This document shows positions 1 to 64,000 of a stretch of DNA of 64,000 nucleotides, piece by piece; within the stretch, counting starts at the first letter, position 1, and the number at the start of each line of letters is the position of its first letter. The DNA comes from Octopus sinensis. Its lineage: Eukaryota. Under the pieces are notes generated by a model. That model did no database searches, was not told where the DNA came from, and was given only the letters and a program-made list of their open reading frames with translations. The stretch covers positions 21,390,001 through 21,454,000 of the forward strand of contig NC_043005.1 of the NCBI RefSeq assembly GCF_006345805.1. The letters run 5' to 3'. Made by a program: the position numbers and the translations under genes.

Positions 1-559
1 GCTTGACAAAACAAAGAGTTGTCAACCAAACATGAACTTTTTAATCTTTGTACCTTCCAGTTTTATCCACCTCAAACTTATTCTGTTATGGCTTCAAGAA
101 TATAACATCCTTAATACAAGTATTATGATATAATGTACACATATAGTTTTTAAGGTGGTTGATAAATGAGCAGTGAGATCACAGTGTTGAGAGGATACTT
201 TATTGTCCAGAATATGATAACAATCTGTGTAATGCTGGTGCCATGAAGAAATACACCTTGGACACTCTGTAAAGTAGTTGGTGTTAGGAAGGGTATCCAG
301 ACAAGAAACCATGCCAAATAAAACATACAGGTGAGAAGTGGTCTCCAACTCTGTCTCTGGTTTGAAGGGCATAACTTTACAATGCTTGGAGTTTCTACCA
401 ATCGCAGTAGAGCACCATTGACATGCATAATGATATGGATATTCCCGGCTGGAAAAAATGTAATGATATGGATAATCTTGAATGTATGTTTTTATTTTTG
501 TCTGTTTATTACTAGGCACAGTTTTAACTTTGTCATACTGTTTACACCAATATCATGGA

Positions 560-1790
560 ATGTTACCAAATGAGGTTTATTTTTCAACATAGACCCCCTT
601 GCAGTCTACACACATCTTCAATCAGTGTTGCAGTGCTTGGATTCTATTGCTGAAGAAGCTTTCATCCTGTTGGTCAAAAATGTCATCAACAGCAGATGTG
701 GCATTATCATCACTGTGATATTGGTTCCCAGCCAAGTGTTTTTTCATGTTGGGGAACAAATGGGGGGGGGGGGGAATCAGGAGAATAGGGAAGGTGATCA
801 AACTGTTCAAAGTTACAGTCACATACAGCAGCCATTGAAAGCAAGGAGTTGTGTGCAGGAGTATTGTTGTGATAAAACAAGATGCTGTTCACCAGTTTTT
901 CCATTTGTTTGATCTTGATGGATTCTTGTAACTTTTTCAGTAAGTTGACATAGTACTTGCCAAGATGGTGTGGTCCTTTTGAAAATAATCAATAAACACA
1001 ATGCTATTTGCATCCCAAAGAACTGAAGCTGTTACATTCCATGCATATGAAATGTCTTTGGCCTTCTTTGGAGCAGGTGAGAAGGGATGTTTCCATTGCA
1101 TAGATTGTCCCTCTGTTTCTGGTTCAGAGTGATAAAGCCAACACTCATCCTGAATTAGAAAACATTCAGAGAGACAATTGGATCTGCTTCAAACAATGTC
1201 AGATTTTTCCATGATGTGATTACTCTGGTATACTTTTAATCAGGCGTCAGAAGACATGATACCCATCAAGCAGAAACCTTCATCACACCATGTTCATTGC
1301 ATAGAGTAAACTCAACTCTCTTCTGTGATATACTAATAACATTGGCTATTTGATTTATAGTCAGTCTCCTATCATCCATAAGCATGTGGTGAACACAATC
1401 AATGTTTTCTTTGATAGTCAGAGTTGCTGAACATCCAGACTTTGGGTTGTCTTCAAGACTCTCTTACCCCTCCCAAATTCAGCTGCCCATTTTGCACTGT
1501 TGATAAAGCTGGAGTGTCATCCCTTAATGTAGCAAACATGTCAGTATGAATGTCTTTGTGGGCTAAACCCTTTTTATGCAGGTACTTAATAATAGCATGA
1601 TGCCAAATTTTATTAATTTTGAACAGAAGTTGCTACTTGCTACTTTTGAAGTCTACTTTGAACAGTCAGATATAAGTTTACCTGGAAGGAAACACTGCAG
1701 TTATTAATAAGGAGAGTTGAAATTAGTTGAAATTTCACAGCTGTAGCATCAATTCTTCATAGTCAGCGCATGAACTTTTCAACCCACCCT
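560..1790 (-). mobile_element. Degenerate mariner transposon
   Basis: Minus-strand fragments HLPYSPD, HLFPNMKKHLAG, IIFKRT; TIR-like agggtgggttgaaaagttcatg at about 1769-1790; left boundary approximate. Confidence 0.75.
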
Positions 1791-1844
1791 TGTTTGTTTG
1801 TTTGTATGTATGTAGGTAGGTAGGCTATGGTGCACAAGTACCTG

Positions 1845-2170
1845 TTACATTAGACTGGACACCTTATTAGATGAAGGCTAGCAGGATCCCTAAACAGATG
1901 CTATATAGGGAACTGTGATTTAAAGACTGTGTCAAGTCCTCATTAAAGGTTTGTGATATGCAGGAGACTGACTGGGAGAGCAATGCCTGTCATCACCACA
2001 GATGGAGGAAGAGGATAAGGAGGGAGTCGACCCCTTTGAGAGAGTATTATTCTGCATGAATAACTTACATGTGCTGCTCAAAAGTGCACTGATGGTGTAG
2101 TGAATGAGGAAAGCTTAGTTTGCAGTCGTGCATGCTTGTCAAGAGGGCTCATTAGCCACCAATAAAGCCG
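1845..2170 (+). mobile_element. RTE-clade LINE 3' fragment
   Basis: LDWTP/RMKASRIPKQMLY...DWESNA...RW motif of RTE ORF2 C-terminus; frameshifted. Confidence 0.6.
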
Positions 2171-3479
2171 CAAATGTAAAATATAAGTTAGTCCTAGAGC
2201 GCACAAACTTCCTCAAGGTCAGCAATGAGCTTTCTTGGTTATGAGTGGCTGGCCATCAGATAGGTAGCTAGCTAGCTTGCTAGGTCAGTTAGTCAGTCTA
2301 TTGATTGGTTAGTCAGCCAATTAGTCAGTCGTTTGGTTGGTTATAAATATAGGGAAATAATACTCAAAGCAGAAGTATACAAAATTCGTTTTCATCAACA
2401 TTTAAAATCCATGTTCCTTGCTAGCATACATTAGACGATTTTACAATATCCAATACCTCCAAAGAATCATCATTTTCCAGTGTGTACTGGGAGTCTTTAC
2501 ATGCCACTAGCACCATTGCAGTCACCATACAGCTCTAACCAGCTGATAAACCAAATAACCAACCAAGGGCCAGGTAATGATATTAAACTGGATGATGGAT
2601 GATACATACATACATACATTCATTCATCCAACGAAGTGTAGAAACTTATTCTCTCCAGCAGGCTTTCACATAGTCCCCATCCACTAAATTTCCTCTACAA
2701 GGCTTAATTGTGATGTGAATTTCATCATGACACCAGTATTACACAAGTTGTCATCATATTTTTGACAAGATAAGACAGAAGATCGGCTTTATGCTAGGGA
2801 ATGAGACATTAAAGTTTGAGAGAAGAGGATCATGGGATAAAGCAGATTCTTCTCAGATAGCTGAATATTTACTTGCATTTAGTTGATGGGGAGAGAATTA
2901 TCAGAATTAGCTAGATTGTTAAAATGAAGTCTTCCAGGTGACCCTGAAGTTATAAGGTGAGTAGAAATGGGTGGCAGGTTTGCATGATTGTATGGGGTAG
3001 AGATGAAGGGATGAGGAGGCAGTGTGCAACAGTAAAATATTAGGTAATGTTAAAGAGCAATGACTGATCATTCATGAGTTGGGGAAATGAAAGGGATGCA
3101 GAAGAGTGTGGGTGGTGTTGAGAGCAAAAGGATAGTAATAATACAGTTGACAGGGGGAAGACAAGAGAGAGTAATGACAAAGTAGGGTAGGCTTGGCGCA
3201 GTGCATGATGAGAAGCAGTTTGGTTCCTTAGAGGAGGTGATTCAGTATCATGTGGGTGGAGAACACGATAAATAAAGTCCTTCCAGAACACAGTTCCATT
3301 GAGTGAACAGGTTGTCTCCAGAATCTCATATACTCACATATCCCAGTTCTTTGTTATCTCCCCGATCTTGAGATCAGCCCTCATCTCTTCATTCCATACT
3401 TCCTGGCTCTTCCTGTTCCACAAATTCACTTATTCTAGCAAATGTACATTCAGAACAACTGCCAGCACTGCTAATTAGG

Positions 3480-3700
3480 TGGCCTAGGAGACAGAAACTA
3501 GCTACAACTACTATGGAACCTCACATGCATTTGAGAAAATCCAGTTCCCATGTGCTTTTAGTGTCTATAGTTCCTGCACATCTACCACATACAGAGATTA
3601 ATTTCTTGTGATTTCACTGCACCTCTGATGTATCTATATTTTACACTGAGTACATCACATGAAATTCAAGCCAAATCCTTTCCTATATATAAAGTAGGGC
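3480..3700 (-). mobile_element. RTE LINE fragment just upstream of C1 (same breakpoint upstream of C6 at about 51540-51800)
   Basis: Homologous to the Cys-rich ORF2 segment of the RTE copies at 25.7, 33.4 and 62.5 kb. Confidence 0.6.
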
Positions 3701-3752
3701 ATACACATAATATACATTCACCATTGGTATCAACTTCTGTTTTCAATTTCAG

Positions 3753-3923
3753 CCTATGCAAACATTGACTGTGAAACTCCAAAGGAAGTTGTTGGTGCAC
3801 TAAAGTCCTACAAAACTACCATCTATAAATCTGTAGTGACCTATACTTGTCCAAAGGGAGAACAGCTAAAGTCAATATGTGAAATGAACAACAAATGGAC
3901 TCCAGTGGCAAAAACATGTAAAG
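3753..3923 (+). CDS. Exon C1, Sushi/CCP domain
   Basis: tttcag|CC...AAAG|gtaatg; [56 protein letters not shown]; 171 nt, phase 1-1. Confidence 0.9.
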
Positions 3924-6900
3924 GTAATGTAAATAGCTTCTCTTTTGTTGTCTCTGTCTAAGTAATTTTTTAAAATTTTCATGTTGAATGTTTTTGACAG
4001 AAGAAACTCACTGAAAATACAACTTCCACTGTGTTTGTCGGAAGTGTTTAGTCAGTACCATCAACCCTACTATTTGACTGGTACTTTTATGTTAGTCACC
4101 CCTACAAGTATGACATCAGCTTGATTTGAACTTATACCCAAAAGACCCTAATACAGGCTGTAAAGCATTTCTTCCATTTTTTAAATTAGTATATATATCA
4201 TCATCAGCAGCAGCAGCATTGTTTCTGCTGCTGCTGTCAACACCACCATCACCGCTACCATTACCATTTTCATCATCATCATCATCATCGTCTGTTTTCT
4301 ATGTTAGCAGGGCTGGATGGTTTGAGAAGGAGGCTTGAGGATTTCATGACATAGCTGCTTCAGTCATGACTAGCTTGTTAAAATATATAAGTAACAACTC
4401 ATTGTAATCAATTTATATTTATTGTTTAGGCACATAGTTAAGCATTATTAGAGAAAGCAATGAGATTGTGTGATATTCATGCCTTTCTAAAGGTCATTAA
4501 CTATGTAAAGTGAACTGACTCACACCATTCCGTTCATATTTATACTAAAAGAACAATTAAGGAAGAATACTCAATGTCATTTCCTGCAACAAAAACAAAT
4601 GGTAAAGTGTTTACTTATTGAACCAAGATATGATTAGCTAAAATTTTTACCATCAGTGTTTGTGGAAAAATTATCATATTAAAAATTTATTCTGGTCATG
4701 ATATTCAGATGTGACAATCTTGTAAAGATGATCTCTTTTTACTTCATTTCATTCAAAGTATAATTTTGTTGAATTAAAATTTCTTAACTTGCCACATTAA
4801 GGTGTGAGTGTTCATCTTTACTACATATTTTCATTTATTCACTAGATGATGAAAGGGAAATTATTTTTGTATTCCCTGGTAAAACATCGCAAAATAGTAA
4901 AGTGGTGAGTTGTAGTACATGCCATGATTAAGCATATGTAGTTATGTCCTTTTACACATTACATTCAAATCCCAGCATGCTGTACTTCACTGTTCATAAT
5001 TCTGAGGCTGATAAAACAAGCACTGGTCAAGTTCTAGTTCTAAGATTGATTTACTTTCATGAATCCTCACTGCTGAATGCATGGCCTTGTGTTTAAGTTA
5101 GGAAACATTATTATTAATATTGTTATCATCAACAATAATTATAATTATTCTTCTTGTTAAGGGTGACGGATTGACAGGATCATTAAAGCATCAGACAAAA
5201 GGTTTTTGTGGTATTTCTTCAGGCTCTTTAACCACTGAATTCAGATCTTACTAGTGTTAAATTTTCCCTTCCTGAACCAATAAGATAAAATACCATTGAA
5301 GTGTAGAGGCCAATTTACTTGACCAATTCTGATCACAAAGATTTCTTTGTTTGAAATTGTGTTGTTATTTTTCATCGGTCTAAATTTTATTTTAACTCTA
5401 GATTCTGAAATCCATTTTGTAAAAGTAAAAGGTGCAGCTATGGATGTATTTGGGAAAATATTATGGAATAAGAAAAAAGTAACAGTGGAAGCCTGTGCAC
5501 AAAAATGTTTGACTGACAAAAAATGTTTATCATTTGAAATTAATAAAAAAAATCGAAAATGTTACTTCTTAGCGGTAACTGCAGCTACCTCTAAGAAAAT
5601 GAAAAAAGACAACAGCAGAGATTATTACCAACGAGTAGAACGTAATTATTCTTTGTGTTTCACTTTTCCTCCTTTTCTGAAATTTATGATTCCATTTGTA
5701 CTTCATCGTATGTAAACAGCCATTTCTGTAATGACATTGATAGGTATACCTATAAAAGGTATCCCTATGAATTTTTGAAAATATTTAACTCTAATTTCTA
5801 CTGTTATTTTTTCTTGGAGAGAAAATAATTGATACCTCATTTGCAGATACACAGATATACACAAACAAACACACATGCATGTGCATGTATGCACACCATA
5901 CAAATTACATACCTATATATGCATGTATAGGTATAGAAAAATACAGAGATATACAAATTGTTATCAAAAAGTCTATGACATAGACCAGTCCACTTCCAGA
6001 GGAACTTTTATTGAAACACATCTGATAATCAATAATCAGCCCCTTCAAGCTGTAGGAAGATTCACTTTCATTGGGAGTATGCTGTCAAAGAGTGTTCACA
6101 TTGGTGATGTACTGAATACAAAGATAGTAAAAAGCAGCTCTGCCTTTGGACATCTTTGTCTCTAGGTTTACCTAGAAACGTGAAACATGATATATACAAA
6201 ACTGTTGCAGTAATTACATTACATTATGGATATGGAATCTGAACAGTTTACAAAAGACACACTATAGAATCACTTTCACCAATCATGCCTGTGAAAAGTT
6301 CACTGCAGCAAGTGGCAATATAAAATTCCAAATAACTACTGCACTAGTGAGAGCTAGTATGTTGAACTCACAGTTGTCTCTCAGTCTTGTGGTGAACTGA
6401 AGAACAGAAACAAAGACACTCTCAAGACAAATTGTAGCTTAGAGCAGTCTGTTGGGGTAACATCTTGCTCCAGGATGTTCACTGTGCCATAGTTCTGTGT
6501 ACTCTAAAGTGCAGAACTGAGAATCAGAAATGATCAGAAAAACTATTATGTGTTTCCATTCTTATTGTGGATTTTATGCTACTATTGGGCCTACACTCAG
6601 CATTGGAACACACAAAGAGTAAAGCTGTAAATCTGGTTATCTTCAAAGACATTAAGGATGAACATCATTTTAACATATATCCCCAAATCCCAAACTGGTG
6701 AAATATCGATACCAATCATTCCTGAATGGGATTTTGGGTGTGTTGTCTCACTTGTCTATGGCTTTCAAGTATTTTGTCATCCAGCACTTTGAGGGAATCA
6801 GCACCACCATGCTGGATTGCAGCCTAACAGCAAACTAGCAAAACAAATACATAGAGTTTGTATTCAGTAATGTTTACAACACTAACACATCCTCTAATTC

Positions 6901-7281
6901 AAATTTGAATTTAATTTTACATCTGCATTGTTGCAGCATGCCAGCGAATGGATTTTACTCTATGTGTATATAGTTATAGAATGGTGATTCAGTTTGCCTG
7001 AGATTCAATTCAGGGACATATTATTGATAAGCCAAAAAAATGGCGAAATATTGATATCCATTGCTCCTGAATGAGATTTAGGGTGAGTTGTCATACCTGT
7101 CTGTGACTTTCAGGTGCTTTAACACCCAATACCCAACACTTTAAAGGAGTCATCTCCACTGCTTTAAACTGCAACCTATTGGTGAACAAGAACGAGCAAT
7201 GCTCACACACTGAGCATATGTCAAATACACACACGCGCAGACACACACACTCACACACACACACACTCACACACTCACACA

Positions 7282-7321
<40 letters not shown>

Positions 7322-7365
7322 AATCATCTCTACCGCCATGGCTATTCCCTTTGATTTTACTTCTG

Positions 7366-7438
<73 letters not shown>

Positions 7439-10400
7439 TTGCGGCCAAAATGTTCAGAGCGGCATTGTTTTCGTCAGAAAAGTAGGTATAAGTTTTTATC
7501 AAAGTTGTTTTATATTCTATAATTTTCACAGACAATAAATACGATATTATTTGTTATTGTCTGAGATTTTGGTGTAATTTGAGAGGATATACAAAAGTTA
7601 TGGATGATTTAGTGATTTACTGCAAAACCCATGGCGGCCAAAATGATCAGAACGGTTGCTTTTACTTCATGTTTTAGTATATTTAACCAGCGAACTCTAA
7701 TGTTTTGAATTTGTTTACATGACGGTTCATTTACTAAACATGCCGTAAGAATATCTGCAGTGTATTTTGTTAATATAATGCCACTTACTCCGTTACCAAT
7801 TTGTCAGCAGATTATTAAGCTTCGAAAGAAGGATAATTTAAGTATTGGGTCTATTGCAAAGATTGTTAACAAGTCAAAAAGTGTTGTTCATGGTATTCTT
7901 AAGGTCTACGATGATTGTGGTTCGTGTGAAGCAAGAAAGTCTACAGGTAGGCCAAGAAAAACGACCAAGAGAGAAGATCGTGCTATGGTAAGGTTGGTTA
8001 AAAAGGTTAGATTTAAAACTGCTGCTGCTGTTTCTCGGGAAATGAACATTGTACTGAAGAAAACTTTATCTCGAAAAACTGTCTCATCGTTTAGTTGAAC
8101 ATGACCTACAAGCAAGAGCACCTGCAGTGAAGCCACTGATCAGCTCCAAGAATAAAAAGTGTCGTCTTACCTTTGCAACCGAACATGTGTTGTGGTCTCA
8201 AGAAAAATGGCAAACGGTGCATTTCAGTGATGAATGTAAGTCTATGTTATTTGGCTCAGATGGGAAAAAGTACGTTCGTCGAAAAGCAGGTAAAAAAATT
8301 GTCGCCTAAATGCCTTAAGACTAATGTTAAATTCGGTGGAGAAAGTGTCATTGTTTGGGGGATGATATCTGGAGATGGTGTGGGCCCTTTTGTGTGATTA
8401 CATGGAAAGACAAATGCAGGAGTTTATAAACAACTTGTAAAAGATCATGTCTTGCCTGTGCTGAGAAATTCAACTAAGCGACCACCCATATTCATGCAGG
8501 ACAATGCCCCATGTCACAAGGCTAAGGCGGTCATAAACTTCCTCAAAGCTGAAAAGGTTATTATTATGGATTGGCTTGCTCAAAGCCCAGATCTCAATCC
8601 TATTGAAAACATGTGCTGGGGTCGGAAAGACAACATCCAGGTCTCCTGGAGAACGTTCGAAAGCCAGAAATCCTAAAACAACCGAGCAATTATGGAATGC
8701 CCTTCAGGAAGAATGGAATAAGATCACCCAGCAAGAAATTGAAAATTTAATTTCCTCATGCAGTCGAAGATGTCAAAGTTTGATTGAAGCTAAAGGGCTT
8801 CACACTAAATATGAAATAATTCCAGCATTCTCTGTCATTCTTGATTATTTTGTTATTTTTTCAACCGTTCTGACCATTTTGGCCACCATGGGTTTTGCAG
8901 TAAATCACTATATCATCCATAACTTTTGTATTATCCACTCAAATTACATCAAAATCTCAGACAATACCAATTAATATTGTATTTATTGTCTGTGAAAATT
9001 ATAGAATATAGAACAACTTTGATAAAAACTTATATCTACTTTTCTGACGAAAACAATGCCATTCTGAACATTTTGGCCGCAACTGTATATATATATATAT
9101 ATATATATGTACACTTTTTATTAAAGCTGCAAAATAATCACATAACTGTTATCCAGTTTCACATTCCTGTTCATCAGGCAGTTGGGATGAAACTTTTATG
9201 CACTTGGTGTATGTATATGCACAGGGTGTGATGGGTAAATTGTTGCCATTTTATACTTTTAATTTTGCACATGCGCAGTGTTTCTTTTTGATTTCGTTGA
9301 CTACACAGTATAGTAGGGTCAGTTGAGCACCATCTGTGAGAAAAGCACTACCATGACGCAATTCACTCTACCAGAAATTTGTAAATGACATGCTATACTG
9401 CTTGGCATTTGTGCCAGAAGCTCCAATATGAACATTTCAAAGTGTTTGGGCATCATTCTGAGGACAGTGCAGAGGATTTGGACTCCAACTAACATGGTTG
9501 GATCTTAGACACCATAAATTAGTAATGTACATGCAATATTTTGGTTTGTAATCAATATTTGTATGGGCTTCATCTATGCTTTGAAGGAAGACTTTGATAC
9601 TGAAGCTAAAACCAAAATAGTTGAATAGTTGCTCAAGATTTAACAAATTTTAGCATATTTTTCATAATATACATAGTGTGTTCCAAATGGTTTTTATTCC
9701 AACAAATTGCGACCTATGGTATTACGGGAACAGGCTATTATTGCTACTACTTAGACAATGCAGTTTGAAATCTACATCAGTTTGTACATGTAATACAACC
9801 TACTTATATCATTTCAGTGGTTGTTTTTTTTTCCAGTTTAACAGAAGCAATGCATGGACCATGCAGGCAGTTATACATACCCCAGGAAAGGTCTTTTTCT
9901 GACCTCAGGGGCCCCATTACTTATTATGGGAAAACTTTTAGAAGTCTAAAACCATCTCCTAAACATATGTCATGTATGTTCTCAGTATGGAGAAAATCAG
10001 TTGCAAACTTCAGAACTTCTGCAGTTTTACACAAACACACACACATCCTTAGTTTTACATATATAAATTGACCATTTACACAACTTTGTACAATGTGCTT
10101 TGCAATATTTAATATAAGTGTGTGTGTGTGTATGCACATGTGTCTCTGTGTGTATCTCTGTGTGTGTGTGTGTGTGTGTCTGTGTGTGCATGTGGGCAGG
10201 CACGCACACACATATGTATAATGTATTTTTTGTTTTCTATTGTTTTGCAGCTGATGAGAAGCCTATTATATTAAAAAAAGTTAGCATACCGAAGAAGTTT
10301 ATTTTAGAAAAGCTTAAGCATAAGACCTTACAGCAGTGTAATGAAACTTGCTATCAACATCCAGTATGTAGTTCTTATGAGTACAATAAGAAAGCTAAAT

Positions 10401-13400
10401 TGTGTGCTCTGAGCAAAGTGGCTCAGTTGTCTGGTAAACTTAAACCTAACTATGGAAGCTGGGATGTATTCATGATTCACCAAGGTCAGTAGAATGTTTC
10501 CATTTAATTTATTGTCTGCATGATTGTGTATATTTACATATACATATGTGATTGTACTAATGTGTGTGTACATTAATATATACTGCTCTACATCTTGGAG
10601 TGCACTTCTCTGGGTTTATGTTTTCCATAAACAATATGTGTGTGTGTGTGTAATAGGTTAAGAGGATACACAGTCATGACACAAAATACAACACTAATTT
10701 TTATGAGAGAGTATATAAACTTCCATATATGATTATTATGAAAGATTTTTTTTCAATTTTATTCCAGTATGAAGTTATTTCAGATGACTGAAACCAATGC
10801 ATATTTTCTTTGTTTTCCATGATAAAGTCTCCCAAACATTTTCATCTTTTACATATTTTTTCAACACACACATGTGCATGCGTGCACATGCACACACACA
10901 GAAGTGGAAAGACAGGTAGACACAGATTGGCTTATTGTGTATAATTACATGGAAATACAAAATACAGAGTATGGAATAAAGAATACAGAATAAATGAAAA
11001 GTTATGTCTTGTCTTGACGGCTGATTCAAATAAATGACAGCTTACACCATTACCACATTCATATATTATAGAATCTCATGATGTTATTAGTGTACAGAAT
11101 AATATGACATCCTATGTATCTGTTAAGTGAAGCCACATCATTCTTCTGATGAAGATGAACTGGCTTCACTTAATGTATCCATTGGAACTTATGTATTCAA
11201 TACATCATTATTATGTATGAACATGTTTATGACTTAAACTATGGTTTGCTCAAAACAACTGTCATGGTAAGACTATTACATAGATCATTTTGTTTATTTT
11301 TTTATTCTTTATTTTGTATTCCATGAAAATACAACCATGCTAGCATGGAAAGCAGACGCTAAATGATGATAAACCTTTCTGAGTTTATCTGCCTTTCTAC
11401 TTCCATACCAGCTCAATGAGGATCATTCTTATTGGTGACATTCTACACTTGAGGCACATGCCCTTGATTAAGGAGTTGGATTTTAAGTTCTCATTTATAC
11501 AAGTACTACTCCATGGATATCTATACCATGCCTCCTTTGCATTCTCCAGCACTTCACAATATGTACACACACACACACATATCATAATTGTCATCATCAT
11601 CATCATCAACTTTTAATGTCCATTTTCCATCCTGGTATGGGTTAGATGGTTTGGCCAAAGCTGGCAAATCAGAGAGCTGCACCAGGTTCCTGTTTGATTT
11701 GGCTTGGTTTCTATGGCTAGATGCTCTTCTTAATGCCAACCACTCTAGAGTGTGTACTGGGTGCTTTTAACATGGCACTGGCATGGGCACTTTTGCATGG
11801 TGCCAGCATGTACTTTTTATGTGGCATGAGAACTGACACAATGTTCTTGTAGGTCAATCTTCTTCATCAGGGGATTAGCCTTAACACTTCTGCTGTGGAG
11901 GACAGGTCTTCTTGTGTACAGCAAGGTGCCACGTATCTCAGTCCAAAAGTTCAGTTCTTCATCCTATGTCTTCCTAGGTCTACCCCTTCCATGAGTTCTA
12001 TCCACTTTGAGTGATCAGCACTTTTTTTGTGAAGCTGTTGACATCCATCCACATCACATGGTCAAACCAGTGCAGTCTTCTCTGTTGCACACTGCATCTA
12101 ATTCCTGCTATGCCAAGCTTTTCTCTCAATACACTTGCAATTTCTCACATATGTACTCTTACATAACACATCCTGTGGAGCATACTAGCCTTATTCCTCT
12201 CTAGCCTTCACATGTCCTCTACATTTGGGGCCCATGTCTCACTACCATATAGAATTGTTGTTTGTATAGATGCATCATATGCCATTACTTTCACTTGGAA
12301 AGAGAGTTATAGCCCAAGTAGGCTTTACTCCAAGGAAGAAGCACTATTGATGGTATTTTCATAGTCAGGAAACTACAAGAGAAGTACTTAGTTAAGAATA
12401 AACCATTATACTTGTCATTTGCTGATCTAGAAAAAGCCTTTGATAGAGTACCCCACTGTGAGACACACTGGGTTCTGAGAAAGCTAGAAGTAGAAGAGTG
12501 GCTTCTGAAAGCTGTACATGCCATGTACAGGGATGCTGTCAGTAAGGTGAGAGTTAACAAAGAATTTGATGTATAGATAGGTATTCATCCTTGAGGAGTT
12601 GTTTGCAAGTGTTCACATTGAGCCTGGTCATTGGTCAGTTTATGAGGAGCTTTTTGACAGTGTCTGTTCACAAGGCTAAGCTTATGGATGTGTTTACTGA
12701 TGGGGCTTTGTGAAACCATCAGTGTATGAATACTTGTGCTTGGTTGTTGTTCAGCTACTTCAAGTAAGGCCTCATTTTCCATTACAAGCTCTCCTGGACC
12801 TTGGTGTCACCTTCCTTGAAACATTTGAACCAGTTTTGTACCACATATTTGGTGACAGTTCCTGAATCTTCCATATCATTAATTTCTTTTGCTGCTTCAT
12901 TTTCACTCAGTCCTTTTTTCCACAAGTAGTGAAAATGGCTCTAATTGCAATTATCTCACCATTCATTTTCAATGCTGTAAAATAAAGAGTAAACAATTAA
13001 TGCATATATGTTATATAGTGAAATAAAGGATAAAGAATCAGCAATGATAAGACAAGAAGTTGTTTCAAATTATTGATACAACATGGAGATACAAGTTGCC
13101 AAAAATCATTAGTGAAAATTTGAAAAAACTTTTGATTCTCATAATTTTTAAATATCTGTATGTATATAAGGCAAGATGTGTGTGTGTGTGTGTACGTGAT
13201 TGTAGTTTATGCACATCCACAAATTAGCACGCATGTTGCTCAAATTTTAGGAGGACGTTCGTCAACATCCTATCTGGGTTTTGTCAATTTATTTTTTTCC
13301 CGAGGCACCCGTGGATAGCGGTAAAAATTTATTTTCAGCCATAGCTTTTAGTGGTAAAAATCTATTTTCAGCCATAGCTTTTTGATGGCGTCTAACAAAA

Positions 13401-16400
13401 AAAAAAGATAAAGAAAAGTGGAAGAGAAGCAGAGTTTCACAGTGTCTAAACAAAAAGAGGGGAAAGACAAAGTGAAAGAGAGGGAGAGAGAGTGTAAGTG
13501 ACGGCGTTCATAAAAAATAAAATGTAAAATGTTATGTTTTTTCTTAAACTCTGCCTCTCTTCCACTTTTCTTTATCTTATAGTGTTCAAATTCGGGATGT
13601 TTTTGAAAGACACTATATTTTATAATCATAATATATATACTTTCTCACACAGCAATTACAATATATTTATTTTAAATCATTTATTTATTTTAAATCGTTC
13701 ATCTTTCTCCCCCCCCTCTCTCTCTCACACACATTACTTTGGGTGTGAAAGAGTTTTGTTTTTATTTTACGGTGAGTAAAAAAGTGTTTTGTTGACAATC
13801 CATTTATTTAACAACAAAGAAACAAAGAGGTAGGTAATTTGTCAGTGAATTACACAATATAAATGGGTACAATTTCCGAGGCTTCCACCACACCCCCACT
13901 CCGTTTCCCGGACCACAAAAAGGGTTTTGTAGCATATTAGGATGCCAGAGTAGTTGATTCCACACAAAAAACCGATTTTTTTTCTTAGTGAAAATCGTGC
14001 GAGTGTTAATCTACAAATTTAACAACATTTTTTCCATTCATTTCTGTTTATGAACATGTATGATGCACAAAACATGCAATAGGTGTACGTACATACGTGT
14101 GTGTATGTGTGTTTGTGTCTGTTGCCCATATATAATTATATTATATTATATTATATTATATTATATTATATTATATATAATATATATATAATATAACCAA
14201 TTTCGCCCAAATTTGACGTCGATATTACTTAGTTTGGTTTGAAATAAAGAACTTGATTAGCTTATTAATTGTAACTTAATCCTGGGCAAGGCCGGGTTAT
14301 ACTGCTAGTTAATTATAATTCTCTGCAACCCTCATAAATTTATAATCCTCATAAAATTCCCAATGCTCTTAATACTATCTATTCCTCAAAAAATTCTTGA
14401 TAACATACAATTTTAATAGCAAAAAGACACAATTAACAATACATTAATGTGAAAGAAACATGCCACATGCAACAGTTCAAGATTTTGTTGGAAATAGTAC
14501 AACTGAACTAAACATCTGAATGAGCAATTTACAACCTCCATTCTGACCCACAAAATTCTTTTCAATACTCAGGAAGACATGGGATGAAGTGGTAAGAGCC
14601 AACCTCAAGATGCTGGCCCTCACCCAGGAAATGACAATGGACCGAGATGTCTGGCTGTATGGGGTTCTAGAGAAGGTCTGCCCACATCAGCGAAACTGAA
14701 TTCTAGACGCAGTGTATGCCCCACCCACATTTAACAAGGCAACTTCTCACACTCTCTACCACAACAAACCAAACTACATCTCTTCTTCATATTTCCACAT
14801 CATGGATGTGTGTGTGTGTCCATGCAAGCCCATCTCTCCTGTAGCCAGTCAAGCATTGGTCAACTACATCTATCACAGCCTGGTTTATTTTAGTTTGTCA
14901 GCCTGGTTTATTTTACTTTGCAGAGTTTTATTAAAAGTATTTCACCCATGTCTTTAATCCTCTTCCCATTACGTGTGTGTGGGCAGGGGGCAAGATGCAG
15001 GTAACTTTAGTCTGTTACAGTCAATATCTTATATTCTAAATTTGTTGTTATCTCCTCATTCTCACCCACTTCCTAATGTATATACACCATTGATATTGAT
15101 TTCGCTTATCACTTCCAGCTTATACAAATGTTGATTGTGGACCACCAAAAGATATTGATCGTACATTGATGTCCTACTCTACCACCACCTATAAATCTGA
15201 AGTAATCTATACATGCCATGAAGGAGAAAAGTTGAAGTCAGTATGTAAAGAGGACAATAAATGGACTCCAGTGGTGTCTTCTTGTAAAGGTAATGTAAAT
15301 AGGTTCTCACTTGTCTCAGTCTAGGCGATTTTGTTTAATTTTTTTACTGCATATCTTTGTCAGAGGAAGAATAGCTAAATCCATGACAATTTCCATTGTA
15401 TTTGTGGTTGGTGGGAAGGAAAGAGAAAGCTATCTTCAGATCAGATAACTTATCAAATCCATGCAACAGAGTGGACTTATTTAAAGCAATCCAAGGATCA
15501 GGTAATGGTATTAATTTGGATGCTGGATTAAGTCTGCCAACCAAGAACAGTGTGTTCTCTCCATCTGGTTTCTGCATAGTTTCTATCTACCAACTTTCAT
15601 TCACAATTCTTAGTCAAGAAGCAGATTTTTAACCATGTAGCCATAACTTCAGATAATACTACATTCTTGTTAAGTAAACTTTTTACTGCCACAGTTTTAC
15701 CTCAGCTAACCTGGGAAGTTTTTCTCTTAAATTCTTACTTCAGCTTTCTCACCCATACTTTGTTTCATTCTGTGAAACTCTGTACATTACCATGCTCTGA
15801 GTGTTTCTTTACAAGAATTCAGCAATCATCTTAAACTTTTGATGGTCTTCCATTCCACCATCCTAAATCATATTGCGACAAATAATGATAGTTTCTTGTT
15901 TGGAAAAATATATCCAACACATTTCAATAGAAAAGCTTTAGTCAGTATCATGACTTCCATTATTTGATTGGTATTTTATGTTATTGACCACCTGCAAGAT
16001 TGAAAGATAGAGTTAATATTGGCTGGATTTGAACTGAAAACATGAAATGCCTGAATACATACAATAAAGCATCTCTTCCAATGCTCTAATTAGTATTCAT
16101 ATCTATATTCCAAATAAAGATGAGAATGATGATGAGTCCCTCTTGAATGTAGCAGTATCTTTATCTAGGACCAATTGGAGAACCTCACCATCAAAAACCA
16201 TCATGAACTCCAAGGACAAAAGTCCTCTCCAATTAATATTCTTTGCGCTACAAGTTTGTGGCATTGTGGGACCCATTCATGCTCACATCACTTTCAATAA
16301 TTTTCCTGGAGGAGAATATCTTCCTCTCTATCCACATCATTTTTATAAATGATACTTTAAAAATACAGATTAGGGATTGACCAAAGAGGAAAGTCCCCTT

Positions 16401-19400
16401 TCAATCTTATCCAACACACAACCTCTTTTGCCATAGCTACCAGACGGAGGAAAACTATCTTCTTAACTCATTTAAAGGCAGGCGTTTGGCAATCATCATG
16501 ATGGACTTGACAGACAGCTAGATATGTTCCATACACAGTAGCAACAGTTTGACAAATTTACATCTCAATAATGCCTGGACACTGAACGAGTGCATGTTGC
16601 TCTGTGCACATCTTGGATGGCACTGTCTTATAGCACTTCCATAACAGTAGATTATACCTTGGACCAGTAGACTACTTTGGCAGAACCACCAAGAACTTCA
16701 CAAAGTGGTCCATAGTATTCCCTGACCAAAAATATCTTTGAAACAAACTTGCCAGTTCATTCACATCGACCAAAATGGGCACATGATACATGAACCCAAG
16801 CAGGTTTGTGCAGCATTTCAGCGGCACTTTGGTCAACTGTTTGAGATGAATGGGAGGCTAGAATGTTAGATGAACTTCAATGCCTATCTTGATGGCATGC
16901 CATTACACTTGGCAAAGGAGATGGAGTATTGCAAAATGCTGATAACAGCTGCAGAAATATGGGATGCAATGGTGGGTTGCATGGCAGGGCAAATCACCTG
17001 GTTTGGATAGTCTGCCCTATAAACTTTACTTCTGTATGTCAGACTTGTTTGGCAGCCTCTTAGCAGATATCAACCACAACTGGCAGCAGAATAGAAGAAT
17101 TCTTTGTTCTGTGAATCAAGAAATGGTGGTACTGCTGAGAAAGGACCCAAACAAGGGGGTTCAAATAGAAAATGTTAGACCCATAAGATTGCTGAATGCA
17201 GATTTCAAAGTTTTAACCGGGGTGTTAGCAAAGTGGTTGGCACCTGACAATAAGGAGCTGGTTGGTGATGCACGAATATGTGTCATCTCAAGCAGATCTA
17301 TTTCCATCAAGCTCCACCTCATGTGATACATCATAGACAGGGTAGACAAAGAAGCTGGCTTGGTAGGACCCTGATCAGTTTGGATCATTTGAAAGCCTTC
17401 AATAGGGTTGGCCACCAATATTTGTTGACCATTCTCACAACAGCAAGTTTTAATCCCAATTTCTGTGGCTGGATTTCCACAATGTACAGTGAGATATGTT
17501 CAGTAGTTCAGGTAAATGGTTACCTTACCGGATCTTTCAGAATCACGCACTCACTCCATCAAGGGTTTCCCCTCTCATCTCTTTTATATGTACTGGCCCT
17601 AAAGCCACTATTGCAGAAATTGGAAGCTTTTGAATGAGGTTGTAGAAGAACCATGTTGGCATATGCACACATCAACATCATAGTGCTGAACACCAGGCAC
17701 GTAGACCTAATCAGCACTGCTCTAAAAGAATATGAGGCAATGACAGAAGCAAAAAGTAGCCAAAAAAAGCCAGTGGGCCTGCTGCTTGGTATCTGGAGAA
17801 GCAGGCCCACGCTATCTAATGACATCATGAGATGCTGGATGGAGAAACCGGTTAAATTGCTTGGGGGTCTGGTTTGGTCCAGATCTCTTGGTGAAAAAGA
17901 ACTGAGATGAGGTGAAAACCAAGGTGGCCAATGTCATGCAGAAATGGGCTGAGAGAAAGCTATCTCTGAAAGGTCAGCCAGAGGTGGCAAGTGCTTACAT
18001 TGTACCCATAATATATTACTGCCTGACCATCATGCTCTGCCCTGGCAATCTATTTGTAATACCCACTGAATGGTGGACTGGGCATGGTATGGCTGCTGAT
18101 GCACAGACATGAACTGAGGCTACATTCCCAGTGCTTCCTTGATGATGAGCAGGTTTATCTAAAACTTGTCTCTTTGGCTGAGCTGCAGTCTGGATCAAGT
18201 ATAGACCAAAGTGGGGTGCCTGGCACCTTGAGTGTCATCAGATGCTTGCAATCCTCTGTCTGTCAGGCAATGTGATCAGTGGAAATTCCATTCTGGCATT
18301 CTATAGAGGGTTAGTGGCATTCAAGTGTGACAATGTTCTCGGGAAGAATCTGGGCATCAACAAGAATTAACTGGCTGGTCTGTTCTGGAGGATTTTGGGC
18401 CAAGGTTTATGGATAATATCTAGAAATCCTCAACCTGGCTGTGCTACTGGGAGGCGGGGCAGCATTGCCAGTTTGAGATAAACTCTACAAGTATGGAAGT
18501 GCTATCTCTCAGGCTTGCCCAAGATGCACACAGAGTGACAAACCTGTTCTGCAGATTCTCATGCAATGCCTGAGCATTACTGACTTGTGGGTTTAGGTTG
18601 AACACATGCTGTCACATGTAAGACAGATATGGCTGTTAGCTGAGTTCATTCTGAAGATCATCCCACTGCCTTCCTTTGACTAGGAAGGGCAGATAGTGTT
18701 ATTTTGCTTGGGGACCTTAGTGAAAGTGGTTGTATGGTGGACAAGATTGAAAGGGCTGAAGACGGATGCTTTCCTCTCTGGCCAAGCTCTCATCAACTTT
18801 TTCAAGTTTCACTTGAAAAGGAAAGGAAGGGTATTTCACCTTTCATACTTCTGAGGTTGATAAAACAAGTGCTATTAAAGTACTGATTTTTATGTGTACT
18901 TACACTGCAGAATATGTGGCCTTGATAGAAACTATCATCATAAATATTGTTACCGTCACTAAAATTTATAATTATTCTTGTTGACAGAATTATTTGAGAA
19001 ACAGACAAAATGTGCTCTTTATCTTCTGAATTCAAATCCTGCTGATGTCAGCTCTGCCTTTCAATAAAATAAAATATCTATCAAATATAGGGACCAATTT
19101 AATTGATTAACTCCTACTTCAAAATTTTGTCCTTCTTTACATGTTAGAAATTATTATTATTGTTGTTGTTTTTGTTGTTTACATTTGTCTCAATCTTACT
19201 TTAATTCCAGTTTCTAAGCTCAATTTTGTGAAAGTAAAAGATGCAGTTCTTGATACATCTAAGAAAACTTTGTGGAATAAGAAACATGTAACAACAGATG
19301 CATGTGCACAAAAATGTTTATCTTACAAAAATTGTTTGTCATTTGATATAAATAAAGTGAGTGGAGACTGTTACTTCTCAAAGCAAAGTGCATCTTTCTC

Positions 19401-22400
19401 CAAGAAATTAAAACCAACCGAAGGCAGAGATTACTACCAACGACTAAGATGTAATTATTCTGCATGTTTCTCTTTACCTCTTTTTTGGAAATTTGTGATT
19501 CCTTTTGTACTTCATAGTATACAGAAAACCACTTCTGCAAAGACAGACAAGTTTATCTATAAGGACAGACATAAATAAATTCCAGAAATAAACAATTTTA
19601 CAAACTGTAAATATTTCTAGGTTATTCTCTCACAGCTGTTATTCATTTTGAACACTTTGAAGCACATTTTTTTTTCACAGAAAAGCAGTTTATTTTTCTT
19701 AAATCTGTGTAGCAGCAGCAGCAGTAGTAGTAGTAGTTTCTGTGTGATACCTGACTTGAAGATTGAAAGCTGAATAAGAGAACAGACACCATCATAAAAA
19801 TTTCAGTTCTTACTCCCAAGCTATAATATAAAACTTAATAACTAGAATTACTAATACAATCACCAATTTAAATACAATATAAGACATTTTAGACAACATT
19901 GTTTTTCATAGTACAAAATGATGTTAGCTAGAATTGGCTTTAGTAAGAAGTTAATAAAATCAAAGCATCCTCCACCTGCACATCTGGAGAGAAGTATACT
20001 GATAAAATAAATTTGCACTAATTCTCTCTTCAACTTAAATTTCTCCATGAATATGGCCAAAAACATTTTACCTTGTGTTAGACATTATATACAGCCACAT
20101 ACATAGAGACACTTGTATATACATATATACATGTGTTTGTTTGTGTGTGTATCTGTAAAACTACTCAGAAATGCATGCATCCATCAGTCTGGTTAAAAGG
20201 CGCTTTGAACTGACTTGGTGTGTTTACACCAATTGTCTCCAGTGAGATAATTTCTCCATTATAGGGAAAGGCTTCTTATGGGTCTAAATATGCCCCAAGC
20301 ATATTTGAACTAGCAACAAATTTGTATGTGTATATATATATATATAGACTCACGGCTTGTTGAACAAGCTCTGTCCAGTACTTTTTGGTTTGTCACACTG
20401 TCCTGCCAGTGAATATCCATGATCCTGCACAGTGCACTTGTGTGAAATTGTTTCAATTGTTTGATGTGCCAACAGTATGGGGTGCATGTTTGACATCCAT
20501 ACAGTAGTGTAGAAACAACTTGTAGATCTTGAGCTTGTTGATAGTCTTATGCTTTTCTGCTGGAGAACTTTCACTTTCAGTTTTTCAAGTGTTTGGCTGG
20601 CCTTGTGAATTCTGGATAACATTTCACTGTCCCTTAATGGTGATGTTTGGCTGAGAGTAAATTGTGTTTGGGGCTACTTAGATTAGGACCTCTATTTTCT
20701 CAAGGCTATTGGTCAGTCCAAAGAGCCTTGACGCTTCTGCAAAGTGATCAACAATGGACTCCATGTGATTTTCCTTATGTGCTATAAGGACACAGTCATC
20801 TGCGAATAGGGCTTCAGTTATAAGTTTTTCACCGTATCGGTTCAAGCAGATTTGGCAGAGGTCAAAAACAGAGTTGTCTGAGCAATATTTAATGAATATG
20901 TCCAGGTCTAGATCTTTCATTGTGTAAAGTAGGACCTATGTGAAGAACAAATTGAACAAAATGAGGGCAAGTACACAGCCCTGTTTCATGCCATTGGAAA
21001 TGTTGAAAGAGTTGGTGCAGTCATCATTGCAAAGAATTTGACCATTCATATTATCAAGAAAGAGCCTTGTTAGTGTGGGTAGCCCAGCTTGGTTTAGATG
21101 GTCCACAAAGCTTCTCTGTTGACTGTGTCAAAAACTTTGGTCAGTTCTATGAACATGGAATACAAACCTATATATTGTTCAATGCATTTCTGCTTGACTT
21201 GATACACAGCAAACACCATGTTTATATTGCTGTGGGCTTCAGGCAAGTTGTTCTCAGAGACACTAGTGATGAGCCTGTTAAAGAAGATGCAGACCAGGAT
21301 TTTTTTTCAGCAATCTAAAGCAGGGAAATGCCCCTGTAATTCCCACAGTCTAATTTGGCGTTTTTGTTCTTGTAGAGTGTAATTATGGTGACATCTGGAA
21401 AGTCTGCAGACATACTCTCTTCATCCCAAATGGATACAGGTATGTCATGGAATGCGCTAAAAGCCATGTACCAAGTGCCTTGTCTCTGCAGAAATTCCAT
21501 CTACTTCCAGAGCTTTGCCACAATCCATTTCTTTTATGACATTACGACAGTCTTGACCGCTTCTACACTTGGCAGGTCAAGATCTTTGAATAGAGGCTTC
21601 TGAGGCATATGTTGCAATGCTTACTGGTCAACAGTGGATGGCCAGTTTAGGAGTTGGTTGAAATACTCCTCCCATCTTCTCTTGATTCCTTCTTTGTCTT
21701 TGATGACTGCCAAGCCATTAGCAGATAACAGCAGGTCTGTTCCATTTGTGGAAGGGCTGTAAATGGCCTTGATGACACTGTACAGCATCTTGGAGTTATT
21801 GGTGTCCATGTAGAGCTGCACTTCTTCAGCTTTCCGCTCCCACCATCTACCTTGCATGCTACAAAGTCCTCTCTGGGCTCTGGTTCGACAGTCCCTGTAT
21901 CTGTCACACTGTGAGGGGTAGTTTAGATTGTTCTACCATTCAGTGTAGACCTTTCTCTTATCACCCAGCAGTACCTGTACAGCCTCGTTGTTGTCATTCA
22001 ACCAGTCCTGATGAAGCTTTTCCTCTGGGCCTAGAACTGTTTTGGCTGTCTCTGTGATGACTTCTTTGAGCTGCTTCTACATTTTCTCTCCTCCACCAGT
22101 CAGTGGTCTTATCATCTTGAACTTTTCATCACAGCTAGACTGAAACTCTTGCTAGTATTTGGTTGAAAAGAGTCTGGCTGTATTAAAGGCTTTGGGTGTT
22201 TGTGGTGTTGGAGAACTATGCAGATGTTGAGCTTGGCTCTTATGAGTCTGTGGTCTGTCCAGCACTCTGCTCCATCCCTGGTGATGTGGATGTCACTGTT
22301 GTCACATTGATGAATGATAATGTAATCAATAAGATGCCATTTTTTTGAGTGCAGATGCATCTGTGATGTCTTATATTAATCAGCCTGTCAGAAGATGGTG

Positions 22401-24222
22401 TTTGTAATCAACAGGTTGTCCTCGGCACATTTACTCAGCAAAAGAAGGCCATTGCTATTCATTTTTCCAACTCCATGCTTCCCTATAACTCCTCTCCACT
22501 ACTCCCCATCCATGACAACACTGATGTTGAAGTCACCTAGTATGACAAGCTTGTCAGTAGCAGATGTGTCATGTAGTGCAGTATCCAAATCAGCATAGCA
22601 CTGCTCTCTGATCTTTTCTGTGCTTATCATTATAGAAGCATACATGCTCAAAATGGTGATGAATTGTTTGTCGTTGACAGATTGGTGAAGTTTCATAAAT
22701 CTTTCATTTACACCTGTGGGAAGGTGGGAATCTGTTTCAGGAGACTGGACTTGATGGCAAATCCAACTCCATGCATTTTGTTCTCATGTAGGGCCTTGCC
22801 TTTCCTCAGCCAGTTGAGTTTCACTGATTGCTGCAATGTTGATATTGTATCTTGACTATTTTTTGGCAGTGAGAGCTGTTCTTCTCTAAGGTCTGGAGAC
22901 ATTGTCTCAATCCATGAGGGTACATATGTTCCATATACCAATGATTAAGTTAATTTTTCTCAGTTTGAATTGACCACAAATGGGTAATTCTGACCAGACC
23001 TGTTTAGGACAAGCTTTCCTTAGGCCACATTTTTCTAGGTCTTTCTCTTACTAACGTGAGCAGTGCTGTCCTAAAAAACTGCCCAGTCACCTGGGATGTT
23101 GTCCAATACAAAGAACAGTGATCACTGGTCCACAGGCTGCCTATGTGCAGATTTGTAACTAGAACTTCTAGTGGTTATATCCACCTGTCCCTTTCATCAC
23201 TCCTGTAAGAAATCTAGCTGAGGTTCTCTTCTGTCTTCTTGCACACCACATGACTCTACATGACATCACTCCAGCATTTCAATAATCTCATCAGTCCTTT
23301 TCATTATGCTGACATTGGTTTATATTGAAGTATGATTATATATATATATACACTCATATAATACTGTGTGTGATCATGTTCTATTGTCAAAAGCAGCATA
23401 TGTGAATCGTATGAAATTACATGAAGACTGAAATGCCTAGGTAGGTAATAATCTTGTACCCTAACCACCTCTTACAACTAGTGTCATAAGTCACAAATCT
23501 AATATGACAATATCTGGACTTAACAGACACTCAACATCTTAAGGGGACTTTTACATGAATGAAGTTCACAGCCAGTAATCACACACCATAACACATACAT
23601 TAAGTATGAGAAATCAGTAATGTTTCTACTTGATACATTGGCTAACCATCTGTTGAACAGCACTTAGACCATACAAAAGTTCCACATTAGAAGAAGGATG
23701 TACATGTGAATTAGATACATCTTAAATTTTGAAACAAGGTTCCAAATAAGTCAGATGTGCTAAAACTCACATGAATTTTCAGTTGTCATTTTGTGAATCA
23801 ATTATTTACATGTAATAAATTGTCCATTTAAAGCAAATTATGCACCAGATGATATATAATATTTAGTGTGTGTGTGAAAAAAGTATAGAATGTACTTCTT
23901 ATTTTCTTTCTTTTTTTTCCAGCTTATTATGAGTTATTCACAATTAAAAATGCTGCCATACCAGGGCAGGCTAATCTTGGACAACTGAGAAATGTGGAAC
24001 TAAAGGAATGTGCAAAAGCTTGCTATCAAATTCCAGGATGTAAATCTTTTGAGTACAATGAAAGAGCTAAGATCTGTTATCGAGGTAATGTGAATCACTT
24101 GATTCATGACCTTGAACCAAGCAAAAGTGATTCAGACTCTTACATCATTAACCCAGGTCAGTAGAGCATTTTCATTTTGTTTATTGTATGTTTTGTGCAT
24201 ACATGTGAGTGTACAATATTCG

Positions 24223-24257
<35 letters not shown>

Positions 24258-25515
24258 AGTGAATGGAAGAAATGGAGTTGAACGAAGATTGTACAGAATT
24301 CCTTTTATTACATTCTACACATGTTTCAAAGGCCACAATTTTCCAAATTCTGATTAAATAAGGATACCATATTGCAGCTTTCTCTTCAGGAAAAAGCAGG
24401 AATTACGTTGACAGAACAAAACAAAACAGAGGCGCAGCAAAGCAATTCGAACGAGGACGCTCCTTAAGAGCCCATGGTTAAACTGTTTATCAATGTACGT
24501 TGAAATCGGGGTGTTGGTGGGGGCCGACAAAAGGTCCGTTGGAATAATTACAGGTCAGGCCGCGGTCAAATCTAGTAGGTGTGGAATTAATGAGAACAAG
24601 GGGTGTGGAGATGTTCTGTGTGACCAAAACTAATGTTCTGAATATTTTAAGAATACAGGGTGTATTTTAGGGGCGAGACAAAACCTACCTAAAAGCATGT
24701 ATGTGTATACTAGCTTATGTGTGCGCGGCCGTATGTTGGTGAGGGGCGCTAGATAATGAGCACTGCTGAAAAAACCTGTCAGGCGGCTGAAAAAATTCTG
24801 TGTTCGTGTGTTCGTCTAGAATTTTTTCAGCCGCCTGACAGGTTTTTTCAGCAGTGCTCATTATCTAGCGCCCCTCACCAACATACGGCCGCGCACACAT
24901 AGGCTAGTATACACATACATGCTTTTAGGTAGGTTTTGTCTCGCCCCTAAAATACACCTGTATTCTTAAAATATTCAGAACATTAGTTTTGGTCACACAG
25001 AACATCTCCACACCCCTTGTTCTCATTAATTCCTCACCTACTAGATTTGACCACGGCCTGACCTGTAATTATTCCAACGGACCTTTTGTCGGCCCCCACC
25101 AACTCCCCGATTTCAACGTACATTGATAAACAGTTTAATCATGGGCTCTTAAGGAGCGTCCTCGTTCGAATTGCTTTGCTGCGCCTCTGTTTTGTTTTGT
25201 TCTGTCAACGTAATTCCTGCTTTTTCCTGAAGAGAAAGCTGCAATATGGTATCCTTATTTAATCAGAATTTGGAAAATTGTGGCCTTTGAAACATGTGTA
25301 GAATGTAATAAAAGGAATTCTGTACAATCTTCGTTCAACTCCATTTCTTCCATTCACTAATTATATTAAACTTCAATTATCCGCACCAACGCATGGTTGC
25401 AACACCAAATGGTCTTATCTCCAACCGTGTTTTTTTCTGCTGTGATTTTTGCTACCCAGGTATCAGTTAAACTTTTGAATAATCTGTAACAAGAAAATTC
25501 ATCTTTCCATTTCAA

Positions 25516-25553
<38 letters not shown>

Positions 25554-28500
25554 GTGTGAAGGGGGTGGGGTGGGAAGATGCCTAGCTTGCAGAAGTTATT
25601 TACTACTGCTAAAGATCCCACTGGATATTTAAGAAGTTTTTATTCTATACATTCTTAATGTTTAATATATCTGCAAATCTACCATGCACAAAGACTATTT
25701 TCTCTGTTAACCATCTTGTGATACTGCTGTACTTCTTAGGTGTTCATAGCTTGCACTGGTTACATCATATGGAGTTTCTACCAACACCTTTTCTACATAT
25801 TGAGCAGAGCCATCTCCCTGAAGGGACAATAATTCTTTTGCTTTCCTACTTGCAAATATTTTGATCTTTGTCAAATTAACTCTAAGGCCATTTGATACAA
25901 GACCTTGCTTCCATACCTGAAATTTCTTCTATATTTCTGGAAGTGACTCAGTTATAAGAAGATTAGTGTAGAAGAACTTCCACAGACAGCCAGTCATAAA
26001 TTCCTCTGTTGTGACCTGGAGGAGTTATCATCATTGTCGTTTAACATCCATTTTCCATGCTGGCATGGGTTGGGTGGGAGTATGATAAACAATAGGGGGT
26101 TGAGAACTGAACTTTTGTGAACTCCTACCTGTACATTAAATTTGTTGCTATACTCATTGCCAATTTTTACCTTACTGACAGCATCCCTATACATAGCTTG
26201 TACATCTCTCACCAACTACTCATCTATCCCCAGCATTCACATTGACCACTAGATTAGGCAGTGGAGAACTCTGACAAAGGCTTTCTCCATGTCAACAAAA
26301 GCCAAGTACAGAGATTTATTTTTGGCTAAATGCTTCTCCTACAGTCACCATATTAGGAAGACTTCATCTCATCACATACATATATTTGTAAACGCATACA
26401 TACATACAAGCATATATATACATACAAGCCTATATATACATACATTCATTCATTTATTCACTCATTCATGTTTGTATGTATTTGTTATTCATTATCTCTG
26501 ACTTCTTACTTTCTTTCTGACCATTGGTATCAATTTCAGCTTACTCAAATGTCAATTGTGGACCTCCAAAAGATGTTGTTGGTGCATTAAAGTCCTACAA
26601 AACCACCACCTATAAATCTGAAGTGACCTATACTTGTCCAAAGGGAGATCAAATAAAGTCAACATGTGAAAAGCACAAGATATGGAGTCAAGTAACACCT
26701 ACTTGTAATGGTAATGTAAATTGTTTCTCTTCTGTTATCTCTGTCTAGGTTATTTTGCTTTATCTTTGTATTAAATATCTTTGTCAGAGGAAAACTAATT
26801 CCTTAACAATTTCCATGATGTTTGTGACTGGTGGGAAGATCTCCTCACATCAGAGACCTCCCCAAATTCTTACAAAATAGTGAACTCCATTAATAATACC
26901 CAAGGGTTAGGTAATGCTATTAAATCAAGTGATGGATTAGGTCTGCCAACCAAGAGCTGAAAGTGTAGAAACTTGCTCTCTCCAGCAGGCCTCCCCATAG
27001 TTTCCATCCACCAGAATTCATCCACAAGGTTTAGTTGTGAAGCTGATCTTTATTCACACAGACAAAACTCTACTCGATTCTGCATTGTTGTTAAGTGAAC
27101 TTATTACCTCCACAGCTATACCTAAACTCATCTTTGTCATTTTTCTCTTAATTTCTAACTTCACCTTTGTCACCCATACTTTGTGTCAACATCCAAAATT
27201 CTGTTCACTATAATGTCCCAATTCCTTCTTTACTAAACTGAAAAATCCTTTGAAACAGACTTTTGACACTCTTGTTCTCTTGCAGTACACCACCCTTAAT
27301 TATAACAACACTAATTATGATAAAAATTCCTGATTTGCACATAGCCAACAATTTTTGACTGGTACTTGAAGATATTAGCCCCTACAAGTATAAAAGGCAA
27401 AGTTGACCTCACTTGATTTGAATTGATAACCAAAAGAGTCTGAATACATACTGTAAAATATTTGTTCCAATTCTCTAATTAGTATATATGCATACGTTGA
27501 TAATAAAGATAAAGATGATAATGCAATCCCCATGAATGTTGATGGATCTCCATTTAAGACCAGCTGAAGAACCCTACCTTTGAAAATCATCCTGAACTCC
27601 TCACAATTATTGTACATTGACCTACAGGTTTAGGTACTGTTGTCCTCATGCACTCTTGCCATTTATTGCCTATTTTACCTTGCTTTCTATAATTTCCATT
27701 CTGGTCATTACCTTCTACACCATCCTCACTTTCTTTACAAGTGAAATTTTAAAAATGCAAATGTGAAATTTACCAAATTGGAAAGGCTCATCCATCATAC
27801 AATCTATTTTGCTATGGCAACCATAAAGAGGAAAATTGTTTTCTCTGCTTGATTAAAGAGGGTGTGGTGCAATCACCATAGGGGACTTGGCTGACAGCCA
27901 GATCACTCCCTCACACAACAGCAACTGTTTAACATAATTCCATAAATCAGCAATGCATGGACAATGAAAAAGTGCTTGCAAAAATGATTTGGTTTTACAA
28001 AATGCATTGTTGAACAGGCTTGCATTTCTATGGCTATAGATGTTATCTTGGACCAGTAGAGCCTTTTGATAAGGTTCTACTGGTCCATAGCATTCCCTGA
28101 CCAAATGTCCTCCAAAACGAACTTGTCAGTTCGTTTTTTATTGATACCCAGAACAACCTTTTAAAATATTTATTCCCTATCCCTCAACTAACCCTCAATA
28201 GTTTGTTAGAATGGAGCATCCACCAATCCCATTGCCCTGGTCAGGTTTGATCTTGAATAATATATGTTCTGAATTCCTTAACACTACATTAGATAACATG
28301 GTTTGAACTTTTTAAGAAGTTTGAGTATAACTGAGGGAGATTTTATTTTTTTCTAGCATTAGGTGTCCACATAGTGCCTTCTGCAGTGGCCAGTTAACAG
28401 CAAATTTTGTACTTAATATTGCAAACTACTAGCTCTGACACAGCTTATCCACTGGAATAATTTGTTACCTGGTTATACACAATCACCTTGCCAATCAGGT

Positions 28501-31500
28501 ATTCCTGACACATGGGCTGAACAACACTTTGTCTTGTGTTGTTATATTTATTACAATAACCAACATTCACATTAACCTATAGTTGCTCAGACTGGGCATG
28601 AACCACATTAATCTCAGAAGTGTAGGAGGGAGGGATAGAATTTCATGACATAGCTGCTTCTGACATGACTAATTTTTTTTCAAAAATATAAATACTACTT
28701 TATTGCAATCAATTATATATTCATTCTTTAAGCACATGGCTAAATATAATTAGAGAAAGCAATGAGATTGCGTGATATTCATGACTTTCTCAAGGGCAGT
28801 AACTGTTTAAGTAAAATAAACTGACTTAAAGTGAGAATCAAATCAGGATCATTGACTCACGACATTCATTCCATATTTATATTAAAAGAACAAGTCGGTG
28901 GGGGGTAGGGAAAATACTCAGGGTCACTTCCTGCATAAAATAAAAATAGTAAAGTAGCTACTTGTGAAATGAAGATATGTCTTGCTACATTGGAGGATGG
29001 TCATATTTTACCAATTAAAGATATGCACTATATATTTGGTCTTCACTTCAGCTTTATTGCTATCATTTTATTGTCAAAGTTCATTCATCATACATTCTGT
29101 GACCTCTTCAGTAACTCTCTCTTTTCCATATATCTCCTTTTGTTCAAACAAAAATTGAATAAGGCGTAGGAGTGGCTGTATGGTAAGTAGCTTGCTTACG
29201 AACCACATGGTTCCGGGTTCAGTCCTACAGCTTGGCACCTTGGGAAAGTGTCTTCTACTATAGCCTCAGGCTGACCAAAGCCTTGTGAGTGGATTTGGTA
29301 GGCAGAAACTGAAAGAAGCCCGTCATATATATGTGTATATATATATATATATATATTCTCAAACCACCACATTTAAAAAAGATAAAAAGTTTTTAAGAAT
29401 AATGTTAAGTTTATCAAAAAATTGATTGGAAAAAGGCAAGTATACAAATGGATAATGCAGTCTCTCAAAAAATGATTACTCACATTCAACTCAATTTCGC
29501 TGCCAGCACCCAACCCAATCTTTATTCAAGGAAAAAAGGTCAGAAAACGTAGTCAAAATAGCCCAAAAATCATATTTTTCCTGTCCTTTTTCTCCTAGCG
29601 CTCCCCTTGAAACTCCGACATTGAGAACCACTGGTCTAGTCAATCGTTTTATTGAAATCACACAAAAAAAAAACGCAACCTCCAGGCTCCATCAATCAAT
29701 TTAAAGCCCCTAAGTTTTGCCCTAGCAACCACAGCTTTGAATTTGGAGATTTTTAACCCTGCCGTCTCACCCCCATAACACTTTACAAATGTCATGTTCA
29801 AGTCAGATTGCTGTGTTGGTAAATTGGCTGAGTTTTTACCTTTGAGTCCAAATGCATTTGAAGTAGTTGATCCTGTGCAATTTAATCCCAACCTTTTGAA
29901 AACATTCATCAGTTTTTATCAATTCTGAGTTTTCATAACTGAAAATCTTATTAAGCATTAATGAAAATGTGGTCATTTGTGCATAAACAGCACACTGCAG
30001 CTTCTTTATTGTAAGAAATGTTATGAAAATTAAACAGAAGCATCAGTTTATCTTCTTATGCTTTTATGAAAGTGGAAGCACCGAATCCATCCTCTTTATT
30101 TTTCTTTCTAATAACATTTAGATCTTTTCATTTCTTCTGTATCAGTGTTAAAAGAATTAAAGTGATAGATCTAGTGTAAAGTCAACTGACAATGTAACAG
30201 CTGCTAATTAGTAATTGCTTGCTTGAGCTGACTTACATAAGCTGTGAAAAAAAACCGATAAGCCTTCTCAGTGAAATGCGAAAACATCACGCCTATCGTC
30301 TCATGCCACTAAAGCGAGAAAATAAAATGAAAAATAACTGTAAACTTGATTATTTTTGTACTTAGCAGAATTTTTGAATGAATCAAAATCCAAAAAATAT
30401 TTCTAATCAAATCCTATAGGGTGGTATAATTTTTATGCAGAACAAATTAAAGATGCAAGCAGCAAAAGATCAAATAGTAAAACGACTAAAAATGTAACTT
30501 TTTTCACTTTAGAAAATCTTTTCTTTTAAACAAAAATTTCCACAAAAAATTGACGAACTATTAAACAGAAGAGCCTGTAAATTATGCAAGTGTGCTTTTT
30601 ATTAAAATTTCCCACAAAACATGGCCTCCACAGCTTGCAGAATTGATTGAAAATGGGTTTTGTTTACCTAGTAACTACAGCTTTTGAGATGGAGATTTCT
30701 AACCTAGTCCAGTCACTTCTTTGCCTCATTTTACATGTCCCTGTAAATTTTCGCCGCAATCTGAGCATGCTTACTGCCATTGAATCCTGCATAACCACTA
30801 AATGAGACACACAAACATACACCTTTTGGACATTTCACTTTTATATATAGAGATTATTCTTGTTGTTAAGGATTGTCAAGATCATCCAAGTATCAGATAA
30901 AATGTATTGTGGTATTTGTTTTGGCTCTTTAGCTTCTGAGTTTGAATCTGGTTGATGCAAACATTACTCTTCCTGAGCCAATAAAATAAACTACCAGTCA
31001 AGTTTACTGGCCAATTTAAATGAGCAACTCTGACCTAAAAATTTGGCTTACTGTCTATACTAGGAATTATAAATATTGTTATTTTTGTTGTTATTTTTCA
31101 TTAACACTAAATTTTATTTTAACTCTAGATCCTCAGATCAATTTTGCAAAAGTAAAAGGTGCAATTATGGATGTACCTGGGAAAATATTGTGGCAAAATA
31201 AAAATGTAACAGTAGAAACCTGTGCAGAAAAATGTTTGTCAAACAAAAAATGTTTATCATTTGAAATAAATAAAGAAAAAGGAAAATGTTTCTTATCACA
31301 GCAAGCTGCAAGTTCCTCCAAGAAAATAAGGGCCACCACAAGCAGAGATTATTATCAACGAGTAAAATGTAATTATTCTTTGTGTTTTATCATTGGAATT
31401 CTCTTTTTATTTTTACCTGAAATTTGTGATTCCATTTCTACTTCATAGTATGTAGACAACCAAGTCTGTAAAGACGTTGACAGGTTTACCTATAATGATA

Positions 31501-34500
31501 GACCAAGACATGGTTCTGAAAATAAGCAACATTAAGAACTGTAAACACTGTTAGGGTATTCTCATACAGTATTTGTTCACCTTAAACACTTTTATGCACA
31601 CTTTCACTTGTATTTTTATGCAAGAAGGAAACTCGTCTTATTTTCTTTAAACATGAGTTATAGAAGTAGTGATGGTAGTGGTGGTGATAGTATTAGAAAT
31701 AGCAGCAACAGATTTTCTTCAATTATCATATTTTCCTGACTTTGTGCTGTTATAGCACAGTGTCTCAGCATTAGAAACTGAGGTAATGCCAATCTATGTA
31801 GTTGTGTATTTCCTATATTTTATCATGGTTAATATAGTAAGATCCCCATCTTATCACCAACCATTATATATTACAACTAAGTACATTTTCCCATGCTATT
31901 AGAATTAGAGAAGGTTCTTACTGGCACAAAAGAATCTTTTCTGCTTAAAATAAGTTTCTCATCAGATTAGTTCCATGGCATTGAGAACTAAACTCAGTGT
32001 GATCTGAAGGATTTTGTTTTTTCCTGTTAAAATTCTTCTTTCATGAAACCCTGGACATAAGGGAAATTCACTGCAATTAGTGATCTTGGTATTCAAAAAC
32101 CTATGGATGCTACAGTGTCATTGCTACCATGAAGAATCTTTCTGATTCCAAATGAGCCATTTCCCTGTGTAAGTGTGTGAGTGTATATATCATCATCATT
32201 GTTTAACGTCCGCTTTCCATGATAGCATGGGTTGGACAATTTGACTGAGGACTGGTGAACCAAATGGCTACACCAGGCTTCAATCTGATCTGGCAGAGTT
32301 TCTACAGCTGGATGCCCTTCCAAACGCTTACCACACTGAGATTGTAGTGGGTGATTTTACATGCCACTGGCATGAGGGCCAGTCAGGCAGTACTGGCAAC
32401 GGGCACTCTCAAGTGGTGTTTTTTACATGCCATCTGCACAGGAGCCAGTCCAGTGGCACTAGCAACAACCTCGCTTGAATGTTTTTCATGTGACACTGGC
32501 ACAAGTGCTGGTAATGCGACGCTGGTAATGATCATGTTTCAATGGTGCTTTTTACATACCACCAGCATGGAAGCCAGTCAGCTACTCTGGCAGCTATCAC
32601 TCTCAGATGGTGCCAGTCATCGAATTTGCAAATTTGATTTGATTTCCATTTCACTTGCCTCAACAGGTCTTCGCAAGCAGAGTTCAGTGTCCAATGAAGG
32701 AAAGGTATGCATAAGTGGGCTGGTTACCTCCCTGGCATAGGCCACTGGTTATGGTCTCACTTGGCTTGCCGGATCTTCTCACGCACTGCATATTTCCAAA
32801 GGTCTTAGTCACTAGTCATTGCCTCAGTGAGGTCTAATGTTCAAAGGCTGTGCTTCACCACCTCATCCCAGGTCTTCTTGGGTCTACCTCTTCCACAGGT
32901 TCCCTCAACTGTTAGGGTGTGGCACTTTTTCACACAGCTATCCTCATCCATTCTCGCCACATGACCATACCAGTGCAATCATCTCTCTTGCACACCACAT
33001 CTGATGCTTCTTAAGTCCAACTTTTCTCTCAAGGTACTTACACTCTGTCGAGTATGCACACTGATATTACACACCCATCGGATCATACTGGTTTCATTCC
33101 TTGTGAGCTTACACATGTCCTCAGCAGTCACAGCCCATGGCTGTTTGTACACATGTGTCATACAGTCTACCTTTTACTCTGAGCGAGAGGCCCTTTGTTA
33201 CCAGCAGAAGTAAGAGCTCTCTGAACTTTGTCCAGGCTATTCTTATTCTAGCAGCTACACTTTCAGAGTACCCTCCCCAGCTACTGACTTGGTCACCTAG
33301 GTAACAGAAGTTATCAACTACTTCTAGTTTTTCTCCCTGGAATGTGACAGGAGTTGTTCTTTGCATATTTTTATTGTTTATTCCACCTGAGCATCTGCCA
33401 CATACAAAACTATCTTCCCAGTTAGCCTTCCTTTGATATTGCATGTTCATAGCTTATACTGGGTACATCTTTTCTACAGATCGAGCAGGGCTATCTACCT
33501 GAAGGGATTTGTGGTTTGTCTGCCTTCCTACTTACCCTCTTATTAATTCTTATTACAAAATCACACTCACACAGAAACAATGCAATCACACACACATACA
33601 TATACATACACGCACAAACACAATATCCCCACACTAGAGCACAAACCCACACACATTCCAAGAAAAAACACATACATGTATACACTTGCAATATGCTTCT
33701 TGCAGCCATAACCAACACTCACACACATACACACATATGTAAACATGTACATGCACACACCTACACACACCACCCTGACAATTACAAATCACATTCACAC
33801 AAGCACACCCACACATACACAGATGCACACACAAACACGCAACTACAACACAACCCACACAAACACACACACATATATACACACATGTACACACACACAC
33901 AAACACTCAAACAAAAAAACACAGGCACACACACAAAAGAAAAAACACACACATATACACACAATACAATCCCAACAACCACAACAAACACTCACAAACA
34001 TACATACACACAATGACACACCCACATGTATACACACACACTACACTAACAATACAAACAAAACAAATCACTCACAAATGCAGCACACACACACACACAC
34101 AGAAACTACATAAACCATACTCATATATATACACACACAAACGCATACTCAGTACCAACATACACAAAACGCACATGCACACACATACATACCACCCAGA
34201 TAAACCCAACACACATGGACACACAAACCCTTGATAAATACAACACACTTACATATACACACCCACACATACCCCCCACACACACATACATATGCTCCAT
34301 CACACACACATAGGGCTGCTCTCACACACACACACACACCACAAGGACAATTAAAACACAAACATACTCAGACAGACACAACACACACACATACACACTC
34401 ACGTACACACACATAACATCCCCACTAACACAAAACAAACATTTGTGCACACACATACACACGTGAACAAACATATATACACACACATGCGCACACACAA

Positions 34501-35388
34501 CACCCTGACAAATACCAATCACACACATACACACACACACAACACTAGGACAATTATAGCACACACTCATGTACACACATATAACATCCCCACCAACACA
34601 AGAAACACACAAGCATACACACGCACCCACAGACACACACATACACACGCGAAAAAGACAGGCACACACGCCTTTCATCCTTTCAGGGTCAATAAATTAA
34701 GTATCAGTGAAAGACCGAGGTTGATGTAATTGACTAGCCTCCTCCCCAAAAACTGTTGGCTGTGTGCCAAAATTTGAAACCATTATTATTATTAATTTAT
34801 TAATTTGTAGATAACTATGTAGAAATCCCAGTAATTGAAATTTTGAATAAAATATTTGTAAACCATTTTGGTCATTGTTTTACAACTGGACAATATATTA
34901 TAGAAAAACCAATCCATCCAGAAAATGATTTTTCACATAAAGACACACCTCTAGGATTAATATGAATCCTAGTGCATCAGGACACATAAACAAAATCTCA
35001 CCTGAAAGTTTCAGTTCTAGGTAATCTATTTGCACAACACTCTTCTAATGCTTTGCTTCTATCTAACACTAAATGACTATAAAAATACTTGACATGTTCA
35101 TTTACCACCTGTTTAAGGGCATAACAAGCTGATAAAAGCACACCATTAGAGATGTACAAATGAACTGTCTGCAGCCTAAATATTGAGATAAGCTTTCAAA
35201 AACTTAGTAAAATGTTCTAGGCGGAGGAATGGCTGTGTGGTAAGTAGCTTGCTTACCAACCACATGATTCCAGGTTCAGTCCCACTGCATGACTCCTTGG
35301 GCAAGTGTTTTCTACAATAGTCTCAGGCCAACCAAAGCCTTGTGAGTGGATTTGGTAGACAGAAACTGAAAGAAGCCCGTCATATATA

Positions 35389-35419
<31 letters not shown>

Positions 35420-38045
35420 ATGTATGTATGTATGTATGTGTGTATGTGTGTGTGTCTAAACTCACAGAGTGGTTGGCGTTAGGAAGGGCATCCAGCTGTA
35501 GAAACATTGCCAGATCAGACTGGGCCTGGTGCAGCCTTCTGGCTTCCCAGACCCCAGTTGAACTGTCCAACCCATGCTAGCATGGAAAGCGGACGCTAAA
35601 TGATGATGATGATGTGTGTGTGTATACGTTTGTGTGTCTGTGTTTGTCCCACCAACATCGCTTGACAACCAGTGCTGGTGTGTTACATCCCCGTAACTTA
35701 GCAGTTCGGCAAAATATACCAATAGAATAAGTACTAGGCTTACAAAGAATAAGTCCTGGAGTTGATTTGCTCGACAAAAGGCAATGCTCCAACATGGTCA
35801 CAGTCAAATGACTGAAACAAGTAAAAGAGTAACTCTGATGAATTCTGAGTAAGGTATCATTTTGTAGATCAATTATTTGTGTATAATAAATTATCAAATT
35901 GAAAAATCATGCACCACATGCTTATCAATATGTAATATATGTAATGTGTTTGTGATTGGGTCAGTGGATGACTATAAGATATATTTTTTGTGTTTTTTTA
36001 CTTCCTTTCCAGTCGATGACAAGCCTCTTGTGATGAAACATGTTAACGTACGAAAGAAGGCTACCTTAGGACAGATTAAGAGGGTGAACTTAATACAGTG
36101 TGGTAAAGCTTGCGATGAATTTCCAGGATGTAATTCTTATCAGTACAATGCTAAAGATAAGATATGTGATCTGAGTAATGTGACACATTTGACTGATGAA
36201 TTTAAACCCAACGATGGAAAGTGGGATATATATGTGATTAACCCAGGTTAGTAGAATGTATCCATCTTATTTATTGGGTGTATGTCTGTGTCCTTAGTGG
36301 TCATCATCAAAGAAATATGTGTGTCTCACAGAGGGAAATTTTAAAGCTAGGTTCAATAATCACACCTTAAGCTTCAGACACTGGGATAAAAGAAAAATTG
36401 ACCAAATTATCCAATTATATATGGTCCTTAACCCTTTCGTTACCAACCCAGCTGAAACCGGCTCTGGCTCTGATTACAAATGTCTTGTTTTCATAAGTTC
36501 TGAATTAAAATTTTCTGCCAAACCTTGGTCACAATTTATGTTCCTAACACTAGCTTAATGATAACGAAAATATTTTACTAAATTCTTTGTTATATTTAAA
36601 ACTAATTGAAAGAAACACAGCATCTCAAAATAAATACAGTAATGAAAGGGTTAAAAGAGCAAGGTGTCAGCTATAAGATTCACTGGAAGATCTTGGCCAA
36701 GTGTAAACCTTACATCAATGGCAGTGGAAAGTGCAGTCTTTGCGATATGGAAAGATGGCTCATCTGGAAAAGTTCTTTAGACCCTGCTAAATTCAAGAAC
36801 TGAACTTTTTGGATCATGTCCGCATATGATAAAATACTTGTTACATTTTTGGGCCCTGCAAGATCACAGATAGAACCTACTTTTTATATTATGTCCATGT
36901 ACAAACTTTTCATGTGTCTTAACATTTCTTATATATTTTTATATATATTTTTATTGCATAATATATATTTTCTATATATCATTTTTTCCCCCTTTTTCAA
37001 TTGTGCAACTATATATGCATGTAGTATTTGCAGGTATAAGCATATATCAAATGCGTGTATATGTGTATGAATGTATGTATATATACAAGTGTAAGACTGT
37101 ATCCATTGCTTAAGAGTGACTGTCATGCACATGTGTCCTTCCTTCATACGTATATGTATGTATATATGCTTGTATATCTGCAGGTGTGTTGCTAGACAGG
37201 AGGATTTATATGTATATATATGCACTCCTATACATATATAATTTACATTATATTCATGTTTGCAGTGAATGTGAATATGTACATGTTTTATGTTTGCGTA
37301 TGTGTTTTCATTTGTATATATGTCTATGTATAAATGTAGGCATATATCTATGCGAGGATGATGTTGACAATATATATATATATATATATATATACGTACG
37401 TATGTGTATATAGTTGCACATGTGTAGCTTTATATATCTGCGTGTGTATATATGTATATTCATACTTGAGGCATGTATGAATAAATGCCTGCTATGAGTG
37501 TGCATACATGAATATTGTTTACAGTTTTATATGAGTATTTTTATTTATATAAATTCTAAGATTAGTGGAAGCATTTTTCTATGTGAAGATGAAGTTATAT
37601 ATACATATATACGTATGTGTGTATGTATATTCAAATTTATATGTTTTTTATACATATATATGCATATGCCTGTATATACGTATGTGTGTGCATGTAGAGA
37701 TGTGTATATGAGCATAATAATGCATGCATGGGCACATATACGTGTGTATGTATGTGTATGCATGTATGTATGCGTATATGTGTGTATGTATATATGTATA
37801 TAAATAATATATATGTACGTACATAGATTTTATGAACAAAGATTTTTATCTTTATGTGGTTGTATTTTCATAACACCTTATATCTTTTACCTGTATTTAT
37901 TTTCCCACTCCTATTAGAATAACTTCACTTTATTCAACGTTTTTTTTTTCATAGCATTTGTCTTAATAACTGATGAGGACATCTAGAAGCTTTTAGCCTC
38001 GGTATCTGAAATTCTGAGTATTATTATGACAACTAACTGATTGTC

Positions 38046-38122
<77 letters not shown>

Positions 38123-40997
38123 TAATCAATATCTTTTATTCTAAATTGTCATTATCTACACATTTTCTCCTTTCTTCTAACATATACTTGCAATTGAAAT
38201 CAATTTTTTTTTATCAATTAAAGTTGTCTCAAAAATTGACTGTGGACCACCAAAAGACGTTGTTGGTGCATTTAAATACTATAGTTCTACTACCTACAAA
38301 TCTGAAGTAACCTACTTTTGTCGAGATGGAGAAAAATTAAAGGCAGCATGTAAAGAGGACAATAAATGGACTCCAGAAGTCTCTTGTAAAAGTAATGTAT
38401 ATAGGTTTTCTCTTTTTGACTTTATATTGGTAATTTTGTTTTAGCTTTGTATTAAGTGTCTATGTCAGAGAAAGTCTGATTGTGTCCAGGAAAATTTCAA
38501 ATGTATCTATGGCTGGTAGGAGGGTGAGAGTTAGTTATCCTCAGACTAGGGACCTTCCTAAATGCTTGCTACACAGTTAACTTCATCAAAGATATTGAAG
38601 AGCCAGGTCACGGTATTCAGTTGTTTGATAGATTAAGTCTTCCATTCAACAATAGGAAATATAGAATTATGTTTGTCTATCAGGCTTTCATATAGTTTCC
38701 ATTCTCCAAATTTTATCCCACTAGGGAATACCTCTACAGCTGTACATCAGCTCATCTTTATAGTTTTCCTCTTAATTTCTAGCTTGATCTCTCTCATATA
38801 TACTTTGTGCCATCATCCAAAACTTTGTATGATACATTGCACTGAAGTTCACAATAATATGAAAGACTCCTGAAGCACTAGTGACATTCCAGTTCACCAG
38901 CTAGGTATGAACCACACAAACCTCATAAGTGCAGGGGAGTGGGTGGCATGAGAATTTCATGGTATAGCTTTCTGTAGTGAATAGATTATAAGAAAATATA
39001 ATATCACCTCATTGTAATCAATTATATATTCATTGTTTAGGTACATGGACAAGCATAATTAGAGAAGGCAATGAGATTGTGTGATATTCCTAACTTTCTC
39101 AAGAGCACTAACTGTCTATGTAAAATGAACTGAATTAAACTGAGAATCAAACTTAAATCATTGACTCACATCACCCTGTAAACATTTGTACTAAAAGATG
39201 AACCAGGAGAATATATTCAGGAATACTTCCTGCATCAAAAACAAATAGTAAAGTGACTACATATTGAGCTAAGTTATGAGCAATTAAGATTACACCCACA
39301 ATGGCTGATAAATCATTACGTTAATTACTTATTCTAGTCATCAAATTCAAAAAGGACCTCATAGATATAATCAGTATTTTTTTCATTGCAGTAAAAGTAT
39401 GATTTTTATGAAATTACGCTTCTTAGATTGTTACATTAATCTGTAACTGTCCATACTTTATACTTATTCACTAGATGATGATGTAAGTGAGATTATTTTA
39501 GTTTTCCAAAGAAAAACATTGCAAAATCAGGGCATTGGACAGTGTGTTGTGGCATTTGGTTAGGCACTTTAACGCCTGTGTTCAAATCCAGCAGATATCA
39601 ACTTTACCATTCCAGAACCACTAAAATAAAATACCAGTGAAATGTATAGGCCAATTTAATTGGCCAATTCTGACCTAAAATTTTGGGTCTTTCTTTCTAT
39701 GTTAGAAACTATTATCAATGTTGTTGTTGCTTCCTTTTATCTCAATTTTCTTTTAAATCCAGTTGCTAAGAACTATTTTGTGAAAGTAAAAGGTGCAGCT
39801 CTGGCTGTATCTGGGAAAACATTATGGGATAAGCAAAATGTAACAGCAGAAGCATGTGCAGAAAAATGTTTGTCTGACAAAAACTGTTTATCATTTGAAA
39901 TAAAGAAAGAAATGGGAAAGTGTTTCTTATCAAAGCAAACTGCAGCTTCCTCCAAGAAAATAAAGAAAGCCAAAAACAGAAATTACTATCAACGAATAAA
40001 ACGTAATTATTCTTTGTCTTTTATAATTGAAATTCTCTTTTCCTTTCCTTGTTTTCTAAAATTTGTGATTCCATTTGTAAGTCATTGTATACAAACAACC
40101 ATTTCTGTTGACACACAAAAAAGAAACAGTTGTAAACATGCATAAAAGTGTTTAATATGGACAAAGCCAACAAGCTGGCAGAAATGTTAGCATGCCAGGT
40201 GAAATGATTAGCGGTATTTCATCTGTCTTTTCATTCTGAGATCAGATTCTGCCGAGGTTAACTTTGCCTTTCATTCTTGCGGGGTTGTTAAATTAAGTAC
40301 CAGTTGCATACTGGGGGTTGATCTAATCGACTGGCCCCCTCCCCCAAAATTTCAGGCCTTCTGCCTTGAGTAGAAAAGATTTTCATTAAATCTAAATAGT
40401 AAAAGTAATAGGAACAGCAATGCTTCAAATTTTGACAGAAAGCTTGCAGTTTTGAGGAAGCAGTAATAGGTCATACCACTGGCCCCAGTTCTTGACTGGT
40501 ATTATATTGTATCCATACCAGAGGGATGGAAGGCAGTTAGCGTGGCTTTTGCAGAGTATCTCACCATTTGTTGCTCTTCTCCTCAATTTGACACACACAA
40601 TAATAGAAAAAAGTAATGCCAATCTAATAAGTTGTGTATCTCCTATATTTTACCTTCATTAATATGGTTGGATGCCCTTTCTATCACCAACCATTGTACC
40701 CACATGAAGAGTACAATATTTCCCTTGCTACAGGAATTAGAGAAGTTTTCTGCTGGGACCGAAGACTTCTCATAGCATAAAAGAAGATTAGCTCCATAGT
40801 ATTAAGATGAAAACACACAACAAATTCAGTCACATTGATTTCAGGCATTTCATCTTTCCTATCAAAACTCTTCCTTCTTGATATGCTGTGTTCTGAATTC
40901 AATAGATTTAATGATCTGTGTTAGAATACTCATGAATCCCAGGATGTCATTTCTCTCATGATGAATCTTTCTGGGTCAAAAAGAAAAGTTAACTATT

Positions 40998-41058
<61 letters not shown>

Positions 41059-41689
41059 GAGGAATTGTAAGTGGGCTAAAATTGCTGACTTCACTTTAAT
41101 ATTTATCCTGGGTACTTTCAAGAAGTTCAAGCATATTCATATCTGAGGTTTATACAGAAACAGTTGCCTATCAATTTCAAGTAATATGGACGGCCATGCC
41201 ATGAAAAGATTTAGAAAGAACTTAACACTGTTCTTTAATGAGTTTGATTTAAACATAAGGATTACTACTAATATAGCAACATCCAGTGAAATGAACATAA
41301 TTTTAAACTTTAAGTCAAGTGTCATGCTTCTAAAGAAAGTGTAATAAGGAGAATAGACACCTTCATAGGCAATTCAACGTCTACTCCTAAGCTATAATAT
41401 GAAACTTAGTAGCTGATATTAGCAAAAGAATCTCCAGTTTAACCTCAAAGTAAGACATTTTAGACTGCATATTTTTAAAATTACAAGGCGTTACCTAGGA
41501 TTGGCTTTAGTAGGAAGTTGATAAAAACAGAGCATCCTTCACCTGCCTACCTGAACAGAATAAGTATAATAAAATAACTTGAGTCAATTCTCCTTTCAAC
41601 TTACATTTAACCATGGACATTGCAAGGAAATTTTCTTAAGATTTAAAGTATGATTGTTAAAACAAGATACTTTCCTTCACAACTTTGCT

Positions 41690-41750
<61 letters not shown>

Positions 41751-44700
41751 CTTCCTATATATATATATATATATATATATACATACACACATACAAATTG
41801 CCACGGCTAATATATATATATAACTTACTATATATATATCATCATCATCATCATCATCGTTTAACATCCGCTTTCCATACAAATTGCCAAGGCTAAATGC
41901 TGGGGTGTGCAGAAAAGAATAAAATTAATGGCACCCACACATTTTTTGTTGATAACCGAAAATCATATTCTAGCAATAAGACCAACATCAAGAGACAGTT
42001 AAAGCTAGTTGTGACATTCTCACAAGATATAGGAATGAAGTTTGGGCAAGATAAATGCTCATACATGCTAGTCAACTGAGGAATGGCAGAAAACATGTAC
42101 ATCAACAGCTTGTCTATCTCCCCTATTTCTAATGATGAAAGATACAAGTACCTCAAAATTGATGAGAATGTTGCTTACATTGGTGCTGTGACTACAGCTA
42201 GAATAACCAAAGAATTTTTTTTATTCTTCAAGTGCATTTTGGCATTTAACTGACCAATTCCACTTTACTTCCTTTTTTAGTAAGTCATTCAATGGAGCTC
42301 TTAATTTGTACATGTTAGGAATGTAGTTTTGATAGTAGTTTGCCAGCCCAAGAAATGCTTGTAATGTTGGTATATTTGTTGGAGCAGGGATATTCTTTAT
42401 TGCATCTACCCTCAACGGATCAGGCTGTCTACCATTTTTATCAATTATTTGCCCTAAGTACTTGATTTGAGGCAAAAATAATTAGCATTTTTCTTCACTC
42501 AAAGGGAACTCAGACTCTTTAATTTTCTTGAACAGAATTTTATATTCTCCACATGTTGTTCAATTAATTACTCTTAATCAATATATTGCCCAGATAAGGA
42601 ATTGCAAATTCACAGTCAGATAACATAGCATCCATGATTTAATGAAATATTGCTGGTGCAACCTTTAATCCAAAAGGTAACCAGGTATATGTGTACAGTC
42701 CTCTATGTGTATTTATTGTCAGATTCTTTGAGCATTTGTCATTTACTTTAATCTGCAAATACGCATAGGACAAATCCAATTTGGAGAAGATTTTTACACC
42801 ATTTAATTTTGCAAAAATGTCCTCTGGAGTCAGGAGTGGATGGTGGCATGTCATTAAGCAGTTATTCAGTCCTGTAGAGAAATCAGCACACAGCCTAATG
42901 TTTTTCTTTTTCTTTTTGATGCAAACCGCAGGCACCACCCATTTAGAGTAATCCACCTTTTTGATGATTCCACTCTTTTCTAGTCTGTCCAACTTTTCGT
43001 TTACAATTCCAAATGTCACAAAGAGTACTTCTCTGTTAGATTTAAATACAGACACAGCCTTTTCACTAATTTGAAAGCAGGTTTCAGTCTTTTTACATAG
43101 ACTTAAGTCCTCTGACAGTACTTGAGGAAACATCTTTTTCAATTTTCTCTTCAATTCCTCAGGACAATTATGTTTTTGCAGTAGAGACTTATGGGGAGGT
43201 ACCATAAGTCAAATAACTCAACCCAATCTGTACCAAACAAATCAATTGTATTCTTCACAATGAATATTTTTGCTTCATGTGTTTCTCCTCGAAATGTGAT
43301 GTCTGTACACATTTTGCCCATGAAATGTAATTTATATTCTGTCATATAATTTTCAGTGTTTTATGTAACCTCAGTTTCCTGATTTTTCTCCATGTATCTA
43401 CATTTATGATTGAAATATCACTACCCATATCCAACTGTAGTTTAATATTTGCACCATTTATTTTTAAGTGTACGAATTTTCTTGTTTTTGTGTTGCAGTC
43501 ACTTTCTGCTGAAAGCACCTTAAAACTTTTTGCATTTGGCCCTCCTCATAATCTTATCCTGCAGTGTGAGTTCTTGTGACCAAGTTGCTGACAACAATAG
43601 CATTTTCAGTTTTTAAATGGACACTCTTTTCTGAAGTGTAGGCCTCCACATCCATAACATGGATTGGGACCTGGCATTCTTTTGCGGTTGTACGTTTTGG
43701 ATTGACACATGTGTATTTTTGCAGAATCTTTCACTTGAATTTTTTCACATTGTGCTTCAGGTTTACCATTGTTTGACATTCTTCTGCAATAGTCTGTATG
43801 GTTGAGTCTTGGTTTGCTTGCTCCATTTTTGAGAGAACCCTTGCCCAAATTTCTCTAACTTCAGTTGCTGTAAGATCTTGTACAAAGATAAGTGAATTCA
43901 GAAATCAAGTTTGCCATACCGTCTGGCATAGATAAACTTACTGAGAATTCAGACTTCCTTGACTGTAAGTCAGTTAACTGTTGTTGTTGTAATATTTGCT
44001 TCTGCAACTCTTGTAGTTGTTCTGTTTGCTTCTCTTGAAGTTATATTAATGTCGCTAATAGGTTCTCCATAATTTAACAATTTGCATGATGCACTAGTTG
44101 TCAAATAACCTATGTGAGCTTTTAAAAATCCTTGTTGCCAGATGTTATATCCTTATGCCTCCAATATAATACACCTAAATCTTTACTGGATGACAAGCAA
44201 ATTCCAACAAATATGAGACTGAATTGACCTGGAACAAAAATGTCAAACCCTTAAAGGGGTCATGGATGGTTAGTGCACCCCCTCCCCAAACACACATACA
44301 AGCAGTCATGCATCCATATACACAACCACACATATATGCACACACACACATAAACTATTTGTTTGCTCTCACCCTTCCTCTTCTTAGCAAACACATGTTT
44401 ACATACACACGCATAGGACCAATTCTCAGACAGACTTAGAAAGGCAAGTCATTGAGAAACATTATTATTAAGACAGCAAGCTGGTGGAATCTTTCATATG
44501 TTGTACAAAATGCTTAATGGCATTTCTTCCATGTCCTTGCATTCTGAGTTCAAATTCCACTGTAGTTGAATTTGCTTTTCATCATGCTGAGGTTAAAATA
44601 TGAACCAGCTGAACATTGGGCTTATTGAAATCAACTTACACCCTCACACAAAATTTCTGGCATTGTGCCTGTAGGAGAAGAAATCATCATCATCAGTGTC

Positions 44701-47700
44701 ATTACTACTGCTGTTGTTATAACTATTACTAAGGTGTTGAGTTGGTAGAATTCTTAGCATATCAGATAAAATACTTAGCAGCATTTCATCAGTAGTAACA
44801 TTCTGAGATCAAATTCTGCTAATGTCAACTTTGCCTTTCATCCTTTCAGAGTCAAAAAAAAAAAGAGTATGAGTTGCATGTTGGAGCCAGTGTAATCAAT
44901 TAGTCCTTACTCCAAAAATTCAAGCCTTGTTTCCTATTATAGAAAGAATTACTACCTCTGCTGCTGCTGCTATATTTAAAGTTTTAGATAATTACATAGA
45001 AGTACCATATAATTAACATTTTGAATAAAACATTTGAAATCCATCTGGTTCATTAGTTTTTTATATGGACAATAAAAGCATAATCCATCTGCAAAATTAT
45101 TTTTCAGTGTGAGACAATTATTGTGAATTCAGTTACATCATGAAACATACCCACAACCTTACCTCAGTGTTTAGGTTGCAGATAATCAAGTTGTACATCC
45201 TTTTGGATGGTGTGCTTTTGTTTATGATTAAATGACCACAAGAACAATTCACATGCTGGTTGATCATATTTTGAACAACAGTTAAAAAGGAATGTACAAA
45301 TGCTTTACATGCTCCCTAAATGTTGAAACAAGATTTCAAATAAGTTTGAAGAAGTCCTACACTCTTATGAATTCTGATTGTTTTTCATTTCATAGATCAG
45401 TTATTTGTTTCTAATAAATTGTTCATTTAAAATGAATTATGCTCAAGATGCTATATAATTTTCAATGTGTGTGTGGGGGAGTATAACATGTATTTCTTTT
45501 CTTTCTTTTTTTTTCTAGCTGATGTTGATGTTTTGACACTTAAACGAACTAACATACTAATGCAGGATAATTTAGGCCGGCTGCATAATGTGAGCTTAAA
45601 GGAGTGTGATGAAGCTTGTTATGAGCTTGCAGAGTGTAAATCATATGAATATAAGGAAAAGACTAAGATATGTGATCTAAGTAATGTGACTCACTTGACT
45701 CATCACCTTCAACCCAACATATATGGATGGGATATTCACATCATTAACCCAGGTCAGTAGATGTTTTCTATTCTTTTTTTTTTTTATGTGTGCACTTCAT
45801 GCATGTTTGTGTGTATGTATATATTGAAATGTGTGTGTTTATGATACACACACACACACACAGGTACATCAGTTCAAGGGAATGCTGTAGCTCATAATCA
45901 ACAGCTTGTTAACATCAGGCATACATGTCTCTTGAACAAAACACTGAAAGGGAAAAATAATTTCCGAATAATATTTATAAACTAATTTATCAGATTCACT
46001 TCATCATACAGTTCTATATTTAAGAGATGAGGAATTAAGTACATTAGTTACATTATTTACATTTGACAGATATTTGTCCTCATCTTGTTTGTTGTTAACA
46101 CATTTCAGCTGATATACTCTCCAGCCTTCATCATGTGTCTTGGGGAAATTTAAAACCTGGGTTCTCATTCCTAAGGTATTTTTCGATGTTATCATCATTA
46201 TTATTATTATTATTATTATTATTCAGTAGTTTTATTTTTATAGCGTGCTTTCACTTCACTACCGAGCGCAGCGCTGTGTGCCTTGGGTATGTGCTGTGAT
46301 TTGTTGTGATGCTCTGATGGTTATTGTATGGAAAGTGTTCTGCGTAGGATGTGTGCAGTGCCTAGTAGTGCAATTTTCTGTATGTTATATGTGTTTGTAA
46401 GTCCTGGTGTTTTTGTTATGTATTTGTCTGAATATTTTTTTATCATGCCTAATGCACCTACTATGATAGGAATTGTTTCTGTTTTCAGATTCCACATTCT
46501 AGTTACCTCTATTTCCAGGTCTTTGTATTTTGAGAGTTTCTCCATTTCTTTTAGAGACACGTTGTCATCTGCCGGTATTGATACATCAATTAGAAAGCAT
46601 TTTTTTCTTCATGGTCTCTGACGACTATATCTGGTCTGTAGGCCTTAATTTCTCTATCTGTGTGTATCGGCATATCCCAGAGTATGGTTGCTTTCTCGTT
46701 TTCTGTGACCTTTTCTGGTGTACCATCATTTTTCTGTTGTTATTCCATAATGTTGGCATAGCTTCCAATGTATGTAGGTTCCAACTCTGTCATGTCTGTG
46801 AATATATGTATGCATATATGTATGCATGTGTGTGTGTGAAAGAATATCTTCCAGATATTATCTTCCCATACATACATACATACATACATACATAAAATAC
46901 AACAGATGTTAACATAAACCTGAAGATCAGTGAAAAAGAAAACACCTATGCTGAACTATTGAGAAATCTACAGTTACTCTATCCAAATTACAAGTTCAGG
47001 TTTATACTTGTAATTATTGAGGCCCTGGGATGTGTAACACACTGCCAATCTTGAGAAATTAGGCTTCTCCAAACCAGAAACAGAGAAAGCTAATTCAAAG
47101 ACTACAGGTCCAATCCATCACTGGAACTGTAAAAATCTGTAAAACTTTCCAGAAGTTTATCATTTAAATATATATGAGCATGTCTAGATATGTAACTCTA
47201 TGCATGAGAATACATGCATAAAACATACAAATCTGCATATACATACATACATACATACATACATACATACATACATACATACATACATACAAACAAACAA
47301 ACAAAAAACAAACAAAAATACCCTGTTGTTGATGTTGAAATTCCAATGAAGGAACCTTGGATCTGGGTTAGAAACTGATTCTTTCTCTATTGTCATGAAA
47401 TCTTGAAATAAATTAAATAATAACATACATACATACATATCTATCTATCTATCTATTTGTGTGAAAATTCAGTTTTGTTTCACTCCATGTCTTTTATTAT
47501 AACATTGTCATACCTCCTTGTTTTTATCCTCCTCCTGAGATTCACCTTTGATTTCAATTTTTCTTATTAATTCCAGTTCTTGCAAAAATTAACTGTGGAC
47601 CTCCAAATGAGATTGTTGGTACAAAGAAGTCCTACACTACCACTACCTATAAATCTGAAGTGATCTATACTTGTCCAGAAGGAAGAAAATTAAAATCAGT

Positions 47701-49490
47701 ATGTAAAAGGGATACAAAATGGACATCGGTACCACCTTGTGAAGGTAATGTAAATAGCTTTTCTTCTCTTGTCTCTAACAAGATACTTTTGTTTTATTTT
47801 TGCTAGATTGAATGGGATATTTATTTTGGTGTGTTTAAGATGGCTTGAACTGAAAAGTAGATACTGTTTTGAATCTGTTGGTTTGTAGTAGATGTCAGTT
47901 GCAATTTGGTTGTTGGATATTTTTATAATCAAAATGTCCAGAAATGGGAGCTGTTCCTTGCTATATTCCATTGTAAATTGAATGTTGGAGTTTGTCATTG
48001 AATCCCTGAAGTTCATCCTACAAAACAATTACTTCCTATTCGATGCAACATACTAATGCAGTATTGCAATGGGAACAAAAGCAGTGCCTGTCCTTTTAAT
48101 AATGGGTTTCTTTAAATCTACCCTATATGAACTTTTGCTCTAAAAATTTGGACCCCGCATTTTATAATAAATACTATTTACTCATACTTTTCTTTCTATT
48201 CATTTGATTTTATGTAATCCATTCATTGGATTTTATTATCCCTTAATGAGGTATTTATCCTTTAACTGAAGTTATTTATATATGTATGTATATCATCATC
48301 ATCGTTTAACATCTGCTTTCCATGCTAGCATGGGTTGGACGGTTTGTCTGTGGGATGGCGAACCAGATGGCTGCACCAGATTCCAGTCTTGATCTGGCAG
48401 TGTTTCTACTGCTGGATGCCCTTCCTAACACCAACCACTCCAAGAGTGTAGTGGGTGCTTTTACATGCCCTCAGCACGGGGGCCAGTCAGGCGGTACTGG
48501 CAATGACCTCACTTGTATTTTTTTTTAACACATGCCAACAGCACAGGTGCCAGTAAGGCAATGCTGGTAACAATCCCGCTCAAATGGTGCCTCCTACATG
48601 CCACCAGCATGGAAGCCAGTTAGCCGCTCTGACAACGATCATGCTCAGATGGTGCTCTTAGCACCCTACTAGCACGGGGTACAAGTGCCAGTAAGGCGAC
48701 GCTGGTAACAATCTCACTCAAATGGTGCCTTTTATGTGCCACTGGCATGGAACCTGTTAGCCGCTCTGTCAACGATCACATTCGTATGGTGCTCGTGCCC
48801 GTCATCAAATTTCACTTTGATTTTGATTTCAATTTCACTTGCCTCAACAGGTCTTTGCAAGCAGAGTTTAATGTCCAAAGAAGGAAAAGGTTCACATAAG
48901 TGGGCTGGTTACGTCCCTGGCGCAGGCCACTGGTTATGGTCTCATTTGGCTTGCCGGATCTTCTCAAGCACAGCATATTTCCAAAGGTCTCGGTCACTAG
49001 TCATTTCCTTGGTGAGGCCTAAAGTTCGAAGGTCGTGCTTCACCACTTCATCCGAGGTCTTCCTGGGTCTACCTCTTCCACAGGTTCCCTCAACCTCTAG
49101 CACATGGCACTTTCTCACACAGCTATCCTCATCCATTCTCACTACATGCCCATATCAGCGCAGTTGTCTCTCTTGCACACCACATCTGATGCTTCTTAGG
49201 TCCAACTTTTCTCCCAAGGTACTTACACTCTGTTGAATATGCACACTCACATTACACATCCATCGGATCATACTGGCTTCATTCCTTGTGAGCTTACACA
49301 TGTCCTCAGCAGTCACAGCCCATGTTTCACTGCCATGCAGCATGGCTGTTCGTACACATGCATCATACAGTCAACCTTTTACTCTGAGCAAGAGGCCATT
49401 TGTCACCAGCAAGGGTAAGAGCTCTCTGAACTTTGCCCAAGCTATTCTTATTCTTAATGTATGTATGTATGTATGTAGGTATATATATAT

Positions 49491-49578
<88 letters not shown>

Positions 49579-50282
49579 TATACATACACATACATTTACA
49601 TAAAAGTAAACAACAGGTTGTATAGTGTGATGTATAGATAAATCAAGGCTAGGACAGAAAGAACAGAAGCGGAAATCCAACAAAAAGCAACATATTTTGT
49701 TTTTTGTTGGATTTCTACTTATGTTCTTTCTATCCTACTCTTGATTTTTATATATATTTATATATGTGTGTGTGTGTTTGTGTGCCAATTTAGATCGTAG
49801 TTGTGGCCAATGCCAGTGTTGTATATCTGGCACATAAAAAACACTCTTTAAACATTGGGTGATATGTTGTGCTTGAGAAGACCTGTCAAGGCATGTGAAA
49901 TTGTAGTCATGGCCAATGTTAGTGCCATCTGGTTGGGGTTTGTGTCAGTGGCACATAAAAAGCAGCGTTCAAGTGTTGGGCCTAATGAAGGCAGTAACAG
50001 ATGATCAAAGCCTTTGGCAATATACTGTGCTTGTGTAAACCTGTGAAGCCAAGTGAGGTCATAGTCATGGCTGATGCCAGTGTCACGTCAATGGCACCCA
50101 TGCTGGTGGCACATAAAAAGCACCCACTATACTCTTGGAGTGGTTGGTGTTTTAGGAAGGGCATCCAGCTATAGAAACCTTGCCAAATCAGAATGGAACC
50201 TGGTGCAGCTCCCTGGCTTACCAGTTTTCAGTCAAACCATCCAACTCATGCTAGCATGGAAAGCAGACGTTAAACGATGATG

Positions 50283-50330
<48 letters not shown>

Positions 50331-53300
50331 TCCATCATTATCATTCAGAAATCTATGTTCCATGGGTTGCACTTCTTAACAGGATCCAATGAGCCCAAGG
50401 AGTCATCATGTTCCAATGTCTGCTTCAGCATGGTGTCTATGGCTGGATGCCCTTCCTAATGCCAACCACTTTACAGTGCCTGCTGGGAGAGTTTTCATGT
50501 CACCAATACTACTATTATCACCATATGAATCTCAAGAGAACAAATTCCAAGAGAGAAGTGGGTTAGCTTTATGCTGGGGAATGAGGGGTTAACATGTGAG
50601 AGAAGAGGATGTTGGTGCAAAGCAGATTCTTGGGGAAAAGTTGCATGTTTGCTAATATTTAGTAGGTAGGAGGGAATGGTCAGAAGGAGCTGCAGTTAGA
50701 TAGATAGTAGAGATGAAGTGTCCAGGAGACCCTTAAAAGTGAGTAGAAAAGGGTGGTGGGTTTGCAAGACTGTACAGGGTGGAGAAGGTGTGGGGATGGG
50801 GAGGCAGCCTGCAATGGTAAAATGTTAGGTAGTGTTGAAGAGCAATAACTGATCAGTCATGAGTTGGGGAAGAGAAATGGATGCAGAAGAGTGTAGGTGG
50901 TGTTGAGAGCCACAGGACAGTAATGATATAGTTGTCAAGAAACAGATAGATGACAATGTGGAGTAAGTGAATTAGAGAAGGTGAATCAGTGTAATGTGTG
51001 GGTGGAGAGCAGAGTATACAAAGTGCTTCCAGAACTCTGTCTCACTGACACGGACAGGTTGTCTCAAGAACCTCATATACTCAGTCATTCTGGTCCTTTA
51101 TTTCCTCTGTAAGGCTCATCATCTTGAGATCACCCCTCACCACTTCATCCTATGTTTTCTGAGTTTCTGTGTTCCACAAGTTCCATCCGCTTTAAGTGAT
51201 TGGCTCTTTTTTTATACAGCTATCCAATCCATATACTTCTGATGACCAAACCATCTCTTGCACACTGCATTATTCCTCTTATGTCCAATTCATCTCTCAA
51301 CACATTTGTACTTTCTATATATTCTCTCTGATGTTGCACATTTTTTGAAGCACATTAGCTTCATTCCTCGTTAGTCTTTGCATATCCTCATCATTCCCAA
51401 TCCACATCTTACTGCTAGGTGGTATACTTGTTCATATACAAGCAGCATACAATCTGCCTTTCACTCATTGAGAGATCTTTCTTTACCAACTGAGGTAATG
51501 ACTCATTGAACTTTCTTCATCTTAATCTAGCAACAATACATTCAGAACATCCTCTTCCGACGCTAATTAGGTCACATATGTAAAAGAAACTATCTACAAC
51601 CTCTAGGATGTTTCATGGGAATTTGAGAAAATCCAATTCTCATGTGTCTCTAGTGTATATTGTTCCTGCACATCTACCACATACAAAGACTACTTTCACT
51701 GTTAACCTTCCTGTGATTTTACTGTACCACTTATATGTCCATAGTTTGCACTGGGTACACTATATGGAATCCCTGCCAAAATTTTTTCCATATATCATAC
51801 AGGACACACATATAATATACGTTCACCATTAGTATCATCTGTTTTCAATTTCAGCCTATGCAGACATTGACTGTGGAAATCCAAAAGATATTGTTGGTGC
51901 ATTAAAGTCCTACACAGACACCACCTATAAATCTGAAGTGACCTATACTTGCCCAGAGGGAGATCAATTAAAGTCAACATGTGAAATAAACAACAAATGG
52001 ACCCTAGTGGCAGAGTCCTGTAAAGGTAATGTTAATAACTTCTCTTTTGTCTCTGTTTGGTAATTTTGTCTTGTGTGTTGAATGTATTTGTCATAGGAAG
52101 ACTGACTGAAGACGCAAGTTCTGCAGTGTTTGTGGCTGTTGGTGGAGGAGAACTAGTTATCCTCAGACCAAAGATCTCACAAATGCTTGCATCAGAGTGA
52201 ACATCATTAGTTCTAACAAAGGACCAGGTTGTGGTTTTTAATTGCATGATGGATTAAATCCACTAACCAAGAGCTGGTAGTGTAGAAACCTGTTCCTCTC
52301 CTGCACACTCCCACATAACTTGTATCCACTACATTTCATTCAAAAGGCTTAGTTACAAAGTGAATTTTTAACCATGCAGACAAAATTCCACCTACTTCAA
52401 TATTGTTGTAAACTTATTACTTCCAAAGCTAAAACACCACAACTCAACTTGATAGATAGTCTCTTTATTTCTAACTTGACTTTTCTCACCTGCACTTTGT
52501 GGCATCCTTTAAAACTCTATATGATATAATGCCTGAGCTTTTCCGTACCAAAACTTAGCAATCCTCTGAAACAGTCTTCTGACGCTCATGTTATCTTCCA
52601 CTCCACCATCCATAATTATAATACTTCTTCAAATAATGATAATGATTTCTGATTTAACCACAAAGCCACTCTAGCCATTTTTGCCATACTGTCATTGCTT
52701 TCAATAATTTCCCTTGGAGACAGTATCTTACTCTCTATCCTCACCATCTTAACAAGTGAAATTTACAATGCAGATGAGAGATTGACTGTTGTCTGACCTT
52801 TCAGCCTCATCCACCACACAATTGCATTTGCTATAGCTACCAAACAGAGAAAAACTGTCTTTCCTACCTGGCTAAAGGAGAGTGTAGGGCAATAACATTA
52901 CACACAACAGCGGCTGTTTGACATAACTTAAGAACTCAGCAATACTTGGATGTTGAATGAGCGCTTGCAAAATGACTTCATTTTACTGCATACATCTCAA
53001 AGGCCTGTCTTAGCACTTTCATAACTGTAGACTTTATCTTGGACCAGGAGAGCCCTTTGGTTACACTGCCAGGCCAAGGACTTCAGAAAGTTGTCCAAAA
53101 CACCAAGTCCTCCAAAAAAGAAGGAAAAACTTATCAGTTCATTTTTATGGATGACCAGAGCAACTTTGGAATAAGTGCTCTATCCCTCTACGAATCTTCA
53201 ATAGATTGTTAGATTGAAATACCACCAATCCCATTGCCTCATTCATATTTGATCCTGCATATAATATTTTCTAAAATCCTTTGGATTATATTAAATAACT

Positions 53301-56300
53301 TGAAATACCATTTTTTATGATGGTTTGTGTGGGATTGAAGGAGATTTTGTTAATATTTCTAACATACTGGGCATTCACATAGAGGATTCCACAGTAAATA
53401 TTGAACTTAGTATTACAAGCTAACAGATCTAACCCAGCTTATCTTCTGATATAATCTTTTGTGTGTAATCAGCTAATATTTATTGTTTAGGCACATGACT
53501 AAATCTTATTAGAGAAGGTAACGAGATTGTGCGATATTCATGTCTTTCTCAAGGGCATTAACTATCTGAAAATCAAATCTAGTCATTGACTCACACCACT
53601 CATTCCATATTTATACTAAACAACTAGATATAAATACTCAGGCTCACTTCCAGCATAGGAAGCAAATACTAAATAAAAAAATATTAAAGTGGCTTCTTAT
53701 GATTAACTAAAATTTTTACCATTAGTGTAAAAAAATAATGTTAATGACTTATTCTGGTCATGATATTCAGAACTGTCAACCTTATAAAGATAATCAGTTT
53801 TTTTCTTCATCTCATTAAAAGTAATAATTTTAATGAAATAAAATTTGTTACTATATATTAATATTTGTTCATGAGATGATAATGAAAGGGAAATTATTTT
53901 TATATTACCTGGTAAAGCATTGCAAAACAGTAAAGTGATGAGTTATAGTCTGATCCTTGATTAATCATATTTAGTTACATCCTTTTACTCTCAGGCTTCA
54001 AATCCCGCCATGATGTACTTCACCTTTCATACTACTGAGGTTGAAAAACAAGCTCTATTCAAGTACTGAGGTTGATTTATTTTATGTATCCTAACTGCAG
54101 AATATGTGGCCTTATGTTTAAGGTAGAAATAATTATTATTACTATTGGTAACATCGATAATAATTATAGTTATTCTTGTTGCTAAGAGTGATGGATTATC
54201 CAGATCATTAGAGCATTGGACAAAATGTGTTGTGGTACTTGTTCTGTTTCCTTATCTTCTGAATTCAAATCCTGCTTATGTTAATTTTACCTTCCAGGGC
54301 CAAGAAAATGAAATACCAATGAAGTGCAGAGGCCATTTTACTTGACCCATTCTGGCTCCAAAGATATGGCCTAATTTTTATTGTAGAAACTTTTGTGTTA
54401 TTGTTATTTTTCATTGGTCTGAATTTTACTTTAACTATAGATCCTCAGATTCATTTTGCGAAAGTAAAAGGTGCAGCTCTGGATGTATCTGGGAAAAGAT
54501 TATGGAATAAGAAAAAAGTAACAGCAGCAGACTGTGCAGAAAAATGTGTGTCTGACAAAAATTGTTTATCATTTGAAATAAATAAAAAAGGTGGAAAATG
54601 TTATTTATCAAGGGAAAGTGCAACTCTCACTAAGAAAATTTACCTAGACAATAGCAGAGATTACTATCAAAAAGTAAAACGTAATTATTCTTTGTATTTT
54701 ATTATTGGAATTCTGTTTGCCTCTTTTTCTGAAATTTGTGATTTTATTTGTACTTCATAGTATATATACAACCATTTCAGTGAAGACATCGACAGGTTTA
54801 CCTGTAAGGACAGGCATGGACACATTCTTGACATAAGCAATATTAGGAACTGTAAATATGTTAGAGTATTCTCATGCAACTTTTATCCACCTTGAACAAT
54901 TTTATGCATGCTTTCAGTCATATTTCTGTGTAAGAAAAGAAACTTATGTTGTTCTTCTTAAACCGGAGCAGGATTAGTGGTTGTGGTGGTGGTAGGAGTT
55001 GGAATATGAGTAATAGCAGCAGTAGTAGTAGCAGCAGCAACAGCAGCTTTTTATCCATTTCTATATGTTGGCATGGCTTAGAGAGTGATGTTACAGTTCA
55101 ATGTTACACCAAACTTAACAATTAATACCAATGTATCTGCTTTCAACAAAGTAGACATTACTCTAGAATTGAAGTCTGCAATCCTTACTCAATATCATGA
55201 TCAACATGCTTGGCTATTCTACAAACAGTTGAAAGAGCCTCTATTTGTCTACATTCTCTATCTAAATTAAATGTTTTTTTGAGTGATGTCAAATATCAGG
55301 TCATCCCATAAGATCTGTCCGAATTTTGAATAAAGAAAACAAGTGATCAAATGTTATATTTAATTGAAATTTAATCATCAATGTACTTTCCCTGATTATC
55401 TATGACTTCCTTCCATCTATTTACAAGCTTTTTAATCCCATCAATGTAAAACTCTTTTGGTTTCAAAGCAAAGAACTCTGAAATGTCAGTTTCAACCTCC
55501 TCCTGGCTTGCAAAAGTTATGTCCCCCAAATGATTCTGTAAACTACAAAACAAATGGTAGTCTGAAGGAGCAAGGTCGGGAGAATAAGGTGGATGAGGAA
55601 TTTTTCCCCAACCAAGCTCTTCGATCTTCTGTGATGTGATCTTTGCAGTGTGGGGTCATGCATTGTCCTGATGAAACATCACTCCTTTTCAATTCACTAA
55701 AGTGGGTCTAAATGCTATCTCTACAACTATCACCAACATTCTCATATTAACCAATATGCTACTCTTTATAAGAGTTTGGCTAGTCCATTCTTCCAATCCC
55801 TTAGGTGTGTCAGTGACTCTTGCCACAACATCTCCCCCTTTGAGATTTAATTCCATTTGAAGTTAATAATTTTTATTTATTTTTCTTTCATCATATCTCC
55901 CTTTTTGAGATTTTCTTCCTAGGGAAGTTTAATGTTTCTTCTGTTTAGGCATTACTTCCAACCATTCTGTTTGTTTCCTCTTTCTTGTGCTGCTACAACT
56001 AGTTTCGATTTCTTGTGGCATTGGAACATCAAAGGGGTCATAGAACACTTCAATGGGTATCTTTTCTTTTACCCATATATCTGTTTTTTAGCTGGTTTAA
56101 ATGCTTTTTGTGTTCCCATTTTTCGCCTCTTATCATATATGTCATTTTTGCCTATTCTTTTTATTACTACTCCATCTTCCCAACTTTGTTTTCCATTTTT
56201 ATATATTTTGAAAAACACCTTGTCACCAATATTCCAATATTAAAAAAACTTTGTTGTATTTTTAGTGTTTTCCCTATTTGTTTTTCTTACTGGTAGCAGC

Positions 56301-58318
56301 TTGTCAAATTTTGACTTCATTTTTCAAGCCAACTGTAGTTCTGCAGACAACTTCCCTGAAAAAGCATTTAAGTTTGGTATTAACCTATAAACCCTCAAGA
56401 ATCGTGTCAATCATCGACTAGCTCATTTCTTGATTTCTTTAATGCTCTTTTAAATGTATCCATGAACCTTTCTGCTTGCCCGTTAAATCTTGGGTGATAT
56501 GGAGGAGTAGTAATATGTTCAATTAAGAACATCTTTTAAAATTTCTTAAATACATTCGCCATGAATTGTGTACCATTATAACATCTCTTATTTTTCAAGC
56601 ACCATCTGGAGTATCCGAGTGGTTCCAAGGAGTGCTGTTTTCTACAAGTACTCTACTCTTATTGCTTGCAGCCCTTATTTGTTCCATGTACTTCTCAAGA
56701 TTTTTACTCACTGTTCCCAGGGTTCTGACAATTATTGGTACTACCACCACCTTTATCAGCAACTGAAACTGCTTAACCGCCCAAGTTAACCTGTCATATC
56801 TATTGACTTTTCTTTCTTCTTTGTCACATACCTTGTTGACAGCTGGGCATGCTATATCTATGATCTAGCATCGTTTGCTTTCTTTCTCAATTAACACTGT
56901 GTCTGGTTTCCTATCCTCTATCTCATGGTTGCCTTGAATCATAAAATCCTATACGATCTTTGCATAATCATTTTTGATGATGCCTTTATGTTTGTACCAC
57001 TTTTTTGCTCTGTCAAGTTCAAATTTGTTGCAAAGTATTCAATGGACAATCCTTGCTATATTGACATGACATCTCTTATATTCTTTCAGCACTAGTAGTG
57101 TACATTCACTGGTTATATGCCATATGGTTTCACCATTTTGTCCACAAATTCTGCACTTATCACCTTTTGATGTGCTGTCTATTCTGTATTTGATGTAATT
57201 GGTTCTTAATGCTTGCTCTTGAGCAGCACAGATTAGAGCCTCCATTTCCGGTTTTAAATCCTTTTTGGTCATCCATAGCCATCTTCTTTCCCTGTCTGTC
57301 TTATTTTCAACAATCCTATGAAATTGTCCATGCATTCCTTTCTTTATCCACCTATTTTCAGTTTCATTCATTCTCAAGTGTTTGTACAGTGCTTATCTTT
57401 GCAATCTTCCATCATGCACAAGCCAAAGAAGGTCATTATTATTATTGTTGTTGTTGCTTTTACTACTACTGCTAATACTACTACAACTACTACTACTGCT
57501 GCTGCTGCTGCTTTAGAGCTGTTTTTAAAACTAGATAATTATGCAGAAGTACCAGTAATTGAAATTGTGAATAGAATATTAGAAAAACAACCAGTGAGGT
57601 ATTTCCTAAATGAACAGTATATTACAAAAACACCATCCATCAGCAAAATTATTTTTCAGAATAAGTCATGCTTCTCAGAGATATTGTGAACTCTAATAAA
57701 TCATGAGACTTATATGGAACCTCACTTCAGTGTTTAGGTTGTACATCCTTCTGATGATGTGCATTTGTTTAAGACAGAATAATACAACAATATTTGACAC
57801 ATATGCTGACTACCTGTTTCAAGGAATACTGATGTTACAAAATCAAACCATTACAGAAGAGATGTACAACTGTATTATCTGCCACCTAAATAAGGAGACA
57901 AGGATCCAATAAGTCTGAATGTGTTTTACAACTCGTATGAATTCTGGTTAGTGTGTCCTTTCATGGATCAAATATATGTTTATAATAAATTGACCATTTA
58001 CAAAATTATGCACAACTTGCGTTACAGTATTTAATATAAATGCATGTGTATAAAATGTATTTCTTGCATTCTATTGTTTTCCAGGAAATATGGAGCAAAT
58101 TATGTTTAAAAATGTCAGCATACCAGAGAAGACTACAATAGGACAGTTTGAGGATATGACCTTAAAGGAGTGTAATGAAACTTGTTATAGTATTGAAGAA
58201 TGTAATACTTTTCTGTACAATGAACAAGCTATGTTATGTGATCTGAGCAATGGGACTCTGTTGACTCATAAACTTAAACCCAACAAAGACGGTTGGGATA
58301 TTTACATAGTTAACCCAG
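3753..58318 (+). CDS. Internal portion of a large modular extracellular-type protein gene with (Sushi-PAN-PAN)n architecture; 16 exons in window
   Basis: 16 AG/GT-bounded exons, all phase 1-1, lengths 168/171/234/240 nt, no stops when joined in order (3390 nt, 1130 codons). Cys spacing matches CCP and PAN/Apple domains. Start exon not found. Confidence 0.85.
5402..5641 (+). CDS. Exon A1, PAN/Apple domain type A
   Basis: ctctag|AT...GAAC|gtaatt; [79 protein letters not shown]; CxxxC..C..C pattern plus DYY; 240 nt. Confidence 0.9.
5985..6365 (+). mobile_element. RTE/BovB-like LINE fragment
   Basis: [43 protein letters not shown], typical post-RT RTE segment. Confidence 0.65.
7225..7435. repeat. 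Compound microsatellite (CA)n-(CTAT)n-(TA)n
   Basis: Directly visible; the TA run is the insertion site of the Tc1 element. Confidence 0.95.
7436..9085 (+). mobile_element. Tc1-family (DD34E) transposon, full length 1650 bp, IR/DR-type ends, transposase pseudogene
   Basis: TA|CAGTTGCGGCC...GGCCGCAACTG|TA; about 223-bp TIRs (7436-7658 and 8862-9085, about 94% identical); transposase from ATG 7778 to about 8813 with [24 protein letters not shown] (34 aa between D and E), broken by frameshifts and a stop. Confidence 0.95.
9221..9650 (+). mobile_element. Fragment of a Tc1/mariner-type DNA transposon
   Basis: Starts CAGGGTGTGATGGGTAAATTG after TA-rich flank, followed by degenerate HTH-like coding; recognition from memory only. 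Confidence 0.45.
10251..10484 (+). CDS. Exon B1, PAN/Apple domain type B
   Basis: ttgcag|CT...CAAG|gtcagt; [13 protein letters not shown]...[26 protein letters not shown]...WDVFMIHQ; 234 nt. Confidence 0.9.
11585..12292 (-). mobile_element. RTE LINE 3' end with (GAT)n tail
   Basis: Minus strand LYGSETW...LREKLGI...RRLHWF...GRGRPRKT, then 3' UTR and tail. Confidence 0.8.
12295..12590 (+). mobile_element. RTE LINE RT fragment in opposite orientation to the adjacent 3' end
   Basis: [39 protein letters not shown]...[11 protein letters not shown] on + strand. Confidence 0.8.
12590..12975 (-). mobile_element. mariner transposase N-terminal (HTH) fragment
   Basis: Minus strand [14 protein letters not shown]...[11 protein letters not shown]...[15 protein letters not shown]. 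Confidence 0.7.
13155..14308 (+). mobile_element. Non-autonomous Helitron-like element
   Basis: A|TC 5' end, CTAG|T 3' end, subterminal hairpin CCTGG-gcaagg-CCGGG (14281-14296), no TSD. Confidence 0.75.
14570..14700 (+). mobile_element. RTE LINE ORF2 C-terminal fragment
   Basis: [35 protein letters not shown]. Confidence 0.7.
15119..15289 (+). CDS. Exon C2, Sushi/CCP domain
   Basis: ttccag|CT...AAAG|gtaatg; [56 protein letters not shown]; 171 nt. Confidence 0.9.
16340..16790 (-). mobile_element. Old Tx1/L1-like LINE 3' fragment shared among units (homologues about 27700-28150 and 52740-53160)
   Basis: Reverse complement aligns with 18440-18850 (YGSAI...CPRCAQS...H.L.QC knuckle). Confidence 0.65.
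16800..18860 (+). mobile_element. Degenerate Tx1/L1-clade LINE (RT plus CCHC knuckle)
   Basis: [44 protein letters not shown]; many stops and frameshifts. Confidence 0.85.
19211..19450 (+). CDS. Exon A2, PAN/Apple domain type A
   Basis: ttccag|TT...AGAT|gtaatt; [14 protein letters not shown]...[26 protein letters not shown]...RDYYQRLR; 240 nt. Confidence 0.9.
20345..23250 (-). mobile_element. Near full-length degenerate RTE/BovB-like LINE
   Basis: APE endonuclease motifs (GVGFAI, ILSMYA, ILGDFN, HLIDYI, DHRLI) and RT motifs (YRGISLL, LFADD). Confidence 0.85.
23923..24156 (+). CDS. Exon B2, PAN/Apple domain type B
   Basis: tttccag|CT...CCAG|gtcagt; [77 protein letters not shown]; 234 nt; not in the ORF track. 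Confidence 0.9.
24297..24404 (-). ncRNA. Type I hammerhead ribozyme motif (left arm, identical copy)
   Basis: Exact reverse complement of 25212-25319; predicted cut after nt 24316 on the minus strand. Confidence 0.75.
25212..25319 (+). ncRNA. Type I hammerhead ribozyme motif (right arm)
   Basis: CTGAAGA 25227-25233; 12-position stem II with one mismatch (25234-45 with 25277-88); GAAA 25289-92; minimal helix III AC-ATGT-GT; GUA site at 25298-25300; stem I ttc/gaa plus aattcct/aggaatt. Confidence 0.75.
25640..26345 (-). mobile_element. RTE LINE RT and Cys-rich fragment upstream of C3
   Basis: [26 protein letters not shown]...VLNPLLFI; DMEKAF; Cys-rich segment. Confidence 0.8.
26540..26710 (+). 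CDS. Exon C3, Sushi/CCP domain
   Basis: tttcag|CT...AATG|gtaatg; [56 protein letters not shown]; 171 nt. Confidence 0.9.
29163..29326 (+). mobile_element. tRNA-derived SINE
   Basis: A-box-like GTGGCTGTATGGT, B-box-like GGTTCAGTCC, microsatellite tail; second copy at 35219-35385. Confidence 0.8.
29640..30855 (-). mobile_element. Probable non-autonomous Helitron-like element
   Basis: Minus strand starts A|TCTCTATATATAAAAG; internal repeated block (29728 and 30671); 3' end not firmly located. Confidence 0.4.
31129..31368 (+). CDS. Exon A3, PAN/Apple domain type A
   Basis: ctctag|AT...AAAT|gtaatt; [14 protein letters not shown]...[26 protein letters not shown]...RDYYQRVK; 240 nt. Confidence 0.9.
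32191..33490 (-). mobile_element. RTE LINE 3' portion with (GAT)n tail
   Basis: [55 protein letters not shown], then 3' UTR. Confidence 0.9.
33540..34670. repeat. Cryptic AC-rich low-complexity tract
   Basis: About 1.1 kb of degenerate CA/ACAC/AAAC units with almost no G on the + strand. Confidence 0.9.
35219..35830 (+). mobile_element. SINE cluster: tRNA-SINE, RTE-type tail fragment and a second SINE 3' part, separated by microsatellites
   Basis: Copy of the 29163 SINE; ggaagggcatccagc...gatgatgat tail; ataagtactaggcttacaaag...gaaacaagtaaaagag. Confidence 0.7.
36013..36246 (+). CDS. Exon B3, PAN/Apple domain type B
   Basis: tttccag|TC...CCAG|gttagt; [15 protein letters not shown]...[26 protein letters not shown]...WDIYVINP; 234 nt. 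Confidence 0.9.
36315..36870 (+). mobile_element. Penelope-like element GIY-YIG endonuclease fragment
   Basis: [18 protein letters not shown]...[36 protein letters not shown] once the nested MITE is removed. Confidence 0.8.
36432..36650. mobile_element. piggyBac-like MITE, 219 bp
   Basis: TTAA|CCCTTTCGTTAC...GTAATGAAAGGG|TTAA; 12-bp TIR with 1 mismatch; TTAA duplication. Confidence 0.85.
36870..37850. repeat. Degenerate AT/GT-rich simple repeat tract
   Basis: Mosaic of TA, ATGT, GTAT units. Confidence 0.85.
37958..38032 (+). ncRNA. Type I hammerhead ribozyme motif
   Basis: Stem I ttgtcttaataa/ttattatgacaa (11 of 12 bp); CTGATGA 37970-37976; stem II GGACATC/GGTATCT extended by GAAGCT/AGCCTC; GAAA 38008-11; GUA 38018-20. 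Confidence 0.75.
38224..38391 (+). CDS. Exon C4, Sushi/CCP domain (weak AAG acceptor)
   Basis: caattaaag|TT...AAAA|gtaatg; [55 protein letters not shown]; 168 nt. Confidence 0.8.
39763..40002 (+). CDS. Exon A4, PAN/Apple domain type A
   Basis: atccag|TT...AAAC|gtaatt; [15 protein letters not shown]...[26 protein letters not shown]...RNYYQRIK; 240 nt. Confidence 0.9.
40180..40380 (+). mobile_element. SINE of a second family (other copies about 44470-44680 and 44720-44945; decayed copies just upstream of every PAN-A exon)
   Basis: gctggcagaaatgttagc...ctttgcctttcat...aagtaccagtt...ggccttctgcc; multiple copies in window. Confidence 0.7.
41895..42220 (+). mobile_element. Dong/R4-like non-LTR RT fragment
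   Basis: [14 protein letters not shown]...YKYL..DEN. Confidence 0.6.
42221..44461 (-). mobile_element. Truncated Ty3/Gypsy LTR retrotransposon (gag-PR-RT) with PBS and probable 5' LTR
   Basis: Gag knuckle [13 protein letters not shown]; [35 protein letters not shown]; [13 protein letters not shown]; minus-strand LTR end ..TAACA followed by PBS TGGCAACAAGGAT (about 44128-44140); LTR about 44143-44461 (outer end uncertain). Confidence 0.85.
45519..45752 (+). CDS. Exon B4, PAN/Apple domain type B
   Basis: ttctag|CT...CCAG|gtcagt; [15 protein letters not shown]...[26 protein letters not shown]...WDIHIINP; 234 nt. Confidence 0.9.
46005..46790 (-). mobile_element. Dong/R4-like RLE-type LINE 3' part next to a (TAA)n run, plus adjacent repeat 46005-46195
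   Basis: [45 protein letters not shown]; (TTA)n at 46196-46222. Confidence 0.8.
46900..47250 (+). mobile_element. RLE-type non-LTR element C-terminal fragment
   Basis: [30 protein letters not shown]...[13 protein letters not shown]. Confidence 0.6.
47577..47744 (+). CDS. Exon C5, Sushi/CCP domain (extra copy not followed by PAN exons)
   Basis: ttccag|TT...GAAG|gtaatg; [55 protein letters not shown]; 168 nt. Confidence 0.85.
47790..48140. mobile_element. Penelope-like RT fragments in two opposite orientations
   Basis: Minus: [32 protein letters not shown]; plus: [17 protein letters not shown]. Confidence 0.7.
48293..49455 (-). mobile_element. RTE LINE 3' portion with (GAT)n tail
   Basis: [41 protein letters not shown]. 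Confidence 0.9.
49458..49600. repeat. (ATGT)n-(TA)n microsatellite
   Basis: Directly visible. Confidence 0.95.
49790..50285 (+). mobile_element. RTE LINE 3' UTR fragment
   Basis: gtggcacataaaa repeat units and ..agcagacgttaaacgatgatgat tail. Confidence 0.7.
51855..52025 (+). CDS. Exon C6, Sushi/CCP domain
   Basis: tttcag|CC...AAAG|gtaatg; [56 protein letters not shown]; 171 nt. Confidence 0.9.
54441..54680 (+). CDS. Exon A5, PAN/Apple domain type A
   Basis: ctatag|AT...AAAC|gtaatt; [14 protein letters not shown]...[26 protein letters not shown]...RDYYQKVK; 240 nt. Confidence 0.9.
55298..55700 (-). mobile_element. mariner transposase C-terminal fragment
   Basis: [55 protein letters not shown]. 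Confidence 0.8.
56330..56560 (-). mobile_element. Gypsy integrase fragment
   Basis: [26 protein letters not shown]. Confidence 0.75.
56560..57430 (-). mobile_element. Dong/R4-like LINE, CCHC plus RLE fragment
   Basis: [39 protein letters not shown]. Confidence 0.8.
58085..58318 (+). CDS. Exon B5, PAN/Apple domain type B
   Basis: ttccag|GA...CCAG|gtcagt; [15 protein letters not shown]...[26 protein letters not shown]...WDIYIVNP; 234 nt. Confidence 0.9.
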
Positions 58319-58397
58319 GTCAGTAGAGTGTTTCCATTTTATTTATTACCTACTTGACTGTGTGTATTTACATATAAATATATTAGTGTATGTATGC

Positions 58398-58459
<62 letters not shown>

Positions 58460-59229
58460 ATGGTATGTTCGGTAAAGAACATAGTAGAGTATGGTATAGA
58501 GCTCGTCAATGTTCAGATTTACCCTGTGCTATCCAGTATTATATGTACTTCAAGGTTTGCGTTTGGGCATCTGTCTTCAACAAGAAGCGGGATGGTTGGA
58601 CATGTATTTTTTAATCCCTGCAATTGTTTTAACACAATGTAGTTCTCCAGGTGTGCAGGTGCTTGATTATACAACTGTTTACCTGCATTATGAGATTTAG
58701 TTGTGTTTCCTCAGGCGATATGTAAATATTGTATCCTTGGCTTCTAGAATATTCTATATGGCCTGAATTTAGTAGTGTGTGTGTGTGTGGATAATAAGGT
58801 AAGAGAATACATACATGTAAATATATATTGATAAAATATGGAAAAGAAAATGTTTGGTGAACTTTATCATGGGAAGCAGAAAGAAAAATATGACATTACC
58901 ATAGTGGAATAAAATGAAAGGAAAAATTTTTTTAAATTAAACTCTCATAATTATAATTTTGTGTTTATCTTCCATTCTACTTCCATACTAGCTCAATGAG
59001 AATCATTCATACAGGTGACAAGCACTATTCCACAGATAGCTATACCACTTTTGCTTACATTTCCAACACAATACATACATACATACATACATATATATAC
59101 ATCTATACTGGTGCACAGTGTGCCACGTCTCAGATTCTAAATTGATCATAGATTTGAGATCAGAGAGGCTTTCTCCTAATCTAGTTGCTCAAAAGCTACA
59201 GAGCCCAGACTGCCCTTGAATTAGTCGAT

Positions 59230-60050
59230 GCTGATAGTGCACATCAACTAAGTGGACCATCTGCAGCGACAAACCTGGTTTTATATTAGAGCTTTCCATT
59301 TTCCTACTGTTGCCCCTACTGTATATGTTGATGGGAAAGCATTAAAAACTGTTTCCTCTTTAGACTTATCTTGGTTCTATTGTGTCCAGTGATGCAAAGA
59401 TGGATATCGAAATCAAGTCCAGAATTTTGGTAATCTTTATCACAGGCTATGGAACAGCTACAGCATATCACTGAAGGGGAACATTAATGTATAGAAGTTA
59501 GTGGTCTTGACAGCATTGCTTTATGGTGCTGAATCTTGGACTTTGTACCCAAAGTACATGAATCAGCTTAAGATCTTTCATATGTAATGCTTGCGTACAA
59601 ACTTAGATGGTCAGGTCATCTCTTAGGTATAAGCAACTTCTCTTTGGCCAATTCTCAACAAGAAGACCACTCTTGCACTTCAAAGACAAACTAAAAGACA
59701 ATCTGAAATGATGCAACATTCCCCTTTCTTCCCGGGAAAACAAGCATTTGAACACAGGACTTGGCACTAGTCCTGCTTCTCTTTAGTTCAAAAATTTGAG
59801 CAAAATCGACTCCAGCACCAGAACCAACTTCATGCAAGCATGAAGGCAAAACACTGCTCTTCTAAATGGAAACCTTACCTGTCATTGTGATTTTGAGACA
59901 CCAAGCAAAGCAGGCCTAGCTGTCCACTCAAGAAAACACATCATAAATAATCCACAAGCACTGAAGCAAACTGAGTGCTCAACTTGTTCTATTTGCCAAA
60001 AGGTTTGCAAGGCACCAGCAGATCTTAAGAGACACATTCGTGTCCATAGA
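59230..60050 (+). mobile_element. RTE/BovB-like LINE 3' fragment with C2H2-like ends
   Basis: YLGSIVSSDAKMDIEIKSRI..LLYGAESWTLY..CSICQKVCKAPADLKRHIRVH. Confidence 0.7.
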
Positions 60051-60121
60051 TCAATGCTTTATTTTGCTGAACTTTCATTTGTCATTCATGACAAGAGAAA
60101 CCATCCATCCACAAACACACT

Positions 60122-60160
<39 letters not shown>

Positions 60161-60168
60161 GGATGGCT

Positions 60169-60223
<55 letters not shown>

Positions 60224-60226
<3 letters not shown>

Positions 60227-60875
60227 AGTTAGTTAGTTAGTTAATTTGGCTCAAAAGCAAATAGCAAGGCCATGTAGGGGGACATGGAGTTAAGTACAGG
60301 GTGGTGTTCATGTAAAGAGTTTAGGCCACTTGAGGTCCAGGGAGGCTTTGAACAAAGCGGTCGTCGGCATCTTTACCATCTCGTCTGGCAGCTTGTTCCA
60401 CGGATCCGCAACCCGGACGGAGAAAGCTCCTCTCCTTCGATTGAGATGAAATCGTCGCAGGTAGAGCTTTTCAGAATGACCCCGCAGCCGACGCTCTGGA
60501 GCAGGAGTGAAGAACAGCTCTGTCGAGAGGTTACACTTTCCGCTTATGATGTTGTGGGTGAGAATGAGATCACCACGGCGGCGGCGTTTTTCAAGAGAAT
60601 AAAGGTCAAGTGTCCTCAGCCTTTCTTCGTAGGACAAATTTTTGAGACCATGAACCATGCGGGTAGCCAGCTTCTGGACTCTTTCGAGATGCTGTATGTC
60701 TTTGAGGAGATAAGGAGAAGAGGCTTGAATCCCATACTCCAATATGGGTCTCACCAGTGTGACATAGAGTGGTAGGAATATGGCTGCTGTGAGCATTCCG
60801 AATGACCGTCGAATCAAGAACAGAATTCCACGTGCTTTGTTGGCAGCATGGACGCACTTCCATGCAGGCATGTGT
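60224..60875 (-). mobile_element. Young 5'-truncated CR1-type LINE with (TAAC)n tail
   Basis: Uninterrupted 187-aa ORF: LYVTLVRPILEYG..LERVQKLATRMV..YEERL..LEKRRRRGDLI..RGHSEKL..FSVRVADPWNKLP. Confidence 0.9.
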
Positions 60876-61309
60876 CGGACGGTTCAACAAGAGCCAGCAA
60901 AGTAGAAGACTACTCCAGGCTACCGTGTCTGCTTTGGCTACTGTGTCATGCACACTGATGTTGCACATCCATACTGAGCATACTACCTTCATTCCTTCAC
61001 ATTTAGAGTCCATGTCTCACTACCATGTAGTATAGCCTTTCATACATAAGCATCATACAGTCTACCTTTCACTCTGAAAGAGAGTCCTTTTGTTGCCAAC
61101 AGAGGTAGTAGCTCCCTGAACTTCATCCTATTTTCATTCTATCAGTTCATCTCATAAGTAATGTCTGGACTTATTTTCAATTTGCAAATGCTTTAACAAT
61201 ATTTTAGAATGTCTAATGGTGTCAAGTAATATTAATGTGTATTTGGATATATTTAAACTAATTAAATTTAATTTGGAATGATAATCTAATTGAAATTTCA
61301 CTAATTATA

Positions 61310-62310
61310 GCTTTTCAAACATCAAAGTATCTTAGGAGCATTTAAAGCACATAATGCTTTATGAGTTTAAAACAGGGAACTCTGCAGCTGAAGTGACTTG
61401 AAATATTTACTCAGCTTATGGCAAAGAGTGCCTGAATGGAAGAACTTGCAGAAGATGGTTTGTAAAATTCGGAACTAGAGATTTCAGCCTTGAAGATGAG
61501 ACTCAAGCAAGATTTCCAATTGAATTTGATAACAAGCTCCTTTTGGCCTAAGTTGAAAAACATCATACAGTTTCAGCTGAAGCATTGACAAGCAAGCTTC
61601 GTTCAAACCATACAACTGTTCACTACCATCTTCAACAGCTTGGAAAGGTCCCAAAACTCAGAAAATGAGTGCCACATGATGTCTGAACCCAACCACAAAT
61701 CCTGAGTGGACATCTGCTCTTTTCTTCATTCTCATGAACTCACTTCACCCTTTTTGGATAGACTGGTGACCAGTGATTAAAAATGGGTCTTTTATCAAAA
61801 TGTTAAGCATCATAGACATTGGTTTGGTGAAGGGGAAGAGGCCTAACCATAACCGAAAAGGAAACTCTATGTGAAGAAGGTTCTTCTCTCTGTTTGGTGG
61901 GATTATAGAGAAGTCATTCACTTTGAGTTGCTGCCACCTAATGCAACAATCAATGCTCAAATCTACCGTCAGGGTTTGAATACTGCTTTGAAGGAAAAAG
62001 GCTAGATTTAGTGAATTGAAAGAGAGTGGCATTTCATCAGGACAGTGCAAGACTCCACACTGCAAAGATCACATCACAGAAGATCAAGGTGGATTAACTC
62101 TTGAAACAACTGAAGAAGTTGAAACTGACCTTTCAGAGTTCTTCTCTTTGAAACCAAAAGAGGTTTTCACAAATGGGATTAAAAGCTTACAAGTAGATGA
62201 AAAGATATCATAGATAATTATGGAAACTATACTGATTAAATTTCATTAAAATGTAAGATTTGATTACTTGTTTTTTTATTATTTAAAATCTGAACATTAT
62301 TTATTGGATT
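61310..62310 (+). mobile_element. Degenerate mariner transposon
   Basis: HTH (RTCRRWF.KF..DFSLED), WVFYQN, VWWDY, FHQDSARLH, FFSLKPKE. Confidence 0.75.
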
Positions 62311-62349
62311 AGTGGATAGAAACAATACTTTCAGAGCATCTACATCCGT

Positions 62350-62810
62350 TACTAGTTTGTAACTAAGTAGCAGAAACTATTTACTACCTCAAGAGTGCTG
62401 CCTGGGAATTTGATAGAGTCTAAGTCATGTATGCTCTTTGTGCATATTGTTCCTGCACATCTGTCACACACAAAAGCAACCTTATCTGTTAATCTAGCTG
62501 TGATTCCACTGCATCTCTTATGCATCCATAGCTTACACTGGGAGCAGCAGATGGAATTACTTCCCATTCCTTTCCTACATAATGAGTAGGGCCATTTACC
62601 AGACAGAAAGAGAGTCTTATATGCTTTCTTGCTAACAACTTTAGTCTTTGCTACGTTAAATTTAAAGGTTTTGCTTCCATACCTACATTTATCCAATTGT
62701 GCTTCAGATTCTAAAATAAGGGTGAGGTCATCAGCATATAGCAGTTCCCATGGGCATCCACATTTGAATTCCTCTGTTATCGCCTGGCGGACTCTGATGA
62801 ATGAGAGTGG
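62350..62810 (-). mobile_element. Old RTE LINE fragment (RT end plus PHD-like Cys cluster)
   Basis: NVAKTKVV..CRKGMGSNSICCSQCKLWMHKRC..FVCDRC..LEVVNSFCYL. Confidence 0.8.
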
Positions 62811-63000
62811 ACTATATATATATATCAGTTGAATAAAGTTAAAACATGATCTGTTTTAACTTTATTCAACTGATATATACATTCACATGAATTCAAAACT
62901 ATATGTATATATATTTTACTGGTGAAGGCTGGTTTATGGGGTTACCTTGGGTTTCCTGTGCAGAAAGGGTTTCCCATATATATATATATACATATATATA

Positions 63001-63840
63001 AGCATCAGTTGTGGTGTGCAAGAGAGACGATTGCGCTGGTATGGTCATGTGGCGAGAATGGATGAAGATAGGTGTGTGAGAAAGTGCCAATCCCTAGCAG
63101 TTGAGGGAACCCGTGGAAGAGGTAGACCCAGGAAAACCTGGGACGAGGTGGTGAAGCACGACCTTCGAACGTTAGGTTTCACCATGGAAATGACTAGAGA
63201 CCGAGACCTATGGAAGTATGCTGTGCGTAAGAAGACCCGGCAAGACTAGTGAAGCCATAACCCATGGCCCCTACCTGGGACGTAGTCAGTCCACCTGTGC
63301 ATACCTTCCTGCTTGAGACACTTGTGAAGACCTGTTGAAGCAAGTGAAAATCAAATCAAATCAAACCAAATCAAAATAGATGAACATCAATGGAATTTGT
63401 ATCCTTGTGGTGCCGGTGGCACATAAGAAAACCATCCGAACGGGATCGACTGGCCTCCGTGCTGTGGGCACGTAACAAACACCATCCGATCGTGGCCGTT
63501 CGCCAGCCTCGTCTGGCACCTGTGGCGGTGGCACATAAGAAAACACCGAAAACACCATCCGAGCGTGGCTGTCTGCCAGCCTCGTCTGGCACCTATGTCA
63601 GTGGCACATAAAAAACACCATCCGAGCGTGGCCGTCTGCCAGCCTCGTCTGGCACCTGTGTCGGTGGCACATAAAATCACCCACTACACTCTCGGAGTGG
63701 TTGGCGTTAGGAAGGGCATCCAGCTGTAGAAACACTGCCAGATCTGACTGGCCTGGTGCAGCCTTCGGGCTTGCCAGACCCCAGTTGAACCGTCCAACCC
63801 ATGCTAGCATGGAAAGCGGACGTTAAACGATGATGATGAT
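63001..63840 (+). mobile_element. Young RTE LINE 3' end with 3' UTR minisatellite and (GAT)n tail
   Basis: Intact [39 protein letters not shown]; CpG-rich; tandem ~55-bp units at about 63400-63680. Confidence 0.9.
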
Positions 63841-64000
63841 ATATATATATATATATTAATAGATCGGTTTAAAAGACAGAATCTATTTCAAGTGGGTATT
63901 CGACTACTAGTAATGTTGGTAATATTATCTCACGTCTAAATAAATATAAGCTGAATAAATATTACTTTAAGAAACTAAATAATAACAGCAATAATAATGA

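Follow-up and report, generated by a model that had tools for sequence, protein, structure and literature searches.

The locus described here raises the question of what protein is encoded by a long chain of small, widely spaced exons, and whether that chain represents a complete gene or a section of a larger one. The window, i.e. the entire stretch of 64,000 nucleotides of Octopus sinensis DNA that was analysed, has the composition of AT-rich eukaryotic DNA, with a G+C content of 36.5%. Tblastn searches seeded by three open stretches revealed six Sushi-type, five PAN-A-type and five PAN-B-type segments (denoted S, A and B), all on the + strand. They correspond to 16 exons at positions 3753-58318, with boundaries read from the sequence and an AG directly preceding each exon. 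The exons occupy 6.2% of the 54.6-kb span and are separated by introns of 1.4-5.5 kb.

The order of the encoded domains in the window is four S-A-B modules, followed by a single S and a further S-A-B module. The chain opens with the Sushi (CCP) exon S1 (3753-3923, 171 nt, phase 1-1, donor gtaatg), which is succeeded by A1 (5402-5641, 240 nt, donor gtaatt), a member of the basic PAN class A, and by B1 (10251-10484, 234 nt, donor gtcagt) of PAN class B, the latter two being matched by the Pfam PAN_1 profile. The second module comprises S2 (15119-15289), A2 (19211-19450) and B2 (23923-24156), and the third S3 (26540-26710), A3 (31129-31368) and B3 (36013-36246, donor gttagt). In the fourth module, S4 (38224-38391) has a length of 168 nt and a weak acceptor, ttaaag, and is followed by A4 (39763-40002) and B4 (45519-45752). 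The single Sushi exon S5 (47577-47744, 168 nt) precedes the last module, formed by S6 (51855-52025), A5 (54441-54680) and B5 (58085-58318). Exons S2, B2, S3, A3, B4, A5 and B5 were assigned from their boundaries and cysteine pattern.

Within each class the exons are highly uniform. Sushi exons measure 171 or 168 nt, PAN-A exons 240 nt and PAN-B exons 234 nt, all multiples of three; every intron of the chain lies in phase 1, and all exons are phase 1-1. The donor gtaatg is present in all six Sushi exons and gtaatt in all five PAN-A exons, while the PAN-B exons use gtcagt (four exons) or gttagt (one exon). Spliced together, the 16 exons yield 3,390 nt free of stop codons, consisting of 1,129 complete codons and one split codon, which accounts for a count of 1,130 residues. 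Each of the 16 domains contains four cysteines, and none of the 64 has been lost; the Sushi tryptophan is retained as well. In the Sushi modules, which are 56-57 residues long, C7, C33, C43, W49 and C56 are invariant. An initial annotation of this DNA had proposed 16 phase 1-1 exons with class-specific lengths and donors, one domain per exon and an open 1,130-residue peptide with its structural cysteines kept; all of this was reproduced at the same coordinates, and the one-to-one relation of domains and exons is supported. Searches with nhmmer exon profiles, and with tblastn using nine homologues, gave no seventeenth or decayed exon in the window, including the gap between S5 and S6 and the flanks, and scans of the window for tRNAs and Rfam families gave no matches.

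The profile search that had been suggested for the spliced peptide, run with Pfam, identified PAN_1 in ten stretches (E-value 3e-76, 251.7 bits) and Sushi in five (3e-16, 60 bits; cut-off 20.7). Single PAN exons are recognized as well, with PAN_1 scores of 42.5 bits for A1 (5.8e-11) and 38.0 bits for B1 (1.5e-9) at a cut-off of 21.4. Exon S1 alone scores 15.8 bits against Sushi PF00084, which is under the cut-off, compared with the 60 bits of the whole chain. An AlphaFold2 model of one triplet (pLDDT 82, pTM 0.66) displays an all-beta first module (residues 1-57) followed by two helix-on-sheet modules. The best matches in a Foldseek search of the PDB are apple domains 1-2 of TgMIC4, the lectin SML-2, the apple domains of factor XI and prekallikrein and the N domains of HGF and plasminogen, with sequence identities to characterised PAN domains of 14-24%. 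A profile search of PDB sequences additionally retrieved the CCPs of DAF (6e-8), CR2 and CR1, and again MIC4. The modules are thus predicted to fold as CCP and PAN domains. Among 212 domains of the family, 211 contain four cysteines (119 of 120 in the PAN subset), and the mean net charge is +6.2 for class A, +2.4 for class S and +0.3 for class B. PAN-B domains carry on average 1.5 N-X-S/T sequons.

The chain is an internal part of an annotated gene, LOC118764742, the product of which, XP_036361601.1 (UniProt A0A7E6F191), is named "uncharacterized protein". The gene spans 152.7 kb on the 109.7-Mb chromosome CM016867.1 and the model comprises 2,643 residues, of which 461-1665 correspond to the exons in the window. 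Consequently, the exon chain of the proposed 1,130-residue protein holds, but it is only an internal slice of a product of at least 2,643 residues. The predicted product appears to be a mosaic extracellular repeat protein of unusual architecture. The RefSeq model and the 16-exon chain agree in 15 of 16 exon peptides and in 12 of 15 junctions, so that the splice chain as first drawn is largely shared, except for three introns which RefSeq splices differently and which are all A-to-B introns. In the first of these, RefSeq ends A2 at an internal donor, AAA/gtgagt (19356; window positions 19354-19362), whereby the fourth cysteine is lost, and inserts a 64-nt exon between A2 and B2 (21376-21439, + strand), located among retroelement-like ORFs without Pfam confirmation; this internal GTGAGT donor is unique to the A2 repeat. 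In the second, the model passes the A4 donor, continues to 40076 and then uses a small exon at approximately 43499-43564, the start of which was read from the sequence. In the third, a 114-nt phase 1-1 exon encoding a hydrophobic stretch is placed between A5 and B5 (56265-56378, + strand). Nothing corresponding to these three small exons is present in any other repeat or at the loci of O. vulgaris and O. bimaculoides.

It is conceivable that the actual mRNA follows the RefSeq isoform instead of the clean 16-exon chain, in which case three of the five A-to-B links carry inserts that do not belong to any domain. XP_036361601.1, the sole public model, has exactly these structures, the internal donor of A2 is closer to the consensus than gtaatt, and all three variants maintain the reading frame. 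The canonical donors, however, are intact and of a type shared by 29 of the 32 PAN-A exons in the loci compared, and the automated models of the Octopus S-A-B family are visibly fragmentary. We therefore regard this possibility as unlikely. On sequence grounds, the 16-exon chain is favoured over the RefSeq splicing at the three A-to-B links, because the additional exons recur nowhere else and the A2 variant lacks a cysteine that is present in all but one of the 212 domains.

The exons differ from their class consensus at 8-24% of sites, giving 530 differences in total. When these 530 differences were re-placed on random sites of the same base in 5,000 trials, on average 27.9 stop codons and 22.0 lost cysteines were obtained and none of the trials was clean, whereas the observed exons contain neither. 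Indels in exons are limited to a single codon (in S4 and S5), in contrast to the intron flanks, which are rich in gaps. Since the exon lengths are exact, the flanks are gapped and no random trial was clean, the reading frame, exon length and disulfide scaffold are under purifying selection, and chance and pseudogene decay are excluded. The remaining residues diverge fast. Nei-Gojobori dN/dS ratios between repeats are approximately 0.3-0.9 for S, 0.8-1.3 for A and 0.5-1.4 for B, and in PAN-A the synonymous divergence pS is about 0.21, close to the divergence of the flanks. Between O. vulgaris and O. sinensis, nine exons differ by six nonsynonymous and three synonymous changes, but at an intron divergence of 0.6% the two species are too close for an orthologue dN/dS. 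The values near 1 in PAN-A correspond to weak constraint on most residues, and single repeats may matter little. Surfaces that vary on a constant scaffold are in line with a role in binding varied ligands, but would also be expected from weakly constrained redundant repeats.

These ratios near 1 in PAN-A, together with the heavy transposon load of the introns and the fragmentary annotation, might be taken to mean that the array is a relic, no longer expressed or needed, which is drifting towards pseudogenes. This is barely credible in view of the 3,390 nt without stop or frameshift and the complete set of 64 cysteines, compared with the losses expected at random, and of exact exon lengths amid many flank indels, a situation that is the same in three species.

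The introns contain abundant foreign material, as had been proposed from the first reading of the sequence. Transposon remains are located at 7709-8971, 12322-12573 and 16946-18109 on the + strand and at 42642-43208 and 62355-62855 on the - strand, and comprise a Tc1/mariner-type transposase (HTH and DDE_3 domains), RVT_1 fragments and a PHD-finger ORF beside retroelement-like ORFs. The introns further contain at least six copies of an interspersed repeat of 170-280 nt, which occur in either orientation and are 75-91% identical (11599-11769, 32184-32458, 35456-35626, 48277-48486, 50092-50290 and 63401-63900). The copy near 63.5 kb has an internal tandem structure, and relatives of the repeat in O. 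vulgaris and O. sinensis loci reach up to 95% identity. Microsatellite and low-complexity tracts, rich in CA/TG and TA, occur at 7186-7482, 33570-34726, 35359-35460, 37120-37800 and 49366-49640, and translate to HTHT, CVCV and YIYI runs in several frames. At 32-36 kb, such tracts are accompanied by a strongly negative GC skew.

The introns flanking the PAN-A exons are themselves similar between repeats. Over approximately 250 nt upstream and 100 nt downstream the flanks are 68-82% similar, for instance at 5150-5401 and 5642-5740 (A1) and at 54190-54440 and 54681-54780 (A5), compared with 71-87% for the PAN-A exons; around the Sushi and PAN-B exons, the similarity of the flanks falls off more quickly. 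With blastn, blocks of 500-1,400 bp around the exons align to O. bimaculoides loci at 66-78% identity. The similarity of the PAN-A flanks could be due to near-neutral shared ancestry or to conserved splicing signals. In vertebrates, conservation of intron flanks between orthologues is typical of alternative exons. As all 16 exons in the window are symmetric, they could in principle be skipped in frame as regulated cassettes, generating many isoforms of a recognition protein for immune or self/non-self discrimination. The individual divergence of the repeats, with high dN/dS on a fixed scaffold, and the conservation of PAN-A flanks to the same degree as the exons are in line with this idea. Symmetric phase-1 exons, however, are normal for mobile extracellular modules and require no role in splicing, and conservation of flanks between paralogues may reflect near-neutral shared ancestry, as the pS of PAN-A indicates. 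We consider such a splicing-based repertoire quite improbable.

Although S-A-B modules are present as first described, the triplet is not the actual repeating unit. The complete product XP_036361601.1 has the domain order AB SAB S / SAB SAB SAB SAB S / SAB SAB SAB SAB S / SAB S, from which a higher-order unit of 13 domains emerges: S-S-A-B, S-A-B, S-A-B, S-A-B. The S5-S6 doublet is a regular element of this unit. S-S doublets recur every 13 domains in XP_036361601.1 and in the O. bimaculoides models P0001 and P0003, and with a period of seven in other models. Moreover, for nine of the 14 Sushi domains of XP_036361601.1, the most similar Sushi in the gene is located at a distance of exactly 13 domains (binomial P of approximately 5e-5). 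PAN-A and PAN-B show no 13-step similarity. In the window, the closest pair of Sushi domains is formed by S1 and S6, which are 13 domains apart and are both second members of a doublet. The first member of the doublet of S1 lies upstream of the window and is the Sushi directly before S1 in XP_036361601.1, while S5 opens the next unit as the first member of its doublet. The window thus contains one 13-domain unit, less its first Sushi (upstream of base 1), and the start of the next. The tandem amplification that had been proposed is supported. The option that the lone S5 is a triplet stripped of its PAN domains was dropped, since there are no decayed exons between S5 and S6 and doublets are periodic elsewhere.

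The same rules hold well beyond the window: of the 110 exons counted in the window and in five further loci from three Octopus species, 106 conform to the phase 1-1, class length and donor rules. In O. vulgaris, four adjoining models on the same strand encode 4,470, 861, 857 and 3,597 residues (approximately 9,800 in total), with gaps no longer than ordinary introns. The edges of these models fall within repeats or between the two Sushi domains of a doublet, and differ from the edges in O. sinensis despite the 0.6% intron divergence. The O. bimaculoides models that were fetched span 88.25-88.83 Mb of CM046610.1, and repeat exons continue upstream of the first model in the 10 kb examined there. 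A GON domain (1.2e-34) closes the last O. bimaculoides model, which is followed by a CACHD1-like gene; no GON domain is present in the window. A GON end is observed only in O. bimaculoides and in the cuttlefish. No signal peptide, transmembrane segment or true first exon was found in any of the Octopus array models, which all begin inside a repeat. XP_036361601.1 itself opens with transposon-like residues and has no signal peptide.

These observations suggest one giant gene as the simplest reading, based on the abutting models, and LOC118764742 itself probably represents part of a single giant tandem array. Alternatively, the array could consist of separate mid-sized genes as annotated, for example of 667 and 2,643 residues in O. 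sinensis, each driven by a promoter of its own. All three annotation pipelines split the array, and a PAN-A exon at the boundary of the O. bimaculoides genes LOC106869390 and LOC106869402 (L001, positions 9983-10228) could mark a real break. This exon is without a clean phase 1-1 reading, an anomaly that could stem from a genuine lesion or a misassembly, or could explain the split between the models. Separate genes are nevertheless difficult to reconcile with model edges that lie inside repeats or S-S doublets and are placed differently on the orthologous DNA of O. vulgaris and O. sinensis, with the fact that no model starts with a signal peptide and only the last, GON-bearing one has a terminal domain, and with inter-model gaps no longer than usual introns. 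We regard the division into separate genes as possible but doubtful.

The relatives of the array are confined to a narrow group. The nine relatives retrieved by a word-indexed protein search are all uncharacterised Octopus proteins with 47-57% identity. In a HMMER scan of 1.84 billion representative proteins, using a profile of the window triplet S6-A5-B5 and 23 homologous triplets, full S-A-B triplets were detected only in O. sinensis, O. vulgaris and O. bimaculoides. The gene itself is already annotated, though uncharacterised, and its relatives are named "uncharacterized" or carry an automatic "SVEP1-like" label; no paper on LOC118764742 or related Octopus Sushi-PAN genes was found in the literature, in keeping with the initial annotation, which had recognized no named family. 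Reports of octopus SVEP1, in a skin-mucus proteome and a visual-system atlas, concern the true SVEP1 orthologue, which is another gene, and the accessions of the Octopus Sushi-PAN array are not listed in the available text of the skin-mucus proteome from O. vulgaris. Logan contigs with short single-exon ORFs and intron read-through reveal many further diverged copies in public reads. One-to-one orthology between the window and O. bimaculoides repeats was rejected, as the best matches are non-collinear and no closer than within-gene paralogues.

The A-B pair alone has a wider distribution. It is present in smaller cephalopod proteins, namely hypothetical and "zonadhesin-like" proteins of Argonauta hians and a WSC-domain protein of O. 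bimaculoides, and also in PAN arrays of an annelid. The small A-B cephalopod proteins (P0027, P0102 and P0105) have, as judged by eye, hydrophobic, signal-peptide-like N-termini. In the cuttlefish Acanthosepion (Sepia) pharaonis, CAE1175485.1 consists of PAN-B, CCP, CCP and GON, with a PAN-A-like exon just upstream at the locus and no more repeats within approximately 7 kb upstream. At this locus (L006, 17739-18074) both CCPs share one exon, whereas in Octopus each CCP has its own. The CAE1175485.1 locus appears to represent the gene in its unamplified form. Because cuttlefish carries a single A-B-S-S-GON unit, the gene is older than Octopus and only its amplification lineage-specific; the proposed lineage specificity therefore stands for the amplified triplets, which are restricted to Octopus, and not for the gene as such, which has a single-unit homologue in cuttlefish.

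Domains of the PAN, CCP and GON types are extracellular; heparin is held by the HGF PAN domain, and galactose by tandem-PAN lectins of Apicomplexa. The window is rather probably an internal piece of a giant array, composed of S, A and B domains in 13-domain units, that encodes a secreted multivalent binding protein. The presence of these domain types and of sequons suggests that the product is extracellular, and it would then be a secreted, disulfide-rich and glycosylated protein with a beads-on-a-string build. By analogy with HGF and heparin and with the apicomplexan lectins and galactose, its many basic PAN-A domains may hold polyanionic glycans or proteins in a multivalent fashion, while the diverged PAN-B domains may contribute specificity and the CCP modules may serve as spacers between the PAN pairs. 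In effect, the protein could cross-link or coat a foreign surface, mucus or the extracellular matrix. The argument for such ligand binding is one of predicted fold and charge. A more far-reaching idea combines the putative single transcription unit (approximately 9,800 residues in the O. vulgaris models, hundreds of kb and more than 130 skippable exons) with an octopus-specific repertoire of surface or secreted recognition proteins that would have grown from a PAN-PAN-CCP-CCP-GON gene; we regard this as a decidedly long shot.

If the array is indeed one gene, it would be very large among animal coding genes, and would represent a clean case of 13-exon higher-order tandem amplification within a gene of which the unamplified state is kept in cuttlefish. 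It would also offer a dated and testable example of giant extracellular proteins arising through exon shuffling and unequal crossing-over. Extracellular proteins restricted to octopuses might contribute to octopus-specific biology such as mucus, egg coats, sucker or skin chemistry and innate immunity, and a disulfide scaffold that stays fixed while the surfaces change fast suggests that this one binds varied ligands. The RefSeq and ENA models of the locus are fragmentary and mutually inconsistent, and the rules on class length, phase and donor would permit a correct re-annotation.

The cuttlefish protein CAE1175485.1 resembles the Octopus models in its exon ends, YFQRIR/RN and IFNP/G, and in one GON exon that is 66% identical over 65 residues, but it contains a single unit compared with dozens in Octopus. 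The closest structural and sequence match to the A-B pair is provided by Toxoplasma MIC4 and Sarcocystis SML-2 (Foldseek E-values of 6e-5 to 4e-4; hmmsearch E-value of 7e-6). These proteins also contain tandem PAN domains and bind ligands multivalently, and the likeness of the Octopus modules is at the level of the fold. Their identity is only 15-18%, CCP and GON domains are absent from them, and they belong to an unrelated taxon with an unrelated biology. The N domains of HGF and plasminogen and the apple domains of factor XI and prekallikrein superimpose as single domains with deviations of 1.8-2.9 Å over 76-83 residues, at 21-24% identity, and the HGF N domain is, like octopus PAN-A, strongly basic. 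The octopus chain carries neither a kringle nor a protease. True apple domains, moreover, contain six cysteines, the third disulfide joining the N- and C-termini, compared with four in the octopus domains, which are therefore PAN and not apple domains in the strict sense.

The octopus Sushi modules resemble the CCPs of DAF, CR1 and CR2, and a beads-on-a-string build is common to CCP arrays, including SVEP1. In DAF, CR1, CR2 and SVEP1, however, the CCPs form runs, whereas in the octopus array they alternate with PAN pairs. SVEP1 further contains VWA, EGF-like, HYR and pentraxin domains, which are absent from the octopus chain and its relatives, in which Pfam identifies PAN, Sushi and one GON. 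In ADAMTS-9, ADAMTS-20 and GON-1 the GON domain follows a reprolysin protease and TSP1 domains, while the relatives of the octopus array have neither protease nor TSP1 according to Pfam. The closest systems are the other Octopus models, i.e. LOC118764741 of O. sinensis, CAI9728790.1 (4,470 residues) and its neighbours in O. vulgaris, and LOC128248837-40, LOC106869390 and LOC106869402 of O. bimaculoides, the last of which bears the C-terminal GON domain. They have the same three module classes, phase 1-1 exons, class lengths and donors, and S-S doublets with a period of 13 or seven. They differ in that any two repeats, within or between species, are 45-77% identical, and in that the introns of O. 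bimaculoides are much shorter than those in the window. With its one-exon modules of approximately 171, 240 and 234 nt, phase 1-1 exons, class-specific donors and S-S doublets, the window has all the features of the Octopus S-A-B array family.
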